Part shown: piece by piece, positions 1 to 64,000 of the stretch
How the letters are laid out: each line of letters opens with the position of its first letter
Position numbering within the stretch: the stretch's first letter is position 1
IMG/VR virus record: IMGVR_UViG_3300017917_002374
Location: 124,001-188,000 of that record
DNA length: 64,000 nucleotides
Strand: one strand, 5' to 3'
The notes under the pieces: model-generated
What the model was told of the DNA's origin: nothing
Database searches by the model: none
What the model saw: only the letters and a program-made list of their open reading frames with translations
Made by a program: the position numbers and the translations under genes

Positions 1-2
1 GT

Positions 3-2513
3 ACTCCAGTAAGTCGTTTTTCCACTACCCATAGCAAAGAATATCATAAAGAACTGAGAATACAGTCAGGCAAACGTTTGTGGGAAAGTGATATCAATCC
101 TATTTTTCGTTGCTTAGAAAAACACTATCTTGGTGCCAATTCACCAAAACTGCAAACAGCATTTTTTGATATTGAAGTTGACTTTGATCCTGTAAGAGGA
201 TTTTCAAAACCAGCAGATCCATTCAATGCCATTACTGCAATCACAGTGTATTTTGATTGGCTAGACAAAACTGTGACCTTGGCTACTCCTCCCAAAAGCA
301 TGAGTTGGGAAACTGCTCAAGAAATCGCAGATCGGTTTGACAACTGTTTTCTGTTTGAACGAGAAACAGACCTGCTGGGCGCATTTCTTGATCTAATAGA
401 AGACGCTGATGTGCTCAGTGGGTGGAACAGCGAAGGTTTTGATATTCCTTACATGGTCATGCGTACCAAACGTGTGCTCAGCAAAGACGATTGTAGACGT
501 TTTTGTTTATGGGGACAGTATCCCAAAGAAAGAACCTTTGAACGTTTTGGTGCAGAAAATCTAACATTTGACCTCATAGGTCGGGTACATCTAGATTACA
601 TGCAACTGTACCGTAAGTACACTTATGAAGAACGTCACAGCTACAGTCTAGATGCCATTGGCGAACATGAACTAGATGAACGCAAAGTGGCCTACGAAGG
701 CACACTGGATCAACTGTACAACAAAGACTTTGAAAAGTTCATAGACTATAACAGACAAGACGCACTGTTGGTTGCCAAGCTAGACAAGAAACTCAGGTTC
801 CTGGATCTAGCCAACGAACTTGCACATGACAACACTGTGTTGCTACAAACCACCATGGGTGCCGTGGCAGTTACAGAACAGGCCATCATCAACGAAGCAC
901 ATCAACTGGGACTGATTGTTCCTAATAGAAAGGGTAGAGATGACCAAGGTGATACGCAAGCAGCAGGTGCCTACGTTGCTTTTCCCAAAAGGGGCATGCA
1001 CGACTGGGTCGGAGCGATTGACATCAACAGTCTGTATCCTTCTGCGATTCGGGCGCTCAACATGGGTCCAGAAACCATTGTTGGACAACTCAGACCAATA
1101 ATGACTGATAGATATATTCAAGATAAAATGGCAGCAGGCAGCAGTTTTGCAGATGCCTGGGAAAACATGTTTGGCAGTCTTGAATATACCGCTGTGATGG
1201 AAAATCAAGCCGGCACAGAAATTACCATTGACTGGGAAGATGGCAGTAGTACTCTACACAGTGCAGCAGAAATTTGGCGTATAATTTTTGACAGCAACCA
1301 GCCATGGACTTTGAGTGCCAATGGTACTATCTTCACTTATGAGAAAAAAGGTGTGGTACCTGGACTATTAGAGAGGTGGTATGCCGAACGAAAAGAAATG
1401 CAGGCCAAAAAGAAAGAAGCCGAAACCCCTGAAGATAAGGCCTTCTGGGACAAGCGTCAATTGGTCAAGAAAATTAATCTTAACAGTCTGTATGGAGCCA
1501 TTCTCAACCCAGGTTGTCGTTTCTTCGACAAGCGAATTGGCCAGAGTACTACTCTCACTGGAAGAATCATCGCAAGACACATGGACGCTTATATCAACGA
1601 GTGTATCATGGGAACATATGACCACGTGGGCGAAAGTATCATCTATGGAGACACTGATAGCTGTTATTTTACAGCCTGGCCTGCTATACGGGACGAAGTT
1701 GCCGCAGGACGTATGGAATGGAACAAAGACACCTGTGTGCAACTGTACGACACCATTGCTGATCAAGTCAATGCCAGTTTCCCTGCGTTTATGGAACGGG
1801 CGTGCCACTGTCCACGGAGTATGGGGTCGCTTATCAAAGGTGGACGAGAGCTAGTAGCAGAAAAAGGCTTGTATATTAAAAAGAAACGCTACGCTGTGTT
1901 GATCTATGATTTAGAAGGTGCAAGGCTGGACACACATGGCAAGCCAGGCAAGGTCAAAGCTATGGGGCTGGATCTCAAGCGTTCGGACACACCTAAGGTT
2001 GTGCAAGACTTCTTAAGTGAACTGCTTACTGATGTACTAACCGGATGTAACAAAGAGCATGTGTATGACAAGGTGCGTGAGTTTAAAATTGCTTTTCAGG
2101 ATCGCCCAGCTTGGGAAAAAGGCACACCCAAGCGTGTGAACAACCTAACCAAGTTTACCAAAGAAGAAGAACGTCTGGGCAAAGCCAACATGCCAGGGCA
2201 TGTGAGAGCAGCCATGAACTGGAACAATCTCAAACGCATGCACGGTGACAATTACAGCATGGCTATTGTGGATGGTATGAAAACCATTGTGTGCAAACTC
2301 AAAGACAATCCACTGGGATATACCAGTGTGGGATATCCAACAGACGAGTTACACATACCGCAGTGGTTCAAAGAACTACCCTTTGACGACGCTGCTATGG
2401 AGACCACCATTGTGGATCAAAAGGTAGAAAATCTGCTAGGAGTGCTAGAATGGAGCATAGCAGAACACACAGACATTGCCACAACCTTTGACAGTTTATT
2501 TTCATTTGAATAA
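3..2513 (+). CDS. Family B DNA polymerase (5'-truncated by window)
   Basis: Exonuclease motifs DIEVD, WNSEGFDIPY, YNRQD and polymerase motifs DINSLYPS, KINLNSLYG, YGDTDS. Frame is open from base 3 through the TTG at 78. Confidence 0.97.
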   Translation, partial: TPVSRFSTTHSKEYHKELRIQSGKRLWESDINPIFRCLEKHYLGANSPKLQTAFFDIEVDFDPVRGFSKPADPFNAITAITVYFDWLDKTVTLATPPKSMSWETAQEIADRFDNCFLFERETDLLGAFLDLIEDADVLSGWNSEGFDIPYMVMRTKRVLSKDDCRRFCLWGQYPKERTFERFGAENLTFDLIGRVHLDYMQLYRKYTYEERHSYSLDAIGEHELDERKVAYEGTLDQLYNKDFEKFIDYNRQDALLVAKLDKKLRFLDLANELAHDNTVLLQTTMGAVAVTEQAIINEAHQLGLIVPNRKGRDDQGDTQAAGAYVAFPKRGMHDWVGAIDINSLYPSAIRALNMGPETIVGQLRPIMTDRYIQDKMAAGSSFADAWENMFGSLEYTAVMENQAGTEITIDWEDGSSTLHSAAEIWRIIFDSNQPWTLSANGTIFTYEKKGVVPGLLERWYAERKEMQAKKKEAETPEDKAFWDKRQLVKKINLNSLYGAILNPGCRFFDKRIGQSTTLTGRIIARHMDAYINECIMGTYDHVGESIIYGDTDSCYFTAWPAIRDEVAAGRMEWNKDTCVQLYDTIADQVNASFPAFMERACHCPRSMGSLIKGGRELVAEKGLYIKKKRYAVLIYDLEGARLDTHGKPGKVKAMGLDLKRSDTPKVVQDFLSELLTDVLTGCNKEHVYDKVREFKIAFQDRPAWEKGTPKRVNNLTKFTKEEERLGKANMPGHVRAAMNWNNLKRMHGDNYSMAIVDGMKTIVCKLKDNPLGYTSVGYPTDELHIPQWFKELPFDDAAMETTIVDQKVENLLGVLEWSIAEHTDIATTFDSLFSFE

Positions 2514-2532
2514 CGTCGCACTTAATAATGTA

Positions 2533-2561
2533 TTGACAAATCTAAATACAATCACTATAAT
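2533..2561 (+). promoter_or_regulatory. sigma70 promoter with embedded TAAATA
   Basis: TTGACA-N17-TATAAT; TAAATA at 2543-2548. Confidence 0.9.
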
Positions 2562-2582
2562 CAACTATTACTGGAGAATCCT

Positions 2583-3314
2583 ATGAAAGACTATTTACAA
2601 GACATTGTACAACATACACATAGCCTAGGCATTATTGACCTAATAAAAATCACTGGCACAGACCAAGAGACCACACTGAGTGCTATTGCAGAAGATCGCA
2701 GCGTGATCCTAGATGCACAATTTAAAAATCCTGTGCCCGAGTTTGTTGGTACGTTTGGCATGCCCAACCTAGGCAAACTGAACACTATCCTGAACATTCA
2801 AGAGTATCGTGAAGATGCCAAATTGAGCATTCTTAGTCAAGATCGTAATGGCGCAACTGTGCCAGTTGGTATCCACTTTGAAAACAAAGCAGGTGATTTC
2901 AAGAATGATTATCGTTTCATGACCAGTGACATTATCAATGACAAATTGAAAAAAGTCAGCATGAAAGCTGTTCCTTGGAATGTAGAGATTGTGCCCACTG
3001 TGGCTGCTATTCAAAAGATGAAGTTTCAAGCCAGCGCCAACAGTGATGAGCCAGTGTTTGTGGTCAAAACTGAATCCAACAAACTGAAGTTTTTCTTTGG
3101 CGATCATAGCACACATGCAGGTGATTTTGTGTTTGCTGATGGTGTTGCAGGCACTTTGACCAAGAGCTGGAGTTGGCCAGTGGATGCGGTGATCAGTATT
3201 CTAAGTCTCAGCGGAGACAAAAATCTCAAGATCAGTGATGCCGGCGTGATGCAGATCACTGTGGATTCAGGTATTGCCACATACGAATACAAACTGCCAG
3301 CACAAACCAAATGA
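2583..3314 (+). CDS. Putative DNA polymerase sliding clamp
   Basis: 243 aa, directly after polB, alternating beta/alpha pattern and size typical of phage clamps. Inferred from context. Confidence 0.65.
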   Translation: MKDYLQDIVQHTHSLGIIDLIKITGTDQETTLSAIAEDRSVILDAQFKNPVPEFVGTFGMPNLGKLNTILNIQEYREDAKLSILSQDRNGATVPVGIHFENKAGDFKNDYRFMTSDIINDKLKKVSMKAVPWNVEIVPTVAAIQKMKFQASANSDEPVFVVKTESNKLKFFFGDHSTHAGDFVFADGVAGTLTKSWSWPVDAVISILSLSGDKNLKISDAGVMQITVDSGIATYEYKLPAQTK

Positions 3315-3703
3315 TCAAGGGCATTTACTCAGGCGGCAAGTATGTCCAAGTAAACAATGGACAGACGCCGTCTGTTAGCATATACAACAGTGGCAACAGT
3401 TTTTCCAACGGCGCCCAAGGTTTTGCTGGACAGCTTCGCTACAATACCAACAATCAAAGCATGGAAGTGTTTGACGGCAACATGTGGCAGATAATCAGTA
3501 CCAGTGTTGCACAAGTCGGGCTGTCGCCAATTGCTGAAGAAGCTCTTGATTGGGTACGTCAAAAGATGCAAGAAGAAAAAGACCTGTTCGAACGCATGAA
3601 ACGACATCCTGGACTCAAAGACTCGTATGATCAGTTCAAAGTAATGGATGCACTTACTGCGGAAGAAGAAAAATCAAAATCTGGAGTATACCAACGTGCC
3701 TGA
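3311..3703 (+). CDS. Hypothetical protein
   Basis: ORF coupled by ATGA overlap. Confidence 0.7.
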   Translation: MIKGIYSGGKYVQVNNGQTPSVSIYNSGNSFSNGAQGFAGQLRYNTNNQSMEVFDGNMWQIISTSVAQVGLSPIAEEALDWVRQKMQEEKDLFERMKRHPGLKDSYDQFKVMDALTAEEEKSKSGVYQRA

Positions 3704-5237
3704 ACAAGATAACCTAACAGCCAAACAAAATGATTATGCTGTGTTTCTTCCTGCTATATCTGGCTTCTATGCGACCTTTATAGGAAAACAACGTGTTAAC
3801 AATGACTATGTTAATCCTGCTCGTATGCCTGCGGCATTACAAGACATGGAGCAATTTAATTGGCTCAACAGCCAGCAAGCCCTGTTCCCATACAAATGGA
3901 GCCTCTACTCAGGAGGACACGCCAATCTAGATCTCAACAAACCAGATGCTAGTGAGGATATGGTTCGTAAACGAGAACCTGGTACTGTACTGCTAGGAGA
4001 TTCAGGTGGATTCCAAATTGCAAAAGGTGTATGGGACGGCGACTGGCGAGCAGGGTCAGGTTGTCCGCGAGCACAAAAGAAACGTGAACAGGCATTGGCT
4101 TGGTTAGACGGTATCGCAGATTACGCCATGGTACTAGATATTCCCAGCTTTGTGATCAACGAAAAGAACGGTTACAAGTCAGGTATACGCACACTGGAAG
4201 AAGCAGCAGATGCCACCAAGTACAACAACGAATATTTTATCAAACATCGTAAAGGTATTGCCAATGGTGGTACCAAGTTCTTGAATGTGTTGCAAGGCGG
4301 AAATCATGCTCATGCTGATGAATGGTACGATATGATGAAAGGTTACTGTGATCCTGCTCAGTATCCAGATCGGCACTTTAATGGTTGGGCCATGGGTGGT
4401 CAGAACATGTGTGATGTACACCTGGTGCTGCGACGTCTAGTGGCACTGCGTCACGACAATCTGCTGCAAGAAGGCGTACATGATTGGATGCACTTCTTGG
4501 GTACTAGTAAACTGGAATGGGCACTATTGCTTACAGACATTCAACGTGCAGTAAGAAAGTATATCAATCCTAACTTTACAATCAGTTTTGACTGTGCCAG
4601 TCCTTTCTTGGCCACTGCCAATGGACAGGTGTATCATCATATTGATTTACCACATGATGGCAAATGGTGCTATCGCATGAGTCCTATTGTGGATGATAAA
4701 AAGTATGCCACAGACACAAGACCATTTGGTCAGGCTGTGCTGGCTGACAAACTGATTGATGTGTTTGATGAAAGTCCAATCAGTCGCAACATGATGATGA
4801 AAGATGTGTGCGTGTACAAACCAGGTGATCTAAACAAGAACGGCAAAGAAGGTCGTACCAGTTGGGACAGTTTCAGCTACATGCTGCTCATGGGGCACAA
4901 TGTGTGGACACACATTGAGGCTGTGCAACGAGCCAATAGAGAATATGACAACGGCACTTGGCCCAACATGCTGTGGAACGCACGTGGCGATCATGCCAAG
5001 TTTAGAGACATTGTGGATGCTATCTTTGCAACACCGGATCGTGCAGAAGCAGAAGCCATAATTGAACACTATGATCGCTATTGGATGGACATTGTGGGTA
5101 CCCGCGGGTTCAAAGGCAAGAAGACCAAAAATTCAAACACCATGTTCAATGCACTGTTTGAAGTAGAACATGATCAAATGGAACAAGAAGATTTGGACGA
5201 GTCCAAATTGGACGAATTGGAACTTGCTCAAAATTAA
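3696..5237 (+). CDS. dpdA: TGT-fold 7-deazaguanine DNA transglycosylase (DpdA family, possibly DpdA2-like)
   Basis: TGT motifs DSGGFQI, VLDIP, NVLQGG, GWAMGG, HFLG, SFDCASP. GTG start at 3696 with GGAG RBS. Clustered with folE/queD/queE. Confidence 0.82.
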   Translation: MPEQDNLTAKQNDYAVFLPAISGFYATFIGKQRVNNDYVNPARMPAALQDMEQFNWLNSQQALFPYKWSLYSGGHANLDLNKPDASEDMVRKREPGTVLLGDSGGFQIAKGVWDGDWRAGSGCPRAQKKREQALAWLDGIADYAMVLDIPSFVINEKNGYKSGIRTLEEAADATKYNNEYFIKHRKGIANGGTKFLNVLQGGNHAHADEWYDMMKGYCDPAQYPDRHFNGWAMGGQNMCDVHLVLRRLVALRHDNLLQEGVHDWMHFLGTSKLEWALLLTDIQRAVRKYINPNFTISFDCASPFLATANGQVYHHIDLPHDGKWCYRMSPIVDDKKYATDTRPFGQAVLADKLIDVFDESPISRNMMMKDVCVYKPGDLNKNGKEGRTSWDSFSYMLLMGHNVWTHIEAVQRANREYDNGTWPNMLWNARGDHAKFRDIVDAIFATPDRAEAEAIIEHYDRYWMDIVGTRGFKGKKTKNSNTMFNALFEVEHDQMEQEDLDESKLDELELAQN

Positions 5238-5257
5238 TTTTTAATGCATAATAGTTT

Positions 5258-6079
5258 ATGCTCAACAGTTCTCTTGTAAAGAATATTGCACAGTCTTATG
5301 TGATGTGCAAGTACCTGTCTGCACTATGTGCTAGAATAGGTCCACACAACTACATGAACAGTGTGTTGAGAGTTGAACACGGCACCGGAACTGGCTTTTT
5401 TGGCATTGGAAACAGTGGCAGTACTGACTGTGTTAAAGAACGTTTTCGTGCTACCACTGATGCACTTGATCAAAATTTTGCCACTTGGCAAAAGATTGAT
5501 TTTGTAAGTGAAGGCTGTGTTGGTATAACCATGCGTGACTCGCAAGTACATCGTGTAGAGCATACTAGAGAAGTGATTGATTTATACAAACAGTTTGAAC
5601 AAGAATACATTATTACCGGTCGCAATTTCACTCCTGTTGAATTAGGAACTTGGTTAATTGAAAATCAAATTGTATGCTTGATTCAACAATCAGAACAAAA
5701 ATCCAAGACAGAATATAACGACAATCTTCCCTTTAGCAAATACAGTGCCAAGATATACTATAAAGGTACAGATATTTCTGCATATACCTTGGATCAGATC
5801 AAACAACTGAATAGACAACGGTTTGCTGGGGTAATTAAAGATTTACAACAGTTTAATTTTACAGATTTGCTAGATAAACAATCTAGAAATTTACTGCATG
5901 CCAAGAAAAAACACACACTGCCTCCCATGGACCTAGCTGTGAAATATTTTGATAATGAATTTTATCTGTTAAAAGAACACTATCATCACAAGCTGAACAA
6001 AAGAACAAATCCAAAAGACCGTTGGTACTGTGCCAACGACACTGCCAGATATATTTCATGGCTTGATACTGCGGTCTAA
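5258..6079 (+). CDS. Hypothetical protein
   Basis: 273-aa ORF; exact start uncertain. Confidence 0.65.
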   Translation: MLNSSLVKNIAQSYVMCKYLSALCARIGPHNYMNSVLRVEHGTGTGFFGIGNSGSTDCVKERFRATTDALDQNFATWQKIDFVSEGCVGITMRDSQVHRVEHTREVIDLYKQFEQEYIITGRNFTPVELGTWLIENQIVCLIQQSEQKSKTEYNDNLPFSKYSAKIYYKGTDISAYTLDQIKQLNRQRFAGVIKDLQQFNFTDLLDKQSRNLLHAKKKHTLPPMDLAVKYFDNEFYLLKEHYHHKLNKRTNPKDRWYCANDTARYISWLDTAV

Positions 6080-6103
6080 ATATAATACTCAAAGGATAAT
6101 ATT

Positions 6104-7078
6104 ATGGCAGAACTATTTAACATCAACAACAAGAAAAAAGTAATCAATCGCATTGGACGAGAATATTGGATCTGGAACACAGACAAATTGTATGAACAGC
6201 GCATGGCAAGAGAAAATGGTCCTTATCAATCACGCAACTTAGTAATGAATCGTAGATTGCTGCCCAATGCTAGAACTGTGATTGATGTAGGTGCTAATAT
6301 TGGCATGAATACCATTGAATATGCCACGTGGTGCAAAGACATTAAAAGTTTTGAGCCTATACAGAGCAGTCTAGAACTCATGAAGTTGAATGTGGATATT
6401 GCTCGTGCAGCCAAACTCAAAGGACGCTATTGGGATAACCGACTCAAACAAGTGCGACATCAACCAGATCACGACGACGGCTGGTTCAAGCAAGCAGATG
6501 GTACCTTTGCCAGTCTTGACTTAGTGGGCAATATTGAATATTTTGAATATGCTCTTGGAAAAGAAAATACCACTATTGTGATGGAACAAAAAACAGCAGA
6601 GTGCAGTAGAGGCGATGCTGTGCTGGCACAGGGGCGAAACACTCATAATCCTACACAAACAGCAGAACAAAGAACACTTGACAGTTTTAACTTTCAGGAT
6701 GTAGACTTAATCAAGATTGACGTTGAAGGCACCGAACTGTTTGTGCTTCAAGGCGCTGTGGATACCATACGTCGCTGTCATCCTGTAGTACAGGTAGAAC
6801 TGCGCGATACTCACTGCAAGAGATTTGGATACAAGTGCGACGATATTATTGATCTCATGATGAGTTTAGGTGATTATGTGATGTGCGACTTCAACGGCAA
6901 CGATCTAGGGAAAACTTATCAAAAGGTATCAGGTGTAATGGATAGATTTTTTGTTCCTAGATCAATATTTGTTGCTACAGAATTTAAAAACAAACGAGTG
7001 CATCCAGGCATGAAAAAAACAGCCAAAAAACCCAAAGTAGATCAAACAGTTGTGGACAATCTTTTAACAGTAGACTAA
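6104..7078 (+). CDS. FkbM-family methyltransferase
   Basis: VIDVGANIG SAM motif, SFEP, IKIDVEGTELFVLQGA. Confidence 0.88.
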   Translation: MAELFNINNKKKVINRIGREYWIWNTDKLYEQRMARENGPYQSRNLVMNRRLLPNARTVIDVGANIGMNTIEYATWCKDIKSFEPIQSSLELMKLNVDIARAAKLKGRYWDNRLKQVRHQPDHDDGWFKQADGTFASLDLVGNIEYFEYALGKENTTIVMEQKTAECSRGDAVLAQGRNTHNPTQTAEQRTLDSFNFQDVDLIKIDVEGTELFVLQGAVDTIRRCHPVVQVELRDTHCKRFGYKCDDIIDLMMSLGDYVMCDFNGNDLGKTYQKVSGVMDRFFVPRSIFVATEFKNKRVHPGMKKTAKKPKVDQTVVDNLLTVD

Positions 7079-7087
7079 GGAGACTAG

Positions 7088-7294
7088 ATGTATAAGGAAA
7101 AAATCCGACACCTTGAAGAAATGCATCGCGTGTTAAACAAGCAAATTGACGACATGGAACGCAATCATCCTCATGTGGAAGTAAACAAACTTGCTGAAAT
7201 GAAAAAACAAAAATTAGCCTTGCGTGACGAAATCAGTCGCTTGACACGATTGCAATGGGAACATGACCACGAACGTGTGGACCTAGGAGATTGA
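7088..7294 (+). CDS. DUF465/YdcH-like small coiled-coil protein
   Basis: LEEMHRVLNKQI...MKKQKLALRDEI pattern; AGGAG RBS. Confidence 0.7.
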   Translation: MYKEKIRHLEEMHRVLNKQIDDMERNHPHVEVNKLAEMKKQKLALRDEISRLTRLQWEHDHERVDLGD

Positions 7295-7295
7295 T

Positions 7296-7808
7296 ATGGA
7301 TAGACCAGGCCACGGCTTAGCTAAGATGTTTACAGGCATAGAAGTAGAACACACACCAGCACATGGTATGAAAACCTTGTTTGTGGTAGGTGTGCAACCA
7401 AAAGAATTGGTTGAAGCTGCATGCGTAGCCTACAAATGTCAACATGTGTATTTTGGTGCCAATCAAAGTTTTCCAAAATTGCATACCAACAGCAACGATT
7501 GGACAGTTTGGGAAAACATGATTTTTCCATTTCTTTCCCAAGGATATCTCTGCACTCTGGATCTTGATGTGAGTTGTGTAGAAGGCTTGCTGGAAAGCGG
7601 ACTTGTTGAACATCATAATTTTATTCCAATGATTTCAATTAAGTTGCCCTATATCAATCAACTAGGGTATAATGCTACAATCAAACTAGATGATAAAGAT
7701 TTTGCAGCAACCAATCCTGGCGTTTGGTGTCACAGTGTGCATGAGTTACAAAAACGCGAACAATTTACCAGTTGGTCTAAATATAGTCAAGATGAGGTCA
7801 TACGATGA
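7296..7808 (+). CDS. Hypothetical protein in dpd cluster
   Basis: 170-aa ORF between dpdA and dpdL-like gene. Confidence 0.7.
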   Translation: MDRPGHGLAKMFTGIEVEHTPAHGMKTLFVVGVQPKELVEAACVAYKCQHVYFGANQSFPKLHTNSNDWTVWENMIFPFLSQGYLCTLDLDVSCVEGLLESGLVEHHNFIPMISIKLPYINQLGYNATIKLDDKDFAATNPGVWCHSVHELQKREQFTSWSKYSQDEVIR

Positions 7809-8008
7809 AAGAATTCTTAATAAGAGATGAAGCAGCATTTAAATTGCGAGGCACTATGAAACCGTGTTTGCGTCCAGATGATCTCTGGTGCGTAGAATTC
7901 ACCGGCGAACAGTACAATGACAAAGGCGAAATGACTGGTGCCAGCACCTATCAATTTTTTCTAACCAATGAACACATAAGCAAAATGGTACAGGGATTAC
8001 AATCATGA
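7805..8008 (+). CDS. Hypothetical protein
   Basis: ATGA-coupled ORF. Confidence 0.65.
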   Translation: MKEFLIRDEAAFKLRGTMKPCLRPDDLWCVEFTGEQYNDKGEMTGASTYQFFLTNEHISKMVQGLQS

Positions 8009-8451
8009 CCATTCAAGCAGAACGTGAGCAAACGGATATCAATCAACAGGTAGCAGATCGCATGATTTGGGTATCCTTTGCTAAAGAAGGTATCCATAAA
8101 TACCCCGCAGCCTTGGAGGATCCAAAACTTGCAGACGTATCTTTTCTGGGTTATCCCCATCGTCATATGTTTCACTTCCGGGTGTCAATCTCGGTCTTTC
8201 ACAATGACCGTGATATCGAATTCATTCAATTCAAACGGTGGCTTGAATCATTGTATTCAGGGCAAGAAAATTGTTTGCGACTGGACTACAAAAGCTGTGA
8301 AATGATTGCAGATGATCTATATGTCCAAATTAATAGTCGTTATCCAGGCAGACATGTTATAATCAGTGTAAGCGAAGATAATGAAAACGGTTGTGAGATT
8401 GTGTATCGCGATCCACGCACACCAGAAAAAACTTTTCAACATCCAGTCTAA
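8005..8451 (+). CDS. dpdL: QueD-paralog T-fold protein, DpdL-like (putative CDG decarboxylase)
   Basis: LGYPHRHMF matches LxxxHRHxF. DRDIEFIQFK and SCEMIADDLY parallel QueD DFxxLK and xxENxA motifs. A canonical queD is present separately. Confidence 0.7.
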   Translation: MTIQAEREQTDINQQVADRMIWVSFAKEGIHKYPAALEDPKLADVSFLGYPHRHMFHFRVSISVFHNDRDIEFIQFKRWLESLYSGQENCLRLDYKSCEMIADDLYVQINSRYPGRHVIISVSEDNENGCEIVYRDPRTPEKTFQHPV

Positions 8452-8460
8452 TAGGAGAAA

Positions 8461-8739
8461 ATGATGGCTCAGCCAAAGTGGCTCAAAAAGTATTTGACCA
8501 TGCGTCCCGAAGTATCCAAGATCTACGATGATCTTGAGCAGTATCGCGAGTTCTGCGTTAATTATGGTCATGTGTTTGACGAACGTGATCTTTACAATGA
8601 ACGTAACACCAGTTATCAAGATTTCGTAAGACATCAAAGTGGGAAACATGTAAAGAATCGTTGGTATCAACGAGACGATGATCGTCCTCGTGTGCCAAGA
8701 GGACACAACAACTATCGCACAAGGAATAACAATGCGTAA
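8461..8739 (+). CDS. Hypothetical protein
   Basis: AGGAG RBS, 92 aa. Confidence 0.7.
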   Translation: MMAQPKWLKKYLTMRPEVSKIYDDLEQYREFCVNYGHVFDERDLYNERNTSYQDFVRHQSGKHVKNRWYQRDDDRPRVPRGHNNYRTRNNNA

Positions 8740-9910
8740 GCTCTACTACATGGGGCTTGAACCTTACAAAGCACGATACACCTTACAGTTACAAGAGTGG
8801 AATCGTGCTGTGTTTGAACGGCGCGGTATCAACTATGAAATTGTTACTGGAGAAACTCTTAGTAATGATCAAGCTATTGTAACAGGACAGGTGCTGGATG
8901 CACATGGTCGCACATACTTTGGCATGAGTCAGTTGATGAACCTTATTCGTAAAATGAAAGCTGGAGAGCTTAATCATGCAGATGTTGTATACTTTGAAGA
9001 CATGTTTCAACCCGGCATCGAGAGCCTACCTTACATTCTCAATCAAATTGATCCTGTTAACCGTCCTAGGATTTTTGTGCGTTGTCTTGCTCAATCCATT
9101 GACCCAGATGATTTCGTACATGTATGGGGCATGGGCGAATGGATGGGCCATTATGAAAAGATGGTGGACAGTTTTGTAGATGGTGTATTGGCTACCAACG
9201 AAGAAATGGTCATGCACATGAAGGTGGCAGGTTGGAAGAGCAAGATCTACAACATTTCAGGCTTGGCCTTTGGTAAAGACGAAGTTCGCTCGCGTGTGCC
9301 CGGTGAACTGCGTCCATTCAACGAACGTAAGATGCGTGTGGGCTTTGCTGCACGTTGGGATCAAGAAAAGCAACCAGATTTCTTCATGGATCTCATTGAA
9401 GCATATCACGAACGTCATCCAGGATCTGGCATTGAGTTCTGTTTGTTTTCTGGTGCTAAACTAAAAAGCAACAACGACAGCTACATGGCTCGTACTCGTG
9501 CAATGCAAGCTGAAGGCAAGTTGACCATACATGAGGATCTGGAAAAGAATGAATACTACGAGCTTCTTAACGATACTCGTGTACTATTTAATTGTGCTTT
9601 GCAAGATTGGGTCAGCAACACTGTGTCCGAAGCCGATACACTGGGAGCAAATGTTCTCTATCCTGCGTATAGGAGTTTTCCTGAGTCTTTTGCTAATGAT
9701 CATGAACGTCTTTATGTACCCTGGTCAATAGACGATGCTCTGGACAAACTGGAAAAGCTACTGCGGGCACCGCATCCTAATCAAGGCAAAATCAGTGACT
9801 GGACCAATGGCACTGTGGACCGTATCCTTGATATCATTACAGGGCAAGGTGAGCAATGGCAGCGCATGAACACAGACTATCGCAAACACACACACGAAAG
9901 CAAGTTCTAA
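8732..9910 (+). CDS. GT-B glycosyltransferase (GT4-like)
   Basis: GFAARWDQEK..F and DWVSNTVSEA (E-x7-E-like region), YPAYRSFPE; ATG at 8732. Confidence 0.75.
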   Translation: MRKLYYMGLEPYKARYTLQLQEWNRAVFERRGINYEIVTGETLSNDQAIVTGQVLDAHGRTYFGMSQLMNLIRKMKAGELNHADVVYFEDMFQPGIESLPYILNQIDPVNRPRIFVRCLAQSIDPDDFVHVWGMGEWMGHYEKMVDSFVDGVLATNEEMVMHMKVAGWKSKIYNISGLAFGKDEVRSRVPGELRPFNERKMRVGFAARWDQEKQPDFFMDLIEAYHERHPGSGIEFCLFSGAKLKSNNDSYMARTRAMQAEGKLTIHEDLEKNEYYELLNDTRVLFNCALQDWVSNTVSEADTLGANVLYPAYRSFPESFANDHERLYVPWSIDDALDKLEKLLRAPHPNQGKISDWTNGTVDRILDIITGQGEQWQRMNTDYRKHTHESKF

Positions 9911-10146
9911 TGAGCTTTGACCTCTGGTACCAAATGTTGAAAGATTCTATATACTGGCAGAACATACCAGGAGACATGGCTGTTGACATCTATCATCGTA
10001 CTGTTGTGGCGTGGGGGCATGGTCAAAACTACTATCTACAATCAGGTCCGGAACGTGTGGATTTGACAAAACTCTATGAACAATGTAAACTAATTGAAAC
10101 TCTTAAAGGAACAAATTATGACAAAGAAATCCCCTGGGGCGGTTAA
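9910..10146 (+). CDS. Hypothetical protein
   Basis: TAATG-coupled start at 9910. Confidence 0.55.
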   Translation: MSFDLWYQMLKDSIYWQNIPGDMAVDIYHRTVVAWGHGQNYYLQSGPERVDLTKLYEQCKLIETLKGTNYDKEIPWGG

Positions 10147-10336
10147 AACAATCAGCGATAAACTGACCAAAGTTGGTGAATCATTCACAGTGAACATGTA
10201 CGATAATGGATACATGATTGAAGTAAGTGGAAGAAACAGCCAAGGTGATTGGGCAACTGCCAAAATCATGGTATCAAATCTCAACGATCTAACCACACTG
10301 ATTGCCGAAGCAGCAGAAATGGAACGGGACAATTAA
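10118..10336 (+). CDS. Hypothetical protein
   Basis: AAGGA RBS, ATG at 10118. Confidence 0.65.
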   Translation: MTKKSPGAVKTISDKLTKVGESFTVNMYDNGYMIEVSGRNSQGDWATAKIMVSNLNDLTTLIAEAAEMERDN

Positions 10337-11334
10337 TGTCTACCACTGTGTTAGTAACAGGTGCCACTGGCTATATTGGTAGTCATGTGTGCAAACATCT
10401 ACTTGATGCAGGTTATAGAGTAGTAGGTGTGGATCGTGTGAGTAGAGATCATGCTCTTCCTTACATGACTTTTTTAATCAATGAAGACTATTACAGCGAC
10501 GGTGTAGTTAATTTTTTAAATAGCGAAACTGTGCATGCGGTGGTTCATTGTGCAGGTACCAGTTTGGTAGGTCCTAGTGTGTTGGATCCTGCAGAATACT
10601 ATACCAACAACGTGGCCAAAACAGCTATGTTTCTGGATGTGCTGCGTCGTTTGCCTAATCCACCTGCGTTTGTGTTTTCTAGCAGTGCCAGTGTGTATGG
10701 ATCACCAGATGTGGATATCATCACTGAAGACACACCATGGAATCCTGTGAGTCCATATGGTCAGACCAAGGCCATGATTGAACTCATGCTCACTGACATG
10801 TGCAAAGCATACAACATGGCAGCCATGAGCTTGCGTTACTTCAATGCTTGCGGCGCAGATGTTGATTCTGGTGCACTAGGACAAGCACCAGGTGCCACAC
10901 ATATCATAGCCAGATTGTTAGAAAGCATAAGAGATCGTAAACAGTTTATTTTATATGGCAATGACTACAACACTCCTGATGGCAGTTGCATTAGAGATTA
11001 TGTGCATGTAGATGATCTTGCTCGTGCTCATGTATATGCCATACAGTATCTATTGAGTTTTGAACACAATCAGCATTACATGGTAAATCTAGGCAGTGGT
11101 CGCGGATACAGTAATGTGGATGTGATTGCTGCTGTGGCAAGACACATTGGACCTGTTGACTTGCTTGAAGGTTCTAGACGTGCTGGCGATCCAGATCGTT
11201 TGGTAGCCAGCAATGATCTGGCTCAAGCCTATCTAGGTTGGTCACCAGAACACTCAGATTTAGAAACCATTATTACCAGTGCGTGGCGTTGGTATAATAA
11301 CACATCAAATCTTGTTGACACAGCATCTAAATAA
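10336..11334 (+). CDS. galE: UDP-glucose 4-epimerase
   Basis: TGATGYIGSH, FSSSASVYG, YGQTK, LRYFNACGA, DGSCIRDYVHV, RRAGDP. Confidence 0.92.
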   Translation: MSTTVLVTGATGYIGSHVCKHLLDAGYRVVGVDRVSRDHALPYMTFLINEDYYSDGVVNFLNSETVHAVVHCAGTSLVGPSVLDPAEYYTNNVAKTAMFLDVLRRLPNPPAFVFSSSASVYGSPDVDIITEDTPWNPVSPYGQTKAMIELMLTDMCKAYNMAAMSLRYFNACGADVDSGALGQAPGATHIIARLLESIRDRKQFILYGNDYNTPDGSCIRDYVHVDDLARAHVYAIQYLLSFEHNQHYMVNLGSGRGYSNVDVIAAVARHIGPVDLLEGSRRAGDPDRLVASNDLAQAYLGWSPEHSDLETIITSAWRWYNNTSNLVDTASK

Positions 11335-11343
11335 GTTTACAAT
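11315..11343 (+). promoter_or_regulatory. sigma70 promoter with embedded TAAATA
   Basis: TTGACA-N17-TACAAT; TAAATA at 11328-11333. Confidence 0.88.
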
Positions 11344-11381
11344 TAACTATTAGCCATCCTCGGCTATAACTCGGAGAACAA

Positions 11382-12149
11382 ATGGTATACAATAAAATAT
11401 ATGTAAGTCACGATGAAGAAACAGCACTTGACGCAATGGCAGGTGATGCTGGTTACGAAATAGGCCAAGCTCACAAACATCTCGCATTTAAAATGCGTCG
11501 CGATGGTAAAAGATTCTGGGCCGGTGACAATATTAGCGAATATGTTGATGGCTACATGAAAGCACAGTTGATTGACGAAGCCACAGCAGCATTTGAACAG
11601 GTACTAGACACACTGTTGATTGATCGCGAAAACGATCCTAATTCAAAAGGCACAGCACGACGTCTTGCCAAGATGTACTTTAACGAAATCATGGCAGGTA
11701 GATATGATCCAGCCCCTGATGCAACCAGTTTCCCAAATCATACAGAAGATCGTTATGCAGGCATGCTGGTTGTTCGTAGCGAATTGCGCAGCATGTGTAG
11801 CCATCATCATCAACCAGTTAATGGAGTAGCATATATTGGAATCATTGCTGCCGATCAGCTGATTGGTCTAAGCAAGTACACTCGTATTGCTCAATGGTGC
11901 GCTCGGCGTGGTACACTTCAAGAAGAACTGTGCAATGATATTGCCAGAGAAATCATGAAAGCCACAGGCAGTAAAGATGTGGGCGTTTATATTCAAGCCA
12001 CACATGGTTGTTGCGAAAATCGTGGTATTATGGCGCACTCCAGTCTTACACAAACCACAGTTCTCACAGGTGTATTCAAAGATGATCCTGCGGTAAAGAA
12101 AGAGTTCATGGACAATATCAAACTGCAACAAGAATTTGCACCGCGATAA
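11382..12149 (+). CDS. folE: GTP cyclohydrolase I
   Basis: GTARRLAKMY, SMCSHHHQP, GLSKYTRI, LQEEL, HGCCENRG. Confidence 0.96.
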   Translation: MVYNKIYVSHDEETALDAMAGDAGYEIGQAHKHLAFKMRRDGKRFWAGDNISEYVDGYMKAQLIDEATAAFEQVLDTLLIDRENDPNSKGTARRLAKMYFNEIMAGRYDPAPDATSFPNHTEDRYAGMLVVRSELRSMCSHHHQPVNGVAYIGIIAADQLIGLSKYTRIAQWCARRGTLQEELCNDIAREIMKATGSKDVGVYIQATHGCCENRGIMAHSSLTQTTVLTGVFKDDPAVKKEFMDNIKLQQEFAPR

Positions 12150-12160
12150 GGAGAGCTAAT

Positions 12161-12721
12161 ATGGCATTTTGGAAAGTTTCAACCACTCACAAAAAATCTT
12201 GTGAAGAACACATGATTTGGTATCAGTCTGGTCGCAGTTTCAAAATTATCACAGGATATCGTTGGGGAACATTCACAGTAGAAACCAATGACGACAATCC
12301 ACCTGAAGGCATAGACCCAGACAACCCAGAAGGTATCAACATGTATGATTATTTCAGCGACAATGCAGATTGCGCTGAACTAGACAGCATGGATGATGGT
12401 TGGTACATGGATTTTGAATTTGACGACGAGATGTTCTCAGAAGATGAACAAGAACAACTGCGCCAGCTATGGGAAGATGATAGCTTTTCTGCTTTAGAAG
12501 GTGCAGGCTGGGTCAATGACGAAACCGAAGCATGGTTGTTTGGACCATTAGAAATCACTAGAGAAGATGTTGAACCTTCTGCTGATGAATGGATCAAGGC
12601 AGACAATTTACCAGAATTACAGGATGTGTTTGAAAAAGACATGACTGACAATGTGCCAAAATCTGCCACGATTCCACTATGGCCATTTCCAACAGGAGAT
12701 AAAGATGATAAATCAAGTTAA
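12161..12721 (+). CDS. Acidic hypothetical protein
   Basis: AGGAG RBS, 186 aa. Confidence 0.75.
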   Translation: MAFWKVSTTHKKSCEEHMIWYQSGRSFKIITGYRWGTFTVETNDDNPPEGIDPDNPEGINMYDYFSDNADCAELDSMDDGWYMDFEFDDEMFSEDEQEQLRQLWEDDSFSALEGAGWVNDETEAWLFGPLEITREDVEPSADEWIKADNLPELQDVFEKDMTDNVPKSATIPLWPFPTGDKDDKSS

Positions 12722-12932
12722 GCAAGCAGCAGAAAATCTCATCAAGCGTGTTATGAACATGCAAACTTTTAAAATCATTAGACCACTACCTGACGAATTT
12801 GAGTTTCGCGGACCGGCACCGTTTGATATCCGGGTGGACAAAGAATGCATTATGACATTTACGGTTCACTGTATGACCTTACAAGAAGCCAATCAAATGG
12901 TTGATGAATATCTTGAAAAAAATTCTATTTAA
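12705..12932 (+). CDS. Hypothetical protein
   Basis: AGGAG RBS before ATG 12705. Confidence 0.65.
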   Translation: MINQVKQAAENLIKRVMNMQTFKIIRPLPDEFEFRGPAPFDIRVDKECIMTFTVHCMTLQEANQMVDEYLEKNSI

Positions 12933-13101
12933 TACTAAAATATACGTGTCCTTACTGGCATGTTGTATGTCCGTGGTGTGTATTGCACAAGCCATACTCA
13001 ACATAGATAATATGTCTGCTGCCATGGCGTGGGCAGTGGCTTGTGCAGCCTGGATACCGCATGTGTTTGTAAACCGACTAACCAAGGAAGATATAACATG
13101 A
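12901..13101 (+). CDS. Small membrane protein
   Basis: Two hydrophobic stretches. Confidence 0.5.
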   Translation: MMNILKKILFNTKIYVSLLACCMSVVCIAQAILNIDNMSAAMAWAVACAAWIPHVFVNRLTKEDIT

Positions 13102-13307
13102 GAGATCAATTAATAGACACACTACGAGTAAACTTTTCAGCCAATTTACTCAAACACAAAATGAATGTGGAAATCATGCTCAAGAAACCCATGGCCATTC
13201 ACGATCACACTGACTGGATGACTGCTGTGGAAAATGAGATGGCCATGATTGCAGAGTATGAAGACAAGCTGAGTGTGTTGAACAAACACTTTGGGAGCAA
13301 AGAATAA
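13098..13307 (+). CDS. Hypothetical protein
   Basis: AAGGA RBS, ATG 13098. Confidence 0.7.
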   Translation: MRDQLIDTLRVNFSANLLKHKMNVEIMLKKPMAIHDHTDWMTAVENEMAMIAEYEDKLSVLNKHFGSKE

Positions 13308-13903
13308 TGGGTGCCATGCGAGAAAAAGATTCTGCAGACTTTGATCTAGAAGCATTCATTGATCTGTTTGATGAGGCAATTACCAGCGACGATCCAAATG
13401 TTCAAAAAACTCTACAGCATCTAATGGTTATTGCCGCGTTGGCTCGCAATCATAATCAGCACAATCACCGCAATGGCCCTCTGCGCAGACTGTTTGAAGA
13501 CGTTCGCGACATAAACAACAGACTTGGCCATCTAGAAACCAATCTTAGAGGTTATCAAAAAGGCTATGGTCCAGTTCCTACGCCATATCCTAGTATGCCT
13601 TTGAATCCAGTTCCTATTTGGACTGCTCCTACTACAGGCACACGCTGGCCACCTTCCCCAGGAACTTACCCACCAGGCACACTGTTTGCACAAGGTGTGG
13701 GCGGTCCAGTTGGGAGTGGCGCAGCACTAGCTGGTGCCCAAAGCACTACCAGCTACACCTGGGATCCTGTGGCGGCTAACAGCATTACTAAGAAAATCAA
13801 CAGCGGAACTCCTGGAGGTATTGCAGAACGTGTGGACGAATTGCTCAAGGATAACAAATACAAAGGCAGCAGTGTAGGAGCACCAGATGTTAAAACTGCT
13901 TGA
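13307..13903 (+). CDS. Hypothetical protein with Pro-rich linker
   Basis: TAATG-coupled ORF. Confidence 0.7.
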   Translation: MGAMREKDSADFDLEAFIDLFDEAITSDDPNVQKTLQHLMVIAALARNHNQHNHRNGPLRRLFEDVRDINNRLGHLETNLRGYQKGYGPVPTPYPSMPLNPVPIWTAPTTGTRWPPSPGTYPPGTLFAQGVGGPVGSGAALAGAQSTTSYTWDPVAANSITKKINSGTPGGIAERVDELLKDNKYKGSSVGAPDVKTA

Positions 13904-14372
13904 GCGTTTGGGCCGCAAGCGTATCATTTATGATCGCATCAACAACGAGCCATATCTTGAACGCTACTATCTGTTCTTGAAAGAAAGAAAACGTTTTCCG
14001 TTTAATGTGTTTCTGCACAAATTCTTAAAAGGCGATCCAGATGATGTACATGATCATCCATGGCCATATGCCACACTGATTTTAAAGGGCGGTTATTATG
14101 AATATGTTCCAGTCTTTAATAGCAAAGGTCTTAAAACTCATGAACTTTGCCATTGGCGTGGGCCCGGACATTTCCGTATTTGTAAGCCTGAGTCTTTTCA
14201 TCGCATTGAACTAAAACCTGGTGTGACTGCATGGACACTGTTCATGCCAGGTCCGCACAAACGAGAGTGGGGATTCCTTACCGGCAAAGATCCATTGAGA
14301 AATTGGGAACACAATGAAAGTTATCTCACCAGGCGCAGTGGCTCTGCGCCCAATCAAAATCACAGTGAATAA
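13887..14372 (+). CDS. Cupin-fold phage protein
   Basis: FLHKF...HDHPW...GGYYE...FHRI...WTLF cupin metal motifs. Confidence 0.7.
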   Translation: MLKLLERLGRKRIIYDRINNEPYLERYYLFLKERKRFPFNVFLHKFLKGDPDDVHDHPWPYATLILKGGYYEYVPVFNSKGLKTHELCHWRGPGHFRICKPESFHRIELKPGVTAWTLFMPGPHKREWGFLTGKDPLRNWEHNESYLTRRSGSAPNQNHSE

Positions 14373-14385
14373 ACTAAACCAAGAA

Positions 14386-14667
14386 ATGGCGGATTGGTGG
14401 ATCATGCAAGGTGCCGAAGCACAGGAAATACATGATCCTTATTGGACGCATTTTCGTGGAAACGTGGTGGACAAACATTATCGTATTCGAATGCCAGGTC
14501 TAGGCGGCAAGTGGAGTCATAAGTTTAATGATGGCAGTGGCATACACCTAATTCATTTGCCAGAAATCTATGCCAGTACTGCCAGTTTGTTTTGTTTAAA
14601 ATTTTTTGATGCTATAATATCACATAACATAGAGGTTCCAAAACATGAAGATTCATTACAACAATAA
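14386..14667 (+). CDS. Hypothetical protein
   Basis: ORF from ATG 14386. Confidence 0.55.
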   Translation: MADWWIMQGAEAQEIHDPYWTHFRGNVVDKHYRIRMPGLGGKWSHKFNDGSGIHLIHLPEIYASTASLFCLKFFDAIISHNIEVPKHEDSLQQ

Positions 14668-15193
14668 ACATTTACACGCATGGTTGCACACGATCATGCG
14701 TCAAATGCAACACTACAATTTCAAACCAGATTACATTGTGGGTATTACTCGTGGAGGATTAATTCCTGCTACTATGTTAAGTCATTATCTTGATGTGCCC
14801 ATGCACACACTGGATGTGAGTTTTAGAGACAGCGGCACAGGACCAGAAAGCAATCTCTGGATGGCCGAAGATGCTTTTGGCTATGTGAACAAAGAGGATC
14901 GTACAGACGAAGGCACAGTTAGTGACCCTAAACTACGCAAGAACATTTTGATTGTGGATGATATTAACGACAGTGGTCGTACACTGCAATGGATCAAGGA
15001 CGATTGGGAAAGTGGTTGCATGCCTCGCAGTGAAGACTGGAATGACGTTTGGCATCATAATGTACAATTTGCGGTAATGGTAGACAACACCGCTAGTAAC
15101 TTTAAAGGTGTTGATTTTTACGGTACAGAAATTAACAAGCAAGAAACACCTGCCTGGGTAGTGTTTCCTTGGGAAAACTGGTGGGAGAATTAA
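14645..15193 (+). CDS. Purine phosphoribosyltransferase (Gpt-like)
   Basis: VGITRGGLIPA, PRPP motif ILIVDDINDSGRTL, WVVFPWE. Confidence 0.88.
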   Translation: MKIHYNNKHLHAWLHTIMRQMQHYNFKPDYIVGITRGGLIPATMLSHYLDVPMHTLDVSFRDSGTGPESNLWMAEDAFGYVNKEDRTDEGTVSDPKLRKNILIVDDINDSGRTLQWIKDDWESGCMPRSEDWNDVWHHNVQFAVMVDNTASNFKGVDFYGTEINKQETPAWVVFPWENWWEN

Positions 15194-15643
15194 ATGCTGA
15201 ATGGTAAACGAGTAGGCTTTACAGCCAGTACATTTGATCTATTGCATGCAGGACATGTGGCCATGTTGCGCGAAGCCAAAGACAAATGTGAGTACCTAAT
15301 ATGTGCATTACAAAATGATCCTACTATGGATAGACCAAACAAAAATCGTCCTGTGCAGAGTATTGTGGAACGGCAGTTGCAACTGATTGGCTGCAAGTAC
15401 GTGGATGAAGTTTGGGTGTACAATACAGAAAAAGATCTAGAGGATCTATTGCTCACACTACCAATAGATGTTAGAATACTTGGCGTTGAATACGAAGGCA
15501 AGGAGTTTACTGGTCGTGAAATATGTCATAAACGTAATATTGAACTTTACTTTAACGGTCGTGATCATAGCTTTAGTAGCAGCGAGCTTCGTCAGCGTGT
15601 GGCATCAGCTGAGGATTCTAAGAAGAGATTAAACGAACAATAA
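15194..15643 (+). CDS. Cytidylyltransferase (TagD-like)
   Basis: STFDLLHAGH (HxGH), PVQSIVER, SSSELR. Confidence 0.88.
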   Translation: MLNGKRVGFTASTFDLLHAGHVAMLREAKDKCEYLICALQNDPTMDRPNKNRPVQSIVERQLQLIGCKYVDEVWVYNTEKDLEDLLLTLPIDVRILGVEYEGKEFTGREICHKRNIELYFNGRDHSFSSSELRQRVASAEDSKKRLNEQ

Positions 15644-15728
15644 ATATTAGTCTCAGCGGTCTCAAGGCATTCATCCCGCTTTACAAATTCTGCATGCCAT
15701 TGCTAACTTTCAGGAGATAACAATGGCA
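15641..15728 (+). promoter_or_regulatory. TAAATA promoter plus pseudoknotted 5' UTR of queD (riboswitch candidate)
   Basis: P1 AGCGG/CCGCT, P2 GGCAT/ATGCC, alternative stem TGCCATTG/CAATGGCA covering the ATG. Confidence 0.6.
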
Positions 15729-16208
15729 AAATTTTACTCAACAAAAACATATGGTAATGACAGAGGTCTGTCATGTTGCTTTAGACAATGGCGTGCCACA
15801 CACAGTCATTGCTCCACACTACACGGTTATTCAATTGGCATTAAACTGATCTTTGAATGCGACACATTAGATGACAAAAACTGGTGCATGGACTTTGGAG
15901 GGCTCAAAGAATTCAAAGCATGGGCCGATCACATGTTTGATCATACATTGGTCATTGCAGAAGATGATCCTCATTTGGAAACATTCAAACAACTAAATGA
16001 AATTACGGGCGGATTCAACGAAAGCGGAGTGTGTGATTTGCGTATTGTGCCTGGAGTAGGCTGTGAAATGTTTGCCAAATTGTGCTATGACAAAATGGCT
16101 GAGCTATTAGCCAGCGGCACGATGCGTTATCCAATCAATCCGACTGTGCGTGTTAAAAGCGTTGAAGTGTTTGAACATGGTGCTAATTCAGCCACATACG
16201 AAGGATAA
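15723..16208 (+). CDS. queD: 6-carboxy-5,6,7,8-tetrahydropterin synthase
   Basis: HCSTLHGYS, MDFGGLK, DHMFDH, GCEMFA, VEVFEHGANSA. Confidence 0.93.
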   Translation: MAKFYSTKTYGNDRGLSCCFRQWRATHSHCSTLHGYSIGIKLIFECDTLDDKNWCMDFGGLKEFKAWADHMFDHTLVIAEDDPHLETFKQLNEITGGFNESGVCDLRIVPGVGCEMFAKLCYDKMAELLASGTMRYPINPTVRVKSVEVFEHGANSATYEG

Positions 16209-16242
16209 AACAGTTTTTTAGCATTTTTGCCCGTTGTCAGTA

Positions 16243-16271
16243 TTGACATTCGGGCTGTTTTGTTTTATAAT
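16243..16271 (+). promoter_or_regulatory. sigma70 promoter
   Basis: TTGACA-N17-TATAAT. Confidence 0.88.
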
Positions 16272-16301
16272 GTTGTTTCAATATTTCTTGAGGATTCTAT
16301 C

Positions 16302-16625
16302 ATGTCTCGTAAATTCAGCACCTACTCGCATTCAGTTAAAGATCTCAAAATCAATGTACGGTTTGAAGCAGAAGTATTAAATGAACAAGGTCTGGTCGTT
16401 GACGACAGTTTTGGTCTTGAGTTTCATGAATATTTTCATAGCTTGGAGATTGCTGCTGATGCCACACTTGAAAGCACAGCTCAAACTGTGTATGAACATT
16501 TTGAACAAAAACTGAATTCAGACCCTGCTAATGTTTATACCAACTTGATGGGCGACGAGTATCCTCGGGTAAAACTTATCTTTGTAGACGTACACGGCGC
16601 TTACACTGCTACCTATGGAGATTGA
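16302..16625 (+). CDS. Hypothetical protein
   Basis: GAGG RBS before ATG 16302, downstream of promoter. Confidence 0.7.
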   Translation: MSRKFSTYSHSVKDLKINVRFEAEVLNEQGLVVDDSFGLEFHEYFHSLEIAADATLESTAQTVYEHFEQKLNSDPANVYTNLMGDEYPRVKLIFVDVHGAYTATYGD

Positions 16626-16628
16626 TTA

Positions 16629-17069
16629 ATGAACATGCATAAACGTATTTTTGATGGCCCAGACCATTTAGACGAAAGCGATGCACCATGGGACGACACA
16701 GTGAGAAAAGACTTTCACGTGGCGGTGTTTAACGATAAGTACCCTGTGACCTCGGGTCATATGCTGTTTGTTCCTCAGTACAATAGCATCAGTGTACTCA
16801 AAGAAACCTTTGAGGATGCATTTGATTACGGAAAACAAAAAGTTGACACAGGGGAATGGGACGGCTTCAACATCGGACTTAACTATGGCGAAGCCGCGGG
16901 ACAGACTGTGTCATGGCCTCATATTCATCTTATACCCCGTAGAAAAGGCGATGTGCCGGATCCAGTAGGTGGTGTACGGAATACAATTCCAGGCAAAGGC
17001 AACTATAGAAAGATGCCAACCACAGTTCAAACAGTAGTTGGCGACAGTGAAGGCGGAGACATAGATTAA
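16629..17069 (+). CDS. HIT-family nucleotide hydrolase
   Basis: YPVTSGH, GEAAGQTVSWPHIHLIPR histidine triad. Confidence 0.92.
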   Translation: MNMHKRIFDGPDHLDESDAPWDDTVRKDFHVAVFNDKYPVTSGHMLFVPQYNSISVLKETFEDAFDYGKQKVDTGEWDGFNIGLNYGEAAGQTVSWPHIHLIPRRKGDVPDPVGGVRNTIPGKGNYRKMPTTVQTVVGDSEGGDID

Positions 17070-17950
17070 TGATAATTGTAACAGGAGATCGTGGATTCAT
17101 TGGCAGTGAGTTAAAGCAGTATCTTGAGTCAGTTGGACACAAGGTTCACGGTCTTGATTGGGCCACTAGAGGCAAAACCTATACTGTAGATGAACCAGTT
17201 GAATGGATCTATCATATGGGTGCAGTAAGCAGTACCGACGCAGGCGATTGGCAGGAACTGGTTACAAAAAACATTCAAGACACACAGGCATGGATACGTG
17301 CAGCCGAGCAATGGAACTGTGGTATAACCTATGCCAGCAGTGCTAGTACATATGGTCCATGGACCAACAGTCCAGAATGGGGACCGGTGCAACCACAACA
17401 CTTGTATGGAGTTAGCAAGCTGGCAATTGACAATTGGTGTGCAGAACAATCATTTAGCGTACCTGTGCAAGGTGTGAGATTTTTTAATGTGTACGGACGT
17501 AATGAACAACACAAACGCCAGCCCAGTCCAGTCAGACGTTATCTTGATCAAGCAGCTACCAAGCGCGAACTCACAGTATGGCATCACAATGGTCGTTATG
17601 GATCAAGAGATTTTATCAGTATAGATGATACTATTCATGCCATGGAACAGTTACGTGCTGCTAGAGTAAGTGGAGTGTACAACATAGGCACAGGCAAAAC
17701 TGATAGTTTTTATGACATTGCCAAAACCTGTCAACGACTGGCAGGAGTGACCAATTGTAAGTTGGCGGTGGTCCCCATGCCTGAACACATGTTGGCTACT
17801 TATCAATGGGAAAGCTGTGCTAATTTGGACAAATTAAGGCAAGTTATTCCTGATTGGAATCCAGAAAACATACATGACTGGCTTGAACACAACTGGCAAA
17901 CCCTGTATAATAAAACAATTGAGGACTTAAACAATGAAATTCAAAATTAG
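17069..17950 (+). CDS. NAD-dependent epimerase, HldD/RfaD-like
   Basis: GDRGFIGS, HMGAVSST, YASSASTYG, YGVSK, RFFNVYG, SRDFI, YQWESCA. Confidence 0.82.
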   Translation: MIIVTGDRGFIGSELKQYLESVGHKVHGLDWATRGKTYTVDEPVEWIYHMGAVSSTDAGDWQELVTKNIQDTQAWIRAAEQWNCGITYASSASTYGPWTNSPEWGPVQPQHLYGVSKLAIDNWCAEQSFSVPVQGVRFFNVYGRNEQHKRQPSPVRRYLDQAATKRELTVWHHNGRYGSRDFISIDDTIHAMEQLRAARVSGVYNIGTGKTDSFYDIAKTCQRLAGVTNCKLAVVPMPEHMLATYQWESCANLDKLRQVIPDWNPENIHDWLEHNWQTLYNKTIEDLNNEIQN

Positions 17951-18830
17951 TGAAATTTTTTATAGTACGCAAGGCGAAGGTCGCTATGTAGGTGTGCCTA
18001 GCATATTCATGCGCACGTTTGGTTGTAATTTTAAATGTGAAGGCTTTGGTTGCAAGCCCGGAGAAAAAAGCAAAGAACGTGAGCAGGTTTTAGAGTTAAT
18101 ACATGCTGAGCCAGCAAAATATCAAAAATTTGAAGATCTTCCTTTAGTGTCAACTGGCTGTGACAGTTATGCTAGTTGGGATCCAAAATTTAAAGACTAC
18201 AGTCCTAGTATAGACAACGATACGATTGTAGAACGTATGATGTCTTTATTACCAAACGGACAATGGCAACAGCCTAACGGTAATAACATACATCTAGTAA
18301 TCACTGGTGGAGAGCCACTCCTAGGTTGGCAGCGTAACTATCCTTCTTTACTAGATCATCGTGGCATGTTTGATCTTGCCAATCTTACATTTGAAACCAA
18401 CGGGACTCAAGAACTTTCGGAAGATTTTTATGATTGGATACAGGACTGGCATGCTGATCCTGATTTTATTCAAGAACATCTAGGACAATTTAGAGAATTA
18501 GTGTTTAGTGTAAGTCCTAAGTTGAGTGCCAGTGGTGAAAGCTGGGCAGATGCAATCAAACCTGATATAATCAAACAGTATCAGGAGGTAGGACTAACCT
18601 ATCTTAAATTTGTAGTGTCAACTGCGGAAGACTTTCAAGAAGTAGACCAAGCAGTTGCTGAATATCGCAATGTTGGGTTCATGGGTAGTGTGTATGTGAT
18701 GCCTGTGGGAGGTACACTAGAAAGTTATAATCAGAATCGTGTGCATGTTGCAGACGAAGCACTCAAACGCGGTTACTATTACAGCCCAAGGCTTCACGTG
18801 GATCTGTGGGGCAACGGGTGGGGCAAATGA
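17934..18830 (+). CDS. queE: 7-carboxy-7-deazaguanine synthase (radical SAM)
   Basis: EIFYSTQGEG, RTFGCNFKC...CDS, ITGGEPLL, FETNGT, SVSPKL, RLHVDLWG. Confidence 0.93.
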   Translation: MKFKISEIFYSTQGEGRYVGVPSIFMRTFGCNFKCEGFGCKPGEKSKEREQVLELIHAEPAKYQKFEDLPLVSTGCDSYASWDPKFKDYSPSIDNDTIVERMMSLLPNGQWQQPNGNNIHLVITGGEPLLGWQRNYPSLLDHRGMFDLANLTFETNGTQELSEDFYDWIQDWHADPDFIQEHLGQFRELVFSVSPKLSASGESWADAIKPDIIKQYQEVGLTYLKFVVSTAEDFQEVDQAVAEYRNVGFMGSVYVMPVGGTLESYNQNRVHVADEALKRGYYYSPRLHVDLWGNGWGK

Positions 18831-19009
18831 GTGAAACTCATAAAAGAACACTGATTAGAGCCATTACCTGGCGCATCGTGGCCACCCTGGTCACTGCTGT
18901 TTGGACTGGACTAAGTGGAGCGATTGTGATTAATATTTTTATGACTATCGCACACTATATTCATGAACGTGCCTGGTTAAAAGTCAAATGGGGCAAAACA
19001 GATGGGTGA
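18827..19009 (+). CDS. DUF2061-like membrane protein
   Basis: RTLIRAITWRIVAT...YIHERAW pattern. Confidence 0.7.
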   Translation: MSETHKRTLIRAITWRIVATLVTAVWTGLSGAIVINIFMTIAHYIHERAWLKVKWGKTDG

Positions 19010-19271
19010 CCAAAGTGTTCAAACTGACGGCGGAACATCAGGACGTTTGTTCTATAGTCGTGCGACATGGGAATGGTGCTTTGCCTGGCTGCCGCATCGT
19101 TGCGATAGATCCAATCAATTGATCTGGTTACGCTATGCCTATCGTGGTACTGTGTATTATGAAAGTGTCAAAGGTATTATGACAGATCGCGCAGCCTTGA
19201 CCAGACGTTGGCTCACCACAGATGAATTTCTTATTGGATCGCTGAAAGGAACTATTAATGGCTACAGCTAA
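19002..19271 (+). CDS. Hypothetical protein
   Basis: FAWLPHRC...IWL motif seen in small phage proteins. Confidence 0.6.
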   Translation: MGDQSVQTDGGTSGRLFYSRATWEWCFAWLPHRCDRSNQLIWLRYAYRGTVYYESVKGIMTDRAALTRRWLTTDEFLIGSLKGTINGYS

Positions 19272-19635
19272 AAAACCCACAGCAAAAAAAACTGCTACAA
19301 AAAAGACAGAACCCAAACTGCGTGTGGGTGCCAGTGCCAAGGACGCTGCTACAAAAAGAAACGAGCCATATATCAGTGTGCTTAATGTAGAGCTAGACCC
19401 AGACAATGTGCAAAATGGTGCATTTGAACTGGATTGGAATGATGTGTTTGTGGCCAAGCTGGTACGAGCAGGCTACAAAGGCAAAGACGATGCACAGATT
19501 GTGGATCAGTGGTTTCAGGACATTTGCCGAAACGTGCTCATGGAAAACTATGAGCAGTGGGCAGCCAATCAAACAGGCGAAAACAGAATTATAAATCGTC
19601 GTGATTTAGGCGACGGACGTACAGAGGTCAGCTAA
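19258..19635 (+). CDS. Hypothetical protein with Lys-rich N-terminal tail
   Basis: AAGGA RBS; AKKPTAKKTATKK. Confidence 0.75.
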   Translation: MATAKKPTAKKTATKKTEPKLRVGASAKDAATKRNEPYISVLNVELDPDNVQNGAFELDWNDVFVAKLVRAGYKGKDDAQIVDQWFQDICRNVLMENYEQWAANQTGENRIINRRDLGDGRTEVS

Positions 19636-20798
19636 TGACTCATACACTTCATACTCATATAACCACTGAAAACTTTGAGCAAGATGATTACAGAGTTTAT
19701 CTCACACGGGATCTTGAATGGACCACTCGTAATCATCCCATGCAAAAAACACCTATAGAGCTTGAGGGAGCATGGGGTGAACCAAATGCAAAATTTGATC
19801 CTGTGTTCATGCAACGACTGTGCGCATTTGCAAAAGATCATAAATTTTCTCTACCTCCTGATTCCATGTGGGGCAATTATTATCTGCATCATCAATCTTT
19901 TCTAGACATGCTCAAGCAGGATCAACTGGAATCAGCACATGATCTGTTGAATCTCATGCATCAATCAGTGCTAATGACCGGAATGTCACAAGGTGTTACC
20001 GAATTTGGTTACATCACAAGATATCCAGACACAGTTGGCACCATGCGATTGAAACGTCATTGGGATGTGTTTCTTGGTTTCATGGAATACTGCGGGGTGA
20101 TCAGTCCTCAAAATCATGAGCAAGGAGCCAGCTATGTGGCAACTCCTTTGAATGACATGTTGGATGCGTTGCCAGCAAATATTGTGGCACCACAATGGCA
20201 AGGTGGTCTTTGGTCACTTAAAACCAATAGAGGACTGTTTACAGACCGAGATCTTACTGCACTGTATCTTGCATATAAGATTAGAGAAAAAATGCCCGTG
20301 GAAGCATCTATAACCGAAATAGGCGGCGGTGCTGGATATCTAGGTTATTGGTTGCATGTTTTGGGTTATAGAAAAATTTGCATGGTAGACTTACCAAGCA
20401 TCATATGCTGTCAAGCCTATCAGTTGGCACAGAACATTGGTGCCCACGAAGTGTGTTTGCCAAACGAAGAATATCATGGTCAGGCTGTGAGATTTTTAAC
20501 TCCTGATCAATTTTATTCAAATGTTCACACAACAGATCTTGTGGTCAATTGCGACAGCATGCCAGAAATGGATGATGCCTCATTGCATGCATACTTGAAG
20601 TCTATAGCTCAATCAGCGAATTATTTTTACAGTATTAATCAAGAGTCTCGTGGCACGTATGGACCACAAAAACGAATGCAACATGTGGTACGCAGCGTGT
20701 TGAAAAAACAATACAGCACAAACTACACTCGTATAGATCGTAGTCTTTTTTGGTTACGCAATGGCTACACTGAAGAATGGTATTCTATAATCAAATGA
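19635..20798 (+). CDS. Putative sugar O-methyltransferase
   Basis: EIGGGAGYLG, VDLP, DLVVNCDSMPEM, FYSINQE. Confidence 0.65.
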   Translation: MTHTLHTHITTENFEQDDYRVYLTRDLEWTTRNHPMQKTPIELEGAWGEPNAKFDPVFMQRLCAFAKDHKFSLPPDSMWGNYYLHHQSFLDMLKQDQLESAHDLLNLMHQSVLMTGMSQGVTEFGYITRYPDTVGTMRLKRHWDVFLGFMEYCGVISPQNHEQGASYVATPLNDMLDALPANIVAPQWQGGLWSLKTNRGLFTDRDLTALYLAYKIREKMPVEASITEIGGGAGYLGYWLHVLGYRKICMVDLPSIICCQAYQLAQNIGAHEVCLPNEEYHGQAVRFLTPDQFYSNVHTTDLVVNCDSMPEMDDASLHAYLKSIAQSANYFYSINQESRGTYGPQKRMQHVVRSVLKKQYSTNYTRIDRSLFWLRNGYTEEWYSIIK

Positions 20799-21043
20799 AA
20801 AGTCTTGATCCGCCAGAATTTCTAACCTTTTGGGTGCTGTTCAGTCAAAGCAGCACCAATCTTTATTTTTCAACAACAGGTGCGCCGGTGAACCCTGGTA
20901 CCTCAGGTTTTGGAACTGGGTTCTATGCCACTCGGGACGAAGCAGAAAAAGCACGGACCTTTGCCATACTCAACGATAAAACGGATACCAAATTTCATAT
21001 TTTTGAACTAGAATTTCCAAATCCAGCCTACAAAGGTGGTTGA
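20795..21043 (+). CDS. Hypothetical protein
   Basis: ATGA-coupled ORF. Confidence 0.6.
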   Translation: MKSLDPPEFLTFWVLFSQSSTNLYFSTTGAPVNPGTSGFGTGFYATRDEAEKARTFAILNDKTDTKFHIFELEFPNPAYKGG

Positions 21044-21068
21044 CACGGGGTAAATAAAGTGCTATTAT
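21040..21068 (+). promoter_or_regulatory. sigma70 promoter with embedded TAAATA
   Basis: TTGACA-N17-TATTAT; TAAATA at 21051-21056. Confidence 0.82.
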
Positions 21069-21074
21069 TACTCC

Positions 21075-22064
21075 ATGAACTATTTGATCGTCGACACCGC
21101 TAACACATTCTTCCGCGCTCGCCATTCTGCTCACAGAGCTACTTCTCTTGAGGAAAAGGTGGGCTTTGCCATACATGTAACACTAGGCAGTATCTACAAG
21201 GCCTGGCGCGACCAACGTGCAGACCATGTGGTTATCTGTTTGGAGGGACGCAGCTGGCGCAAAGACTTTTACGAACCCTACAAGAAAAATCGTGCAGTGG
21301 CTCGTGCTGCTCTTACCGATGCAGAGCTAGAAGAAGATGCTGCGTTCTGGGCTGCCTTTGACGATTTAAAAACATTCTTTATTGAAAAAAGTAACTGCAC
21401 AGTTCTGCGTCATGAAAGTCTAGAAGCAGATGACCTTGTGGCAGGCTGGATACAGAGTCACCCACAGGACCATCATACTATTGTGAGTTCTGATACAGAC
21501 TTTTATCAACTGCTGGCAGATAATGTTAATCAGTACAACGGCATCAGCGACGAGCTTCATACCCTAAAAGGCATACTCAATAACAAAGGCAAATTGGTTG
21601 TTGACAAGAAGACCAAAGAGCCCAAGGTAATTCCTGATCCTAAATGGATCTTGTTTGAAAAGTGCATGCGTGGCGATCCTACTGATAATGTGTTTTCTGC
21701 ATTCCCTGGCGTGCGTACCAAGGGCAGCAAGAACAAGGTAGGTTTACAAGAAGCGTTTGCAGACATGGATCGCAAAGGTTTCAACTGGAACAATCTCATG
21801 CTACAACGTTGGATTGATCACAACGAAGTTGAGCATCGTGTGTTAGACGATTATGAACGTAATCGTGTTCTAGTGGATCTTACTGCACAGCCCGACCATG
21901 TGAAGGCCTGGATCGTTGAAACCATTACTGTAAATGCTGTGCCCAAAGATGTTGGACAAGTTGGCATGAAGTTCATGAAGTTTTGCGGGAAACATCAATT
22001 GGTAAAAATTGGTGAACAAGCCACAAGCTATGCAGAGTTTTTAGCAGCACCTTATCCCAAGTGA
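21075..22064 (+). CDS. rnh: T4 RNase H-like 5'-3' exonuclease (FEN family)
   Basis: LIVDTAN, SWRKDFYEPYKKNR, LEADDLVA, IVSSDTDFYQL, GDPTDNV. Confidence 0.9.
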   Translation: MNYLIVDTANTFFRARHSAHRATSLEEKVGFAIHVTLGSIYKAWRDQRADHVVICLEGRSWRKDFYEPYKKNRAVARAALTDAELEEDAAFWAAFDDLKTFFIEKSNCTVLRHESLEADDLVAGWIQSHPQDHHTIVSSDTDFYQLLADNVNQYNGISDELHTLKGILNNKGKLVVDKKTKEPKVIPDPKWILFEKCMRGDPTDNVFSAFPGVRTKGSKNKVGLQEAFADMDRKGFNWNNLMLQRWIDHNEVEHRVLDDYERNRVLVDLTAQPDHVKAWIVETITVNAVPKDVGQVGMKFMKFCGKHQLVKIGEQATSYAEFLAAPYPK

Positions 22065-22071
22065 GGAGACC

Positions 22072-22212
22072 ATGTTTAATCGTGATCTAGTAAACACTGT
22101 AAGAGAAATGCTAGAACGCAATTGGGACATTTATGATATGGCAACAAAGTTAAAGATGGATCCGCTTTTGGTAAGAGCCATAGTAGATTTTATAAACGGA
22201 ACACTAACATGA
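22072..22212 (+). CDS. Small hypothetical protein (46 aa)
   Basis: GAGGAG RBS; fills gap between coupled ORFs. Confidence 0.65.
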   Translation: MFNRDLVNTVREMLERNWDIYDMATKLKMDPLLVRAIVDFINGTLT

Positions 22213-22433
22213 ACAAAGAGCTGTTAAGAAAATTACAGTTACAGGCAGGTGGATCACACTATCCTGATATCAATCCGCAGATACAAGCAAAGTTCGCCGA
22301 GTTGATTGTTCAGGAATGTTTAGAACAGATTGACACAGTTCGCGATGGTTGTGACGAAGATGGCGAACATCAACAGGCATTGGGTGCTGATTGGGCCGGA
22401 CTAGCAGTGGCAAGACATTTTGGAATTGAATAA
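22209..22433 (+). CDS. Hypothetical protein (KFAELIVxEC family)
   Basis: Shares motif with 22549-22746. Confidence 0.7.
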   Translation: MNKELLRKLQLQAGGSHYPDINPQIQAKFAELIVQECLEQIDTVRDGCDEDGEHQQALGADWAGLAVARHFGIE

Positions 22434-22552
22434 TGACACCTGAATTTATTGAACGTGCCAAGCGAGATTATGCAGAAGAAAAGTCTGTGCTGGATTGGGA
22501 CAGTTATTTGGCAGGATATCTTGCCTGCCTTAAACGATTTGCGAGTAAATGA
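22433..22552 (+). CDS. Small hypothetical protein (39 aa)
   Basis: TAATG start, ATGA overlap with next ORF. Confidence 0.5.
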   Translation: MTPEFIERAKRDYAEEKSVLDWDSYLAGYLACLKRFASK

Positions 22553-22746
22553 TGAACGAACAAATTAAAGAATTAATGAAACAAGCTGGCACTGATTCCA
22601 GTGGTAAATGGATGGGAATGAATCATGCCGAAAAGTTTGCCGAGTTAATTGTGGCTGAGTGTATAAGACTTTGTGACCAAGTTGACTTAGCTGGTGCCGA
22701 TAATTGTATTGACAATATTAAAGACCATTTTGGAGTTAAAGAATGA
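22549..22746 (+). CDS. Hypothetical protein (KFAELIVxEC family)
   Basis: Paralog of 22209-22433. Confidence 0.7.
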   Translation: MMNEQIKELMKQAGTDSSGKWMGMNHAEKFAELIVAECIRLCDQVDLAGADNCIDNIKDHFGVKE

Positions 22747-22994
22747 CTGAAAAGAAACTGAACATACAATTTGCGCCTGGGTGTTTTGATCATTTTGAAG
22801 GTACTCAGGAAGAACTAGATGAGATGATAGCAGAGATCCAGGGCATATTTGAAAAGCTCACACCAGAAGAATTAGAAGCACAAAGTCGTCCGGTTTGCAT
22901 TGATGATCTACTTGATGACGATGACATTTCCGACGATGAGTTTGAACAGATGTTGAGTGCATTAGTAGGTAATAACGATCGTACATTGCAATGA
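22743..22994 (+). CDS. Acidic hypothetical protein
   Basis: Coupled ORF. Confidence 0.7.
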   Translation: MTEKKLNIQFAPGCFDHFEGTQEELDEMIAEIQGIFEKLTPEELEAQSRPVCIDDLLDDDDISDDEFEQMLSALVGNNDRTLQ

Positions 22995-23218
22995 ATATCA
23001 CTGCTCATAAAAGCGTTATTCGCAGTATCCGCGAAGGGGATGCAGATTTCATGTTGCACGACGGCATGATCATCAGTCCTCGCGCTCATTTTCAAATCAA
23101 AAATGATTGTCCTGCGCATGTCAAGAATAATATTTTATGGGCAATCAACAACGGTTATCTTACGTGTGTGGCCAATGTGAAAGATCATGAATTAATGTGG
23201 GATCAGTTACATGAGTAA
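22991..23218 (+). CDS. Hypothetical protein
   Basis: Coupled ORF. Confidence 0.65.
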   Translation: MNITAHKSVIRSIREGDADFMLHDGMIISPRAHFQIKNDCPAHVKNNILWAINNGYLTCVANVKDHELMWDQLHE

Positions 23219-23762
23219 ATTAAATTCCAGTCCTGATAGATATACCTTTCAGTTGAACAATTATGTGCAACGTATGACCGAAGCAGGACGACTGGATGAT
23301 CCTCATGTGCAACGCATGATCAAGTTTTATAAAGACTGGGCTATTCGTGCTGCCGAAGCAGAAGCAGATCCTGCATTTCAACAAAACAATCTTGAATGGG
23401 ATCTGCGTACCACAGACTGGGTCAGAGAAAAATGTCAAAGCGACAGTTATGCACAAAATCTTTATGCTGCCTTGTGCAACATGCGTTGGCAAAAACGTGA
23501 GGTAATTCCTATTCTAAAAGATGAATATTGGACCTGTACCTGGCGCAGTGCAGGAGGTATTGTGGCAGACATACAAGGCAGAGGCGACTATATTGATTGG
23601 TACTGCTCAGGTATACAAAATAATATAAGTCTAGACGAACGAGAAAATCAAGACTGGCATAACAATGGTTATGTGCCAGAAGGTACTGTGACTGAAGAAA
23701 TTGAAAATGACATGTATGTACTAGGCTGGATTCATAGCCCTTACCCGGAGGATGACCAATGA
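23211..23762 (+). CDS. Hypothetical protein
   Basis: 183 aa, YAQNLYAALCN...DYIDWYCSG. Confidence 0.75.
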   Translation: MSKLNSSPDRYTFQLNNYVQRMTEAGRLDDPHVQRMIKFYKDWAIRAAEAEADPAFQQNNLEWDLRTTDWVREKCQSDSYAQNLYAALCNMRWQKREVIPILKDEYWTCTWRSAGGIVADIQGRGDYIDWYCSGIQNNISLDERENQDWHNNGYVPEGTVTEEIENDMYVLGWIHSPYPEDDQ

Positions 23763-23944
23763 AAAGAAGTTTCATGATTGACATGTTGATCTTGCTAGTG
23801 GTGTTTGTGGCCAGTGTAGGACTGCTGTTTTTGATTCCACAGCCCACACATCAAGTGATCAATTGCAGTCTGGCAGAAATTTCACCAGACTTCACTCCAG
23901 AAATGCGCAAGCAATGTAGAATGATTAGAGGAACCAAACTATGA
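23759..23944 (+). CDS. Small membrane protein
   Basis: N-terminal TM helix, CSLAEISPDF motif. Confidence 0.6.
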   Translation: MKRSFMIDMLILLVVFVASVGLLFLIPQPTHQVINCSLAEISPDFTPEMRKQCRMIRGTKL

Positions 23945-24408
23945 CAGAACTCAAAGCACGACCAGTAGTTAAAAATAAATTCTGGATAGTTGAACGTGAC
24001 GGTGAAAAGATTGCCACTATCCAGGCAGTGGATGAAGGCGGATTCGTTTTTGTGGACAACGAACAACGACAACCATATGCCAACATCAAAAGCATTCGTA
24101 ACAAACTAAACATTGTTTTTGATCGTCCTGAAAAACAAAAATCCGAAGTAACCAACGAAGTGTATGGCTTTCCTGCATCTACCAAAACCTATAACTGTTT
24201 GTACGATGTAAGCAAACGTCTGCCTATCTATACCAAGAACTTAAAGAGCAAGAGTTACTATTGTGCAGGACACTATGCAATAAAATTTAACAACACTTGG
24301 ACCAAGGCCTATTGTCCAAAACTGATTACCTTGCAACGATATCAGTTTCTAGGCCCTTACAAAAGCAAATCTGAACTGGATCTTGCTGTGGAGAATGCCC
24401 ATGGATAA
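23941..24408 (+). CDS. Hypothetical protein
   Basis: GAGG RBS, 155 aa. Confidence 0.75.
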   Translation: MTELKARPVVKNKFWIVERDGEKIATIQAVDEGGFVFVDNEQRQPYANIKSIRNKLNIVFDRPEKQKSEVTNEVYGFPASTKTYNCLYDVSKRLPIYTKNLKSKSYYCAGHYAIKFNNTWTKAYCPKLITLQRYQFLGPYKSKSELDLAVENAHG

Positions 24409-24619
24409 TTTCACTCATCATGTGAGCATGTTTAATGACCGTGTGCGAGCCATGAATCAAACTCACAAAAACGAACTGCGACTAACCGCAGTGGAAGCAA
24501 ACAACCTACTATCAGATATTGTGGCTGTGCTAGCACAAGTGTCCAGCTTGAAACAACAGTTAGACTCTGCTAGTGAACAAGTGGTAGAAGTGGTCATGGA
24601 TGGCGGCGGATTTAAATAA
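24401..24619 (+). CDS. Hypothetical protein
   Basis: GGAG RBS, ATG 24401. Confidence 0.65.
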   Translation: MDNFTHHVSMFNDRVRAMNQTHKNELRLTAVEANNLLSDIVAVLAQVSSLKQQLDSASEQVVEVVMDGGGFK

Positions 24620-24664
24620 TATGCCCACTTTATATCATAAATAAACAACAAGCAGGAACAGGAT

Positions 24665-24952
24665 ATGTCAAGACCAAAACCAACAGTGTTGTTAGAGTAC
24701 GTGAACAAGAGCAACTTTAAAAGTGAGCAGGTGCTCAGCAGCGAAGGAATCTGGGCAGTGTTCTATGATGGCAAGCCTATCAATCTCAAGAATCAAAATA
24801 TCTTGATTTCCTATCCAGGACCCAAGTACAAAAAAGTCAGTTTCAGCAACCCAGGGCATGCTATCAATCTAGCCAAGAAACTCAACACTCTGTTTAAGAC
24901 AGACAAATTTAGTGTGGTGATATTAAAACAAGGTGACCAAATCTTCCCTTAA
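24665..24952 (+). CDS. Hypothetical protein
   Basis: Preceded by TAAATA (24638-24643) and AGGA. Confidence 0.75.
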   Translation: MSRPKPTVLLEYVNKSNFKSEQVLSSEGIWAVFYDGKPINLKNQNILISYPGPKYKKVSFSNPGHAINLAKKLNTLFKTDKFSVVILKQGDQIFP

Positions 24953-25283
24953 GCCAGGACGTCAGCGTGACCACGAACAAACGCTGTTTAGAGGGCCACG
25001 TCCACGACAGATTTGGCAAAACCCTACTAATCCTGACAGTTTAAGACTTACCACAGAAGCATACAGTGTGCTGACCAAATACGAATGTGTGCCCAGTTAT
25101 CCTTTTAAGTTTACAGAAAGCATGAGCAACCGAATGCTATTACAACTTGACAGATTGATGACTGCGCCTTACTATATAGGTAGTCGTAAACAGATTCAGC
25201 TGTTAGGCGAAGCAGATGCCATCATGCTCAGTTTGCATGCAAATGATCTAGCACGATATTTGAATAACTTAGCAGAAAGTTAA
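24933..25283 (+). CDS. Hypothetical protein
   Basis: GTG-start ORF overlapping previous gene. Confidence 0.6.
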   Translation: MTKSSLKPGRQRDHEQTLFRGPRPRQIWQNPTNPDSLRLTTEAYSVLTKYECVPSYPFKFTESMSNRMLLQLDRLMTAPYYIGSRKQIQLLGEADAIMLSLHANDLARYLNNLAES

Positions 25284-25306
25284 CAAAAAGCATTTTGCCA
25301 AAAGAG

Positions 25307-25335
25307 TTGACGACAGGACTAAATAAACGTACAAT
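25307..25335 (+). promoter_or_regulatory. sigma70 promoter with embedded TAAATA, heading tRNA region
   Basis: TTGACG-N17-TACAAT; TAAATA at 25320-25325. Confidence 0.85.
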
Positions 25336-25342
25336 AGATACT

Positions 25343-25459
25343 ATGATGAAACACACTATTCTATCCGCTCATTATCAATTGCCTAATGTACAGGCAAATT
25401 GCCCAACCTTTATGGTTTCAATTGAGCGTGATCTAATTAAAGGAATGGGGTCTCGGTAG
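25343..25459 (+). CDS. Leaderless 38-aa putative attenuator leader peptide
   Basis: ATG 8 nt after the -10 box. MMKHTILSAHYQLPNVQANCPTFMVSIERDLIKGMGSR. Last codons form the antiterminator 5' strand. Confidence 0.65.
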   Translation: MMKHTILSAHYQLPNVQANCPTFMVSIERDLIKGMGSR

Positions 25460-25484
25460 AATCTAAGCAACAGGATAATACCCA

Positions 25485-25519
25485 AGACCCCAGGATTAAA
25501 ACCCTGGGGTTTTGTTTTT
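25485..25519 (+). terminator. Intrinsic terminator (attenuator) overlapping an antiterminator
   Basis: AGACCCCAGG-loop-CCTGGGGTTT followed by TGTTTTT. The 5' arm can instead pair with TGGGGTCT at 25446-25453. Confidence 0.85.
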
Positions 25520-25531
25520 AGAAAGGAAGAA

Positions 25532-25696
25532 ATGACAACTGAACAAGAGATACTGTCGTTTCAAAAAAAGTTAGAAGAACGCGATTTTGTTTTAGACGAT
25601 GGATTGCTTGCTCAATTGATTGCAGGTAAAATGGAAAGAATGCGCAAGCAGTCAGAATTCATAAAACAATTGCAAGACATTAAGAAACGACGATAG
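25532..25696 (+). CDS. Small hypothetical protein (54 aa)
   Basis: AAGGA RBS; MTTEQEILSFQKKLEERDF. Confidence 0.65.
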   Translation: MTTEQEILSFQKKLEERDFVLDDGLLAQLIAGKMERMRKQSEFIKQLQDIKKRR

Positions 25697-25796
25697 TACA
25701 GTGTGATGCGGAACGAGGCTGCGGCAACACTATAACTTGCCAAACGGGCGGAGCTGAGGATGAAGCTGTGGCGATAACGCAGTGGTAAAATTCAGA

Positions 25797-25877
25797 ATGA
25801 TAAAGCACATTCAAACACATGATGGCGGCCGGCGCCATGGGCGCACGTTACGGTGGCCCAGGAATGTGTTTTATCAT
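25797..25877 (+). ncRNA. Small structured RNA (long closing stem, two internal hairpins)
   Basis: 16-bp stem ATGATAAAGCACATTC/GAATGTGTTTTATCAT enclosing ATGGCG/CGCCAT and GGGC..CAC/GTG..GCCC. Confidence 0.55.
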
Positions 25878-25950
25878 ACACTTTGGATGAACAGATAAAT
25901 CTGACTCCGAATCAGACAGACTCCTGGTTGACAACAGCCCCCCAGAGTGT
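25878..25950 (+). ncRNA. tRNA-like element with Arg(CCG) anticodon stem-loop
   Basis: 9-bp closing stem ACACTTTGG/CCAGAGTGT and TCTGA-CTCCGAA-TCAGA. D and T arms degenerate, no CCA. Confidence 0.45.
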
Positions 25951-25968
25951 TACACTAAATAGAGTTTT

Positions 25969-26050
25969 GCCCATGTGGTGGAATGGTAGACACGCTAGTC
26001 TTAGGAACTAGTGCGAGAGCGTGGGGGTTCGAGTCCCTCCATGGGCACCA
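25969..26050 (+). tRNA. tRNA-Leu(TAG)
   Basis: CTAGT-CTTAGGA-ACTAG, long variable arm, GTTCGA, CCA. Confidence 0.95.
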
Positions 26051-26062
26051 TTAAATACGTGT

Positions 26063-26308
26063 ATGAAAGAACTGCTTAAAAATCTGCCTCAGATTCTAGG
26101 TGCCTTGCCTGAGATAGTAAAGTACCTCAAGTACATTCCTATTCTTATGGTACTAGGTGGATTAGGTTATCTAGCATATTTTTACATGCAAAATCACAAA
26201 GATCCATATGTGTGTGTTAACAATCAGGTATTTGAACAGTTACGAGTGGATAGCGATATCTATATTTTCAAAGGTGAAACCTGTGTTGATGCAAAAGATT
26301 TGAAATAA
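26063..26308 (+). CDS. Small membrane protein within tRNA array
   Basis: ATG 5 nt after TAAATA; one TM helix. Confidence 0.65.
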   Translation: MKELLKNLPQILGALPEIVKYLKYIPILMVLGGLGYLAYFYMQNHKDPYVCVNNQVFEQLRVDSDIYIFKGETCVDAKDLK

Positions 26309-26310
26309 TT

Positions 26311-26386
26311 GGGGGTATAGCTCAGCTGGGAGAGCGGCGGCTTTGCAAGCCGTAGGTCGCAGGTTCGATCCCTGTTACCTCCACCA
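26311..26386 (+). tRNA. tRNA-Ala(TGC)
   Basis: Loop TTTGCAA, G3:U70, CCA. Confidence 0.95.
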
Positions 26387-26393
26387 AATAAAT

Positions 26394-26470
26394 CCGAGTG
26401 TAGCGCAGCCTGGTAGCGCATCTGCTTTGGGAGCAGAGGGTCGGGAGTTCGAACCTCTCCACTCGGACCA
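26394..26470 (+). tRNA. tRNA-Pro(TGG)
   Basis: TCTGC-TTTGGGA-GCAGA, CCA. Confidence 0.95.
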
Positions 26471-26477
26471 ATTCTAT

Positions 26478-26553
26478 TGGGGATTCGCCAAGTTGGTAAG
26501 GCATCGGATTTTGATTCCGACATTCGGTGGTTCGAGTCCATCATCCCCAGCCA
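26478..26553 (+). tRNA. tRNA-Gln(TTG)
   Basis: TCGGA-TTTTGAT-TCCGA, CCA. Confidence 0.95.
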
Positions 26554-26554
26554 T

Positions 26555-26631
26555 GCGACCGTAGCTCAGTTGGATAGAGTACTGGCTTGCGAAGTCAGTG
26601 GTCGGAGGTTCGAGTCCTTCCGGTCGCACCA
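26555..26631 (+). tRNA. tRNA-Arg(GCG)
   Basis: CTGGC-TTGCGAA-GTCAG, CCA. Confidence 0.93.
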
Positions 26632-26647
26632 GTTCAAGGAGATAACC

Positions 26648-26824
26648 ATGAAACCTATTACATTTGAAAATCGTGTAAGTCACGAGCGTGTGATCTGTGA
26701 TGACGTGCGGCAGGTTCAGACCATTGACGGCGTTGAGTTTCTACAGGTTAGACGTCAGAATGAGCAACGACATTTTTTAATGCGCAAAGACAGTTTGCAA
26801 AAAATTGTTGATAAAAAGAAATAA
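26648..26824 (+). CDS. Small hypothetical protein within tRNA array
   Basis: AAGGAG RBS; MKPITFENRV. Confidence 0.7.
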   Translation: MKPITFENRVSHERVICDDVRQVQTIDGVEFLQVRRQNEQRHFLMRKDSLQKIVDKKK

Positions 26825-26828
26825 CAGT

Positions 26829-26905
26829 GGTGTTGGTAGCTCAATTGGTAGAGTTCTGGATTGTGATTCCAGTGGTTGCGGGTTCAAGCCCCGTCCATCA
26901 CCCCA
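26829..26905 (+). tRNA. tRNA-His(GTG)
   Basis: CTGGA-TTGTGAT-TCCAG, G-1:C73, CCA. Confidence 0.93.
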
Positions 26906-26907
26906 AA

Positions 26908-26983
26908 GCCAACTTAGCTGATGTGGTCATAGCGGCGGTCTGAAGAACCGTGGAAAGACGTTCGATTCGTCTAGTTGGCACCA
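26908..26983 (+). tRNA. tRNA-Phe(GAA)
   Basis: GCGGT-CTGAAGA-ACCGT, CCA. Confidence 0.93.
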
Positions 26984-26984
26984 A

Positions 26985-27431
26985 TTAACCTTTGAATTCG
27001 CGCCAGGCGTTACAACAGCCGCGAGCATCAACTTTAGTATCTAGTTTGAAATCTTTGGGCAGCTTTTTGTTTAGGTCATCAAACAATGAACAGATCTTGG
27101 TGTCTGCGCCAAAGTACAAACAGTTTTCGCAACGCACTTGTCCTAGTACATAACCAGATGCTTTGGGATCAACTGGTCTTTCAATGAACTCTTGATCGTC
27201 CTTGGGCTCACCGTTGATATAGAGTGCGCAGCTGGCATTAGCCACAACCTTGAAGCTCTTAGGGTAAATGTTACAGCGTTCTTTTCCTGGCATAAAATGC
27301 AAACAGGTACCACATTGTGCATGTTGAGTCACACCAGGTGGCGGATCCATGTACAAAAATGCATCACGAGCAACTTTAGGTCCACTGTCCTTGGCTTCAG
27401 TGACAATTTGAATAAAATCTTTAAGATCCAT
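26985..27431 (-). CDS. Cys-rich protein with tandem HiPIP-like repeats
   Basis: Two CxxCxxF..C..[YF]..V.A..C repeats; ATG 4 nt after TAAATA on minus strand. Confidence 0.6.
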   Translation of the reverse strand: MDLKDFIQIVTEAKDSGPKVARDAFLYMDPPPGVTQHAQCGTCLHFMPGKERCNIYPKSFKVVANASCALYINGEPKDDQEFIERPVDPKASGYVLGQVRCENCLYFGADTKICSLFDDLNKKLPKDFKLDTKVDARGCCNAWREFKG

Positions 27432-27444
27432 ACAGTATTTAGCT

Positions 27445-27518
27445 GCTCTCATAGTATAAAGGCATTACACTACATTGGTAATGTAGAAACTCTGGATCGT
27501 TACCAGATGAGAGCACCA
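27445..27518 (+). tRNA. tRNA-Thr(GGT)
   Basis: CTACA-TTGGTAA-TGTAG; T-loop ATCGTTA; CCA. Confidence 0.9.
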
Positions 27519-27520
27519 AT

Positions 27521-27594
27521 GCCCCTGTAGCTCAAAGGTAGAGCAATCGATTGATAATCGATAGACGTTGGATCGTTACCATCCGGGGGTACCA
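27521..27594 (+). tRNA. tRNA-Ile(GAT)
   Basis: ATCGA-TTGATAA-TCGAT; T-loop ATCGTTA; CCA. Confidence 0.9.
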
Positions 27595-27599
27595 AAAAC

Positions 27600-27675
27600 G
27601 GTAATGTAGCATAGTGGCCAATGCACCTCCTTCATACGGAGACTATCGCTGGTTCGAGTCCAGCCATTACCACCA
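27600..27675 (+). tRNA. tRNA-Met(CAT) (Ile2 identity not excluded)
   Basis: CTCC-TTCATAC-GGAG, CCA. Confidence 0.88.
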
Positions 27676-27677
27676 AA

Positions 27678-27754
27678 CGGCCCTTAGCTCAACTGGATAG
27701 AGTTCTGCGCTTCGAACGCAGCGGTTGTGGGTTCAAATCCTGCAGGGCCGGCCA
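27678..27754 (+). tRNA. tRNA-Arg(TCG)
   Basis: CTGCG-CTTCGAA-CGCAG, CCA. Confidence 0.93.
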
Positions 27755-27762
27755 AAGAATAC

Positions 27763-27850
27763 GGAAGTGTGCCAGAGTGGTTTAATGGAGCAGTCTTGAA
27801 AACTGTCGTACTGAAAGGTACCGTGGGTTCGAATCCTACCACTTCCGCCA
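27763..27850 (+). tRNA. tRNA-Ser(TGA)
   Basis: GCAGT-CTTGAAA-ACTGT, long variable arm, CCA. Confidence 0.95.
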
Positions 27851-27880
27851 GTATTAGCAAAATAGCAACAAAATAGGCGG

Positions 27881-27909
27881 TTGACCATTATTCAATCATT
27901 TGCTACACT
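27881..27909 (+). promoter_or_regulatory. sigma70 promoter inside tRNA array
   Basis: TTGACC-N17-TACACT just before tRNA-Asn. Confidence 0.75.
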
Positions 27910-27927
27910 ATTGAAAGTTAGAAACAT

Positions 27928-28003
27928 TGTCTCGTAGCTCAGTTGGTAGAGCAGGTGACTGTTAATCACCCTGTCGCTGGTTCGATCCCAGCCGAGACAG
28001 CCA
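27928..28003 (+). tRNA. tRNA-Asn(GTT)
   Basis: GGTGA-CTGTTAA-TCACC, CCA. Confidence 0.95.
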
Positions 28004-28009
28004 GTTTTT

Positions 28010-28084
28010 GCACCCATCATCTAGTGGTTAGGATATCGCCCTTTCACGGCGAGTACACCGGTTCGAATCCGGTTGGGTGTACCA
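28010..28084 (+). tRNA. tRNA-Glu(TTC)
   Basis: TCGCC-CTTTCAC-GGCGA, CCA. Confidence 0.95.
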
Positions 28085-28094
28085 GTTTAAAGTT

Positions 28095-28180
28095 GGGGAT
28101 GTGTGCCGAGCGGCGAAGGCAGCTGACTGTAAATCAGTGACAGAGAAACACCGTAGGTTCGATTCCTACCGTCCCCACCA
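28095..28180 (+). tRNA. tRNA-Tyr(GTA)
   Basis: CTGA-CTGTAAA-TCAG, variable arm, CCA. Confidence 0.93.
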
Positions 28181-28182
28181 AG

Positions 28183-28762
28183 TTCCGGTTACCACTTTCC
28201 TGAAAGTGGCGTATGGTAAACGAGAAAACCCAGGTGGCTATGGCACCTTTAGCGAAACATAGACTCTGCATTACGATGTGGTGTCTCCGGTGTTTCAGAC
28301 GACATAGCAGCGTGGACACTACGCGGCACAGTCCTTTTAGTGTTCGGACAGGGTAACAACTCCAGCTTGGGGGCGACCGTGGAAAAGCGTGGCCCAAGCA
28401 TAAAGGCAAGTGCTATAGATGACAACTGGGTATCGTGTGTGGACGCACACACTATGCGGGCACTCCCGGCCGGGGACGGGTCCTGATATAACCAACAGCG
28501 GCTTTGACACACTTAGCGGTGGACGTCTAAATTGGTACTATAGCACTTACCTTTATGTCAAGACGTGGGGGCGCCACCCCCTACTCTGGTCCGGAGGATG
28601 AGAAGACCGTGGTAGGTCAGGACCTTACTGTTTGGTGCAAACAGCGTTGGCAATACGAGAATCCTCTCTGGTCGGGGAGCGGGTGGGGGCATGCGTGATG
28701 TGGGCAGTGCAAAGACTGTTCACTGATGTGCTATAATAACCGCCGCAGAGAGGAAGCACCTA
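28183..28762 (+). ncRNA. Large structured ncRNA, GOLLD/ROOL-like candidate
   Basis: GC-rich, about 580 nt between tRNA-Tyr and tRNA-Asp. 20-nt long-range helix 28399-28418/28538-28557 with one mismatch, many hairpins, ends pair via CGGTTA/TAACCG. Confidence 0.65.
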
Positions 28763-28766
28763 TTCA

Positions 28767-28841
28767 GGTCTCAAAGTGTTCATGGACGCACGCCAGCCTG
28801 TCACGTTGGAAGAAGGGGATCGTTACCCCTTGGGACCGCCA
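28767..28841 (+). tRNA. tRNA-Asp(GTC)
   Basis: CCAGC-CTGTCAC-GTTGG; T-loop ATCGTTA; CCA. Confidence 0.92.
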
Positions 28842-28858
28842 GATAAATTGAGAAGACA

Positions 28859-29068
28859 ATGAGTGAATTTAAAGTATATTGGACCTACGGCGGTGAGAGC
28901 CATGGAGAAGCGTTTCAGGACGTGACCCAGGCATTGGATCGCTGCCAACAACTAAGAAACAGTGGTCGTAGATTTGTGACCATGGCCAGTGAAATTGATG
29001 ACATGGTTGGAGAGTTTGGAGTAACAGAAACGGACTCCACTTACAACTGGAAAAAACGGAGAATCTAA
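28859..29068 (+). CDS. Hypothetical protein
   Basis: 69-aa ORF within array. Confidence 0.7.
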   Translation: MSEFKVYWTYGGESHGEAFQDVTQALDRCQQLRNSGRRFVTMASEIDDMVGEFGVTETDSTYNWKKRRI

Positions 29069-29313
29069 TGAGAGATTATACGCCAAAAATTGCCAAGGCA
29101 GATCTTGAGCATGGTGCATACTATGCGGGTCGCTGTCGCAATGCACACGAAGCACGTTGGAACGCCAGCATACAAAAGTTCGTGCATTGGCGTACCAAAT
29201 TCAATCATACTTTTTTAGAAGAAATTTGTCATCCAGAAGACGAACAACAGTTTGATGTGTTTGTGGTTGAAGCAAAATTAGATAGACCAGAACGAGAAAT
29301 TCCATTAAAATAA
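29068..29313 (+). CDS. Hypothetical protein
   Basis: TAATG-coupled; YYAGRCRNA..ARW. Confidence 0.7.
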   Translation: MRDYTPKIAKADLEHGAYYAGRCRNAHEARWNASIQKFVHWRTKFNHTFLEEICHPEDEQQFDVFVVEAKLDRPEREIPLK

Positions 29314-29366
29314 ATTTTTACACAAGGAGAGTCCAAAATGGACAGTGACAAGAGTGACAAACGCCC

Positions 29367-29441
29367 GGGGGTGTAGCTCAGAGGAAGAGCAACTGGCTTT
29401 TAACCAGTAGGCCGAGATATCGTAATTCTCCACCCTCACCA
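29367..29441 (+). tRNA. tRNA-Lys(TTT)
   Basis: ACTGG-CTTTTAA-CCAGT; atypical T-loop ATCGTAA; CCA. Confidence 0.85.
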
Positions 29442-29528
29442 TATGAAAACACATTATAGCGGATTTCGCAAGTATAAGTCGCATTCTAAAGAGTGCCCTT
29501 GAGATTGGATATAGTGTGTTTCCATATG
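29440..29528 (+). ncRNA. Small multibranched RNA between tRNA-Lys and tRNA-Cys
   Basis: 19-nt closing stem CATATGAAAACACATTATA/TATAGTGTGTTTCCATATG with internal hairpins such as GCATTC-TAAA-GAGTGC. Confidence 0.55.
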
Positions 29529-29605
29529 CAACGGTGGCAGAGAGGCCCAATGCAAGGGACTGCAAATCCCTAAAACCGTGAGTTCGAATCTCACCCGTTG
29601 CTCCA
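29528..29605 (+). tRNA. tRNA-Cys(GCA)
   Basis: AGGGA-CTGCAAA-TCCCT, U73, CCA. Confidence 0.93.
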
Positions 29606-29627
29606 TTTCAAACTCTAGGAGGTCACA

Positions 29628-30095
29628 ATGCCGTGGATAGAAAATGTTGCTGCCACTGATGTGTCTCAGGGTTTTCATCATGCAGCAGGCGATAACAGCA
29701 TGCTGATTCAAATTGCCGATCCTGCAGGTTGGTTCCCCACTCCTAAATATCAGTTCAAAGAAATACACCAGTTTGAATTCTTGGACGCAGAGGACTCAGA
29801 TGGCTTTCCTGAGGAAGCCAAGTGCTCACATGCACAAGCCGCTGAACTGGTTCGCCTGCTTCAGCATGCACTTGACAATCGCATGAATGTGGTTGTACAC
29901 TGTATGGCTGGTATTTGTCGTAGTGGTGCGGTATGCGAAGTTGGTGTGATGTTGGGATTTCAAGATACTGAAAGGTTCCGTCAACCCAATCTGCGTGTGA
30001 AACATCGCATGATGCAGGCACTGGGCTGGTCATACAACGCAGATGAACAGCCAGATCCAGACAGCTGGCGCAATTTTAAATTAGGAAACATATGA
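29628..30095 (+). CDS. Cys-based (PTP/DSP-fold) phosphatase
   Basis: VVVHCMAGICRS CX5R motif. Confidence 0.88.
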   Translation: MPWIENVAATDVSQGFHHAAGDNSMLIQIADPAGWFPTPKYQFKEIHQFEFLDAEDSDGFPEEAKCSHAQAAELVRLLQHALDNRMNVVVHCMAGICRSGAVCEVGVMLGFQDTERFRQPNLRVKHRMMQALGWSYNADEQPDPDSWRNFKLGNI

Positions 30096-30544
30096 AAATT
30101 GGTTTTAGTTTTGGCCGTTGTGTGGCCAGTATTGTGCGTGGCGAAGTGAACATTGATGATGTGTTGTGCATTATTGCTCGCACTCACATGCCCAGTGCTG
30201 CTGCTGTCAAAGCCGTGATTCAATCATACCTTTATGAACCTAGCTATCTAATGGGACTGGACGCTAACACATGCGAAGCTGTGGGACTAGAGCTGTTTAT
30301 ATCTGGCAAGGTACTAGAACCAAGAGCCAATGGCATTGGTGTGATCAAGGTGCCACGTGATTATGTGTGGATGGATCTTTATCCTACTGTGGCGGACACA
30401 CAAAATGCAGGCGTTCGTACTGCATGGGAAAATTATCGTATGATGATAGAGCTAGCAGAGCATGTGCCGGATGGTGATTACCAACAGGAAGTATATCAAC
30501 ATTCACCTAAAATGAATCTTAATGATGATGGCCAAGAAATCTAA
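30092..30544 (+). CDS. Hypothetical protein
   Basis: MKIGFSFGRCVASIV; coupled. Confidence 0.75.
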   Translation: MKIGFSFGRCVASIVRGEVNIDDVLCIIARTHMPSAAAVKAVIQSYLYEPSYLMGLDANTCEAVGLELFISGKVLEPRANGIGVIKVPRDYVWMDLYPTVADTQNAGVRTAWENYRMMIELAEHVPDGDYQQEVYQHSPKMNLNDDGQEI

Positions 30545-30926
30545 CGTATTGAAAAATAATTGTTTTTTACTCAGTTGGGATTGCAATGGGCTTGAAGCTT
30601 GTGTGCCCTTACACGAGCTAGAGGAAAAATACAATCAGGCAAATAAAGCACGAGTATGGACCACTTTGGCCAGCGAAAATGGCGAGGATCCTGGTAACCC
30701 TGTAGACAGAGAAATCAATCATGTCTACACTAGTATACTCTTTAGAGCTAGATTGAATCCGCAGCGACACTATGAAGTTTACACTGTGCAAACAGATCCT
30801 AGTATCTCCAAAGAGGACATGATTCGCATGTTTAAAGACAGTCCACAGAGCATGGCGGATCTTGTGCGCGAACGTGGTGAACGTCTCTACGGTGATCGTA
30901 GCAAAAATACAACAAAAATCACATAA
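30522..30926 (+). CDS. Hypothetical protein
   Basis: Overlapping ORF. Confidence 0.7.
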   Translation: MMMAKKSNVLKNNCFLLSWDCNGLEACVPLHELEEKYNQANKARVWTTLASENGEDPGNPVDREINHVYTSILFRARLNPQRHYEVYTVQTDPSISKEDMIRMFKDSPQSMADLVRERGERLYGDRSKNTTKIT

Positions 30927-30934
30927 AATAACCG

Positions 30935-30963
30935 TTGACAACTGCCTAATGGTGTAGTATTAT
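30935..30963 (+). promoter_or_regulatory. sigma70 promoter
   Basis: TTGACA-N17-TATTAT. Confidence 0.8.
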
Positions 30964-31038
30964 AAGAATCATAGCAATAGTGCTATACAATTTCTCCTAG
31001 AACCTTAAACTAGGAGCAATTAAAATTTGGAGATTATT

Positions 31039-32313
31039 ATGTCAACTGCAACTGTACCTGCTCAGGCTAACAAACGCCTAGGCACAAAAAAATTCGCCAA
31101 GCTGGCAACCAAGGTCTTGGTTCAGCAGGCCGCTACAACACCAGCTACCTATGCAGCGCAGCAAAATGCTCGCTACAATCACACAGGCAGCATCTATGTA
31201 AATCTTTCTCAACGATTCAATAATACTCTTGCCAATCTGCCTGCAATGAAGGCCACAGGCATTCGCGCACAAATCGCCGCCGCATGTAAGGAATTTCAAA
31301 AACGTTATCCTCATGTGACCAAGTTCAGCGATTTACAACTAGCAGATGCTAAACTAACGACCCTGGGAACTATTTTTATTGACATCACCATTCAGCGTCT
31401 ATTGGACTTGGGTTGGGTAGTCACGATCCTCAAGAACTTTCGCGAAGTGCAAGCTGATCCTATCAAACTGTATGAAGTGATGGATGGCGGCGACCTAGCC
31501 AAAGAATTAGGTGTTGGCACAGTGTTTGCCAGCTGGGACGCTCAACACACCGCTATTGTGTACTGGATCATTGCTGTGATGATCAACAAAGAAGATCCAA
31601 TGAAAGTAGAGGTTCCTAGCGTGATTTACAAGGTTAAAAATCGCGCAGACATTCGCGAGAACTTTGTGAACGGTAACAGTCGTGCAGGCAAGCATCTGTT
31701 GGACAGTATTGACCTGTTTGCACAAATGGTATCTGGTGTGCGTGTGGACGGTAGCAAGGACACCAAGTGGGAAGAAGCAGAACTCAAACAGCAATATCTT
31801 GAACAAGCAGATCTGTTTGTAACTGCTGAAAAGTTTGGCAACACTCACATGCCAGGTGCTATCAGTCGTATGGCAGAAATAGACAAGTACACCAGTGATG
31901 TGATCCGCAAGTTCTGTTTGTATTCATCACAAATTGATCCTCCTCGTCCAATTGATTCGCAGGAAATAGAGATCATGTGTGCATGGTTTGACATGGCCAA
32001 GAATGCAGGTATTGACTATGATGATGCACAAGTGGTTGAACTGGCTACATACGTGTTGAATACATTTGGTCAAGATTGGGGTAACGAAGCCAGTCCATTC
32101 TGGGACAAGGTTAAACATTCATATCAGAACTGGCACAACAAATATTACAAAAAGTTTCCTGCTAGTATGCGTCCTAACTCACGCATGGCCAAGAACTGGA
32201 ACACCGGCGGTACTTTTTTGTGGGCACAGTTGAACAAGAGCTGGAACCACAACCCACTGCCTCCGTTGAGCAATAGCACACCTTTTGTGCCTGACAACAA
32301 TGACCTGTACTAA
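31039..32313 (+). CDS. Hypothetical protein, possible ParB/DGQHR-like domain
   Basis: TIQRLLD...SWDAQHT resembles the QR...DGQH motif pair. Confidence 0.5.
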   Translation: MSTATVPAQANKRLGTKKFAKLATKVLVQQAATTPATYAAQQNARYNHTGSIYVNLSQRFNNTLANLPAMKATGIRAQIAAACKEFQKRYPHVTKFSDLQLADAKLTTLGTIFIDITIQRLLDLGWVVTILKNFREVQADPIKLYEVMDGGDLAKELGVGTVFASWDAQHTAIVYWIIAVMINKEDPMKVEVPSVIYKVKNRADIRENFVNGNSRAGKHLLDSIDLFAQMVSGVRVDGSKDTKWEEAELKQQYLEQADLFVTAEKFGNTHMPGAISRMAEIDKYTSDVIRKFCLYSSQIDPPRPIDSQEIEIMCAWFDMAKNAGIDYDDAQVVELATYVLNTFGQDWGNEASPFWDKVKHSYQNWHNKYYKKFPASMRPNSRMAKNWNTGGTFLWAQLNKSWNHNPLPPLSNSTPFVPDNNDLY

Positions 32314-32314
32314 C

Positions 32315-32887
32315 ATGACTACTACTAAAACACTAGTTGAAAGCTGGAAGCCTAAGAAGAAAAAGATGGTCAAGCGCAATGACATTGCCTATCAGCAGTG
32401 TCTAGAGGAAACAACACAAGCACTAGAACGTTTGTTGGAAGAATATCGCACCACGGTATTTGAAGAAGACATGCGAGCCAGGCTCAAGCGCGATGCAATG
32501 GACCATTGGATTCGTAGGTATCATAAGTATGCCATACAAGGTAAAATTAAATCGCACTACAAACAACGAGGAGTGAGCATGGCTCCAGAAGACTGTATAT
32601 TTGAACACGTGATTCCAGAGGGTCAGGCCAGAGACATGTTGATTGATGGTGCTCTTACCATAGTTCAAGCTCTCAATATCCCCACTTGCCGTATCAGTCG
32701 TGTACATAACAAGATGCTGAATGACCGGGGCATGCATGATCACAATACTGAACCTTATTATCCTTTTAAGCGGTATGTGCAGGGCATGCAAGATGCAATT
32801 GAAATAGAAACTTACAATGGACAAGTAATTTCTGATTTAAATACTTGGACATTAGATGATCATTTCAAACAATTTAATATTAGATGA
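32315..32887 (+). CDS. Hypothetical protein, possible HNH-like
   Basis: FEHVIP...HNKMLN. Confidence 0.45.
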   Translation: MTTTKTLVESWKPKKKKMVKRNDIAYQQCLEETTQALERLLEEYRTTVFEEDMRARLKRDAMDHWIRRYHKYAIQGKIKSHYKQRGVSMAPEDCIFEHVIPEGQARDMLIDGALTIVQALNIPTCRISRVHNKMLNDRGMHDHNTEPYYPFKRYVQGMQDAIEIETYNGQVISDLNTWTLDDHFKQFNIR

Positions 32888-32891
32888 TATT

Positions 32892-33314
32892 ATGAAACTG
32901 GATAGACTTAAAAGGTTTGATAAAAGCAAACATGAACAATTAGTTGGCTTGCTGCAATGGTGCGAGCTCATGGGTCTCAGCGGCCGTGATCTCGTCAGTC
33001 TAGGTGGTCACATTGATCGCTTGCAGGCTCGCGAGGCTGCTCAAAAAAACATTGAGATTGCCAAAGGCTACAAGATTGATCTAGTGGGCCACGACACCTC
33101 TACCGACGCAAGATTCAGTCTGAAGACCATAAACGGTAGATATCTTTTTCAATACTACAGTTACAATCAAGTGCATGTGACCAGCTACAAGACCAAGGTC
33201 AAGAAAATTTTTGCAGTGGATCCTTATGATCTAGGTCGCATGGGTTGGCGCAAGGCTTGGATATACCGTGCTGTTCTAAATGTGCATTCTGGCAAAATAC
33301 TTTTGGATTTTTAA
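32892..33314 (+). CDS. Hypothetical protein
   Basis: ORF from ATG 32892. Confidence 0.7.
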   Translation: MKLDRLKRFDKSKHEQLVGLLQWCELMGLSGRDLVSLGGHIDRLQAREAAQKNIEIAKGYKIDLVGHDTSTDARFSLKTINGRYLFQYYSYNQVHVTSYKTKVKKIFAVDPYDLGRMGWRKAWIYRAVLNVHSGKILLDF

Positions 33315-33315
33315 C

Positions 33316-33972
33316 ATGACAAAATACATAGAAGATCGTACCGAGCTGCATGAAGCTCTTTATCAAGACTGGGCCAAGATCGCTCCGTTACAAGGAACTC
33401 ATACCTGGTTTGGTGTAACTGTACAAAAGCATCCGTTTGACATCTGGGTCTATCAAGAAATGCTGTACCGTATGCGTCCGGATGTGATCATAGAAATAGG
33501 ACACTGTGTGGGCGGCAGTACCATGTTCTTTGCTCACATGCTGGATCTGTTGAATCATGGACGCATTGTAACCATAGATATCACAGATGGTCTTCGTGAC
33601 ACTAGACCAGAATTGTCCAAGCATGCTCGTATTGAATGGATCACAGCCGATGCCACAGATCCGCGAGTGGCAGAACATGTGAAATCAAAAATCAAGCCAG
33701 ACGAACGAGTATGGATCATTGAAGACAGTGCTCATGATTTCTGGACCACGTACAATGTACTAGAAGCCTATCATGATTTGATCAAACCTGGCGATTATTT
33801 TGTGGTGGAAGATACCATTTGCCAACATGGTCTTGCAGAAGGTCCGGCAATAGGTGCTTGGGAAGCTGTAGATGCGTTTTTGGAACAACATCCAGATTGG
33901 CAAGTGGATCGCAGCATGGAAAAGTTCAGCATGACCTGGTGTCCACGTGGATTCTTGCAAAGAAAAAAATAA
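33316..33972 (+). CDS. CmcI-family (cephalosporin hydroxylase-like) O-methyltransferase
   Basis: KHPFDIWVYQEML...RPDVIIEIG, IIEDSAH, YFVVEDT, PRGFL. Confidence 0.85.
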   Translation: MTKYIEDRTELHEALYQDWAKIAPLQGTHTWFGVTVQKHPFDIWVYQEMLYRMRPDVIIEIGHCVGGSTMFFAHMLDLLNHGRIVTIDITDGLRDTRPELSKHARIEWITADATDPRVAEHVKSKIKPDERVWIIEDSAHDFWTTYNVLEAYHDLIKPGDYFVVEDTICQHGLAEGPAIGAWEAVDAFLEQHPDWQVDRSMEKFSMTWCPRGFLQRKK

Positions 33973-33978
33973 GCTACA

Positions 33979-35037
33979 ATGAAACTTTTTATAACCATGC
34001 GAGATACCATTCACGGTCGTGAAAATTTTACAATCAAATGGAAAATTAAAGAGACTGTGTTAGCAAAGAACTGGGCCAATCTATTAATATCAAACGTGCT
34101 GAATAGTAACCATCCTATTGAAAAAACCTATTGTCTGTTTGGATGGCAAACAACATGGGACAGTAATTATTCAAGAAATCTTGAGGTTCTTTGTGTAAAA
34201 CTCAATGATGCTATTGCAATTATCAATCAAAACATGTGTCCTCTAGGGTACAACAAAATCAATCTAGATTTTACTGTTGATAAATTAAAATCAAACGATC
34301 ATCAAACATTGATGAATGAAATACATCATCATTTTGAATTGCTTATTGGACAAATTTGGAATGTAAGTGAATGGTATAAAAAGACCCCAAATGAACTTAC
34401 GAGAACTGCCATTCGCATGCTCAATAACTATTGCCACGAAATTGAAAGTGCAATACGTGTAATTAATATTCAAACCCAACTCTCATTGGAAAAATTTTCA
34501 GCACTCTTATATGCTCCATGCACTGTAAACATTTCTTGTAATGGGGTCAACAGTCAAGGAAAATACTACCTGACGAAAAATTTGAAGTACCTAAGTTTGC
34601 CAGAATTTGAATGCTTCCAAAATCACACAGCATGGGGAGATGTAACATTATATTATGCACAATTAGGCAAAACACATCTTGACGCCTTTCGGGATCAAGA
34701 CGAATACATTGATAGAAAAAATATCAGCAGTCATCAAACCATTACTGGCGAATTTGTAATTGATTTTAGCCCTGGCGAAATCATCCAGGATGATTTTAAA
34801 GCATGGTGTGAAAAACATGACTTTGATTTAAACGACAAAACTCTTGGTATAGGGTTTCCTGTAGTGGCATCTATTGAAAATCCATTCTTAACAGAAGCAG
34901 ATCTAGTAAGACATATAAGAAAGTATAATGATCTATACCAAATAGGTGTTGAAGATGATCAAGGTTCTATTACAGCCACGAAAATCTATGACTATACCTG
35001 GAAAGACGAGGAAGAATGGAAATGCTTACAATCTTAA
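33979..35037 (+). CDS. Hypothetical protein
   Basis: 352 aa, AT-richer than neighbours. Confidence 0.75.
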   Translation: MKLFITMRDTIHGRENFTIKWKIKETVLAKNWANLLISNVLNSNHPIEKTYCLFGWQTTWDSNYSRNLEVLCVKLNDAIAIINQNMCPLGYNKINLDFTVDKLKSNDHQTLMNEIHHHFELLIGQIWNVSEWYKKTPNELTRTAIRMLNNYCHEIESAIRVINIQTQLSLEKFSALLYAPCTVNISCNGVNSQGKYYLTKNLKYLSLPEFECFQNHTAWGDVTLYYAQLGKTHLDAFRDQDEYIDRKNISSHQTITGEFVIDFSPGEIIQDDFKAWCEKHDFDLNDKTLGIGFPVVASIENPFLTEADLVRHIRKYNDLYQIGVEDDQGSITATKIYDYTWKDEEEWKCLQS

Positions 35038-35050
35038 CAAAATTGCAAGG

Positions 35051-35079
35051 TTGACCAAAAAGATCTATTTTGCTATACT
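35051..35079 (+). promoter_or_regulatory. sigma70 promoter
   Basis: TTGACC-N17-TATACT. Confidence 0.8.
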
Positions 35080-35101
35080 ATGTAACAACCAGGAGATCAA
35101 G

Positions 35102-35182
35102 ATGTTTTGGATATTTTTAATATTTGTTATATTGTTAATATGGGGCTACTTTGCCTACATAGACGGAGGCAAACATGATTAA
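35102..35182 (+). CDS. Tiny membrane peptide (26 aa)
   Basis: AGGAG RBS; MFWIFLIFVILLIWGYFAY. Confidence 0.5.
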   Translation: MFWIFLIFVILLIWGYFAYIDGGKHD

Positions 35183-35357
35183 ATTTCTCAAACACATTTG
35201 GGCAGGTGGATGGAGCGTTAGGCTCAGCTTCTTGGTTGTGTTTCTGTTTGGCGCTATGGCCCTTTTGACCATGCCTGGTCCAATCATCATACTCACCTTG
35301 GTGATAGCAAGTTTTATCAGACTGATCAAACATTTTCATGACAACGATTACAGTTGA
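35175..35357 (+). CDS. Small membrane protein
   Basis: GGAGG RBS, two hydrophobic segments. Confidence 0.65.
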   Translation: MIKFLKHIWAGGWSVRLSFLVVFLFGAMALLTMPGPIIILTLVIASFIRLIKHFHDNDYS

Positions 35358-35382
35358 CTGTAATTCGCACATCGCATACAAT
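35354..35382 (+). promoter_or_regulatory. sigma70 promoter
   Basis: TTGACT-N17-TACAAT. Confidence 0.82.
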
Positions 35383-35414
35383 AACCCAGCTAACACAATT
35401 TTATAGGAGTAGAG

Positions 35415-36524
35415 ATGAGTTCTAAATCCACTGAAAGCCGTACTGTTACTACCCAAGGCGCACGTCGCGGTATTCTTAAATGTTTCAAAACCAAGCGTCC
35501 TGTGTTTCTTTGGGGTCCTCCGGGCATTGGTAAATCCGAACTTGTTGCAGGTATCACTGAAGAACTAGGCGGTCATATGATTGACCTGCGTCTGGGTCAA
35601 ATGGAACCAACTGACTTGCGTGGTATTCCTTACTTCAACAAAGAAAAAGGCGTAATGGATTGGGCACCGCCTATTGATCTTCCGGATGCAGAGCTTGCTG
35701 CTCAGTATCCTTTGATCGTGCTGTTCTTGGATGAGATGAACTCAGCTGCTCCTGCTGTTCAAGCAGCCGGTTATCAATTGATTCTCAATCGCCGAGTGGG
35801 TCGTTATGTACTGCCGGACAACGTGGTTATTGTGGCTGCTGGTAACCGTGAAAGCGATAAAGGCGTTACCTATCGTATGCCTACTCCGTTGGCGAACCGT
35901 TTTGTTCATTTGGAACTGCGTGTGGATCATGCCAGCTGGGAAAATTGGGCCACTGCCAATCGTATTCACAAGGACGTGGTTGGTTACATTGGTTTTGCCA
36001 AACAAGATCTGTTTGACTTTGACAGCCGTAGTCCAAGTCGTGCATTTGCCACTCCGCGTTCTTGGAGTTTTGTAAGTCAGTTCTGTGAAGACAATGATAC
36101 CACTGATCAAGAACTCACTGATCTGATCGCAGGCACTGTGGGCGAAGGTATTGCCATCAAGTTCATGGCACATCGTAAGGTTGCAGGTCAAATGCCCAAG
36201 CCAGCTGATGTGCTCAGTGGCAAGGTCAAAGAACTGCAAACCAAAGAAGTTTCTGCTCAGTATTCTCTAGCAGTGAGCTTGTGCTATGAATTGCAAGAGC
36301 ATCATCAGAACGGCGCCAAGCCAGAACAGTGGAACGAAATGGCTGATCATTTCTTGGCATTCATGATGAACAACTTCAACACAGAGCTAGTGGTTATGGG
36401 TGCTCGTACTGCTCTTACCACTTTCAATCTACCCTTGGTACCAACCAAACTCAAGAACTTTGACGAGTTCCACAAACGATTTGGCAAGTACATTTTGGCA
36501 GCCAGTGCCAAAGACAGCAAGTAA
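35415..36524 (+). CDS. MoxR-like AAA+ ATPase
   Basis: GPPGIGKS, LFLDEMN, AAGNR, PLANRF, TPRSW. Confidence 0.92.
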   Translation: MSSKSTESRTVTTQGARRGILKCFKTKRPVFLWGPPGIGKSELVAGITEELGGHMIDLRLGQMEPTDLRGIPYFNKEKGVMDWAPPIDLPDAELAAQYPLIVLFLDEMNSAAPAVQAAGYQLILNRRVGRYVLPDNVVIVAAGNRESDKGVTYRMPTPLANRFVHLELRVDHASWENWATANRIHKDVVGYIGFAKQDLFDFDSRSPSRAFATPRSWSFVSQFCEDNDTTDQELTDLIAGTVGEGIAIKFMAHRKVAGQMPKPADVLSGKVKELQTKEVSAQYSLAVSLCYELQEHHQNGAKPEQWNEMADHFLAFMMNNFNTELVVMGARTALTTFNLPLVPTKLKNFDEFHKRFGKYILAASAKDSK

Positions 36525-36525
36525 C

Positions 36526-36554
36526 AACAAGGGCTACGGCCCTTGTTTTGTTTT
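36526..36554 (+). terminator. Intrinsic terminator
   Basis: AACAAGGGC-TACG-GCCCTTGTT followed by a T-rich tail. Confidence 0.85.
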
Positions 36555-36581
36555 GACATAAAAGATCTAGCCGTGTACAAT
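36553..36581 (+). promoter_or_regulatory. sigma70 promoter
   Basis: TTGACA-N17-TACAAT. Confidence 0.85.
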
Positions 36582-36606
36582 ACAGTATTACATACAAGGA
36601 GTGACT

Positions 36607-37923
36607 ATGAGCATAGCAGGTACTACCGCAGTTGACACTAAAAAAATTGCCAAAGATATCTTGGATCGCGTGGGCGCAAGCGCAGAAGATGTTGTAGAAC
36701 GCAAGCCGGTGGATCCTGTTGTGGATGCGCAGGTGCGTGAAAAAATTATTACCGCACGTATTGCACTCTTGCTCAAGGCTCCGTTCTTTGGTAATCTAGC
36801 CACTCGCCTTCAGCTTAAGAATGCAGACGACTGGTGTCCTACTGCTGCCACTGACGGACGCAACTTCTATTACAATACTGAATTTGTTCAAAAACTACCC
36901 CCTAAACAATTAGAGTTCTTGGTTGGACACGAGGTACTGCATGCTGTATATGATCATATGGGTCGGCGTGTGGATCGTAAACCCAAGATCTTCAACATTG
37001 CCTGCGACTATGCTGTGAACGCAGACCTAGTGGATCAGCGTGTGGGCGAACGCATTACTGTGGTTCCCATGCTGTATGATACCAAGTATCGCGGCATGAG
37101 CGCAGAAGCTATCTACGACGACCTCATGCAAAATGTAAAAGAAGTCACATTGGATCAGCTGGCACAGATGCTGCTGGACGAACACTTAGATGGCAACGGC
37201 GAAGGTGAAGGCGATAATGACAAAGACGGCAAAGGTCGTCCCAAACTAAGTGAAGCAGAAAAAGCAGCCATTCGCGACGAGATTCGTGAAGCTGTGCTCA
37301 ACGCGGCTCAACAAGCAGGTGCAGGCAACATTCCTGCAGGTGTTAAACGCATGATCAAGGATCTTACCGAGCCTGTGATCAACTGGCGTGAGCTACTGCA
37401 ACAGCAGATTGAGAGCACTATCAAGAGCGACTTTACCTGGATGAAACCCAGCCGCAGAGGGTGGCATATGGATGCAATCATGCCCGGTATGCGACCAGGC
37501 GAACAGATTGATGTGTGCATTGCCATTGACACTTCTGGTTCAATTAGCGAGCGAGATATCAAAGACTTCATGACCGAAATCAAGGGCATCATGGAAGCCT
37601 ACGATGAATACAAGATTCATGTATGGTGTTTTGATACTGAGATCTACAATCCGCAGATCTTTACTAGCGACAATCTTGATGATATTGCTGCATACGAACC
37701 ACAAGGTGGTGGCGGAACCGACTTCATGGCTAACTACGAGTTCATGAAAGAGAACAATATTGAACCTAAAAAGTTTATCATGTTCACAGACGGTATGCCA
37801 TTTGGTGAGTGGGGCGATGAACAGTATTGTGACGCTTGCTGGATCATCAAAGGCAATCCAAACGCAGAACCGCCTTTTGGTGTGTGGGCACATTATGAAG
37901 AAGCTGCAAAGGAGGCAGCATGA
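36607..37923 (+). CDS. Metallopeptidase-vWA domain protein (DUF2201-type)
   Basis: HEVLH zincin motif, NIACDYAVN, MIDAS DTSGS, GGGGTDF, FTDG. Confidence 0.9.
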   Translation: MSIAGTTAVDTKKIAKDILDRVGASAEDVVERKPVDPVVDAQVREKIITARIALLLKAPFFGNLATRLQLKNADDWCPTAATDGRNFYYNTEFVQKLPPKQLEFLVGHEVLHAVYDHMGRRVDRKPKIFNIACDYAVNADLVDQRVGERITVVPMLYDTKYRGMSAEAIYDDLMQNVKEVTLDQLAQMLLDEHLDGNGEGEGDNDKDGKGRPKLSEAEKAAIRDEIREAVLNAAQQAGAGNIPAGVKRMIKDLTEPVINWRELLQQQIESTIKSDFTWMKPSRRGWHMDAIMPGMRPGEQIDVCIAIDTSGSISERDIKDFMTEIKGIMEAYDEYKIHVWCFDTEIYNPQIFTSDNLDDIAAYEPQGGGGTDFMANYEFMKENNIEPKKFIMFTDGMPFGEWGDEQYCDACWIIKGNPNAEPPFGVWAHYEEAAKEAA

Positions 37924-38198
37924 AAAAGTTCTTGAATTTTTTGAAGTGGGCCTGGCGCAAGACTGACTGGTTTGATAGGAGCATGATGGTTGCAAGTTTC
38001 TTGATAGGAGCCTCGCTACCTCAAGATGGTCCTGCAGGCAAATATTTACTTTATGCTGGATTAAGTATACCTGTACTATGGGCCTTGCGATTTGTACTGT
38101 ATGTTGGACCCAGGAATGCTTGGCGAGAGTACAACAAAGAACAAGAACAAACTGTTGAATTACTAAAAAAGGATTACTCCAATGAACGAAGATTTTAA
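37920..38198 (+). CDS. Membrane protein
   Basis: GGAGG RBS, two TM segments. Confidence 0.65.
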   Translation: MKKFLNFLKWAWRKTDWFDRSMMVASFLIGASLPQDGPAGKYLLYAGLSIPVLWALRFVLYVGPRNAWREYNKEQEQTVELLKKDYSNERRF

Positions 38199-38340
38199 AT
38201 TGTTTATTTGGCTCATGGTAATCTTTGTGGCTTTGCCCTTGCTGGGACTTGGAGTGAGTGAATGGCGCAAACAAGATTGCAAAATTGAACTGGCCAAGGC
38301 AGGCAAAACTGTTGAAGAGATAACAGCCATATGCAAGTGA
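38182..38340 (+). CDS. Small membrane protein (52 aa)
   Basis: AAGGA RBS; MNEDFKLFIWLMVIFVALPLL. Confidence 0.55.
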   Translation: MNEDFKLFIWLMVIFVALPLLGLGVSEWRKQDCKIELAKAGKTVEEITAICK

Positions 38341-38549
38341 TCGCCTGGCTCAGAGGTATACCTGTTTGGTACTGGTGCTGGAGTTTCAGCACCATTTGCA
38401 TAGGGCTGGCACTCATGCTCTACTATCCTTACAACAGATACTTCTTGATAGCTAGTGTGTTGTGCAGTCTAGCACTGGTAAGTAACTATGTAATTTACAC
38501 ACTGATAACCCATGCAAAAAATTCTAGATTTTTTCAAAATAAAAAGTAG
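38331..38549 (+). CDS. Small membrane protein
   Basis: Hydrophobic coupled ORF. Confidence 0.5.
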   Translation: MQVIAWLRGIPVWYWCWSFSTICIGLALMLYYPYNRYFLIASVLCSLALVSNYVIYTLITHAKNSRFFQNKK

Positions 38550-38712
38550 GCCTGTATGGGAATATAAGATTATTCCCATAATAGATGCTGACGATGGTAA
38601 TTTTGTAGAGTACGAATTGATCATGAATGCTCTAGGCGACCTTGGGTGGGAATTTGCAGGCATATACAAAGACTATCTAATTTTTAAATCATGCTCAAAC
38701 AAAACGAAGTAA
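38512..38712 (+). CDS. Hypothetical protein (DUF4177-like)
   Basis: WEYKII...MNALGDLGWEF pattern. Confidence 0.55.
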   Translation: MQKILDFFKIKSRPVWEYKIIPIIDADDGNFVEYELIMNALGDLGWEFAGIYKDYLIFKSCSNKTK

Positions 38713-38981
38713 ATCCGTTAAATGTGTTTGGTTTGCGCCGGGTAGAGCATTGCCCGCCTCACTTTGAGACCTTGTGCTTTGACCTAAAAACCAACGAAAA
38801 AAATATCTCAGATTGGATCTATGAAAATCTTTCCAGTAGATTCTTTTTAGGAGATACCTATATTTTGAGTCCAGAAAACAACAATGTGGTATTATGTCAC
38901 AAGGTAGGATTTGAAGATTCTAGCGAGCTTACTTATTTTGGCATGTTTCTTGATACCATAAACACCTACGATCACTTCTAA
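38691..38981 (+). CDS. Hypothetical protein
   Basis: NPLNVFGLRRVEHCPPHF. Confidence 0.7.
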   Translation: MLKQNEVNPLNVFGLRRVEHCPPHFETLCFDLKTNEKNISDWIYENLSSRFFLGDTYILSPENNNVVLCHKVGFEDSSELTYFGMFLDTINTYDHF

Positions 38982-39042
38982 ATAAATTTTCTCTTACACA
39001 CATCGGTCGTTAAATACACTGTGTTAATTACGGAGGAAATGT

Positions 39043-39306
39043 ATGTCTGAAGAGCAAGCGCAACCAGCTGGTCCAAACTTGACCATTGCTGACCTTATAC
39101 TCACCGCGCAAATTATTCAAGCTGCTGCACCAAAAGGCCTGTTTAAAGCAGAAGAGCTAAAAGTGGTTGGAGACTTTTATGAAAGATTGATTGGATTCTT
39201 AGAATCATCTGGAGCCATTCAAAGACCCAACCCGCCCACAGAAGCAGTTCAAGAACCAACCCAAACTCAGGAGAAAGCAAATGCTAAAACACGTCGGAAA
39301 GCATAA
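39043..39306 (+). CDS. Hypothetical protein
   Basis: TAAATA and GGAGG upstream. Confidence 0.75.
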   Translation: MSEEQAQPAGPNLTIADLILTAQIIQAAAPKGLFKAEELKVVGDFYERLIGFLESSGAIQRPNPPTEAVQEPTQTQEKANAKTRRKA

Positions 39307-39952
39307 CGATCGCAAGATTGCACTGCTCTGGAGAGAAGTACCAAACGAAGATCACATGTGTCTAGTGGTTTACAGTGATCTATTACCTAGACTGATTCAT
39401 GACGAGATCATGAAAGTGCTTGAAAGCGCCAGCGGTCAAGCAGCAGAAAATCTAGCTGATGCACTATGGCGCAATGTAATGGCTGACGGTAGAAACACAC
39501 TGGAAGCCTTGCATCGCGAAGGTTTCATTAAGAAAGTGCCAACCAATCAAGTGATAGTCACACCCAACGCCAAGAGCACCGTACGTCTTGATGAATTGAA
39601 TACTATTCTTAACGAGATGAAGAATGGTGAAGATGCTGTGAAAAGAATGGCAGAGCTTGATGCTAGTGCAGGCATGACTGGTAAAAAACGTCGTGCTCCA
39701 GAGCCGCGTGAAGTTGGCATGCCGCGAGACAGTCGCGGACAACCAGCACAAGTTCCTTTAACTGAAGCTGCTGATGTGCTTCTAAGTGATGCTGATTTAG
39801 CAAAACAAAGATTAGATCAAGCAGAAAAAATGCGAGCAAATGCTCAACAATTACTAGCCGAAGCAGAGCGATTAATGGCAGAGGCAGCAGAATTTGATCC
39901 AAAGTTAAAGACCAAGCCAAATGCCAAGAAAAAATCAATCCAAGCGCATTAA
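39281..39952 (+). CDS. Hypothetical protein
   Basis: AGGAG RBS, 223 aa. Confidence 0.75.
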   Translation: MLKHVGKHNDRKIALLWREVPNEDHMCLVVYSDLLPRLIHDEIMKVLESASGQAAENLADALWRNVMADGRNTLEALHREGFIKKVPTNQVIVTPNAKSTVRLDELNTILNEMKNGEDAVKRMAELDASAGMTGKKRRAPEPREVGMPRDSRGQPAQVPLTEAADVLLSDADLAKQRLDQAEKMRANAQQLLAEAERLMAEAAEFDPKLKTKPNAKKKSIQAH

Positions 39953-40244
39953 CATTGACCATAGAGAACGATGGAAAAGCATATTGAAAGGTGTTACCAA
40001 GGACGAAGTCCCGGTGGCACTGATCAAGTCAGTAACAGTCAATCTACTAGACGGAACTCAAGTGGAAATAGATGTTCTTGAGTTACTGGATCAAGGATAT
40101 GACACTGACGAAATTGAAAGCATGCTTAACAGTCGTTTGAAAAAACTTGATGAAATAATCAAAGATGTAGATTTTTTTATCAACGTTGACAGTGTGGCAA
40201 GCACTGTGCAACCGGTCACAGATGACATATTAAAAAACCTATAG
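39921..40244 (+). CDS. Hypothetical protein
   Basis: Overlapping ORF. Confidence 0.7.
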   Translation: MPRKNQSKRINIDHRERWKSILKGVTKDEVPVALIKSVTVNLLDGTQVEIDVLELLDQGYDTDEIESMLNSRLKKLDEIIKDVDFFINVDSVASTVQPVTDDILKNL

Positions 40245-40245
40245 C

Positions 40246-40749
40246 ATGATAGCAAGCATTTTTTCAGTTGACCAAACCGGAGGAGTTGGCAATAGAGGTA
40301 CATTACCTTGGCGACATCACCCAGAAGATATGGCATGGTTTAAAGAACTTACTACCAATCATATTGTGATCATGGGACGTCGTACATGGGATGATCCTCG
40401 TATGCCAAAACCTTTACCGCAACGCACTTGTATTGTGGCCAGCAGTTCCAATATCTCATCACATCCTCGTATACGCATAATCAGTGGGGACCTAAACAGT
40501 AAAATTCTTGAATTAGAACAACTGTATCCTAGCAAAACCATTTGGCTCATAGGCGGTGTTAATCTATTGAACCAATGTAAAAGCATCACCGATTATGCAT
40601 ATATCACTCATCGTAAGGGCAGTTTCTTTAGCGACACTCGCATTGATCTTGCTCGTTATATGGCAGGCATGCGAATTACCAGCAGTAGACCTAGCACGGA
40701 TAAAATGTTAAACTTTGCTGTATACAAGAACATTGACCCATTTAGATAA
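40246..40749 (+). CDS. folA: Dihydrofolate reductase
   Basis: GNRGTLPW...DMAWFKELT..IMGRRTW..PKPLPQR, LIGG. Confidence 0.93.
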   Translation: MIASIFSVDQTGGVGNRGTLPWRHHPEDMAWFKELTTNHIVIMGRRTWDDPRMPKPLPQRTCIVASSSNISSHPRIRIISGDLNSKILELEQLYPSKTIWLIGGVNLLNQCKSITDYAYITHRKGSFFSDTRIDLARYMAGMRITSSRPSTDKMLNFAVYKNIDPFR

Positions 40750-41666
40750 TGAAACCCTATCATGAAGCTCTCCAAACTGTTTTACGAGACGGTACCCAAC
40801 GCGGCGACCGTACTGGCACTGGCACTATCAGTGTATTTGGTATGCAGCAACGTTACGACCTGGCTGCAGGATTTCCTGCGGTAACAACAAAAAAACTAGC
40901 GTGGCGAGCTGTAGTCAGCGAGTTGCTGTGGTTCATTGAAGGTTCAGGGGATGAAACTCGCCTACGAGAGATACTACATGGTAGTAGGGATTCCAGTAAG
41001 GACACCATCTGGACTGCCAATGCTACCGCAGCATACTGGAAGCCGCGAGCCAAGTTTGATGGTGACCTAGGTCGTGTGTACGGTGTACAGTGGCGTCATT
41101 GGCGTACTATTAAAGAACGCGAAGCCAATGGATCTTTTAAAGATAGTTTTGGAACCACTTACCGTAGAGTGGGTAACAATATAGAAGTACAGGAAGTTGA
41201 TCAACTATTATCTCTGATCAACGGAATCAAAGCAGATCCATACGGACGAAGACATATGCTATCAGCATGGAACCCAGGCGAATTAGAAGCCATGGCCCTG
41301 CCCCCGTGTCACTGCTTTGCGCAGTTTTATGTAGCAGATGGAAAGTTGTCGTGTCAGATGTATCAAAGATCCTGCGATATGTTTTTAGGTGTTCCTTTTA
41401 ACATCGCTAGCTATAGTCTGCTCACACACATGATAGCACAGGTGTGTGATCTGCAAGTAGGTGAGTTTGTTCACGTACTCGGCGATGCCCACATATATCT
41501 GAATCACGTAGAGCAGGTAAAAGAACAATTGCAACGTGAACCCTTACCCGCTCCACAACTATGGCTCAATCCAGACATCAAAGACATCACTCAGTTTACC
41601 ATGTCTGATATACGTCTGGAGAACTATCAATGTCACAAAGCAATACCGGCACCCATGGCAGTATGA
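40749..41666 (+). CDS. thyA: Thymidylate synthase
   Basis: DRTGTGT, TTKKL, ALPPCH, YQRSCDMFLGVPFN, GDAHIYLNH; uninterrupted. Confidence 0.97.
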   Translation: MKPYHEALQTVLRDGTQRGDRTGTGTISVFGMQQRYDLAAGFPAVTTKKLAWRAVVSELLWFIEGSGDETRLREILHGSRDSSKDTIWTANATAAYWKPRAKFDGDLGRVYGVQWRHWRTIKEREANGSFKDSFGTTYRRVGNNIEVQEVDQLLSLINGIKADPYGRRHMLSAWNPGELEAMALPPCHCFAQFYVADGKLSCQMYQRSCDMFLGVPFNIASYSLLTHMIAQVCDLQVGEFVHVLGDAHIYLNHVEQVKEQLQREPLPAPQLWLNPDIKDITQFTMSDIRLENYQCHKAIPAPMAV

Positions 41667-41893
41667 TCTTTGCTGAGTTTTTTATAGGCGATGTAGAAGA
41701 TCCAGAGATTTATGCAGCTGAGCCTCTTTGGCAATGGCAACAGAGTGAAGCAGGTAAATTTGTCATGGAACATGCACTAGAAACTCCAAGTTTTCAAATC
41801 ATGCCTAATATGGAAACCATGGGCTACAAGGTTCGTGTATATGGCAATCTGTCAGAAAGAGATGAAGTTTTTTATAGGTTGAAATACAAATGA
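41663..41893 (+). CDS. Hypothetical protein
   Basis: GDVEDPEIYAAEPLWQWQ. Confidence 0.7.
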   Translation: MIFAEFFIGDVEDPEIYAAEPLWQWQQSEAGKFVMEHALETPSFQIMPNMETMGYKVRVYGNLSERDEVFYRLKYK

Positions 41894-42855
41894 ATATCTT
41901 GGTTACCGGCGGTGCCGGCTTTATTGGACACAATGTAGTTCATGAACTAGAAGCTCAAGGACATGCTTGCATGATTCTTGATAATCGTACCACCTACGGT
42001 ATCATACCAAACGAGCACATGAGCGCACTGCATGAAGAACGGAGACAATTTTATACCGCTCCTGTACATGGCATTGATCTTGGACACAGTGATGCGGCCG
42101 GCTGTGACTGGATCATGCGACACTACGCAGTTGACACGGTGTTGCACTTGGCCAGCTTTCCAAGACAGAAAGTGGTCAGCGCCAATCCTGGACTGGGCGC
42201 AGAAGTTATGATGGTTGGACTCATGCACTTGTTGGAAGCTGCTAAGAAAAACAATATCAAACGTTTTGTGTATGTGAGCAGCAGCATGGTGTACGGTGAT
42301 TTTACCAATGATATTGATGAAGACTATCCTTGCAATCCTATTGGGCAGTACGGCATCATGAAATTGGCCGGAGAGTGGTTGGTCAAAGACTATGCTCGCC
42401 GCACAGGCATGGAATACGTGATTCTACGACCCAGTGCTGTGTACGGACCACGCGACATTGAAGATCGTGTGGTCAGTAAGTTCTTGATAGCAGCCATGCA
42501 AGGCATTCCTTTGCGTGTAAAAGGCGAAAAAGAAATGCTGGATTTTACCTATGTAGATGATGCTGTAGCGGGCATTGTAGGAGCCACGCTAAGTGCAAAC
42601 AGTGTCAATAAAACCTATAACATCACTCGTAGTGCCAGCCATACCCTGCATCAAGCAGCATTGCTGGCCATACAAACTGTGGACAGACCCGGACACATAA
42701 CTTTTGAAAGTGCAGATGCAGAGTACCCCAGTCGTGCCAGCTTGCGCATAGATCGGGCTAGAGCTGATTTTGGCTACGAGCCAAAAGTGGACATTACCCA
42801 AGGGTTCCAACTTTATTACAATTGGCTCAAAACGTCCGTTTACGCTCAGTCATAA
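41890..42855 (+). CDS. NAD-dependent nucleotide-sugar epimerase/dehydratase
   Basis: TGGAGFIG, SSSMVYG, YGIMK, RPSAVYG, DFTYVDD. Confidence 0.9.
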   Translation: MNILVTGGAGFIGHNVVHELEAQGHACMILDNRTTYGIIPNEHMSALHEERRQFYTAPVHGIDLGHSDAAGCDWIMRHYAVDTVLHLASFPRQKVVSANPGLGAEVMMVGLMHLLEAAKKNNIKRFVYVSSSMVYGDFTNDIDEDYPCNPIGQYGIMKLAGEWLVKDYARRTGMEYVILRPSAVYGPRDIEDRVVSKFLIAAMQGIPLRVKGEKEMLDFTYVDDAVAGIVGATLSANSVNKTYNITRSASHTLHQAALLAIQTVDRPGHITFESADAEYPSRASLRIDRARADFGYEPKVDITQGFQLYYNWLKTSVYAQS

Positions 42856-42939
42856 AATCTCATAAATAATAGAGCTATTGTATTTTTGGACAGCTCAAAA
42901 AACTGTCCATAAATACACAATCTATTACAGGATTAAAAC

Positions 42940-43806
42940 ATGGCAGGACCAGGCGTATTCCCCAAAGAAAATGGGGACATCATATATTATCAAGATTATA
43001 ATGCAATCCGTGCTATTATTGAGCCAATTTTAGGCGTAGGATCTGGAAACAACGGCTATGGACAAGTTCTAACCAGCTCTAATATAAATCAATTTGATCA
43101 AATAACAGAACTGCACTGGGACAATTTACGTTCAGATATTGATAAATGTCTTACACACCAAAGTGGCGGTACTTCGCTGACCAACGTGTCTACCTCAACA
43201 ACCATTTTAAAAGATCTAATTAATCAATATAAAACTGGTGCTGATACCGCAGTTACAAATAAAGATCTTGTGTTTGCTCAAACGCAGTCAGCACTTGGAA
43301 CCGGTATTAGTAGTACATATGCCACTCCGTGGAAAACATCTATTCGTCACAGAGTCACTGTAACATTTTCTACTGCCAACGATGCAAGACATTTTTTTAA
43401 TCTTGGTGGTAATATACGTCTTACTGCCAGTCAAACTGGTAGTGTGGCAGCAACAAAAGATCAACGTTGGGCCGAACTAATTGACAGTTTAGGTGGCATT
43501 TATTACACTCCTAGCAATTATCGCACAGGAGGTAATATTATAATCAAAGCTCAAACTTTTAGTGTGAGTCCGTATGCCGCCAACTTTTATCAAGCATGGG
43601 GCGAACGCACGAGTGATACTACCTTAGTAATTACTGCATTGTTTAACGATGCTTCTGTGCAAACTGGATTTAATCAATCACAAGCTCAATTTGATGAAAA
43701 TGTAACCTTATCTATAACCAGTGCTGTAGATTTTTTCAAATCAATCGGAGCTATTGTAGGTGTTGTTCCTAGCAGCGTTACAAATCTGTTTGCTCTAGGA
43801 CCTTAA
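42940..43806 (+). CDS. Putative virion structural protein
   Basis: Two TAAATA boxes upstream; Thr/Ser/Asn/Gly-rich, RHFFNLGG. Structural role inferred. Confidence 0.55.
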   Translation: MAGPGVFPKENGDIIYYQDYNAIRAIIEPILGVGSGNNGYGQVLTSSNINQFDQITELHWDNLRSDIDKCLTHQSGGTSLTNVSTSTTILKDLINQYKTGADTAVTNKDLVFAQTQSALGTGISSTYATPWKTSIRHRVTVTFSTANDARHFFNLGGNIRLTASQTGSVAATKDQRWAELIDSLGGIYYTPSNYRTGGNIIIKAQTFSVSPYAANFYQAWGERTSDTTLVITALFNDASVQTGFNQSQAQFDENVTLSITSAVDFFKSIGAIVGVVPSSVTNLFALGP

Positions 43807-43855
43807 ATTTTCAATGAGATCTGTCTACTGATAATTACAGTAAAGGATCTCAATT

Positions 43856-44200
43856 ATGTCTGAACTTGATCAACTGCTAGCAGAAGCAGCATTTCAAACT
43901 CATTTCAAGCAACAAAAAGAATTTTTATCAGTTGTGTTCAAAGATGCCTGTGTGTTTACCTACAATGGCGGAATTTTTGAATTGACTCCTGAATTTTTAG
44001 CTGGTCTACAGTTGCGCAACAATTATAATACAGATAATAAGATATGGGCCATTGATAGAAATCAAACTTGTATTTTAATTGACAACGTTGATCTATTCAT
44101 TGAAAAAGCAACTAAAATTTACAATAAGGCATTGGAAGAATACGGAACTGCATGGAATAACATGCGCACCAAACGATCAGTAAGTGCATTGATAAAATGA
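43856..44200 (+). CDS. Hypothetical protein
   Basis: AAGGA RBS. Confidence 0.7.
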   Translation: MSELDQLLAEAAFQTHFKQQKEFLSVVFKDACVFTYNGGIFELTPEFLAGLQLRNNYNTDNKIWAIDRNQTCILIDNVDLFIEKATKIYNKALEEYGTAWNNMRTKRSVSALIK

Positions 44201-45027
44201 GTCAAGGGTTTCTTTTATTTGCACACAATAACGAACATATCAACTATGGCGAACTGGCTGTATGGTGTGCCCGACGATTAAACCATTATTATAATCGCCC
44301 AGTGTCGTTGGTGTGTGACAGCAATACATTACAAAGTATTGAGTCAATCAAATCGTCGCATTTTGATAAGATAATTCTTTCTGAAGTTACCACTTCTCAA
44401 TTAAAAAGATATCATGACAAATTGTATTCGTTTAACAATCTTGATCGTACTGATGCATTTGAAATAACCCCGTACGATGAAACTATTATAATTGATACAG
44501 ATATTGCAATACAATCATCTGTGATGAACTGTTTATGGAACAGTGTACATGATTTTGTAGTGTGCGCAGACTCGCTACATGTGTTTTCAAAAAAAATTGA
44601 AGAATTTAAATATCTAAGTCGCTACAGTTCAAGATTTTTTTGGGCCACACAGTTTTATTTTCGTAAAACTGAACAAACCAAGTTATTTTTTGATACTTGC
44701 AAATATGTAAAAGAAAACTATTGGTGGTATGCGCAATTATATGATTTTGATTCTAATCTTGTGCGCAATGATTACTTGTGGAGTATTGCCCTTGATCTTA
44801 TGGGAGGATCGGCCAACAGTTCTTGGTGTGCAACTATGCCTTGGAAACTTTTTTATGCAACAGACGACGAGCAGTTATTTGATTTAACTGAAGATAAAAT
44901 AATTTTAGGTAATACTAATACTGTTCGGTCTAAGGAAGTATGTGTGATTAGAAACAAAGATGTACATCTAATGAACAAAAATCAACTGATCTACTTTGTC
45001 AAAAAAGAGTTAGGATTAAATCCATGA
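44197..45027 (+). CDS. GT-A (GT8-like) glycosyltransferase-like protein
   Basis: TPYDETIIIDTD (DxD), RNDYLWSIA. Confidence 0.6.
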   Translation: MSQGFLLFAHNNEHINYGELAVWCARRLNHYYNRPVSLVCDSNTLQSIESIKSSHFDKIILSEVTTSQLKRYHDKLYSFNNLDRTDAFEITPYDETIIIDTDIAIQSSVMNCLWNSVHDFVVCADSLHVFSKKIEEFKYLSRYSSRFFWATQFYFRKTEQTKLFFDTCKYVKENYWWYAQLYDFDSNLVRNDYLWSIALDLMGGSANSSWCATMPWKLFYATDDEQLFDLTEDKIILGNTNTVRSKEVCVIRNKDVHLMNKNQLIYFVKKELGLNP

Positions 45028-45824
45028 GTAAAGGATATTTGGTCATGGCACAAGGGGGATATATTAAGCAGGCAGAATATTTGGCGCTTAGTATTCATAA
45101 AACCCAAAAAGAAATAAAAAATATCAGTGTTATAACTGATCAGCCTACAGACTGTAAATTATTTGATCAGGTATTACCATTACCTGATACCGATATGGCT
45201 AAACATGCTGATTGGAAAATACACAATCGTGCGCAGTTTCTTGATTTAACACCTTACGAAGAAACTGTGATTCTTGATGCTGACATGCTTTTTCTTACAG
45301 ATGTTAGTCATTGGTGGAGCAATTTTAGTCGTTATGAGCTGTTAATCACAAATAAAGTTTTAACCTATAGAGGCAATTGGGTTACCCATAGTCCGTATAG
45401 AGAGACCTTTGTTGAAAATCAACTGCCAAATGTTTATTCTGCATTTACATATTTTAAATCTCAAGGAGTTACTAAAGAATTTTTTACCTTGATTAAGTCT
45501 ATGGTATTAAACTGGGATGAATGGACAGCACATTACGCTCCTAGTAGTACACAACTTTGGCCCAGTATAGATTTAGCCATGTCCATGGCAGTAAAAATCC
45601 TAGGGTGCGAAAATCATGTTACCAGCGACCGGCATTACCCAACATTTACTCATATGAAAAGTGGATGCCAAGGATGGAAAAACTATGCTGAAGATTGGCG
45701 TCTACATCTACCAGTTCATGTTCGTCAGAATCAATTAAGATTAGGAAGTTATGTACAAAGTGGTGTTTTACACTATGTGATTAAAGATTTTGTAAATCCA
45801 ACAATTATGGATATCTTCAAATGA
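45024..45824 (+). CDS. GT-A (GT8-like) glycosyltransferase-like protein, paralog of previous
   Basis: TPYEETVILDADMLF, SIDLAMSMA, FTHMK. Confidence 0.6.
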   Translation: MSKGYLVMAQGGYIKQAEYLALSIHKTQKEIKNISVITDQPTDCKLFDQVLPLPDTDMAKHADWKIHNRAQFLDLTPYEETVILDADMLFLTDVSHWWSNFSRYELLITNKVLTYRGNWVTHSPYRETFVENQLPNVYSAFTYFKSQGVTKEFFTLIKSMVLNWDEWTAHYAPSSTQLWPSIDLAMSMAVKILGCENHVTSDRHYPTFTHMKSGCQGWKNYAEDWRLHLPVHVRQNQLRLGSYVQSGVLHYVIKDFVNPTIMDIFK

Positions 45825-46351
45825 ACTTTTTATACTACGATAAAGATACCGGAGCAATTAAAGCTATATCACCAGTTTTAGATTCTAGTATATCTGATCC
45901 ATATATCAAAATACATCCAGATCTTGGGCAAGATTTTTATTCAGGCAAAAAACATACACATCAATACGCTGTAAATTATCGTGGAGAACTTTGCGAAAAA
46001 CATAATCCTGGCAAACAAAATTCTTCAGATAACAGAATTTATTGTATTCCTTATTGTTCAGATTCACAGAGTGAGTTTTTATTAGAACAAAACTGTACAA
46101 ACAAAAGCATCAAATTGAGCCTAACCCCTGAAGCTAGTGCATGGTGGCAAAATAACAATTGTTTTGGACAAACACATTATTTTATTGTAGCTTGCCCTCC
46201 GCAAGATCCTTATTTCTATTACTGGACATTTGTATTTGAAATATCTCAATTAATTAAAGGTTCGGTAATTTATCATTATCAAGGTTCTGATAATTTAAGT
46301 TTTTTTACTAGAAAAATTTTTGAAAGTTATTGTCATGTCAAACATTATTAA
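45821..46351 (+). CDS. Hypothetical protein
   Basis: Coupled ORF. Confidence 0.65.
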   Translation: MNFLYYDKDTGAIKAISPVLDSSISDPYIKIHPDLGQDFYSGKKHTHQYAVNYRGELCEKHNPGKQNSSDNRIYCIPYCSDSQSEFLLEQNCTNKSIKLSLTPEASAWWQNNNCFGQTHYFIVACPPQDPYFYYWTFVFEISQLIKGSVIYHYQGSDNLSFFTRKIFESYCHVKHY

Positions 46352-47978
46352 ATTGCACGAGCTTGATTGTATATTTTTAAGCTACGACGAACCAAATGCC
46401 GATTACAATTACGCAGATTTACTTTCAAAAGCGCCTTGGGCTAAACGTGTACACGGAGTTAAAGGCAGCGATGCAGCACACAAAGCCTGCGCAGATCTTA
46501 GCGAAACCGAACATTTTATAACCGTTGATGCAGACAATATAGTAGATCCAAAGTTTTTTGACTTATCTTTTGACTTAGATAATTTTGGCACTGGTGTAGA
46601 AAGTCAACTGAGTTGGAGCGGAAGGAACAATATCAACGGCCTTGTTTATGGCAACGGTGGATTAAAATGTTGGACTAGACAGCATGTATGGCGTATGCGT
46701 ACTCATGAACAGGCCGAAGATAATACCAATCAAGTGGATTTTTGCTGGGATCCTTATTATCACCATGTTGAAGGGTGTTTTAGTATAGTATACAACAATG
46801 CCAGTGCTCTTCAGGCATGGAGAGCTGGGTTTCGCGAAGGTGTAAAAATGAGTTTGCTTTCAGGAATAAAATTGTCAAATCCCAAGCATGGCAACTTTAA
46901 AAAACAGCTTCCAAAACAAAATTATCAAAGACTAATGGTTTGGATGACTGTTGGCGAAGATGTTTCATACGGATTATGGGCTATATACGGAGCACGTATG
47001 GGTTGCTATATGACCAATTGCACAGATTGGGATTACACTCAGGTGAGAGATTTTGATTATCTTGATTCATTGTTCAAAGAGCAAGAACTTTTGATAGATA
47101 ATGAACCATTGCTTAGACAAGCATCTGTTCAACTTGGAGAAAAACTTTCTACCCGACTGAATCTTGAATTTGCTAATTTTAACAAACAACAAAGTTCTTT
47201 TTATAAAGAAACCAATGTATATCTTCCTCGCAGTAATCAAGTTATCAACAAATCATTGACTTTTATCACAGATATACAATTGCCTATTTACTACGATGTT
47301 GTTTTTATTAGTAACGGCGAACCTCATGCAGATACAGTTTATCAGCGTTTACTTAACAAGTGCGGAGATAAAATTAAAATACATCGGATTGATAATGTCA
47401 AAGGAATATTTAATGCACACAAGGCCGCAGCTAATATAGCTAATACAGAAATGTTTTTTGTTGTTGATGCTGATGCATGGATTACAGATAATTTTTCATT
47501 TCCTACAGTAAACGAAATCAACGACACTAGATACAATTATATATATTATAGTGTAAATCCTTTGAATCATCTCTGTTATGGACACGGAGGCCTAAAAGTT
47601 TTTCCTAAGCATGTGTTTGACCAACCACTAGATGAATACGTTGATATGACGACCTCAGTTGGACAAGGAATAAAAATTCTTCCAGTTATTAGCAACATAA
47701 CCAAATTTAACACAGATGCATTTAGTACTTGGCGGACTGCATTTAGAGAGTGTGCTAAATTAAGTTCAGGAATCATTGCAGAACAAGTGCATTACGATAC
47801 AAAATATAGATTAGACGTTTGGACCAGTTATGCATCTGGAGATTTTGCAAACGAATGCATTCAAGGAGCAATAGCCGGAAAAACCTATGGCATGGAAAAT
47901 AAAAACAATTTAGAAGCCATGCAACGTATTAATGATTATGAATTTTTAGAAAAATTGTATAAAGAAACAAATGGCTAG
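46335..47978 (+). CDS. Tandem two-domain GT-A-like protein
   Basis: Two homologous halves, each with EP.AD, VKG..AH.A, VDAD, YG.GGLK, WR..FRE..K. Confidence 0.65.
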   Translation: MSNIIKLHELDCIFLSYDEPNADYNYADLLSKAPWAKRVHGVKGSDAAHKACADLSETEHFITVDADNIVDPKFFDLSFDLDNFGTGVESQLSWSGRNNINGLVYGNGGLKCWTRQHVWRMRTHEQAEDNTNQVDFCWDPYYHHVEGCFSIVYNNASALQAWRAGFREGVKMSLLSGIKLSNPKHGNFKKQLPKQNYQRLMVWMTVGEDVSYGLWAIYGARMGCYMTNCTDWDYTQVRDFDYLDSLFKEQELLIDNEPLLRQASVQLGEKLSTRLNLEFANFNKQQSSFYKETNVYLPRSNQVINKSLTFITDIQLPIYYDVVFISNGEPHADTVYQRLLNKCGDKIKIHRIDNVKGIFNAHKAAANIANTEMFFVVDADAWITDNFSFPTVNEINDTRYNYIYYSVNPLNHLCYGHGGLKVFPKHVFDQPLDEYVDMTTSVGQGIKILPVISNITKFNTDAFSTWRTAFRECAKLSSGIIAEQVHYDTKYRLDVWTSYASGDFANECIQGAIAGKTYGMENKNNLEAMQRINDYEFLEKLYKETNG

Positions 47979-49341
47979 CACTGTCAATTTTTACAAATCT
48001 GTCAAGGAAGCATTAGACGCAGTAGGCCCAGGTATGTGTTTGGCCAAATGGTACCAAGTTACTCTGCATCTTGAGAACGGGCATAATCATAGTTGTCATC
48101 ACCCTAAAACTCATAAAACTCCTTTAGAAGAACTAGACAAAACTCCAGATGCTTTGCACAATACAGTTTATAAAAACACAGTTAGAACCATGATGCTAAA
48201 TGGCCAGCGTCCAGATGAATGTAGATATTGTTGGAATATAGAAGACACTGTGACCAATGAATCATTAGTGTCCGATCGTGTGTTAAAGAGCAGTTGGGGT
48301 ATTGAGAAACTGCCAAACATTATAGAACAAACAGTTGCCCTTGGCAACAACAGTCAACCACCACCAAGCCACATGGAAGTCAGCTTTAGTACCACTTGTA
48401 ATTTTGCATGCAGCTATTGTAGTGCAGATGTAAGCAGTAGTTGGATGAAAGAATTACAAGAACACGGCAAGTACCCAACAGAGTACCCTCTAATTTCAAT
48501 TGAACAAATACAGCGTGATGGAAAAATTCCTATATCAGACAGAGAACATAATCCGTACATTGAAGCATTTTGGAAATGGTGGCCTGATCTGTACTCTCAC
48601 TTGCAGGTGATGAGGATTACTGGTGGAGAACCTTTACTAAGTCCGCATACATTTAAAGTTTTTGATTGGATCAAAAACAATCCTCGTCCAGATCTTGGGT
48701 TGGCACTAAACAGTAACATGGGGGTGCCTGCTCTGTTAATTGATAGGTTTATAACTAAAATTAAAGATATTCTGCATAACGATCTAATTAAAGATTTTAC
48801 ACTGTACACTAGTTGTGAGGCACATGGTTCAAACGCAGAGTACATACGTCATGGGATGAAATATCAACAATGGTTAGACAATTGTAGCAGATTTCTTCAA
48901 GAGATACCACAGGCAAAAATTAGTATCATGGTAACTTATAATGCCATGAGTACTGTGTCATTTTTATCATTTTTACAAGACGTAACCAATTTAAAAAGAA
49001 AATTTAAAAATCGTCTTTCTTTAGACATTGTATACATGGCTAATCCAAAATGTATGACTATTGACATTTTATCAAAAGAATTTTTAGTTTATATTGAACA
49101 GCAGATGAAATATATATCAATCATGCATGCTCAAGGACTTTATAATGATTGGGAACTTCATAAAATACGTAGATTACAGGATTATTTTGAATCCAGGCTC
49201 AAGGATCCAATGAAAAATTTAGATGTTTTTAGAAGAGATTTTAAAGTGTTTGTTGATGAACATGACCGACGTAGGGGTACAAATTTTTTGCAAACTTTTC
49301 CACAGATGAAAGAATTTTACACATTATGCAGCAATTCTTAG
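47971..49341 (+). CDS. Radical SAM protein with auxiliary Cys cluster
   Basis: CNFACSYC, ITGGEPLL, extra CLAKW..CHH..CRYC. Confidence 0.88.
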   Translation: MASTVNFYKSVKEALDAVGPGMCLAKWYQVTLHLENGHNHSCHHPKTHKTPLEELDKTPDALHNTVYKNTVRTMMLNGQRPDECRYCWNIEDTVTNESLVSDRVLKSSWGIEKLPNIIEQTVALGNNSQPPPSHMEVSFSTTCNFACSYCSADVSSSWMKELQEHGKYPTEYPLISIEQIQRDGKIPISDREHNPYIEAFWKWWPDLYSHLQVMRITGGEPLLSPHTFKVFDWIKNNPRPDLGLALNSNMGVPALLIDRFITKIKDILHNDLIKDFTLYTSCEAHGSNAEYIRHGMKYQQWLDNCSRFLQEIPQAKISIMVTYNAMSTVSFLSFLQDVTNLKRKFKNRLSLDIVYMANPKCMTIDILSKEFLVYIEQQMKYISIMHAQGLYNDWELHKIRRLQDYFESRLKDPMKNLDVFRRDFKVFVDEHDRRRGTNFLQTFPQMKEFYTLCSNS

Positions 49342-49880
49342 ACCTTAACAAAGATGCATTTAGCAGTGGTCAAATAGGTAGCAAGCTATGGCTGTGCAAA
49401 CAACTTGAATTAACTGATCTTTATAGTAAAGAAACAGCTATCTATGGTGGTTGGTATGGATTAACCGCATTTCTTTTGTTAAGTAGATCAAAGTTCAATG
49501 TTGAAAAAATACGCAGCTATGACATTGATCCTGCTTGTGTACCAATAGCGGACATGATTAATGAATACTGGGTATGGCAAGATTGGAAGTTTAAAGCATT
49601 TACAGAAGATTGTAATCATCTTTATACCGAAGCAGATTTAATTATAAACACTTCAACAGAACATTTTGATGGTTTTGGCTGGTGGCACAATATCAAAAGT
49701 GGTACCGCAGTTGCTTTACAAGGCAATAATATGAGGCACGATGACCATGTTAATACCTGCGGTTCTTTAACAGATTTTTGCGAACAGTTTCCATTAACCA
49801 ACGAAATTTATAGAGGATCATTAGAATTTAATTATCCCGAATGGAGTTTTGAAAGATACATGATTATCGGCATTAAATAG
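49326..49880 (+). CDS. Putative class I methyltransferase
   Basis: IYGGWYG, SYDID, LIINTSTEH, LQGNN. Confidence 0.55.
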   Translation: MQQFLDLNKDAFSSGQIGSKLWLCKQLELTDLYSKETAIYGGWYGLTAFLLLSRSKFNVEKIRSYDIDPACVPIADMINEYWVWQDWKFKAFTEDCNHLYTEADLIINTSTEHFDGFGWWHNIKSGTAVALQGNNMRHDDHVNTCGSLTDFCEQFPLTNEIYRGSLEFNYPEWSFERYMIIGIK

Positions 49881-49884
49881 TATT

Positions 49885-50520
49885 ATGGAAATTGAATGCG
49901 GACCGGAGAATGATAAACGCACTCTAAAAGTATCTTTACCTCCAGTAGAAAAAGTAGGTGTATTTGTAAGCGGGGGTATTGATAGTGCTTTATTATACTA
50001 TCTACTTCTAGCAGAGAAGTATTTTTTACAAAGCAATCACCAGATTTACCCAATAGTAATCTACAGAAAAGAAGGGTCAAAATATTTTGCTGAGCCGGTA
50101 ATTAAAAAAATAAACAGTATTTTTGATCATGCTCTTCCTACAAAACGGCTTGGTAACACAACATTGCCCGAAGTACAACAGGTAAAATCAGCAGTTGAGC
50201 AAGCATTTCGTCTTCCGCCATATTTTCAAAGTGTTTTTATTGGAGTAATACAAAACAGACCAGAGCACGTTGTTGGGTTTGATCCAATACCACTACCCGA
50301 AGAAAAAGATAACGTGCTGATGCCTTTAAAGCATTTAGAAAAAACACATATTGTAGATTTATATTTTAGATTAGGAATTAATCATTTGCTTAAATACACT
50401 CATAGTTGCGATCAAAATGAACAATTATTGTGTCATGTTTGTAATGGATGTAGAGAACGGGCATGGGCGTTTGATCAATTAAATTTACAGGATCCAAGAA
50501 CAAATGAATCTCACACATAA
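49885..50520 (+). CDS. QueC-like PP-loop ATPase
   Basis: SGGIDS and C-x7-CxxCxxCxxR Zn motif (HSC...CHVCNGCRER); ATG 5 nt after TAAATA. Confidence 0.65.
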   Translation: MEIECGPENDKRTLKVSLPPVEKVGVFVSGGIDSALLYYLLLAEKYFLQSNHQIYPIVIYRKEGSKYFAEPVIKKINSIFDHALPTKRLGNTTLPEVQQVKSAVEQAFRLPPYFQSVFIGVIQNRPEHVVGFDPIPLPEEKDNVLMPLKHLEKTHIVDLYFRLGINHLLKYTHSCDQNEQLLCHVCNGCRERAWAFDQLNLQDPRTNESHT

Positions 50521-51256
50521 CGATAAAGTGCGAGGGTTACAAGTAATTAACCACATCGCATCTATAGTTGGCATATCATTGGCTTTTTATTTTCAAGAAT
50601 GGTACTTGTTCTTAGTGGCTTTACTAGTCTACTGGGCCATTGGAATTTTAGGAATTAATGTAGGATATCATCGCTTGTTAAGCCATAGATCTTTTAAAAC
50701 TCGTCTATGGACTGAAAAACTGTTAAGTGTTATTGGTATACTTACTACTGTAGGTTCTCCACTAGCATGGGTAGCAATACATAGACAGCATCACAGACGT
50801 GCAGAACATCCAGGCGATCCACACAGCCCATATCTAATTGGAAACTTACGGGCATGGTTTGGCATATGGCCTAAAATTAGACTTGATTTAAAACTTATCC
50901 GAGATCTGCGAGAACAAGAATTTCAAAGATGGTTACATAAAAACTATTTTGTTATAATTTTTGCCTATGTTGCTATACTAGCTTGTATCAATCCGTGGCT
51001 TGTTGTTTTTGCTTATTGTTTACCTGCTTGTTTGTGTTTGCATTCTTCAAGTGCGATCATTGTAATTGCTCACAGACATGGATATGTTACTCATAAAGTA
51101 AATGATCACAGTCGTAATAGTTGGATTGCAAATTTGATTACCATGGGCGAAGGTTGGCATAATAATCATCACGCTAAACCATATGCATGGAGCAATTGGG
51201 AAAAATGGTGGGAATGGGACATACCTGCACTGATTATACGAGTTATCAAAAAATGA
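50504..51256 (+). CDS. Membrane fatty acid desaturase (delta-9-like)
   Basis: His boxes HRLLSH, HRQHH, HNNHH; GEGWHNNHH. Confidence 0.92.
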   Translation: MNLTHNDKVRGLQVINHIASIVGISLAFYFQEWYLFLVALLVYWAIGILGINVGYHRLLSHRSFKTRLWTEKLLSVIGILTTVGSPLAWVAIHRQHHRRAEHPGDPHSPYLIGNLRAWFGIWPKIRLDLKLIRDLREQEFQRWLHKNYFVIIFAYVAILACINPWLVVFAYCLPACLCLHSSSAIIVIAHRHGYVTHKVNDHSRNSWIANLITMGEGWHNNHHAKPYAWSNWEKWWEWDIPALIIRVIKK

Positions 51257-51870
51257 ACGCTATCAAATTAAAAAAACAATTTGATTTGCACTCGTATCAA
51301 CTTGAGGGCTTAACAACACAATTTGGTCTTATTGTTAACGGTGTCTATCGCGGAATAAGATATTTTAAGGTACAGGACAAAGCTGCTCTTAAGTTACTAG
51401 ATATGATTCCTGAGCGATATCAATCAAATTTTGATTTTAGTTGGGTTGAAATTAATTGCAAGATTCCCATACATGTGGATTCTATAAACCAAAGTGTGAT
51501 TAATATATATTACAAGACCGGTGATGCAGTAACTAACTTCTATAAACCAAAAGTTAAAAATAGTTATTATTTTGATCAAACAAACGCATACCATCACAAC
51601 GAGGTTGATCAAGAATCCACACAATGGTTTCAAGAAGAAAATGTTGATTTAGTTGAAAGTTTTATAGCTCACGAGAAAGACGGCTGGGTATTAAATACTT
51701 CACAGCCTCACAGTGTCAACCCATCAAATATTTTAAACGGCGAAACCTTTGAAGTTAACGGCGTTATATATAGCTGCGATATTTTTCGAACTTTTGTTCA
51801 AATTTACACCGCGACTTATCAATTTGATCAAGTCTGCGAAATGCTTCAAGCTACAGGATACATTGACTAA
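51253..51870 (+). CDS. HxD..H jelly-roll oxygenase-like protein
   Basis: IPIHVDS...LNTSQPHSV. Confidence 0.5.
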   Translation: MNAIKLKKQFDLHSYQLEGLTTQFGLIVNGVYRGIRYFKVQDKAALKLLDMIPERYQSNFDFSWVEINCKIPIHVDSINQSVINIYYKTGDAVTNFYKPKVKNSYYFDQTNAYHHNEVDQESTQWFQEENVDLVESFIAHEKDGWVLNTSQPHSVNPSNILNGETFEVNGVIYSCDIFRTFVQIYTATYQFDQVCEMLQATGYID

Positions 51871-52637
51871 TGAAAAAATACGGTAAAAACTTTTGGATGT
51901 GGTTCCTTCCTGCACATGTGTTAGGATTATTAGGTTTATTTTATGCGCTGGATAACCTATTAACTCTTTTTTTTCTTTGGTTTGTTATAGGTGTTGTTGG
52001 CAACGGCGTGGCAGCACATAGATATTTCGCGCACGGTCAATTTAAAACTTGGAAACCAGTTCGCTGGGGCCTCGCACTATTAACAACCCTAGGAGGCATT
52101 GGGCCTATTAGTTATTGGACTATTCAACACAAAGCTCATCACCTTTTTTCAGATACAGAGCTTGACCCTCATTCTCCTAAACACAAAAACATATGGCAAG
52201 TATTTTACTCATGGACTTTTCCCCAGGGACAAAATCAACAAGAATACCTCAAACATCGTTGGGCAAAGGTACTAGCAGCAAGACAAATGCGCGATCCTAT
52301 GTTTAGATTTTTTCATAATCACCATTACACTATTATCTACTTGTTCTGTTTATTGTTATTTGTAATAGATCCGGTACTACCATTAATCTATTGCTTGGCT
52401 TATGCAATAGACTTTTTTAAATTAGGTCTGATTAATTTTGTATGTCATAACTATGGCTATAAAAATTTTATTGGCAACGATTCAAGTACAAATAACTTAT
52501 GGCTTGGGTGGCTTACTCTAGGATTTGGATGGCATAATAACCATCATGCCAATCCTGGAAAATTAGTGCTTCAAGAAAAATGGTGGGAAATTGATATTGA
52601 AGGATATATAGGTAAACTATTATCTAAAAAATCATAG
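51870..52637 (+). CDS. Membrane fatty acid desaturase
   Basis: HRYFAH, HKAHH, HNNHH. Confidence 0.92.
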   Translation: MKKYGKNFWMWFLPAHVLGLLGLFYALDNLLTLFFLWFVIGVVGNGVAAHRYFAHGQFKTWKPVRWGLALLTTLGGIGPISYWTIQHKAHHLFSDTELDPHSPKHKNIWQVFYSWTFPQGQNQQEYLKHRWAKVLAARQMRDPMFRFFHNHHYTIIYLFCLLLFVIDPVLPLIYCLAYAIDFFKLGLINFVCHNYGYKNFIGNDSSTNNLWLGWLTLGFGWHNNHHANPGKLVLQEKWWEIDIEGYIGKLLSKKS

Positions 52638-54080
52638 ATTAAAAATCATAGTTTTGTAGATTTCAAATAATCGTTTTTTATCTCTTGCGTATTGACGCCA
52701 GGGTAGATCACTGGCAGGTATGTTTTTTAAATCTTTAATGTCGTAGCCATAACTTAATAAGGCAAATAAAAACCAAGTTGACGGTGTATTTTTTCCATAT
52801 AGTCCATGTGCGTTAAATTCTTCTGCAAGCTCTAATGCTTTAGAATATGTAAAATTGTCATTATACCAGTGCCCGTCACTGTCAATAGTATATCCGTATT
52901 GTGCAAAATTTATATCAAACTCGCTTTTGTAATGCGTGTCTGATCTAATGAACAGCGGAAACCATACATCATTAATAGGTGATTGTTGGCACCATTCGTG
53001 TGTTTGTCTAATGGTATTTTCTGTATCGTGTGGTAATCCTATTATAAAACTACAAGTGATAGGTATTTCTTTTTTCCACTGATTATCGTGCAAATCAAGT
53101 AAAAAATCTTTGACTTTGGTTGGACTCATTCCTTTACCAATTACTTTACCAGTGCGATGATTCAGAGTCTCAATTCCAAAAAATGCAGATCCAAGCCCCA
53201 TTTCATAAAGCAAATTTATTTGTTCTTTGTGATGATAAATTAAATCTAATCTTAAGTAAGTAACAAACTTAATTTTAAAAGGTAAAGATGTAATCGCTTG
53301 ATGCAATCTCTCTAGTTTGAATGTACTATCGTTAAATGTATCGTCAGTAAAATAATAATTTGTAGTTCCATATAATTCGTAGTTTTTAACTAACTCATTC
53401 TTAATGTGTTCTGGATCTCGTAGATAATCAAATTTCTTTTTTCCATTAAGTGGATAAGCACAAAACTTACATTTAAAAATACAGCCTCTACTAATTTCTA
53501 TTGGTAAAGTTTCTTTAGGCAACACACAGTCGTGCTTGTGCCATTTATGATCCATGTGTTCAATATCAAAATGATCCGCGGCACCGTCTATAATACTAGT
53601 AGTACCTTGCATGGGCCAAATTCTTTTTGTTTTTTTCTTGATATTGATCAAATATTCTACAACACTTTGTTCACTATATCCATGAAAAATTGCATCAAAC
53701 AAACTATCATTTTTAATCTGATGACTTTGTGCACCACCTGCTAATAATTTTAATCCAGGATATTTGGATTTAATTTGTTCTAAACTTTGACGTATTGTGG
53801 TAGGAATAACTGTTTCAAAATTACGATCAGCACTAATAAATTTTTTCTTAGTGGTTTCGTTAAAATAGAAACTAGTAGATACCCCAATAGCCAGAGTGCT
53901 TTGATCAACAAACTTATCCAATAAACTATTGATTTCTTCTAGACTAAAATGATCAGTAAAATCAATCACCTGGCAGCTGAATCCGTGATCACGGCAATGT
54001 GAGGCCACTTGGTAAGCTCCAATAGATCTTTGCCAAACAGGACCAGCTGTGTTTGTTAGTATAACCAAATCAACGGACAT
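52632..54080 (-). CDS. B12-binding radical SAM enzyme
   Basis: N-terminal cobalamin-type domain (GAYQVASH, GVSTSF, GGAQ), SRGCIFKCKFC, TDDTFN, FGIET. Confidence 0.88.
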   Translation of the reverse strand: MSVDLVILTNTAGPVWQRSIGAYQVASHCRDHGFSCQVIDFTDHFSLEEINSLLDKFVDQSTLAIGVSTSFYFNETTKKKFISADRNFETVIPTTIRQSLEQIKSKYPGLKLLAGGAQSHQIKNDSLFDAIFHGYSEQSVVEYLINIKKKTKRIWPMQGTTSIIDGAADHFDIEHMDHKWHKHDCVLPKETLPIEISRGCIFKCKFCAYPLNGKKKFDYLRDPEHIKNELVKNYELYGTTNYYFTDDTFNDSTFKLERLHQAITSLPFKIKFVTYLRLDLIYHHKEQINLLYEMGLGSAFFGIETLNHRTGKVIGKGMSPTKVKDFLLDLHDNQWKKEIPITCSFIIGLPHDTENTIRQTHEWCQQSPINDVWFPLFIRSDTHYKSEFDINFAQYGYTIDSDGHWYNDNFTYSKALELAEEFNAHGLYGKNTPSTWFLFALLSYGYDIKDLKNIPASDLPWRQYARDKKRLFEIYKTMIFNL

Positions 54081-54138
54081 AATTTTTGTACTTGCGAAGT
54101 GAGAGTATAACTACTTATAACAAGAACGAGAAAGAAAA

Positions 54139-54801
54139 ATGAAACTAGCACTTATTACCGGCGGTACCAAAGGTATCGGAAAAGCCATTGCTGAAGTTCT
54201 AAAAAATGAATATGAAGTTGTCACTGTTGGTAGATCTAATTCTGCTACAGAACCGGGTGATCTTAATGATAAAAATTTTAGACATTATCTAGCTACTAGG
54301 TATACCCCCGATGTGTTTGTCAATAATGCAGCACTTTTATCTTATAACCTTGAAACCATGATCAACATGAACGGTATCATAGCTGTTGATTTACTTTTTA
54401 GGTTCTACGAAAAAATGCCTAGCGGTAAAATAATTAATGTGAGCAGTATTAGTGCAGAAAAAAACTTTTTAGCAAAAGAACCTGAAATACGCATTGCTTA
54501 CGCAACTGCTAAAAAATATTTAAAAGATGTTTCTCTAGCTTTATCTTATAGTAAAAACAAACCAGTTAAGGTTATGTGCGTCAGTCCTGCTGCTACTGAT
54601 ACTGACATGATAAAATCTATTTCTAATAACTATCAACCACTTGAAGAACACTATACCAACTACGATTGGAATACAAGTATTTGTTGGACTAGGCCGCACG
54701 AAGTTGCAAATATTGTTAAATGGATGATTGATCAACCAGAATGGATTAATATTCCCGAACTAGTAATTGATAACCATTATTCAAATGCAATTAATTGGTA
54801 A
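54139..54801 (+). CDS. Short-chain dehydrogenase/reductase
   Basis: TGGTKGIG, VNNAA, NVSS, YATAK. Confidence 0.9.
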   Translation: MKLALITGGTKGIGKAIAEVLKNEYEVVTVGRSNSATEPGDLNDKNFRHYLATRYTPDVFVNNAALLSYNLETMINMNGIIAVDLLFRFYEKMPSGKIINVSSISAEKNFLAKEPEIRIAYATAKKYLKDVSLALSYSKNKPVKVMCVSPAATDTDMIKSISNNYQPLEEHYTNYDWNTSICWTRPHEVANIVKWMIDQPEWINIPELVIDNHYSNAINW

Positions 54802-56685
54802 TTATAAATCCCAAAAAAACAATCTATCTTCTGGAGATTTTGAATCAAAAAAAGTTTTTTGCGCTTGTATTTGAATTTTTTCCAAAACTCCTTCTTTTAA
54901 AGTCACATTGTCATACACATAGTATAGATATAAATCATTACTGTAAGTCACGCTGTGGGGAGTATAAGCGGCATTAAAAATTAAAACACTGGATCTTGCA
55001 TGTGTTTGAATTGTGCAAGGTTCAATATTTTCTACATAAGAATTTAATAAATTAGGGTTTGTATAATAACGTGAAAACAACGGATCGGTTTCGCTGATTG
55101 GATCATAAAAAGAGTAAGTAACTGGTTTGTCAAAAAATGTTAATCTAACAATAAATGTAATTGTATATTTTTTTACATCACTAAATCGGTGGGTATGAAC
55201 ATTGATTTGTTTTCCTAAACTATTGTGCCCAACAAGAACTGCGGAATGTTCACAGTCATAAATGTATTCTTGTGCCATTTGTTCCACTTGATGGCTTAAC
55301 TTTGTTAATCTATGATATATAAATGGTTCTTTACCAATCGCAAATTGTAATGCATGTTCAAAATCATATGTTAATAAATCTGGAAAATCTTTCATTGATT
55401 TTTGACTCGGGTCAAGACGAACTATATCACTGGTTCTCTTTTTAAAATACCTGGCTCCATCTATACCAACATTCTTAAATTTTCCTTGACCAATATACTG
55501 TTGAACTTTTCCCAAAGGAACAATGTTTATTACAAACCAATAAGCAAAATAAGGAATAAAAACCCAGTCTATCAACACATTTGCATCAGGATATGTGGTT
55601 TCTAGGAACTCGCTTGTATACCCATCAGAGGATGTGTAACGATAAAAATCAACTGATTTATCTAGATAGTTTTTTTGCAATCTATCAATCATGTTTTGAT
55701 ACTGTTCACTAGTTCGTTTAGAAAAGTCATAGTAAGAATTTTGATTCCAGAAAATCACTCTTAACTCTGATCTCAGCTGATCAAAACTTTGATGTTCTTC
55801 AACTGCTAGAACTTCGGGCGCAGTTAATAAAAGTGTGTACAGATCTTTTACATCTTGCTCAGAATGAGTTTGTTCAATTAATTCTTTCTTGTGTGTAACA
55901 TTGTATACCGTGTATCTTTCTTGGTTGTTATAAACTTTTTTAGGATTATATTTGGTTACACTTGATTTCAAGAGCTTGTTATACTTGTTTATATCAGGTA
56001 TACCGCTGACTACCATTAGTATTTTTGATTTTCCTTTGTGATCTGCTCCGTGCAAGAAAGCTCCGTTGTTAAAAGCAAAAGAATTTGTATCGTCGGGCAA
56101 GATTACATAATCAAGTTTTGTGTCATTACCTTTATTCTTTGCAACATAAAAAGTTGGATCAGAGTTTTCGTCGTAGATAATACTTCTACATGACAATGGT
56201 AAATTGTAAGTCCAATCTTGATCTCTATGCAAGTCAACCGGTCTTGTGTTTGACCAAAATCTTATAAAAAAGATTTCTTTATAAGGAAATAATTCAAATA
56301 CTTGTTCGTATAACTCAGGAAATATTTTTGTTGCATCAACATTGTGATTTGCAATAGTGTTTGTTCCAAACCATTGTTTTGCTGAAGGAGATCTATAAAT
56401 TTCTAAGGTACGCCAATAAGGATTGTGCCAACTGCTTTGATTATCATTTTTGTCAGCATACTCATCAAATGATTCTATTTGTCGTAAACCTGGTATAGAA
56501 TTTTTTTTAAAATAATCTACAAAATGTTCTATGTCTTTAGGTAAAATTTTTTCAATAGCCAAAGGCATCCAGGGAATATCACTATATTCCCTTTCTAAAT
56601 TAATAAATTGTTGTTGCGTTTGACTGTCTAGCCAAACTGTCTGTGGAGTAGGTTTGCCCGAATGATCAAGCGGGGTCTGGATCAT
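54802..56685 (-). CDS. Fusion of two oxygenase-like jelly-roll domains
   Basis: DLHRD...FLHGA in N-part; VHTH...YTPHSV in C-part. Confidence 0.5.
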   Translation of the reverse strand: MIQTPLDHSGKPTPQTVWLDSQTQQQFINLEREYSDIPWMPLAIEKILPKDIEHFVDYFKKNSIPGLRQIESFDEYADKNDNQSSWHNPYWRTLEIYRSPSAKQWFGTNTIANHNVDATKIFPELYEQVFELFPYKEIFFIRFWSNTRPVDLHRDQDWTYNLPLSCRSIIYDENSDPTFYVAKNKGNDTKLDYVILPDDTNSFAFNNGAFLHGADHKGKSKILMVVSGIPDINKYNKLLKSSVTKYNPKKVYNNQERYTVYNVTHKKELIEQTHSEQDVKDLYTLLLTAPEVLAVEEHQSFDQLRSELRVIFWNQNSYYDFSKRTSEQYQNMIDRLQKNYLDKSVDFYRYTSSDGYTSEFLETTYPDANVLIDWVFIPYFAYWFVINIVPLGKVQQYIGQGKFKNVGIDGARYFKKRTSDIVRLDPSQKSMKDFPDLLTYDFEHALQFAIGKEPFIYHRLTKLSHQVEQMAQEYIYDCEHSAVLVGHNSLGKQINVHTHRFSDVKKYTITFIVRLTFFDKPVTYSFYDPISETDPLFSRYYTNPNLLNSYVENIEPCTIQTHARSSVLIFNAAYTPHSVTYSNDLYLYYVYDNVTLKEGVLEKIQIQAQKTFFDSKSPEDRLFFWDL

Positions 56686-57052
56686 TGAAAATTTGATCGT
56701 AACTTATTCTTTGTTCCTCAAGAATACGAGGATCGTCTGACGCCCATGCATAATCATCTTCTGGCGGATACAGCCTATGAAATTCAATGCCCATGGTTTG
56801 CATGTATTCTTCCATTGCTCGCTGTAATTCTAAATGTTCAGTTTCGTGATCTTTGTGCCAAGAATCATAAGATTCTTTTGATTCCCAAACAATATAAATC
56901 TGAGCATAGCTTTTATCTTCTGATCGATAGTATAAAATGTCCAAAACTCTAGGATCAGCAAAAATAGTAGATCCTAGCTCTATTGGGCCCAAATAATGTT
57001 CAAGCAACACGTCTGCGCCTGGCTTTTCATAAGTTTGTTTAACAACGTACAT
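56666..57052 (-). CDS. Hypothetical protein (ABM-like barrel?)
   Basis: IYIVWESKESYDSW; AAGGA RBS. Confidence 0.5.
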   Translation of the reverse strand: MYVVKQTYEKPGADVLLEHYLGPIELGSTIFADPRVLDILYYRSEDKSYAQIYIVWESKESYDSWHKDHETEHLELQRAMEEYMQTMGIEFHRLYPPEDDYAWASDDPRILEEQRISYDQIFNDPDPA

Positions 57053-57111
57053 AAACTTTCCTTGTGGATATATTGGAACTAAATATCTTTACAACTATTT
57101 AGTGCTATGGA

Positions 57112-57585
57112 ATGTTTTTAAATTATCTTTATCATTGGCCAAAAATTCCGCTAGAACTGCATCAACAAGTCTCACATATAATTACAAACGAACAAGACGA
57201 ACTAGATAAGTTTGTAGGAAGTTTTTACGCTCCTTATAAACTATTTCCGATTACAGGAGAGTTGGGCAACTGGTTAAAATCAAATTTGCCTATGAAATTT
57301 GGATCTTGTTTTCACATACATGTAATCACCGATGATCTTGTGGTTCATAAAGATTACATGCAAGAAAAATATAAAGTAAACTATATATTTGAAACTGGCG
57401 GAAGTTTAGTGCGCACAAACTTTTACAACGATAATCAAATACTAGTAGAGTCTCACCAAGTATCGCCTTACGAGTGGCACTGGTTTGACGGTACTACATA
57501 TCATAATGCAACTAATATTGAACCAGGAAAAAAACGTATTGCAATAACTTTAGGAACTAATGATGTTGACAGTTTTGACCTATGA
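57112..57585 (+). CDS. HxD..H jelly-roll oxygenase-like protein
   Basis: VVHKDY...WFDGTTYHNA. Confidence 0.5.
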   Translation: MFLNYLYHWPKIPLELHQQVSHIITNEQDELDKFVGSFYAPYKLFPITGELGNWLKSNLPMKFGSCFHIHVITDDLVVHKDYMQEKYKVNYIFETGGSLVRTNFYNDNQILVESHQVSPYEWHWFDGTTYHNATNIEPGKKRIAITLGTNDVDSFDL

Positions 57586-58162
57586 ACATTTGGATCTTTT
57601 TTTAGAATTAAAAAAGAACAATCCAGGGCAGTGGAAATTAGGAATAGCGTTTGAACAAACAGTAGATAATTCTAGATTTTTTCTTGAACGATTGGTATCA
57701 GAAAAAGCATTTAGTGTTGGATGGATAGAAGATGGCAAATTACTTAGTATGTCAAGTATGCACGATCTAGATAATCAAACCTGGGGCTGGCTATACTATG
57801 CTAACGTCGCACAATCTTATATGAATTTTTCGCGCAATCATGGACTAGAAGTAATTAACGAGATGTTTAAAGAAGCTGCTAAAAGAAAGTACAGTACTTG
57901 TGTTACTCTTGTGCGAGACGATTTTGCATCAATTACTAGCGATGCAGTTGGAAAGATGCAGAAAACTATCGCATCCTGGCATGACCAAGTACCAGAAATA
58001 AAAAAATATCATTGGGTTGATGAAGCTAAAATTCCCGCCAATTCATTTTCAAAATTGTTTTATGTGTCTTGGATGATGGGTTTTAGAACATGGCCTGTAA
58101 ATCTTAGAGTAAGACTGGGATTTTTAAAACAAGAATTTCGTAACGAAATTTTATTTTCTTAA
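57560..58162 (+). CDS. Hypothetical protein (GNAT-like fold?)
   Basis: SVGWIEDGKLLSMS..WLYYANV pattern; fold inferred. Confidence 0.45.
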   Translation: MMLTVLTYEHLDLFLELKKNNPGQWKLGIAFEQTVDNSRFFLERLVSEKAFSVGWIEDGKLLSMSSMHDLDNQTWGWLYYANVAQSYMNFSRNHGLEVINEMFKEAAKRKYSTCVTLVRDDFASITSDAVGKMQKTIASWHDQVPEIKKYHWVDEAKIPANSFSKLFYVSWMMGFRTWPVNLRVRLGFLKQEFRNEILFS

Positions 58163-58603
58163 GCATTGCCGAGTCTTGAAACAAATATCCCATATAGGCC
58201 AAAAAAGTCCAAAATTTACTTTGCTATTAACATGATGTAGTAAATGCCATTTTCCGCTAGTTAACCAGGGGTATATTGAAAAATTTTTGTTGTGTTCTAT
58301 TCTTTCTTGCAACAACGAAGCCCACAGATAATAAAAAATAAGTATCCACCAATGACCAGTAATCCAACTAAAAATGACTGTGGGAATCACTTCTGTTATC
58401 CATAAATCAGCGGTGCTTTTATAGGTATCATTGAATAATAATAAGTTATTCCAATGCCATTTGGTATGATTTAGATTTATATATTTGTGATGATCCCAAT
58501 GCCAAGATCGTAACATGGGTATCTTATGCACTGCTCTGTGAATCCAATACAACACAAAAGTCCAGAGTAAAAATATAGATATAAAATTAAAACTTTTTTC
58601 CAT
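58151..58603 (-). CDS. Sterol desaturase/fatty acid hydroxylase family
   Basis: YWIHRAVH, HWDHH, EH, HLLHH, NFGLF..WD. Confidence 0.85.
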   Translation of the reverse strand: MEKSFNFISIFLLWTFVLYWIHRAVHKIPMLRSWHWDHHKYINLNHTKWHWNNLLLFNDTYKSTADLWITEVIPTVIFSWITGHWWILIFYYLWASLLQERIEHNKNFSIYPWLTSGKWHLLHHVNSKVNFGLFWPIWDICFKTRQCLRK

Positions 58604-59072
58604 ATACCATAATTGATGCTTTTGGCCCAGAATAGCTAGTAGGCTGATTATCTTTAATTTTTATTACATCCTTATTTTGAACTGATACCAAACTCATAGT
58701 TCGTTTAGCTCCTAGTTCTTTTGATTTTTGAAGATAATAAGGAAAACATAGCTTACTAATTCCTGTACCACGTTCTTCGGGTAAAGAGAAAGCCGTTACT
58801 AACATTGAAACTTTATCTTCAGTGATAACAAAAGAAAGTCCACTTAATACCTTGTGATGTGCATCTTGAGCATATACCGCATGACAAGAACTTAACTGTT
58901 CCCAATAAAAACCTTGAGTTCCTAGATTGTTCCTTAACAGTTCTGCATAAGTGTTAAAAAGTAAACCCAAAGCAGGACTTTGTACTATTTTATTGGCAAA
59001 GTATATATTAATATCTTTAAGATTTTTATCTTTTGTTGATTCTAATAATATAACATCATGCAGCATCTTCAT
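58587..59072 (-). CDS. GNAT-like acyltransferase
   Basis: AFSLPEERGTGIS acyl-CoA binding motif A. Confidence 0.65.
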   Translation of the reverse strand: MKMLHDVILLESTKDKNLKDINIYFANKIVQSPALGLLFNTYAELLRNNLGTQGFYWEQLSSCHAVYAQDAHHKVLSGLSFVITEDKVSMLVTAFSLPEERGTGISKLCFPYYLQKSKELGAKRTMSLVSVQNKDVIKIKDNQPTSYSGPKASIMVYGKKF

Positions 59073-59544
59073 TAATTAAAGACCTTGTTAAAATATAGTG
59101 AGTGGGGTGCATACCAACTAGCTTTGATCTATTTAGACTTGACAGATCTTCAATATGCAAAATATGATATAATCCACTAATGTCTTTTTGTTTGCCATAC
59201 GAGATCATATGGTCAATACATTTCTTATGCATATTACTGCTATAAGAATATGCTGGATCTTCAAAAATCAAAAGAATATTAATCATGTTAAATTCTTTTT
59301 CATTAACAAAACAGATCCCCCCAATTGTATTTTTATCTTTGTCTGCCGCCCAAATAATTTGTGCATCATTGAGTTTTTTCCACTCTAAACTGGGCTGTTG
59401 AATATTTTGAGTGTGCATGTTAGATAAAGTCTGAAAAATTACTGCAAGCACCGATCGTATTGCCACATGTTCACAATACCAGAAAGTTATTTCTTGATCT
59501 TGATCTTTAATGGTTTCTATAAGTTGTTCCATTTTACTCTCCAA
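59056..59544 (-). CDS. GNAT-like protein
   Basis: Similar layout to neighbour (IIWAAD..IGGICF..ILLIF). Confidence 0.5.
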   Translation of the reverse strand: MESKMEQLIETIKDQDQEITFWYCEHVAIRSVLAVIFQTLSNMHTQNIQQPSLEWKKLNDAQIIWAADKDKNTIGGICFVNEKEFNMINILLIFEDPAYSYSSNMHKKCIDHMISYGKQKDISGLYHILHIEDLSSLNRSKLVGMHPTHYILTRSLINEDAA

Positions 59545-59547
59545 AAA

Positions 59548-60087
59548 CTAAACTAAATTTTCTAATACTTCTTGGTATGTATGATTACACCATTGGAATG
59601 CAACAAAAATTCGTGGGTTAAGTGAAATTCGTTTTACGCTATGTATTTCGCTTACATTTAATAGATAGGTTTGATTACTACTGGCCACAAATTTGCAAAC
59701 TGGATTTAAATCTGTTTCATGATAGATGTTTTCTATACTTTGTCCGCTATGTGCATATCCTCGTACTTGACTATTTTTTGTTGCGTAAAATATAGTATGA
59801 TCATGTTCGGCTTCAACATAGTAATTTAAACTTGCATTAACGTTGTGATCTTTATGAGGATTGAGCATACCCTCGCCATTTATTTCTGCGTATAATGCGT
59901 ATGTAGGAGTAATTTTACAGAATTTTTTAATGTTTAATTGTAAAAAAACTTCTTCGTTGACAGAGAAATATGTGAGCATGGAGTTGTATTGATTAACTTG
60001 TGTCTTTTTCAAGGTATGAAGGACCTCAATATTATGCTCCATGTAATTTTTAGTTTGTTGAAAATAACCTGGAAAACTATTCATCAT
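59548..60087 (-). CDS. HxD..H jelly-roll oxygenase-like protein
   Basis: LNPHKDH...LLNVSEIHSV..RI. Confidence 0.5.
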   Translation of the reverse strand: MMNSFPGYFQQTKNYMEHNIEVLHTLKKTQVNQYNSMLTYFSVNEEVFLQLNIKKFCKITPTYALYAEINGEGMLNPHKDHNVNASLNYYVEAEHDHTIFYATKNSQVRGYAHSGQSIENIYHETDLNPVCKFVASSNQTYLLNVSEIHSVKRISLNPRIFVAFQWCNHTYQEVLENLV

Positions 60088-60991
60088 AATATATTTCTTT
60101 GATAGGCGACAGTACTACCTGTCGAAATAAATTTCCATTGTGTACTCCAATGGCTAAATCTCTTTGTAATGGCCCAAACATATAATCCTCAATATCTTCT
60201 AATCCGTGCTTTTTTGCTCTTGGTATTAGTTCCGGCCAAGCTTCTCTATATCCCTGAATCTTTGTAGAATGTACTCCTCTTTTGCCCATAATTTTATCTG
60301 AAATTAAATCATTAAACCACTTGGTTTTAGCATAGGCTTTAAGTAGTCTATGAGACCATCGTAACCAATCTGAAATTCCTACTCTGTTTTGATTGATAAA
60401 ATATTTTAGTCTTCCAAAATCATATTCAATTTCAACATTTAACCAGGTACCCGGCTTGTCATAGCCCGGAGTAGTTCTCCAAAGTTCAGGGTTACCGTCG
60501 CCTAGTATAGGAATACCATCAACCCTATCAGTTAACGCTAGTGTTGTTAGTATTGGTGGTATAGTTATTTGAGCCTTTCTGCTACATTCTGCTATGTCAT
60601 GTTCAAAAAAATTTTTTACGTTAAAATCAATAAATTTGTAAGATACATTCATATTTTCACAGGCAACCACAGCATGAGACACATCATAGATGTTTAGATA
60701 ATCTTCAAACCTTCCAATATAAACCTGAAATGGTACACCAGCTTCTTTGAACGCTCGAACAAGCATTTCGCTTTCGCCGCCTCCGGAAAGCATTAAACTG
60801 AATTTTTCGTTTGGGTAATGATCTCTAATGCTTTGGCATGCTAATACCATTTCAGTTCTTAAATCTTTACACGGTGTTGAATCTAGTTCAAAATCAATGT
60901 TAAAAATTTGATCGTTGTTGCTTCTAAACAAAGCCGTGGGATCATCGTCGTAATACCACTTCATCCAGTTGTTTTCAAGGTAGGTAAACAT
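60077..60991 (-). CDS. PP-loop (adenine nucleotide alpha hydrolase) family protein
   Basis: SLMLSGGGESE (SGGxDS variant). Confidence 0.55.
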   Translation of the reverse strand: MFTYLENNWMKWYYDDDPTALFRSNNDQIFNIDFELDSTPCKDLRTEMVLACQSIRDHYPNEKFSLMLSGGGESEMLVRAFKEAGVPFQVYIGRFEDYLNIYDVSHAVVACENMNVSYKFIDFNVKNFFEHDIAECSRKAQITIPPILTTLALTDRVDGIPILGDGNPELWRTTPGYDKPGTWLNVEIEYDFGRLKYFINQNRVGISDWLRWSHRLLKAYAKTKWFNDLISDKIMGKRGVHSTKIQGYREAWPELIPRAKKHGLEDIEDYMFGPLQRDLAIGVHNGNLFRQVVLSPIKEIYYDE

Positions 60992-61509
60992 TATAAATTG
61001 TGTTCAATACAAAATTGCTTTACATCATTGTAATGAATATCGTATAAAGAAAGACTCAATAACATACGTCTTTGTTCTCTAGTAAACACACAATGTGGTT
61101 GTTTTAAATTCATTAAAATACCTTTATTACTTGCGTACGGCACTTCACAAGTTTCTCTTAATTCAATTGTGGGTTTACTGTGTAGGCGCTTTGCTGCAGA
61201 ATAGAAAGCATGTCCGTCAAAACCGTTTAGCAGTACATTCACAGCAACCTTTCTTGGTATATCTGTATGCCAGTGGTAGAACGTACTAGGGTCTATACAT
61301 AAAAGATGTATGTCGCAAACAAAATTATCAAAAAATTCTTTGACCCACTTGGTTTGCCAACTCACGGTGTTAACCGGAATTACTAGCATTTCAAATGCGT
61401 GTGCTGTTTTCCATTGTGAAACATGTGCTTGATCAACCATTTGCATCACAGCGTCGTGATCCAAAAAATCATCTTTGAGTGTATAGAAAAATTGAGAGGA
61501 ATCTAACAT
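60991..61509 (-). CDS. HxD..H jelly-roll oxygenase-like protein
   Basis: YHWHTD..AVN...LMNLKQPHCV..RRMLL; start placed at MLDSS. Confidence 0.55.
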   Translation of the reverse strand: MLDSSQFFYTLKDDFLDHDAVMQMVDQAHVSQWKTAHAFEMLVIPVNTVSWQTKWVKEFFDNFVCDIHLLCIDPSTFYHWHTDIPRKVAVNVLLNGFDGHAFYSAAKRLHSKPTIELRETCEVPYASNKGILMNLKQPHCVFTREQRRMLLSLSLYDIHYNDVKQFCIEHNL

Positions 61510-61563
61510 ATTGAAATAACCGTGCCTATAAATACTTATCACTAAAACCCATGAAAGATAAAA

Positions 61564-62109
61564 ATGCATGCTATAACTTGGCAGCCTGGTACCGACACAT
61601 TACTTGATCCATTATTTGATTTTCATAGAGAAATGCACTTTCGGAAGCAAGATCATCCTCTTTGGAAAAATTATAATAGGAGTCATTTCTTTGAAGAATG
61701 TGTGGCAATAAGTTTGGCATTTAATGAGCACAACATACCAGTATTGGGTAGTAGCATACTCAAACGAGACTGCTGGCCTAACAACGTTTATAGAATTTTA
61801 AATCGTCTCTGGGCCATGAATCCGCATCCCAGTCCAATTAAAGATTTACACCCTAGCGGGGGTCCAATACTAAGATCTCAGATTGACTGGCTTAAAAAAA
61901 ACTATGAGTACGATTTAGTGTTTATAAGTCGCGAATCTTCATACTGGCAAGAATGGACTGTGAATCAATACAAACGTTTATATGACTTAGAGTTTGAATA
62001 TGATACTAAATTATATCAGGTATGTGATAATCCAATAGACGACAGTTGTTGGCAACGTATAATTTATCAAGGTAATAAAGAACTATTGACACAATGGTCT
62101 CAAAAATAA
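61564..62109 (+). CDS. Hypothetical protein (GNAT-like?)
   Basis: TATAAATA upstream; RILNRLW, LVFISRE. Confidence 0.55.
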   Translation: MHAITWQPGTDTLLDPLFDFHREMHFRKQDHPLWKNYNRSHFFEECVAISLAFNEHNIPVLGSSILKRDCWPNNVYRILNRLWAMNPHPSPIKDLHPSGGPILRSQIDWLKKNYEYDLVFISRESSYWQEWTVNQYKRLYDLEFEYDTKLYQVCDNPIDDSCWQRIIYQGNKELLTQWSQK

Positions 62110-62882
62110 TAAAACAAATATTCCACTGGACCCCTACCTGGGGTGCCTGGCTACCTGTGCAGTTTTTTGGTATATTGGCTATCTATAATATTTTGACTGG
62201 TTCTACTTCGCCTTATTGGTGGATCTATACAATTATAGGATACTTTTTGTTTTCGGTTATAGGTATATCAATAGGATACCATAGATATCTAAGTCATAAA
62301 AGTTTTAAAACAAGAAAAATTTACCAAAGAATCATGCTCTGGTGCGGCGTAATGGCTGCACAAGGCACTCCTATTTTTTGGGCTATCATACATCGAGGGT
62401 ATCATCATAAGCACACCGATACAGATCTAGATCCTCATAGTCCAAGACATGGATTTTGGCATTCGTACCTTGGATGGTTATTTAAAATTAGACCTGTTAT
62501 GAATACCAAATATGTATTAGATCTAATGAAAAATCAGGACGTATTTTTTGCCCATAAAAATTATTTTACTATATTGTGGATATCAAATATTTTGTTATTG
62601 ACTATTAACGTAGATCTTTGGTTATATGGTGTGATGTTGCCTTGTTTTTTATCTTTCCATGCTTATGCTACCAACACTAGTATAAATCATTGCAAGGCAT
62701 TAGGTTATCAGCGATATAAATTAAACAACGATAGTACTAATGTAATAGTACTTTGGCCTTTATTATTTGGTGATGCGTGGCACAATAATCACCATAATAG
62801 AGCCGCTGATCCAAATTTTGGAAAAAGCACTTGGGAATTAGATCCTGCTTTTTGGATTATTAAGTTGATTCGTTCTGATTAA
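62094..62882 (+). CDS. Membrane fatty acid desaturase
   Basis: HRYLSH, HRGYHH, HNNHH; DPHSP. Confidence 0.9.
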   Translation: MVSKIIKQIFHWTPTWGAWLPVQFFGILAIYNILTGSTSPYWWIYTIIGYFLFSVIGISIGYHRYLSHKSFKTRKIYQRIMLWCGVMAAQGTPIFWAIIHRGYHHKHTDTDLDPHSPRHGFWHSYLGWLFKIRPVMNTKYVLDLMKNQDVFFAHKNYFTILWISNILLLTINVDLWLYGVMLPCFLSFHAYATNTSINHCKALGYQRYKLNNDSTNVIVLWPLLFGDAWHNNHHNRAADPNFGKSTWELDPAFWIIKLIRSD

Positions 62883-63120
62883 GAATTTTTTCAAGTGCGT
62901 CATGAAGACTTTGCAAAGTTTTTATTTCTGCGATTTCAGGGTACTCGTCAAGATTTATATCTATACCAAACTCTTCGTCACAGGCAATCAATAGCTCAGT
63001 TAGACTAAGACTATCAAGTCCTAAATCTTTTTTAAACTGTAAATTAAGATTGATATCAGTAACTTTCTTTTTATTAAAATGCTCACGTACAATTTTTAAC
63101 AAACGTTCTTCAATATTCAT
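62860..63120 (-). CDS. acpP: Acyl carrier protein
   Basis: DLGLDSL phosphopantetheine site, EEFGIDI; GGAG RBS and TAAATA upstream on minus strand. Confidence 0.88.
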   Translation of the reverse strand: MNIEERLLKIVREHFNKKKVTDINLNLQFKKDLGLDSLSLTELLIACDEEFGIDINLDEYPEIAEIKTLQSLHDALEKILNQNEST

Positions 63121-63176
63121 AGAATGTGCGCTCCGTATATATTTACACAGTACAGGCCATGTTTATAAATATTTTT

Positions 63177-63959
63177 ATGACCTTTGCTAATCAATATAGA
63201 CTTTTTTATTTTATCATACTTTTGTCTGTCCCATTAAGTGTATTTGTAGCTATTCAAACATCTATTTGGTATTTGATAGGCAGTTATCTGTGGATGCGTA
63301 TCACAAGTTTTTTATTTGTTCAAATAGGTATGCACAGATACTTTGCTCACAATGGGTTTACTACCGATAAAAAGCGTCATATTTTTTTAACTTTAGGCAG
63401 TATTCTCACTGGTAATGGCAGTCCATTAACTTGGAGTACTCACCATTTACATCATCATAGACATAGCGATACCAATCTTGATTTACATAGTCCTGTAAAC
63501 GGTATCATTAATACTACATTTTTATGGCCTATAAGAGATGTTAGTTATTTTGAAAACGGAAAACAAATAGGAATTACGCCAAAAAGACTTGTTAAAGATA
63601 AATTACTAATGTTTATTCATCAACACTATTTCAAAATATGGATCTTCATTATTCTACTAAGTGGGTTTATTGACTGGAAAATTACTTTGTTCTTATTTTT
63701 AGCTCCTGCAGGATGGAGTGTACTACACGGAAACATAATTACCAACTTTATAAGTCACTGGAAGCTGCCAGGGTCTTATAGAAATTTTGATACTAACGAT
63801 AACAGTTACAATAACAAATGGATTCAGCTACTACAATTTGGCGAAGGTTTACACAATAATCATCACCATAACATGCGTGATTATAATCAAGCTGTACGAA
63901 AAGACGAATTTGATTTGGCCGCTTGGACTATTGATAAATTTTTTAAGGTCACTAAATGA
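63177..63959 (+). CDS. Membrane fatty acid desaturase
   Basis: HRYFAH, HHLHH, GEGLHNNHH; ATG 63177 just after TATAAATA. Confidence 0.9.
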   Translation: MTFANQYRLFYFIILLSVPLSVFVAIQTSIWYLIGSYLWMRITSFLFVQIGMHRYFAHNGFTTDKKRHIFLTLGSILTGNGSPLTWSTHHLHHHRHSDTNLDLHSPVNGIINTTFLWPIRDVSYFENGKQIGITPKRLVKDKLLMFIHQHYFKIWIFIILLSGFIDWKITLFLFLAPAGWSVLHGNIITNFISHWKLPGSYRNFDTNDNSYNNKWIQLLQFGEGLHNNHHHNMRDYNQAVRKDEFDLAAWTIDKFFKVTK

Positions 63960-64000
63960 TTATTGGCACAGGAATTGATTTGGTAACTATTTCAAGATTT
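63956..64000 (+). CDS. acpS: Holo-ACP synthase N-terminus (3'-truncated)
   Basis: MIIGTGIDLVTISRF matches the AcpS N-terminal GxDxVxIxR signature; ATGA-coupled to desaturase; only 15 codons visible. Confidence 0.7.
   Translation, partial: MIIGTGIDLVTISRF

What the first reader, a model, noticed from the sequence alone, without database searches (positions are those of the whole stretch)
3696..18830. dpdA-folE-queD-queE plus DpdL-like gene and no linked queC: predicted unsubstituted 7-deazaguanine (dDG) DNA
Seen: TGT-fold DpdA, FolE, QueD, QueE and a second T-fold gene (8005-8451) carrying LGYPHRHMF; no QueC/QueF within the cluster. Known: FolE-QueD-QueE makes CDG, and a QueD paralog with an LxxxHRHxF motif (DpdL) has been described as a CDG decarboxylase giving dDG (recalled from literature, not verified by search). 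Inference: genomic G is partly exchanged for 7-deazaguanine as anti-restriction armour.
Basis: partly seen in the sequence, partly recalled or inferred. Interest (0 to 1): 0.65.

Follow-up and report, generated by a model that had tools for sequence, protein, structure and literature searches.

The report
Jumbo-phage 7-deazaguanine DNA modification module
A 355-kb freshwater jumbo phage carries the gene set that replaces guanine in its own DNA with a 7-deazaguanine base, probably to escape host restriction enzymes, and comparison with other phages shows two extra conserved genes that published accounts of this pathway do not mention.

Summary
Window 3696-18830 encodes a guanine-transglycosylase-fold protein (DpdA-like), DpdL, FolE, QueD and QueE, all on the + strand inside the DNA-replication module of a complete 354,959-bp phage genome. 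No QueC or QueF lies in the cluster.

The DpdA-like protein matches nothing in Pfam, PHROGs, NCBIfam or PDB sequence profiles. Its AlphaFold model (pLDDT 91) matches only the TGT/DpdA superfamily, and the catalytic Asp motifs are invariant.

The 8005-8451 protein is a true DpdL: 56% identical to Acidovorax phage ACP17 DpdL and 33% to Cellulophaga phage phiST DpdL, with the LxxxHRHxF motif.

A QueC-family ORF at 49885-50520 is rare, divergent and sits in a lipid-type module, so it is probably unrelated.

A deazaguanine-modified genome is well supported. Pseudomonas phage PA5oct has the same DpdA-like type and shows G-dependent restriction resistance. Plain dDG is only the leading guess, because DpdL's decarboxylase activity has never been shown.

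New here: a GT4-like glycosyltransferase (8732-9910) and a Gpt-like purine phosphoribosyltransferase (14645-15193) co-occur with DpdL across unrelated phage lineages. They are candidates for the missing enzymes. The final base could be more elaborate than dDG.

The parts
78..2513 (+). Family B DNA polymerase. It anchors the replication module in which the modification genes are embedded.
   Evidence: PF00136 at 116 bits and PF03104 at 58 bits. It is 50% identical to Phosso PolB and 52% to PA5oct PolB. Present upstream in 74 of 80 related loci.
3696..5237 (+). DpdA-like guanine transglycosylase (TGT-fold TIM barrel) of a divergent clade. The predicted role is base exchange in DNA.
   Evidence: The ORF starts at 3648 and the likely start is the GTG at 3696. 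No HMM hit in any library. The AF2 model has pLDDT 91. Foldseek and VIA-align place it in the TGT/DpdA superfamily only. In the viral structure library it hits phage TGT/DpdA-like proteins, including a Vibrio phage nt-1 protein at 1e-8 and a 259-aa phiST protein at 0.02. D118 (GDSGGFQ), D164 (LD.P) and D315 (SFDCASPF) are invariant or nearly so across 70 diverse homologs. hhalign to the ACP17 protein I take to be its DpdA gives prob 96.4%, E 1e-9.
7296..7808 (+). p170, a conserved protein of unknown function between the DpdA-like gene and DpdL.
   Evidence: Present in 69 of 80 related loci. ACP17 has a homolog directly upstream of the gene I take to be its dpdA (33% identity, E 7e-18). The AF2 model has pLDDT 90.6 but no clear PDB fold match; the best Z is 6.8. 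No Pfam, PHROG or Atlas hit.
8005..8451 (+). DpdL, a QueD paralog proposed to be a 7-carboxy-7-deazaguanine decarboxylase.
   Evidence: The LGYPHRHMF motif is present. Identity is 64% to Phosso, 59% to RHph_I1_18, 56% to ACP17, 62% to PA5oct and 33% to phiST DpdL. phrog_17812 at 5.6e-36. At least 593 relatives in IMG/VR.
8461..8739 (+). p92, a small conserved protein of unknown function between DpdL and the glycosyltransferase.
   Evidence: Present in 67 of 80 related loci, always directly after DpdL. No family hit.
8732..9910 (+). GT4-like (GT-B) glycosyltransferase, a conserved neighbour of DpdL.
   Evidence: The Atlas feature search places it with viral Glycos_transf_1/GT4 clusters, and the record starts at residue 19 of the ORF that begins at 8678. 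A sub-threshold PF13524 hit. A D-x7-E counterpart of the GT4 E-x7-E motif aligns with homologs. It is 63-64% identical to the Synechococcus phage BUCT-ZZ01 protein next to that phage's DpdL. Homologs lie beside DpdL in ACP17, PA5oct and Phosso, and within 3 kb in BUDD, X1 and BCSR5. Present in 56 of 80 related loci, with a median 336 bp after DpdL.
10249..11334 (+). UDP-glucose 4-epimerase (GalE). It probably supplies the sugar donor for the adjacent glycosyltransferase.
   Evidence: TIGR01179 galE at 309 bits, above the 262 cut-off. It follows the GT-like gene within 2.5 kb in 27 of 43 loci that have room.
11382..12149 (+). GTP cyclohydrolase I (FolE), the first step from GTP.
   Evidence: PF01227 at 136.7 bits. 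phrog_2197 at 8e-45. It is 57% identical to Phosso FolE and 39% to phiST FolE. NCBIfam equivalog cut-offs are not reached.
13887..14372 (+). Cupin-type protein. It recurs in the module and its role is unknown.
   Evidence: phrog_4786 at 1e-33. It forms a cupin-PRT-HIT block in many related loci.
14645..15193 (+). Gpt/XGPRT-like purine phosphoribosyltransferase.
   Evidence: PF00156 at 52 bits. The best NCBIfam hit is xanthine PRTase, below cut-off. The best PDB sequence hits are purine PRTases 1vdm, 4z1o and yeast HGPRT. The PRPP motif VDDINDSGRT is present. Only 21 of 50,697 phage records hold a homolog, and 17 of those carry DpdL: the phiST group, BUCT-ZZ01 and the PA5oct group.
15194..15643 (+). 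Small nucleotidyltransferase, like the HldE C-terminal domain or a cytidylyltransferase.
   Evidence: PF01467 at 44.5 bits. phrog_7878 at 3e-32. TIGR02199 at 68 bits, below cut-off. Recurs in the module in 22 of 80 loci.
15723..16208 (+). QueD (6-carboxytetrahydropterin synthase).
   Evidence: PF01242 at 60.8 bits. phrog_2389 at 3e-37. It is 41% identical to phiST QueD and 47% to BUCT-ZZ01 QueD. The motif is CxxxHGY, as in the QueD of phiST and ACP17.
16629..17069 (+). HIT-family nucleotide hydrolase or transferase. It recurs in the module.
   Evidence: PF01230 at 33.6 bits. Present in 23 of 80 loci, usually directly after the PRTase.
17069..17950 (+). SDR sugar-nucleotide epimerase, like ADP-heptose 6-epimerase.
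   Evidence: PF01370 at 94 bits. TIGR02197 at 173 bits, below the 275 cut-off.
17934..18830 (+). QueE (radical-SAM 7-carboxy-7-deazaguanine synthase).
   Evidence: phrog_2076 at 2.4e-50 over the full length. N-terminal QueE signatures appear in five NCBIfam models, all below cut-off. It is 44% identical to BUCT-ZZ01 QueE and 32% to PA5oct QueE.

Best explanation
This is a phage-encoded DNA hypermodification module that replaces genomic guanine with a 7-deazaguanine base.

The first three steps rest on established family functions. FolE converts GTP to dihydroneopterin triphosphate. QueD makes 6-carboxytetrahydropterin. QueE makes 7-carboxy-7-deazaguanine (CDG).

No functional QueC is linked, so CDG is not turned into preQ0. 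By analogy with phiST, DpdL removes the carboxyl group to give 7-deazaguanine (DG). This step is inferred.

The divergent TGT-fold DpdA-like enzyme then exchanges G in newly made phage DNA for that base, which makes G-containing restriction sites uncuttable. This step is also inferred.

The Gpt-like PRTase most likely salvages the guanine that each exchange releases. Guanine plus PRPP gives GMP, then GTP, which feeds FolE again and closes the cycle. This is inference.

The GT4-like glycosyltransferase, its GalE, p170 and p92 are conserved parts of this version of the module, and their role is open. Either they are needed for the pathway to work, or they elaborate the base beyond plain dDG.
For: - The gene set and order are shown.
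- The TGT fold and conserved catalytic Asp residues of the DpdA-like protein are shown. It is distantly homologous to the ACP17 protein I take to be its DpdA.
- DpdL family membership and its motif are shown.
- The literature reports that phiST, with FolE, QueD, QueE, DpdL and DpdA3 and no QueC, has dDG in its DNA and resists restriction (PMC10516641).
- PA5oct has the same DpdA-like type (33-36% identity), DpdL, QueE, GT-like and PRT in the same order next to PolB. [quoted passage not shown]
- QueC is absent from five cultured DpdL phages and from two near-complete relatives. QueF is absent from this genome.
- The window's QueC-like ORF is rare (132 homologs against more than 7,600 clusters for the DpdA-like protein). 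In the other contigs examined it lies among GT2, radical-SAM, fatty-acid desaturase, ketoacyl-synthase and ACP genes.
- The module is embedded between PolB and RNaseH in 80 related loci, which fits action on replicating DNA.
- PRT and GT both co-occur with DpdL.
Against: - No chemistry was measured, so the base is inferred.
- DpdL's decarboxylase activity has never been demonstrated. dpdA plus dpdL from ACP17 and phiST gave no dDG in E. coli.
- The DpdA-like protein is not recognised by any sequence model. No conserved Cys set that could form the Zn site of classical TGT is seen in the alignment. It could not be placed in DpdA1-4.
- A glycosyltransferase conserved next to DpdL has no role in a plain dDG pathway.
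- The guanine-salvage role of the PRTase is only the most economical reading.
- Sugar-nucleotide genes also occur elsewhere in the window, so some of those in the cluster may be unrelated auxiliary genes.
Confidence: 0.6

Rival explanations
1. The end product is not plain dDG. The GT4-like glycosyltransferase, supplied by the adjacent GalE, acts on the deazaguanine base or nucleotide, or is an obligatory partner of DpdL or DpdA. DpdL+GT phages would then carry a more elaborate base, for example a glycosylated 7-deazaguanine derivative, different from the base in phiST.
For: - The GT-like gene lies a median 336 bp after DpdL in 56 of 80 related loci.
- It lies beside or within 3 kb of DpdL in six cultured lineages besides this one: ACP17, the PA5oct group, Phosso, BUDD/X1, BCSR5 and BUCT-ZZ01. 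18 of 23 phage records with this GT also have DpdL.
- The catalytic E/D-x7-E motif is kept.
- GalE follows it in 27 of 43 loci.
- The genome has only one ThyA, a true thymidylate synthase, so there is no ThyA-type hydroxymethylase to make a hydroxymethyl-pyrimidine acceptor.
- dpdA plus dpdL alone failed in E. coli for ACP17, which has the GT between them.
- Nucleases that sense hypermodified DNA target PA5oct.
Against: - 7-Deazaguanine has no obvious acceptor group, and I know of no glycosylated deazapurine in DNA.
- phiST makes dDG without this GT.
- 13 related loci with at least 4 kb downstream of DpdL lack the GT.
- Jumbo phages often carry glycan-related auxiliary genes, and this window has others.
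Confidence: 0.22
2. The route is pre-replicative. The Gpt-like PRTase couples DG or CDG to PRPP, as ToyH and TubE do in toyocamycin and tubercidin biosynthesis. The nucleotide is converted to 7-deaza-dGTP and the phage polymerase incorporates it. The TGT-like protein would play a secondary role or none.
For: - The PRTase is almost confined to DpdL phages: 17 of the 21 phage records that hold it. That includes phiST, where replacement of G is complete.
- It sits inside the cluster in this phage, in PA5oct and in BUCT-ZZ01.
- HIT and nucleotidyltransferase genes accompany it.
- phiST has a MazG and a kinase-like ATPase beside DpdL.
- The use of PRTases in deazapurine nucleoside pathways is established knowledge, recalled and not searched here.
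Against: - A TGT-fold enzyme with intact catalytic Asp residues is present in 74 of 74 loci. Every deazaguanine phage studied so far has one.
- No dedicated dGTP-clearing enzyme lies in the cluster. The only MazG is far away in the genome.
- Guanine salvage explains the PRTase more simply.
Confidence: 0.1
3. The QueC-family ORF at 49885-50520 completes the pathway, so the base inserted is preQ0 or 7-amido-7-deazaguanine rather than DG.
For: The ORF passes the Pfam QueC gathering score (37 against 22 bits). It has a PP-loop SGGxDS motif and a C-terminal Cys-rich motif.
Against: - Only the last 56 or so positions of the model match. TIGR00364 scores 28 against a cut-off of 150.
- No bona fide QueC appears among PDB hits.
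- The family is small (132 homologs, nearest 61% identical) and absent from the 80 related loci. Near-complete relatives show only weak N-terminal PP-loop hits and no QueC.
- Its neighbours here and elsewhere are GT2, radical-SAM, desaturase, ketoacyl-synthase and ACP genes.
- DpdL is conserved throughout the clade.
Confidence: 0.05
4. The TGT-like enzyme modifies tRNA (queuosine-type or archaeosine-type) or the genes simply boost host pterin or queuosine metabolism, and the DNA is unmodified.
For: The closest solved structures are tRNA enzymes. FolE and QueD alone could serve pterin synthesis.
Against: - The module lies in the replication block with PolB, clamp and RNaseH.
- DpdL is known only from DNA-modifying phages.
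- PA5oct DNA is restriction-resistant at G-containing sites.
- The top solved match, archaeosine TGT (577 residues), aligns only over its first ~350 residues, so its C-terminal extension has no counterpart in the model.
Confidence: 0.03

Closest known systems
Cellulophaga phage phiST dDG system (FolE, QueD, QueE, DpdL, DpdA3), Cui et al., NAR 2023, PMC10516641
   Same: Both have FolE, QueD (with the CxxxHGY motif), QueE and DpdL (with LxxxHRHxF), and neither has QueC. Both have a Gpt-like PRTase in the genome. phiST DNA was shown to contain dDG.
   Different: The transglycosylase differs. phiST has a 259-aa protein that I take to be its DpdA3, and it is only marginally similar to the 513-aa protein here (hhalign prob 73%; Foldseek E 0.02). 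phiST has no GT4-like, p170 or p92 homolog in the stretch examined. It has a MazG and an ATPase next to DpdL. DpdL identity is only 33%.
Pseudomonas jumbo phage PA5oct (Wroclawvirus) replication-module cluster
   Same: It has the same DpdA-like clade (33-36% identity over about 500 aa). The order matches: PolB, clamp-like, DpdA-like, GT-like, DpdL, PRT, QueE, RNaseH. It has no QueC. Experiments indicate modified G.
   Different: In the record, the DpdA-like, GT-like and DpdL genes are annotated only as hypothetical proteins. The GT belongs to the ACP17/Phosso branch (24% identity to the one here). The DpdL motif is HFH rather than HRH. The region lacks the GalE, HldE-like, HldD-like and HIT genes. 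The chemical identity of its base is unpublished as far as I could find.
Acidovorax phage ACP17 and Synechococcus phage BUCT-ZZ01 DpdL clusters
   Same: Both have DpdL next to a GT4-like gene, plus FolE, QueD and QueE. BUCT-ZZ01 also has an XGPRT in one contiguous block. ACP17 shares p170. The BUCT-ZZ01 GT is 63-64% identical to the one here.
   Different: The proteins I take to be their DpdA (about 420 aa) form another branch, seen here only by profile comparison (prob 96%). They are T4-like phages of about 156 kb, not 355-kb jumbo phages.
Bacterial Dpd system and phage DpdA1/DpdA2 (preQ0, dG+ or dPreQ1 insertion); DpdA structure 7ui4
   Same: They share the TGT-fold base-exchange enzyme (Z 16.1 to 7ui4) and the FolE-QueD-QueE trunk.
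   Different: Those systems need QueC and insert preQ0-derived bases at low levels. This protein has no sequence-level match to them and no conserved Cys set for a Zn site.
Toyocamycin and tubercidin biosynthesis (ToyH/TubE PRTases on deazapurine bases), recalled from knowledge
   Same: They combine FolE, QueD and QueE homologs with a type I phosphoribosyltransferase. The tubercidin pathway also removes the C7 carboxyl group.
   Different: Those are bacterial secondary-metabolite pathways that make free nucleosides. They have no TGT-like enzyme. The decarboxylase there is not a T-fold protein.

Membership tests
DpdA (DNA 7-deazaguanine transglycosylase, TGT superfamily) | TGT-type TIM-barrel fold | tested here: met
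   The AF2 model has pLDDT 91.2. Foldseek PDB top 50 hits are all TGT, E about 2e-7. VIA-align gives arcTGT 18.9, QTRT2 17.8, TGT 17.4, DpdA 7ui4 16.1 and Cap10 15.2, against 11.4 for the next unrelated barrel.
DpdA (DNA 7-deazaguanine transglycosylase, TGT superfamily) | Catalytic and substrate-binding Asp residues (the DSGGFQ-type motif and the nucleophile Asp in an xFDxxxP-type motif) | tested here: met
   GDSGGFQ (D118), LD.P (D164) and SFDCASPF (D315) are present. D118 and D315 are invariant and D164 is at least 90% conserved in 70 homologs down to 26% identity. The same motifs align with the ACP17 protein I take to be its DpdA. Equivalence to Z. mobilis TGT D102, D156 and D280 is from memory.
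DpdA (DNA 7-deazaguanine transglycosylase, TGT superfamily) | Recognition by a family sequence model (Pfam TGT PF01702 or DUF6610; PHROGs; NCBIfam) | tested here: not met
   No hit in Pfam, PHROGs or NCBIfam. PF01702 finds nothing in the whole genome at E up to 1. The family profile against PDB sequences gives TGT only at E 1.8.
DpdA (DNA 7-deazaguanine transglycosylase, TGT superfamily) | Zn-binding Cys/His cluster of classical TGT and bDpdA | tested here: not met
   No Cys column is invariant or nearly invariant in the 70-sequence alignment. Whether this feature defines the phage subfamilies is unclear.
DpdA (DNA 7-deazaguanine transglycosylase, TGT superfamily) | Assignment to a named subfamily (bDpdA, DpdA1-4) | tested here: inconclusive
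   tblastn finds only the PA5oct group, Phosso and Vibrio phage 2.275.O. hhalign gives 96% to the ACP17 candidate DpdA and 73% to the phiST candidate DpdA3. In the viral structure library, a nt-1 protein scores 1e-8 and the phiST protein 0.02. The paper's subfamily table was not available.
DpdA (DNA 7-deazaguanine transglycosylase, TGT superfamily) | Acts on DNA and inserts a 7-deazaguanine base | not testable with these tools
   Only context is available: the replication module and the restriction phenotype of PA5oct.
DpdL (proposed CDG decarboxylase) | Homology to the proteins named DpdL in phiST and ACP17 | tested here: met
   56% identity to ACP17 (E 3e-44) and 33% to phiST (E 2e-15). They align over the full length.
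DpdL (proposed CDG decarboxylase) | LxxxHRHxF in place of the QueD motif CxxxHGH (loss of the catalytic Cys) | tested here: met
   LGYPHRHMF is present. L, the two H and F are invariant across six DpdL sequences. The definition is quoted from PMC10516641.
DpdL (proposed CDG decarboxylase) | Occurs with DpdA, FolE, QueD and QueE but without QueC | tested here: met
   The one QueC-family ORF in the genome is judged unrelated.
DpdL (proposed CDG decarboxylase) | T-fold / QueD kinship | tested here: inconclusive
   No Pfam PTPS hit. hhalign of an 82-sequence DpdL profile against a QueD profile gives prob 70% over 40 C-terminal columns. The paper reports HHpred 99.9% for phiST DpdL.
DpdL (proposed CDG decarboxylase) | Decarboxylates CDG to 7-deazaguanine | not testable with these tools
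   This is also unproven in the literature. The heterologous test was negative.
FolE / QueD / QueE (CDG trunk pathway) | Family-model matches above curated thresholds | tested here: met
   FolE: PF01227 at 137 bits against a cut-off of 27. QueD: PF01242 at 61 against 22. QueE: phrog_2076 at 2.4e-50 over the full length. NCBIfam equivalog cut-offs are not reached for any of the three, as is usual for divergent phage copies.
FolE / QueD / QueE (CDG trunk pathway) | QueD CxxxHGH motif; QueE radical-SAM Cys triad | tested here: inconclusive
   QueD has CSTLHGY, the same variant as in phiST and ACP17. QueE has C31-x3-C35 with the third Cys displaced, as in PA5oct and phiST. No Pfam Radical_SAM hit.
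QueC (preQ0 synthase), for ORF 49885-50520 | Full-length match to the QueC equivalog and a deazaguanine gene context | tested here: not met
   TIGR00364 scores 28 against 150. Pfam matches model positions 153-208 only. The context is lipid-type genes here and in the other contigs examined.
GT4 glycosyltransferase (GT-B, retaining), for ORF 8732-9910 | GT4 family signature and the E-x7-E catalytic motif | tested here: inconclusive
   The Atlas feature search places it with clusters carrying PF00534/PF13692/GT4. PF13524 scores 19.8 against a cut-off of 25. A D-x7-E motif aligns with E-x7-E in homologs. Fold not predicted.
Gpt/XGPRT (6-oxopurine phosphoribosyltransferase), for ORF 14645-15193 | Type I PRTase fold with a PRPP loop, closest to purine PRTases | tested here: met
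   PF00156 at 52 bits against 26. The PRPP motif is present. The top PDB sequence hits are purine PRTases. The NCBIfam xanthine PRTase equivalog cut-off is not reached (37 against 138), so base specificity is open.

The most novel reading that the evidence does not exclude
DpdL-type phages fall into two kinds. The common kind is seen here and in PA5oct, ACP17, Phosso, BUCT-ZZ01 and thousands of freshwater jumbo-phage contigs. It needs a dedicated GT4 glycosyltransferase and a purine PRTase in addition to DpdA and DpdL. Under this reading its DNA carries a 7-deazaguanine derivative not yet described, for example a sugar-bearing one. Alternatively, the base is made by a nucleotide-level route, not simple insertion of free DG.
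Probability: 0.25. Interest if true: 0.85.

Novelty: new variant of a known kind. Interest (0 to 1): 0.6.

Why it matters
7-Deazaguanine DNA is one of the main phage counter-measures against restriction enzymes. The dDG branch is its least understood part. DpdL has never been shown to work, and the pathway could not be rebuilt in E. coli.

This locus and its relatives add three things.
1. The DpdL module is a core feature of a very large, uncultured clade of about 350-kb freshwater jumbo phages. The DpdA-like protein has more than 7,600 clusters at 90% identity and 942 representatives at 50%.
2. Its transglycosylase belongs to a clade that no current HMM library recognises, so surveys of DNA modification miss it.
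3. A GT4 glycosyltransferase and a Gpt-like PRTase track DpdL across unrelated phages. This gives concrete candidates for the missing enzymes and a direct experiment in cultured phages (PA5oct, ACP17, BUCT-ZZ01).

The guanine-salvage idea also suggests how a phage can afford to replace about 1.5e5 guanines per genome copy.

Tried and rejected
- Sequence-model identification of the DpdA-like protein failed. Pfam, PHROGs and NCBIfam gave no hit, and a 19-sequence and a 70-sequence profile against PDB sequences gave nothing significant. Only structure prediction resolved it.
- Megablast of the 15-kb cluster against 50,697 phage records found no match.
- p170 as a degenerate QueE is rejected. QueE chains appeared at Z 5-6 in the fold search, but hhalign gave prob 0.2%. 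p170 is left as an unknown fold and function.
- The QueC-like ORF as the pathway's preQ0 synthase is rejected as unlikely.
- A hydroxymethyl-pyrimidine acceptor for the GT has no support. The genome has a single ThyA, which is a true thymidylate synthase with DHFR beside it.
- The more distant GT relatives in Xanthomonas/Erwinia 227-kb phages sit with GlmS and a deacetylase, not with DpdL. The association therefore holds for the closer branches only.
- The supplementary tables of the NAR 2023 paper, which hold the subfamily assignments, were not available.
- Read laying and complex prediction were not used. Contig-level reads cannot show base modification, and I make no claim of protein-protein binding.

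Full report
**Setting.** The window is bases 124001-188000 of a 354,959-bp virus record with direct terminal repeats, rated complete. All genes in the first 22 kb lie on the + strand. The family B polymerase at 78-2513 is at most 50% identical to any cultured phage. The nearest are Sinorhizobium phage Phosso, Agrobacterium Atu_ph07, a 349-kb Vibrio phage, and the GAP32/CBB group. This is therefore an uncultured jumbo phage of the wider T4-related giant group. Near-identical DNA is found in freshwater, lake, pond, river and some soil metagenomes from at least nine studies.

**The observation.** Four of the five named enzymes are confirmed by ordinary family scans.
- FolE at 11382-12149: PF01227 at 137 bits.
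- QueD at 15723-16208: PF01242 at 61 bits and phrog_2389.
- QueE at 17934-18830: phrog_2076 at 2.4e-50.
- The small protein at 8005-8451: phrog_17812 and the LGYPHRHMF string.

The fifth, the 'TGT-fold DpdA', is not visible to any sequence model. Pfam, PHROGs and NCBIfam gave no hit, and two family profiles against PDB sequences gave nothing significant. PF01702 finds nothing anywhere in the genome.

I collected diverse homologs: 942 representatives at 50% identity with E up to 0.001. I aligned 70 of them and predicted the structure, which has pLDDT 91.2 and pTM 0.90. The top 50 Foldseek hits in the PDB are all tRNA-guanine transglycosylase (E about 2e-7). An independent all-against-representatives alignment puts archaeosine TGT, QTRT2, bacterial TGT, the DNA preQ0 insertase DpdA (7ui4) and Cap10 at Z 15-19. 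The next, unrelated TIM barrels score Z 11. In the viral structure library it matches phage proteins annotated as TGT or queuine tRNA-ribosyltransferase, a Vibrio phage nt-1 protein and, weakly, a 259-aa phiST protein.

The Asp of GDSGGFQ (D118) and the Asp of SFDCASPF (D315) are invariant, and the LD.P Asp (D164) is at least 90% conserved, in homologs down to 26% identity. The same motifs align with the ACP17 protein I take to be its DpdA (hhalign prob 96%).

**DpdL.** The NAR 2023 paper (PMC10516641) defines DpdL as a QueD paralog whose CxxxHGH motif has become LxxxHRHxF. It is found in phages that have DpdA, FolE, QueD and QueE but no QueC, and it is proposed to decarboxylate CDG. The window protein is 56% identical to ACP17 DpdL and 33% to phiST DpdL, and it shares the invariant L, H, H and F. 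Membership is solid.

Kinship to QueD could be shown only weakly here (hhalign prob 70% over the C-terminal 40 columns). The activity itself is unproven. [quoted passage not shown]

**QueC.** No QueC or QueF lies in the cluster, and the genome has no QueF. A QueC-family ORF does lie at 49885-50520. It has the PP-loop and the C-terminal Cys-rich motif, but it matches only the last quarter of the QueC models: Pfam 37 bits, and TIGR00364 at 28 against a cut-off of 150. No true QueC structure is among its PDB sequence hits. It has only 132 homologs, the nearest at 61% identity. By contrast, the DpdA-like protein and the glycosyltransferase each have thousands of clusters, with relatives at 98% identity.

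In this window and in the other contigs examined it sits among GT2, radical-SAM, fatty-acid desaturase, ketoacyl-synthase and ACP genes. Two near-complete relatives of the phage (99% and 95% complete) show only weak N-terminal PP-loop hits and no QueC, and five cultured DpdL phages have no hit at all. I conclude that it belongs to another, lipid-type module and that the deazaguanine pathway here is QueC-independent.

**Comparative anatomy.** Eighty IMG/VR loci with DpdL 61-85% identical to this one share the following order: PolB, p243, DpdA-like, p170, DpdL, p92, GT-like, GalE-like, FolE, then cupin/PRT/HIT, then QueD, QueE, p125 and RNaseH. p243 matches the protein annotated as a sliding clamp in Phosso. 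The DpdA-like gene is upstream in 74 of 74 loci with room.

Pseudomonas phage PA5oct has the same backbone: PolB, clamp-like, DpdA-like, GT-like, DpdL, PRT, QueE and RNaseH. There these genes are annotated mostly as hypothetical. [quoted passage not shown] That preprint names only QueE and a PTPS as the responsible genes (PMC12191111). This is the best experimental support for function of this type of module.

**Two unreported companions.**

The first is a GT4-like glycosyltransferase at 8732-9910. The support comes from Atlas feature neighbours carrying Glycos_transf_1/GT4 and from a D-x7-E motif aligned to the E-x7-E of homologs. It lies a median 336 bp after DpdL in 56 of 80 loci. Homologs lie beside DpdL in ACP17, PA5oct, Phosso and Synechococcus phage BUCT-ZZ01, and within 3 kb in Xanthomonas phages BUDD and X1 and Burkholderia phage BCSR5. 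18 of the 23 phage records with this GT also carry DpdL. A true GalE (TIGR01179 above cut-off) follows it in 27 of 43 loci.

The second is a Gpt-like purine PRTase at 14645-15193. It has the PRPP motif, and its best PDB and NCBIfam relatives are purine or xanthine PRTases. It has homologs in only 21 of 50,697 phage records, and 17 of them are DpdL phages. These include phiST, the one phage with proven dDG.

BUCT-ZZ01 packs QueE, XGPRT, QueD, FolE, an ACP17-type candidate DpdA, DpdL and the GT into one contiguous block. The NAR 2023 paper does not mention a glycosyltransferase or a phosphoribosyltransferase, and a literature search found no paper linking them.

p170 (7296-7808) is a third conserved companion. 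It is also present in ACP17 directly upstream of the gene I take to be its dpdA. Its confident model has no clear structural relative.

**Mechanism.** The trunk from GTP to CDG follows from the established functions of FolE, QueD and QueE. Without QueC, the DpdL step to 7-deazaguanine and its insertion by the DpdA-like enzyme are inferred from phiST. That the target is DNA is inferred from the replication-module context and the PA5oct phenotype.

For the PRTase I favour guanine salvage. Each exchange frees one guanine and each new DG costs one GTP, so guanine plus PRPP, then GMP, then GTP closes the loop. At about 42% GC, a 355-kb genome holds roughly 1.5e5 guanines. This is reasoning, not evidence. 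The alternative is that the PRTase makes a deazaguanine nucleotide, as in toyocamycin and tubercidin pathways, and I keep it as a rival.

The glycosyltransferase has no place in a plain dDG scheme. The genome's only ThyA homolog is a true thymidylate synthase with DHFR next to it, so there is no ThyA-type hydroxymethylase to make a hydroxymethyl-pyrimidine for it to decorate. Either it acts on the deazaguanine system or it is a glycan-related auxiliary gene that happens to be tightly linked. Its recurrence next to DpdL in seven lineages, counting this one, argues for the former. Its absence from phiST and from 13 related loci argues that it is not indispensable.

**Verdict.** It is over-specific about the product.

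The system is a new variant of a known kind for three reasons:
- its transglycosylase clade is unrecognised by current models;
- it sits in a very abundant freshwater jumbo-phage lineage;
- it carries conserved GT4, Gpt-like, p170 and p92 companions that offer a testable explanation for why the dDG pathway has not been reconstituted.

Noticed in passing
window 44000-64000: GC content drops from about 0.42-0.47 to about 0.32-0.36 at roughly 44 kb and stays low to the end of the window. Gene orientation becomes mixed after 52.6 kb. This looks like a compositionally distinct block of accessory genes.
   Followed up: no
window 46320-54080: A lipid-like or unknown metabolic module. It holds a GT2 (46320-47978), a twitch-domain radical-SAM protein (47971-49341; NF033640 at 305 bits), a 184-aa unknown, the QueC-family PP-loop protein (49885-50520), two fatty-acid desaturases (50504-51256 and 51870-52637) and a B12-binding radical-SAM methyltransferase-like gene on the minus strand (52632-54080). 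Relatives of the QueC-like gene elsewhere sit beside ketoacyl-synthase and ACP genes.
   Followed up: partly
window 7296-7808: p170 is conserved in 69 of 80 related loci and in ACP17. It gives a confident AF2 model (pLDDT 90.6) with no PDB match above Z 6.8, so it may be an undescribed fold linked to the DpdA/DpdL genes.
   Followed up: partly
window 40246-41666: DHFR (40246-40749) and a true thymidylate synthase (40749-41666, above the NCBIfam equivalog cut-offs) are adjacent. It is the only ThyA homolog in the genome.
   Followed up: yes
window 35415-37923: A MoxR-type AAA ATPase (35415-36524) is followed by a DUF2201 metallopeptidase/VWA-like protein (36601-37923).
   Followed up: no
window 5258-7078 and 19635-20798: Lineage-specific insertions lie inside and just past the conserved module. 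They are a 273-aa ORF with no homolog in the 80 related loci, an FkbM-family methyltransferase (6104-7078, found in 1 of 80 loci), and a putative sugar O-methyltransferase-like protein just past QueE (19635-20798, TIGR04371 at its cut-off).
   Followed up: no
L004 (PA5oct) 2831-8057: In PA5oct the PolB gene is split by a Hef-like homing endonuclease, giving two 'DNA polymerase' CDS. The window's PolB is a single intact ORF.
   Followed up: no
window 15723-16208 and related loci: All phage QueD copies examined, including those of phiST and ACP17, carry CxxxHGY in place of the textbook CxxxHGH motif.
   Followed up: partly
L005 (Rhizobium phage RHph_I1_18) 9971-11232: In this DpdL phage, which lacks the GT and PRT, a macro-domain ('Appr-1-p processing') protein directly follows DpdL, and no gene in the 20-kb stretch is annotated as a DpdA or TGT.
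   Followed up: no

Follow-up and report, generated by a model that had tools for sequence, protein, structure and literature searches.

Our findings indicate that a predicted GT-B glycosyltransferase (GT) encoded by a jumbo phage is tightly linked to the genes that place 7-deazaguanine in phage DNA, and suggest that phages carrying it, several of them cultured, may bear a sugar-decorated purine that has not been identified chemically. All 156 non-redundant GT loci with adequate flanking sequence also carry DpdL. The locus was examined within a 64,000-nucleotide window (IMGVR_UViG_3300017917_002374:124001-188000) of a complete 355-kb phage genome. In the preliminary description, a GT-B enzyme and GalE were said to lie co-oriented within a deazaguanine cluster, between dpdL and folE, with no dCMP/dUMP hydroxymethylase visible in the window, and this observation holds, with the coordinates as given there. 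One correction is needed, as the window does contain a ThyA-family gene (40749-41666); it is a canonical thymidylate synthase rather than a hydroxymethylase, so the point stands in substance. The features of the locus are as follows.

3648-5237 (+), divergent DpdA/TGT-family transglycosylase (p529, 529 aa), whose true start is probably about 20 codons downstream
6104-7078 (+), FkbM-family methyltransferase (PF05050, E 6.4e-19; TIGR01444), a rare accessory gene
7296-7808 (+), conserved protein of no assigned family (p170), a homologue of the ACP17 hypothetical protein that lies between FolE and DpdA
8005-8451 (+), DpdL, a QueD-like T-fold protein and proposed CDG decarboxylase (phrog_17812)
8461-8739 (+), 92-aa ORF (p92) with a basic C-terminal tail
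8732-9910 (+), predicted GT-B (GT4-like, retaining-type) glycosyltransferase, 392 aa
9910-10146 (+), small accessory ORF p78
10118-10336 (+), small accessory ORF p72
10336-11334 (+), GalE, UDP-glucose 4-epimerase
11382-12149 (+), FolE, GTP cyclohydrolase I (PF01227, E 7.5e-40)
14645-15193 (+), purine-type phosphoribosyltransferase (PF00156; weak xanthine/HGPRT NCBIfam hits), a homologue of the BUCT-ZZ01 "XGPRT" that lies inside that phage's cluster
15194-15643 (+), RfaE-domain-II-like sugar-phosphate nucleotidyltransferase (PF01467; TIGR02199 E 6.7e-19, below cut-off)
15723-16208 (+), QueD, CPH4 synthase (PF01242, E 1.6e-16; 47% identical to BUCT-ZZ01 QueD)
16629-17069 (+), HIT-family protein (PF01230)
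17069-17950 (+), SDR resembling ADP-heptose 6-epimerase, sub-threshold (TIGR02197, 172.7 < 274.6 bits)
17934-18830 (+), QueE, CDG synthase, radical SAM (44% identical to BUCT-ZZ01 QueE, E 2e-80; sub-threshold QueE NCBIfam hits at the N-terminus)

The genes from DpdL to GalE, followed by FolE, form a co-oriented, translationally coupled string, in which stop and start codons overlap for p92/GT, GT/p78 and p72/GalE. No + strand terminator-like site lies between 8005 and 11334, and a near-consensus sigma-70-like site lies at 11315-11343, though the promoter and terminator scans were not above the shuffled expectation. DpdL carries the published signature LxxxHRHxF, in place of CxxxHGH, as LGYPHRHMF (Cui et al. 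2023, PMC10516641), and is 56% identical to the ACP17 DpdL used in that study and 33% identical to the DpdL of Cellulophaga phage phiST. GalE passes the NCBIfam equivalog threshold (TIGR01179, 309.8 > 262.3 bits; PF01370, E 3.9e-53) and contains both the NAD-binding GxxGxxG (GATGYIGS) and the catalytic YxxxK (YGQTK). In accordance with the published DpdL-type pathway, the cluster contains FolE, QueD, QueE and a DpdA but no QueC; a weak QueC-like PP-loop gene (49885-50520; 37 bits, C-terminal part only) lies 38 kb away and is not in the cluster. A megablast search of positions 6000-14000 against phage records returned no match.

The transglycosylase was identified by motif, profile-profile alignment and predicted fold, as PF01702 gave no hit in the genome, which is also true of the DpdA3-type proteins of ACP17, X1 and BUCT-ZZ01. 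The protein carries the TGT hallmark DSGGFQ, and hhalign to those DpdA3-type proteins gave 92% probability (E 6e-7). An AF2 model of only moderate quality (pLDDT 61.6, pTM 0.70) returned TGT/QTRT1 proteins as all of its top 50 Foldseek hits, and structural comparison (VIA) gave Z 14.1, 14.1 and 13.6 to ArcTGT, QTRT2 and TGT, and Z 11.7 to DpdA (7ui4). In GT loci this protein and the DpdA3 type are mutually exclusive (173 / 21 / 0 both). A three-sequence DpdA3 HMM found nothing among all ORFs of the genome, HMMER profiles of p529 and of DpdA3 found nothing among PDB sequences, and a homologue search with p529 found only unannotated close relatives.

The start of the GT at 8732 is supported by 392-aa homologues at 100% coverage. 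Its AF2 model is very confident (pLDDT 96.1, pTM 0.93) and presents a full GT-B/GT4-like fold of two Rossmann-like domains with an inter-domain cleft (Foldseek E about 1e-12), with full-length matches at Z 21-26 to many GT4 enzymes. The best of these are retaining GT4 enzymes, namely SPS (Z 26.4), BshA (25.7) and PglH (24.8), and the pterin glucosyltransferase BGluT (5zer, 23.5) is also among the good matches, with MshA lower (19.1); sequence identity to GT4-family small-molecule enzymes is only 9-14%. T4 alpha-glucosyltransferase (1y6f) ranks 24th at Z 21.1, below generic small-molecule GT4 enzymes at Z 24-26, so the fold does not single out DNA as the acceptor. No Pfam AGT or T4-Gluco-transf hit (PF11440 or PF09198) was obtained at E <= 0.01. 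The only Pfam match of this protein was sub-threshold (PF13524, 19.8 < 25 bits), while the family members P0295 (34.8 > 27) and P0282 (27.7 > 26.4) pass Pfam GT1-clan thresholds. Across 117 homologues at about 30-60% identity, R208 and K213 are invariant and E300 is at least 90% conserved, and these residues align with the GRLxxxKG loop and the LEAMA helix of WlaC and GlgM. It is conceivable that the protein is an inactive GT-fold scaffold or regulator of the DpdL/DpdA machinery, for which its constant association with DpdL and its sub-threshold Pfam scores could be cited; however, the conservation of the donor-site Arg, Lys and Glu across a deep family, together with co-occurring GalE and a second GT that imply real sugar chemistry, makes this very unlikely.

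The GT belongs to a large, essentially phage-only family, with about 8,000 clusters at 90% identity and 792 representatives at 50% identity, and is very abundant in metagenomes. In BFVD only the ACP17 protein and one unnamed viral protein are close (TM 0.72-0.87). Among IMG/VR loci with at least 1.5 kb of flanking sequence, 145/145 plus 11/11 non-redundant GT loci contain DpdL, which is present in every one of 14 GT clusters (60% single linkage), usually with FolE and QueE and often with QueD, and lies within 600 bp of the GT in 100 of the 156. In cultured phages the GT lies next to or within about 3 kb of DpdL, as seen in BUCT-ZZ01, ACP17, X1 (X1/BUDD), PA5oct (hhalign 99.6%), Phosso and BCSR5. 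A search of 185,579 species genomes found only 7 hits, all on contigs binned into metagenome-assembled genomes, of which five show the DpdL-type cluster, one shows its core genes without a called DpdL or GT ORF, and one stops just after the GT. The reverse dependence does not hold, as six DpdL phage lineages lack the GT anywhere in their genomes, including phiST, whose DNA contains plain dDG (PMC10516641). This is the pattern expected of a decorating enzyme that depends on a core pathway.

Variable sugar genes surround the GT, as in known DNA glycosylation systems. With genes assigned by direct BLAST, GalE is found in 61/69 and 8/10 loci of this GT clade, often adjacent to the GT, and in 0/8 loci of distant GT clades, and a second GT is found in 17/69 and 10/10 loci. 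The phosphoribosyltransferase is present in 24/69 and 4/10 loci, and among the 69 p529-type loci p170 is present in 51, p92 in 60 and the RfaE-like nucleotidyltransferase in 31.

Based on the interpretation of these data, we favor, with moderate confidence, a model in which the GT is a pathway-specific, nucleotide-sugar-dependent enzyme that serves as an optional decorating module of the DpdL-type 7-deazaguanine pathway. In this view, FolE, QueD and QueE make 7-carboxy-7-deazaguanine (CDG), which DpdL is proposed to convert to 7-deazaguanine, although its decarboxylase activity has never been demonstrated (PMC10516641). The divergent DpdA would exchange this base for guanine in phage DNA, and the GT would then add a hexose to the deazaguanine-derived base, most likely on DNA, from UDP-galactose or UDP-glucose kept in balance by the phage GalE. 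The likely value of the resulting sugar-hypermodified purine would be to hide dDG from restriction enzymes and from dDG-specific host DNA glycosylases. What the analysis establishes is the identity of the genes, the fold, the conservation of the donor-site residues, the linkage of GT and DpdL and the absence of known pyrimidine acceptor routes, while the acceptor (base, atom, and DNA versus free base), the sugar, the order of steps, the decarboxylation by DpdL and sugar transfer to a base in duplex DNA remain inferred. No chemistry was observed. 7-Deazaguanine has no hydroxyl, so the acceptor would have to be N2, O6, a ring carbon or the CDG carboxylate, none of which has precedent for a DNA glycosyltransferase.

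The preliminary description had proposed that the GT may glycosylate a 7-deazaguanine derivative or CDG using UDP-galactose from GalE, giving an undescribed base, and we consider this interpretation partly supported. Two conditions named beforehand as able to refute it, a pyrimidine hydroxymethylase elsewhere in the genome and a GT distribution unlinked to dpd genes, were examined and neither was found. The complete 355-kb genome has a single PF00303 hit, a bona fide thymidylate synthase (NF002497, 363.5 > 327 bits; about 55% identical to solved TS), and no Tet_JBP or C5 DNA methylase was found in it. Glycosylation of a modified pyrimidine (5hmC, 5hmU or 5hoC), as in T-even, SP10-like or RB69-like phages, is therefore very unlikely, even though all known phage DNA glycosylation is on pyrimidines (PMC13326640) and T4 alpha-glucosyltransferase is a structural relative, as the distribution of the GT also follows DpdL and not ThyA homologues. 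The role proposed for GalE and UDP-galactose has only clade-specific support.

A possible but less likely alternative is that the GT acts before insertion, on the free base or a pathway intermediate, for example by making an N2-glycosyl or acyl-glycoside derivative of CDG or DG that is the true substrate of DpdL or DpdA, in which case the sugar might or might not remain in the final DNA base. The closest folds are small-molecule GT4 enzymes (BshA, MshA, LmbT, SenB and the pterin GT), the family is acidic (median pI 5.8), and the conserved residues of its N-terminal, acceptor domain are mostly acidic, which is not usually seen in a DNA-binding surface. The GT is tightly coupled to DpdL, and ACP17 dpdA plus dpdL without the GT failed to give dDG in E. 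coli (PMC10516641). There is also chemical precedent, as HuiG glycosylates a free 7-deazapurine base in huimycin biosynthesis (bioRxiv 10.64898/2026.04.15.718813). Against this, phiST and five other DpdL lineages do without the GT, and phiST still makes dDG, while a second GT and varied sugar-nucleotide genes look more like glycan elaboration on a final product. It is unlikely that the GT modifies something unrelated to deazaguanine, such as a phage or host protein, a cell-envelope glycan or a pterin (a biopterin-glucoside-like product from FolE plus a PTPS-like enzyme), and sits in the cluster only because metabolic genes are grouped together. The fold alone does not identify the acceptor, a pterin glucosyltransferase is among the good matches, and FolE and PTPS-fold enzymes also start pterin pathways; however, linkage to DpdL in 156/156 loci, across 14 GT clusters and very different genome backbones of 100-470 kb, is hard to explain without shared function. 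QueE, which commits the pathway to deazapurines, and a DpdA-type transglycosylase accompany the GT, and the family is essentially absent from cellular genomes.

In comparison to known systems, the T4 alpha-/beta-glucosyltransferases and other phage DNA glycosyltransferases acting on 5hmC, 5hmU and 5hoC likewise involve a phage-encoded GT-B enzyme, an optional decorating step that depends on a core base-replacement pathway, and lineage-variable sugar-nucleotide genes and extra GTs. Here, the only available modified base is a purine analogue without a hydroxyl, and no hydroxymethylase or hydroxylase is encoded. The phiST pathway shares FolE, QueD, QueE, DpdL and a divergent DpdA, with no QueC in the cluster, but has no GT, GalE or phosphoribosyltransferase. 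In the huimycin/dapiramicin systems of actinomycetes, a GT transfers a UDP-sugar onto a 7-deazaguanine-type base made by FolE, QueD and QueE, and a methyltransferase is also present, as an FkbM methyltransferase is near the GT here; those enzymes act on a free base in secondary metabolism, in clusters without nucleic-acid insertion enzymes, and HuiG serves here only as a chemical precedent.

All known glycosylated DNA bases are pyrimidines built on a hydroxymethyl or hydroxyl handle, and a glycosylated 7-deazaguanine would extend DNA glycosylation to purines and would need new acceptor chemistry. We found no description of this in the literature that could be searched, which did not include the supplementary tables of Cui et al. 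Tentatively, and somewhat less likely than not, GT-bearing DpdL phages, including the abundant freshwater jumbo-phage clade of this window and the cultured phages PA5oct, ACP17, X1/BUDD, BCSR5, Phosso and BUCT-ZZ01, carry a hexosylated 7-deazaguanine in their virion DNA, which in lineages with a second GT might bear a di-glycosyl group. This would be the first sugar-hypermodified purine in any DNA, made by a new family of DNA purine glycosyltransferases through an N- or C-glycosidic linkage. It would also address why ACP17 dpdA plus dpdL failed to make dDG in E. coli, how phages might escape the recently described dDG-specific defence glycosylases, and the nature of the modified G of the therapeutic-candidate phage PA5oct, whose DNA resists restriction enzymes with G in their sites and whose base is unidentified (PMC12191111).

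Searches of Pfam, PHROGs, NCBIfam and the Atlas gave no lead for p170 or p92. The C-terminal 290 residues of P0282, a fused GT, showed no Pfam domain, no similarity to DpdA3 and no Atlas lead, and the N-terminal extension of the Bakedbeans DpdL fusion is not GT-like. Among the 80 closest related loci, p92 lies between DpdL and the GT wherever that stretch is covered, with a further ORF intervening before the GT in a few, whereas the FkbM gene is found in only 1 and p78 in only 2, and the position of p72 varies.

The window (bases 124001-188000) lies within a complete phage genome of 354,959 bp with direct terminal repeats, and all of the genes between its family-B DNA polymerase and a flap endonuclease lie on the + strand. 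The genes that bear on the proposed modification pathway are as follows.

78-2513, family-B DNA polymerase
3648-5237 (+), 529-aa protein (p529) that fits a divergent DpdA
6104-7078 (+), FkbM-family methyltransferase
7296-7808 (+), conserved protein of unknown function (p170)
8005-8451 (+), DpdL
8461-8739 (+), 92-aa ORF (p92)
8732-9910 (+), predicted glycosyltransferase (GT)
9910-10146 (+), small ORF
10118-10336 (+), small ORF
10336-11334 (+), GalE
11382-12149 (+), FolE
14645-15193 (+), purine-type phosphoribosyltransferase
15194-17950 (+), an RfaE-domain-II-like nucleotidyltransferase, a HIT protein and a heptose-epimerase-like SDR, interleaved with QueD and QueE
15723-16208 (+), QueD
17934-18830 (+), QueE
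21075-22064, flap endonuclease

The observation made in the preliminary description, that a GT-B enzyme and galE sit co-oriented inside a deazaguanine cluster, is confirmed. Stop and start codons overlap at three junctions in the string that runs from DpdL to FolE, and no + strand terminator-like site was found to interrupt it. A near-consensus sigma-70-like promoter (TTGACA, 17-nt spacer, TACAAT) at 11315-11343, the GalE-FolE junction, was the only strong signal near these genes, though the scan as a whole was not above chance. DpdL carries the published signature LxxxHRHxF and is 56% identical to the ACP17 protein that was used as DpdL by Cui et al. 2023, whereas GalE passes the curated GalE equivalog threshold. 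QueD and QueE complete the route to 7-carboxy-7-deazaguanine (CDG). Two conserved proteins of unknown function flank DpdL and are candidate additional components of the pathway: p170 is shared with ACP17, where it lies between FolE and DpdA, and p92, which has a basic tail, lies between DpdL and the GT across the clade of loci that carry p529. The FkbM-family methyltransferase upstream of DpdL recalls the pairing of methyltransferase and GT in huimycin biosynthesis, but it is not conserved, being present in only one of the 80 nearest relatives.

A search of the genome with PF01702 found no TGT. The p529 protein nonetheless fits a divergent DpdA, as it carries the TGT motif DSGGFQ and matches the DpdA3-type proteins of ACP17, X1 and BUCT-ZZ01 by profile-profile comparison (92% probability, E 6e-7). 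The two types are mutually exclusive in related loci, with 173 loci having p529, 21 having a DpdA3-type protein and none having both. The AF2 model of p529 is only moderately confident (pLDDT 61.6), yet all of the top 50 Foldseek hits are tRNA-guanine transglycosylases, and in structural alignment with VIA-align the top three matches are ArcTGT, QTRT2 and TGT, with bacterial DpdA scoring Z 11.7. Homologues of p529 are found in PA5oct-like phages, Phosso and a Vibrio jumbo phage, and its replacement of the DpdA3-type enzyme suggests that it may represent an unnamed DpdA subfamily. On this evidence from sequence and predicted structure, the window encodes a complete DpdL-type pathway for putting 7-deazaguanine into DNA. 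A purine-type phosphoribosyltransferase recurs inside the GT-bearing deazaguanine clusters (24/69 p529-type loci and 4/10 DpdA3-type loci, and also PA5oct and BUCT-ZZ01). It could recycle the guanine released by DpdA into GMP or, alternatively, could make a deazapurine nucleotide, as ToyH and TubE do.

The GT itself is barely recognized by sequence profiles, with a single weak match to PF13524 (19.8 bits) and no NCBIfam or PHROG assignment. An alignment of 117 sequences, however, gave an AF2 model at pLDDT 96.1 with a full GT-B fold, for which the best structural matches are retaining GT4 enzymes, including sucrose-phosphate synthase (Z 26.4), BshA (Z 25.7), PglH (Z 24.8) and the pterin glucosyltransferase BGluT (Z 23.5), while T4 alpha-glucosyltransferase scores Z 21.1. 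Residues R208, K213 and E300 are invariant or nearly so, and align with the phosphate-binding loop and the catalytic-helix Glu of GT4 enzymes, and some relatives pass Pfam GT1 thresholds. The protein therefore looks like an active nucleotide-sugar transferase, as inferred from sequence and predicted structure, though the fold does not say what the acceptor is.

Co-occurrence of the GT with DpdL had been named in advance as the principal test of a link to deazaguanine, and the linkage proved to be tight. The family is large, with about 8,000 clusters at 90% identity and 792 representatives at 50%, and is essentially phage-only. A scan of 185,579 species genomes gave 7 hits, all on contigs binned into metagenome-assembled genomes, of which five show the same cluster, one shows its core genes without a called DpdL or GT ORF, and one stops just after the GT. 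We then examined 232 IMG/VR loci, seeded from three different family members and annotated with locally built HMMs. Of the non-redundant GT loci with at least 1.5 kb on both sides, 145/145 in the main GT cluster contain DpdL, as do 11/11 loci in 13 further clusters defined at 60% single linkage, and in 100 of these 156 loci DpdL lies within 600 bp of the GT. Every GT cluster has DpdL nearby, and most loci also show FolE and QueE, and many QueD. Among cultured phages, the GT sits beside DpdL in BUCT-ZZ01 (63% identical GT), ACP17, X1, Phosso, BCSR5 and PA5oct. In PA5oct, a well-studied therapeutic-candidate phage, the gene concerned (EST35_0317; 7843-8904 of the fetched locus L237) is annotated as hypothetical but belongs to the GT family by profile comparison (hhalign probability 99.6%, E 8.5e-25), and lies between the p529-type DpdA and DpdL.

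The converse does not hold. The phages phiST, RHph_I1_18, Bakedbeans, Ahp1, D479 and MA9V-3 have DpdL but no family member anywhere in their genomes, in a search in which positive controls were recovered. In the loci examined the GT thus always implies DpdL, but DpdL implies the GT in only about half of lineages, which is the signature of a decorating enzyme that needs the product of the core pathway. Phage phiST, which lacks the GT, has plain dDG (Cui et al. 2023). The phiST gene that lies between DpdL and DpdA3 (CGPG_00066; 8314-8790 of its locus, L238), which was called a protein of unknown function in the 2023 paper, was found to hit AAA_18, a nucleotide-kinase-like domain.

We also considered whether the GT might act on a modified pyrimidine. 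The only ThyA-family gene in the genome (40749-41666 of the window) exceeds the thymidylate-synthase equivalog cut-offs and is about 55% identical to solved thymidylate synthases across its length, and no Tet/JBP dioxygenase or C5 DNA methyltransferase was detectable. The known routes to 5hmC, 5hmU and 5hoC (PMC13326640) are therefore absent, in agreement with the earlier remark that no pyrimidine hydroxymethylase is visible in the window.

The suggestion that GalE supplies UDP-galactose to the GT receives support only within part of the family. A GalE-type epimerase is present in 61/69 p529-type loci, where it is adjacent to the GT in 38, and in 8/10 DpdA3-type loci of the same GT cluster, where it is adjacent in all 8; two of these were checked and pass TIGR01179. 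In contrast, it is present in 0/8 loci of the distant GT clusters (ACP17, X1 and similar). A second, unrelated GT occurs in 17/69 p529-type loci and 10/10 DpdA3-type loci. In BUCT-ZZ01 (7010-8353 of its locus, L002) and 27 IMG/VR loci, this second GT is about 450 aa in length with a weak Glyco_trans_1_4 hit, and lies between FolE and DpdA3 in the cyanophage-like loci, which hints at a disaccharide or at two distinct glycosylations. The RfaE-domain-II-like nucleotidyltransferase, HIT protein and heptose-epimerase-like SDR of this window may form a second nucleotide-sugar route (ADP-heptose-like), though all of the scores are below the curated cut-offs. This lineage-variable sugar toolkit resembles known DNA glycosylation systems and supports UDP-Gal or UDP-Glc as the donor in this clade, but it does not make GalE a defining partner of the GT.

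Our preferred interpretation, which we consider about as likely as not, is that the GT adds a hexose to a deazaguanine-derived base and that the sugar ends up in DNA. The main alternative, which we regard as less likely, is that the GT acts on the free base or an intermediate before insertion. This alternative is favored by the small-molecule character of the closest folds, by the acidic pI of the family (median 5.8) together with the acidic conserved residues of the acceptor domain, and by the huimycin precedent, in which HuiG glycosylates a free 7-deazapurine. A chemical difficulty must be acknowledged, in that 7-deazaguanine has no hydroxyl group, leaving N2, O6, a pyrrole carbon or the CDG carboxylate as the only candidate acceptor sites. 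The proposal in the preliminary description that the GT glycosylates a 7-deazaguanine derivative is thus partly supported, as the linkage to DpdL and the absence of alternative acceptor routes are demonstrated by our analysis, whereas sugar transfer and its product are inferred.

Full-text literature searches found no description of a glycosylated deazaguanine in DNA, nor of this GT. Three published findings frame the question. Cui et al. reported that ACP17 dpdA plus dpdL gave no dDG in E. coli and suggested that further enzymes may be needed; the GT lies between those two genes. The DNA of PA5oct resists restriction enzymes whose sites contain G, and the base responsible has not been identified (PMC12191111). 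Host DNA glycosylases that target dDG phages have been described (bioRxiv 10.1101/2025.10.29.685425), and these give a plausible selective reason to decorate dDG further. The presence of the GT in cultured phages gives the hypothesis particular interest, as it is testable at once.

Elsewhere in the window (44000-64000), the G+C content drops from about 0.42 to about 0.33 at roughly 44 kb. The low-GC block holds a GT2-domain protein (46320-47978), a radical-SAM protein (47971-49341), a weak QueC-like PP-loop protein (49885-50520) and two fatty-acid desaturases (50504-51256 and 51870-52637).

Follow-up and report, generated by a model that had tools for sequence, protein, structure and literature searches.

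A conserved pseudoknot in the leaders of phage queD genes is a riboswitch candidate with preQ1-I-like architecture

Introduction

The preQ1-I riboswitch (Rfam RF00522; types I-III) is a compact H-type pseudoknot, associated with queuosine-pathway genes, with a 5-bp P1 ending in G-G/C-C, a highly conserved specificity cytidine at the end of L2, a conserved uridine in L1 directly after P1 that reads the ligand edge, and a conserved poly-A stretch of L3 directly preceding the P2 3' strand; its subtypes vary in loop and linker size (PMC10622847). Its aptamer is 30-36 nt long with a P2 of 3-4 pairs, lies upstream of queC, queF, queT or yhhQ, and binds preQ1, and often preQ0, with nanomolar affinity; P2 formation sequesters the Shine-Dalgarno (SD) or a terminator element, making it an OFF switch. 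The preQ1-II and SAM-II/SAM-V riboswitches are H-type pseudoknots with major-groove triples that likewise sequester the SD in the pseudoknot (OFF) and occur in bacterial genes, while in translational ON riboswitches such as the Vibrio vulnificus add adenine riboswitch, ligand-stabilised folding of a three-way-junction purine aptamer removes a strand from a helix occluding the ribosome binding site (RBS). Riboswitches are rare in phages, and the known ones are copies of bacterial classes; the glutamine (glnA) riboswitches of marine myophages are a precedent for phages carrying their own, which is described there as rare (PMC9004378).

Here we examined a 64,000-nt stretch of viral DNA (positions 124,001 to 188,000 of IMG/VR record IMGVR_UViG_3300017917_002374; hereafter the window). 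An initial annotation, made from sequence alone, had proposed a preQ1-I-like pseudoknot in the 5' UTR of its queD gene, together with an alternative stem burying the start codon, and had inferred that a guanine/7-deazaguanine-family ligand stabilises the pseudoknot and frees the AUG. We found that the same element precedes QueD-like genes in at least about 196 viral contigs from uncultured phages, giving 142 distinct aptamer sequences, and that it is a strong candidate for a new riboswitch with preQ1-I-like architecture; our literature searches returned no report of a riboswitch on phage queD, and the viral scan was not extended to metagenome contigs.

Results

The described stems are present but unremarkable in a single sequence

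Every stem in the initial annotation lies where it was placed, and its observation is confirmed: P1 and P2 are as given in Table 1, and TGCCATTG (15695-702) pairs with CAATGGCA (15721-28), covering the ATG. The P1 loop starts with T15660 and ends with C15675, and the linker TTACAAA lies at 15681-87. Two points needed correction. The 'TAAATA box' said to precede P1 is the stop codon of the upstream ORF plus ATA; a consensus scan found no + strand promoter there and there is no -35 partner, so we rejected it as a promoter. P2 is also longer than described, as two further pairs, C15672-G15692 and A15673-U15691, extend it across an invariant U15671/C15693 opposition.

Taken alone, this sequence does not exceed chance expectation: the 100-nt fold has z = -1.25, and the anti-AUG hairpin, the minimum free energy (MFE) structure, has -12.2 kcal/mol and z = -2.31. 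We rejected a reading of P1 as a terminator, as its loop is 16 nt, its stem 5 bp and there is no U-tract. No further copy of the element was found in the window, where the next best covariance model score is 10.7 bits.

Table 1 Features of the queD leader and flanking sequence, in window coordinates; counts out of 142 refer to unique aptamers
Position	Strand	Feature	Sequence	Observations
15194-15643		Upstream ORF		TAA stop codon at 15641-43, followed by ATA; stops 11 nt before P1
15655-15659	+	P1 5' strand	AGCGG	Pairs with 15676-80; family variants AGCGG/CCGCU, AGAGG/CCUCU, UGCGG/CCGCA, AGUGG/CCACU, AGUCG/CGACU and AUCGG/CCGAU
15660-15665	+	L1	UCUCAA	Variable first base, invariant C-U, then a spacer of variable length that tracks P2 length; first three bases ACU in 52, UCU in 51 and CCU in 39 of 142
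15666-15670	+	P2 5' strand	GGCAU	Pairs with 15694-98; the five inner P2 positions are canonical in 115-132 of 142, with up to 6 pair types
15671-15673	+	U15671 (opposite C15693) and P2 extension C15672, A15673	UCA	C-G in 142/142; A-U in 140/142, the other two (loci L034 and L075) carrying G-C, a double change; U/C opposition invariant
15674-15675	+	L2	UC	Invariant C directly 5' of the P1 3' strand; UC in 102, CC in 24, AC in 14, plus two 3-nt variants
15676-15680	+	P1 3' strand	CCGCU	
15681-15690	+	L3	UUACAAAUUC	Consensus N-W-A-N-A-N-A-Y-U-C; alternating A's and U-C invariant in the 117-row ungapped alignment
15691-15693	+	P2 extension 3' strand U15691, G15692, and C15693	UGC	
15694-15698	+	P2 3' strand	AUGCC	Shared with the alternative helix (15695-15702)
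15695-15702	+	Anti-start helix, 5' strand	UGCCAUUG	Overlaps P2 by 4 nt
15712-15716	+	Shine-Dalgarno	AGGAG	6 nt before the ATG, inside the loop of the anti-start hairpin
15721-15728	+	Anti-start helix, 3' strand	CAAUGGCA	Includes the start codon at 15723-25
15723-16208	+	queD-like ORF		161 aa; PTPS/QueD family with a CxxxHGY motif; PF01242 at 1.6e-16, TIGR03367 below its cut-off; about 50% identical to the QueD of Pseudomonas phage Iggy and other phages
16229-16271	+	Terminator-like hairpin with a U-tract after queD		Fold z = -3.75; overlaps a 12/12 sigma-70 promoter (16243-16271)

Both pseudoknot stems covary across relatives

The initial annotation had named an absence of covariation in homologues as grounds for abandoning the proposal; instead, both stems covary. 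P1 is 99.6% paired, with double changes at 4 of 5 pairs; none of 500 shuffles reached the observed values, slid registers gave 29-54% against 91%, and RNAalifold predicted P1 independently. Because a MAFFT alignment mis-registers the 4-bp P2 variants, we scored P2 in two other ways. On an ungapped alignment of 117 sequences, which could not have been fitted to the pairing, P2 is 79% paired against 21-37% in slid registers, with a covariation score of 0.497 against 0.178 for shuffles (0 of 500 reached it); with the register set only by unpaired anchors, the inner five pairs are 87.6% paired against 26-49%. Abundant G-U pairs place the structure on the sense RNA. Pairing of the conserved YUCUGC with the P1 5' strand was rejected on inspection, because it does not covary with the AGAGG variants.

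These data refute a chance occurrence of the stems in an ordinary intergenic spacer, for which only the single-sequence z-score speaks: 142 distinct aptamers carry compensatory changes in both stems, and covariance model scores are 31-67 bits in all 80 pattern-found loci searched with the model. The loop nucleotides are invariant although the downstream QueD proteins are only 30-85% identical to that of the window, and 30-100% identical to each other.

The element is associated with queD and essentially confined to phages

Of the 80 loci listed by the pattern scan, 78 were scored QueD-like downstream; in the other two the ORF caller stopped at a short ORF 6 nt after the motif, which we read as a calling artefact without re-checking them. 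Of all 196 motif loci, 194 have a QueD homologue. A second copy precedes a radical-SAM gene in two loci (L067 and L072); assignment of the L067 gene as QueE is unsupported, as BLASTP against the QueE-like ORF of the window gave E = 0.05. The gene downstream in the window is a QueD-like enzyme of the phage 7-deazaguanine pathway, as the initial annotation had held, and FolE and a QueE-like gene are also in the window. No QueC or DpdA homologue was found in the window, and next to queD in the 196 loci QueC was found in 1 and DpdA in 0; the phage may therefore not make preQ0 or preQ1 locally. The hairpin after queD and its overlapping promoter suggest that the leader controls queD alone in this phage.

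In 596 Gb of prokaryotic genomes the pattern gave 10 hits, of which 3 are GC-rich false positives and 7 are QueD leaders on short MAG contigs. In GenBank phages, megablast of the locus and blastn of the 52-nt motif found nothing, and protein searches found only QueD homologues below 60% identity. Eight cultured phages (ACP17, X1, R5C, BUCT-ZZ01, HD01, Motura, Iggy and Mendera) have queD packed against the upstream gene and gave no covariance model hit with filters off; three loci with 93% identical QueD (L007, L010 and L015) also lack the element, so it is dispensable.

Of 166 distinct upstream regions, 57 have a sigma-70 match of at least 9/12, and in 30 of these the -10 box ends 7 nt before P1, placing the element at the very 5' end of many transcripts. 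In the window, with no promoter seen just upstream and the preceding ORF ending so close to P1, a terminating ribosome could perturb P1. The 5'-terminal position, the unremarkable single-sequence folding energy and the absence of the element from some close relatives would fit a ligand-independent element, such as a 5'-terminal stabiliser, a translational enhancer or standby site, or a temperature- or Mg2+-sensitive fold, in which the alternative helix simply tunes expression. We consider this improbable, because invariant unpaired nucleotides in all three loops and four independently designed platforms (below) that all compete for the P2 3' strand are hard to explain without a regulated switch, and the strict association with one metabolic gene family is unexpected for a generic stabiliser.

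The P2 3' strand is predicted to pair alternatively with the start codon or SD

We wondered whether the anti-start helix of the window is conserved. Of 160 unique leaders, 141 show at least 5 bp between the P2 3' region and the SD/AUG region in the MFE structure, and the AUG or SD is occluded in 155. We distinguished four platform designs, all of which use the P2 3' strand; in type C and D relatives the SD itself is the paired target. All platform structures are MFE predictions, and the shuffle control for this pairing is only moderate (6.6 against 3.8 pairs). The platform hairpin is more stable than the bare P2 duplex in 155 of 160 leaders. This mutually exclusive pairing, so far computational only, fits the translational ON switch that the initial annotation had predicted.

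The same competing-helix architecture would work with a protein effector, and conserved pseudoknots with invariant loops also serve as protein operators, for example the phage T4 gene 32 and ribosomal-protein leaders; a phage or host protein, possibly QueD itself or a shared regulator, might thus bind the pseudoknot and shift the same equilibrium. This is unlikely, however, as the element is retained across phages whose QueD is only 30-40% identical and whose neighbouring genes differ, no conserved candidate RNA-binding gene was seen next to it, QueD is a T-fold enzyme with no known RNA binding, and a second copy sits before an unrelated radical-SAM gene; the small size and junction-centred conservation are typical of metabolite aptamers.

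Discussion

We propose, with a probability of roughly 0.6, that window 15655-15728 is the leader of the phage queD mRNA and holds a small H-type pseudoknot aptamer (about 44 nt, 15655-15698) coupled to a translational expression platform. In this model, without the effector, the P2 3' strand and the bases after it would pair with the start-codon region, forming a hairpin that occludes the AUG and encloses the SD so that queD is not translated; with the effector bound, P2 and its C-G/A-U extension would be locked onto the loop of P1, so that the P2 3' strand is unavailable, the hairpin cannot form and the RBS is open. We infer that the pocket lies at the P1/P2 junction, where the invariant L2 cytidine, the invariant L1 C-U and the conserved L3 meet, as in preQ1-I; the likely ligand class is therefore a heterocycle with a guanine-type Watson-Crick face, candidates being a 7-deazaguanine intermediate (CDG, preQ0, preQ1), guanine, or a pterin (H2NTP, CPH4, folate). 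Our analysis demonstrates the pseudoknot, its conservation, the competing helices, the 5'-terminal position and the gene association, whereas ligand binding, the direction of regulation in vivo and the ligand's identity are inferences; neither binding of any small molecule to the protein-free RNA, preQ1 and preQ0 included, nor pairing of the L2 cytidine with a ligand was assayed. An ON switch responding to a product of the pathway would be unusual logic, so the ligand may be something else entirely.

A more far-reaching reading, which we hold only tentatively, is that this is a new, phage-restricted riboswitch class, an expanded H-type pseudoknot sensing a guanine-faced heterocycle other than preQ1, for example CDG, a pterin such as H2NTP or folate, or guanine itself, and switching ON translation of QueD, the branch-point enzyme that diverts the folate precursor H2NTP into 7-deazaguanine synthesis for phage DNA modification. 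It would then be the first riboswitch known to govern a viral DNA-hypermodification pathway, and one with no cellular counterpart. A conserved, virus-only aptamer would show that phages evolve their own metabolite sensors, and would give a regulatory handle on 7-deazaguanine DNA modification, an anti-restriction strategy; the ligand's identity could reveal which intermediate these phages monitor. A 44-nt ON-type pseudoknot is also an attractive minimal part for synthetic biology, and could show how the preQ1-I fold is re-tuned in size, logic and possibly ligand.

Comparison with known riboswitches

The interpretation in the initial annotation is partly supported: the H-type pseudoknot, the ON-type alternative helix and the pathway gene hold, but membership of the preQ1-I class is not supported. 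Searches with preQ1-I, -II and -III covariance models had been suggested as a check of that assignment; scans against Rfam 15 at E<=10 of window 15400-16000 and of two relatives (locus L020, 2880-3060, and locus L041, 1230-1410), stretches of 181-601 nt, matched none of these, nor SAM-II, SAM-V, fluoride, guanidine-III or any other Rfam family, and gathering-score scans of the whole window and 13 diverse loci gave only tRNAs. The element does have the general features of a translational riboswitch that can be examined by computation: a conserved aptamer with covarying stems and invariant junction or loop nucleotides in the 5' leader of a metabolic gene, and mutually exclusive alternative pairing that links aptamer folding to RBS access.

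The element shares with preQ1-I the H-type pseudoknot, a 5-bp P1 closed by G-C pairs, a cytidine immediately 5' of the P1 3' strand (C in 142 of 142 unique aptamers), an A-rich L3 suited to the P1 minor groove and association with the queuosine/7-deazaguanine pathway. Together with the variation of known preQ1-I subtypes, this might suggest a true but divergent member of the class that binds preQ1 or preQ0 and is wired as an ON switch. We consider this unlikely: besides the lack of a model match and the near absence of QueC and DpdA beside queD, the first L1 base is A, U or C rather than a conserved U, P2 is 5-7 pairs plus the 2-pair extension, the aptamer is about 44-50 nt, and the SD lies 14-40 nt downstream, outside P2, so that P2 formation competes with the RBS-occluding helix rather than sequestering the SD. 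L3 carries three invariant A's, but an extra conserved Y-U-C and then U-G-C intervene before P2, an arrangement that decides the poly-A criterion in neither direction. The element was found upstream of queD rather than queC, queF, queT or yhhQ, and its predicted logic is ON rather than OFF.

Compared with the phage-borne glnA riboswitches, which belong to a bacterial class that also occurs in hosts, the present motif has no known cellular counterpart beyond the MAG-contig hits. With preQ1-II and SAM-II/SAM-V it shares a classical pseudoknot with a longer P2 and pyrimidine-rich loop residues, and the invariant L1 C-U next to the invariant C-G/A-U pairs could form base triples, although this is inference only; those classes, however, place the SD in the pseudoknot. 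With the add adenine riboswitch it has no sequence relationship, and its aptamer is a pseudoknot rather than a three-way junction, but the proposed principle, in which ligand-stabilised aptamer folding removes a strand from an RBS-occluding helix, is the same.

The sequence of the queD leader

The sequence bears out the observation of the initial annotation: both stems of the proposed H-type pseudoknot, and the alternative helix that would bury the queD start codon, read exactly as it had described them. The 'TAAATA box' that it had placed just upstream, however, is the TAA stop codon of the preceding ORF plus three bases, and a consensus scan found no + strand promoter there. Taken alone the sequence is not remarkable, with a z-score of -1.25 for the 100-nt fold and -12.2 kcal/mol with z = -2.31 for the anti-AUG hairpin; the case therefore rests on comparison with relatives.

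Coordinates of leader elements, genes and related loci (L numbers are our labels for viral loci collected in this work)
Feature	Sequence	Position	Description
P1	window	15655-59 with 15676-80	AGCGG with CCGCT
P2	window	15666-70 with 15694-98	GGCAT with ATGCC
P2 extension	window	C15672-G15692, A15673-U15691	pairs across an invariant U15671/C15693 opposition
Alternative helix	window	15695-702 with 15721-28	TGCCATTG with CAATGGCA; the latter contains the ATG (15723)
Shine-Dalgarno (SD) sequence	window	15712-16	AGGAG; in the loop of the alternative helix
queD-like ORF	window	15723-16208	161 aa; variant motif at residues 29-36
Hairpin with U-tract, overlapping a promoter	window	16229-16271	right after the queD stop; hairpin followed by UGUUUUGUUUU
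GTP cyclohydrolase I (FolE)	window	11382-12149	
Purine-type phosphoribosyltransferase (PRTase)	window	14645-15193	
HldE-domain-II-like nucleotidyltransferase	window	15194-15643	ORF preceding the leader
QueE-like radical-SAM protein	window	17934-18830	
Gene group from FolE to the QueE-like protein	window	11382-18830	
Sugar-nucleotide genes	window	6104-11334, 19635-20798, 41890-42855	
tRNA cluster	window	25969-29602	17 genes, + strand; Rfam tRNA, 54-68 bits
Second copy of the motif	L067 and L072	1347-1400	1.6 kb upstream of the queD copy
Generic radical-SAM ORF	L067 and L072	1422-2360	312 aa
Degenerate extra copy	L088	5-54	22 bits
Class I SAM-methyltransferase ORF	L088	116-997	
Loci lacking the element	L007, L010, L015	upstream of 3001	

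Genomic context

The ORF downstream of the leader belongs to the PTPS/QueD family (PF01242, 1.6e-16; TIGR03367 below its cut-off) and is about 50% identical to the QueD of Pseudomonas phage Iggy, Rhizobium phages and others. An alignment showed that this QueD-like clade, including the QueD of the dPreQ0-containing phage Iggy, has an H-C-x3-H-G-Y motif in place of the canonical CxxxHGH (signature motif from PMC10516641); the second zinc-ligand histidine is replaced by Tyr and an extra His precedes the Cys.

The window is part of a 355-kb IMG/VR contig, so this is a jumbo phage. FolE, the purine-type PRTase, the HldE-II-like nucleotidyltransferase, QueD, a HIT protein, a heptose-epimerase-like protein and the QueE-like protein lie together, and the window also encodes a family-B DNA polymerase, thymidylate synthase and a cluster of tRNA genes; a related motif-bearing locus, L090, also carries 7 tRNAs. 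Searching the window by tblastn with the phage Iggy proteins found FolE, QueD and QueE homologues but no QueC or DpdA. A xanthine-guanine PRTase also sits next to QueD-FolE in Synechococcus phage BUCT-ZZ01, and this gene content may point to a CDG-derived or nucleotide-level modification route. The window holds many sugar-nucleotide genes besides, namely an FkbM-type methyltransferase, a glycosyltransferase-like protein, two NAD-dependent epimerase/dehydratases and a sugar O-methyltransferase-like protein, which could serve glycan or DNA-sugar modification.

The leader element recurs upstream of divergent queD genes

A protein-guided scan of viral contigs returned 80 loci whose QueD is 79-100% identical to that of the window. 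Of these, 76 carry the same leader element and a 77th (L079) carries it with one mismatched P1 pair; the remaining three (L007, L010 and L015), whose QueD is 93% identical, lack it altogether, with coding-like sequence running up to the queD SD, which looks like natural loss or replacement of the leader.

A degenerate DNA pattern built from the conserved core found at least 120 further loci. We ran a covariance model of the element (R1) on the 80 of these that the scan listed, and all 80 are strong hits at 31-67 bits. In 78 of the 80 the downstream ORF was scored QueD-like; in the other two the ORF caller stopped at a short ORF 6 nt after the motif, which we read as a calling artefact although these two loci were not re-examined individually. 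Across all loci, 194 of 196 have a QueD homologue. These QueD proteins are only 30-85% identical to that of the window, so the RNA is far better conserved than the protein it precedes. In total we collected 198 instances in 196 loci, giving 142 distinct aptamer sequences.

Both stems of the pseudoknot covary

Covariation among homologous leaders had been named at the outset as a test that the structure might fail, and both stems pass it. On a MAFFT alignment of 49 distinct aptamers, P1 is 99.6% paired and 4 of 5 pairs show changes on both sides, the variants being AGCGG/CCGCU, AGAGG/CCUCU, UGCGG/CCGCA, AGUGG/CCACU, AGUCG/CGACU and AUCGG/CCGAU. None of 500 shuffles reaches the observed values, slid registers give 29-54% paired against 91%, and RNAalifold predicts the same helix on its own. 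The degenerate extra copy in L088, upstream of the methyltransferase ORF, has a fully compensated different P1 (ACCAG/CUGGU) but weakened P2 and extension.

To avoid fitting the alignment to the pairing, we counted P2 positions outward from two conserved unpaired anchors, UCA in L2 and CUGC at the end of L3. The five inner P2 positions are canonical in 131, 129, 132, 115 and 115 of 142 aptamers (87.6%), against 26-49% in shifted registers, with up to six pair types per position. An ungapped 37-column alignment of 117 distinct sequences gave a covariation score of 0.497 against 0.178 for shuffles (0 of 500), with slid registers at 21-37%. P2 is longer than the initial annotation had it, continuing by two further pairs; the only two sequences that change the A-U pair of this extension (L034 and L075) change both sides, to G-C. 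Many G-U pairs place the structure on the sense RNA, and loss of one base on each strand in the GGCG/CGCC variants is a paired deletion.

The single-stranded regions also have a consensus: L1 begins N-C-U, followed by a spacer whose length tracks P2 length; L2 is (U/C/A)-C with an invariant C; and L3 is N-W-A-N-A-N-A-Y-U-C.

Position of the element in the transcript

In 57 of 166 distinct upstream regions there is a sigma-70 match of at least 9/12, whose -10 box ends 6-9 nt before P1 in most of them and exactly 7 nt before it in 30; P1 therefore starts at or next to the 5' end of the mRNA. No such promoter is visible in the window itself, so queD is probably co-transcribed there with the preceding genes. 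Downstream of queD, a strong hairpin with a U-tract (z = -3.75) overlaps a perfect TTGACA-17-TATAAT promoter, such that the terminator and the next promoter share sequence, suggesting that in this phage the leader controls queD alone.

A competing helix is predicted to occlude the ribosome binding site

In every lineage the P2 3' strand and the bases after it can instead pair with the ribosome binding site (RBS), and the design differs between lineages. In types A, B and related (106 leaders), a Y-G-Y-C-A-U-Y segment pairs with R-A-U-G-R-C-A around the start codon; the flanking pair switches between C-G (70) and U-A (28), and the helix follows changes in codon 2, for example AAGUCAUC with GAUGACUU. 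In type C (47 leaders) CCUAUG pairs with CAUAGG of the SD, and in type D UGUCUUC pairs with GGAGACA of the SD. In whole-leader minimum-energy folds of type B leaders (for example those of loci L051, L064, L068 and L102), the P1 5' strand plus L1 (GGUCUUU...) can also pair with the conserved GGAGACUAGAGAUGGC start region, a second aptamer-disrupting, RBS-occluding alternative.

In minimum-energy folds of 160 distinct leaders, 141 have at least 5 pairs between the P2 3' region and the SD/AUG region, with a mean of 6.6 pairs against 3.8 when that segment is shuffled, and the AUG is fully paired, or the SD at least 60% paired, in 155. The platform hairpin (median -9.3 kcal/mol) is more stable than the bare P2 duplex (median -5.8, before any pseudoknot loop penalty) in 155 of 160. 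The default state should therefore be closed, and anything that stabilises the pseudoknot should open the RBS. This is the ON-switch reading that the initial annotation had proposed; it is supported as an architecture, but has not been demonstrated as a function, and a ligand-independent element is an improbable though not excluded alternative.

The motif is essentially viral

In one genome for each of 185,579 prokaryotic species (596 Gb), the pattern gave 10 hits. Three are GC-rich false positives; seven are true QueD leaders on short MAG contigs, from a Bacteroidetes bin, Rickettsiales MED657, Crocinitomicaceae, Chitinophagales and Nitrospira bins, which are most likely co-binned phage DNA and might hint at hosts. 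GenBank phages gave no nucleotide match, and eight cultured phages with QueD-like genes have no room for a leader and no covariance-model hit. We found no description in the literature of a riboswitch on phage queD, and the two main papers on phage 7-deazaguanine pathways do not mention riboswitches, which are described as rare in phages. The most likely explanation (probability about 0.6) is a new, phage-specific pseudoknot riboswitch that activates queD translation.

Candidate ligands

The interpretation given in the initial annotation is only partly supported: comparison strongly supports its structural part, its family assignment is not supported, and what follows on the ligand, which was not identified, is our inference rather than a result. 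The invariant cytidine next to P1 suggests a ligand with a guanine-type face, and three observations bear on the choice. First, the regulated gene is almost always queD, and QueD is the step that diverts H2NTP from folate synthesis into the 7-deazaguanine branch (pathway as in PMC6884629 and PMC10516641). Second, in L067 and L072 a second full copy of the motif, whose platform hairpin lacks an obvious SD, precedes an unrelated radical-SAM gene, which fits a pathway-level signal better than QueD autoregulation; a protein-binding operator is an unlikely alternative. Third, within about 7 kb of queD in 196 loci, FolE appears in 39 loci and the QueE-like gene in 42, but QueC in only 1 and DpdA in none. 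This recalls Cellulophaga phage phiST, which has FolE, QueD and QueE without QueC or a canonical DpdA (PMC10516641), and weakens preQ0 or preQ1 as the obvious ligand. No ligand binding has been shown; for an ON switch a precursor or substrate signal (guanine or GTP, H2NTP, folate status) or CDG are at least as plausible as preQ1.

Comparison with the preQ1-I riboswitch

We then compared the element with the preQ1-I riboswitch, whose defining features are a compact H-type pseudoknot, a conserved L2 cytidine that pairs with the ligand, a conserved L1 uridine and L3 adenines that read the ligand's other edge, a poly-A stretch directly before P2, and SD sequestration by P2 (PMC10622847). A search with the preQ1 covariance models, the check that had been suggested for this assignment, came out against it: no Rfam 15 model (preQ1-I, -II, -III or any other riboswitch) matches at E<=10 on short stretches of three variants, or at gathering score on the window and 13 more loci. 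The base after P1 is not a conserved U, P2 is roughly twice as long, the SD lies outside the aptamer and the predicted logic is inverted, making a divergent but true preQ1-I riboswitch a doubtful reading. L3 gives a mixed picture, as its A-rich stretch is followed by a conserved YUCUGC. The RNA does share with preQ1-I the fold type, the 5-bp P1 closed by G-C pairs, the invariant cytidine in the equivalent place and an A-rich L3; we therefore describe it as preQ1-I-like in architecture but not as a member of that family.
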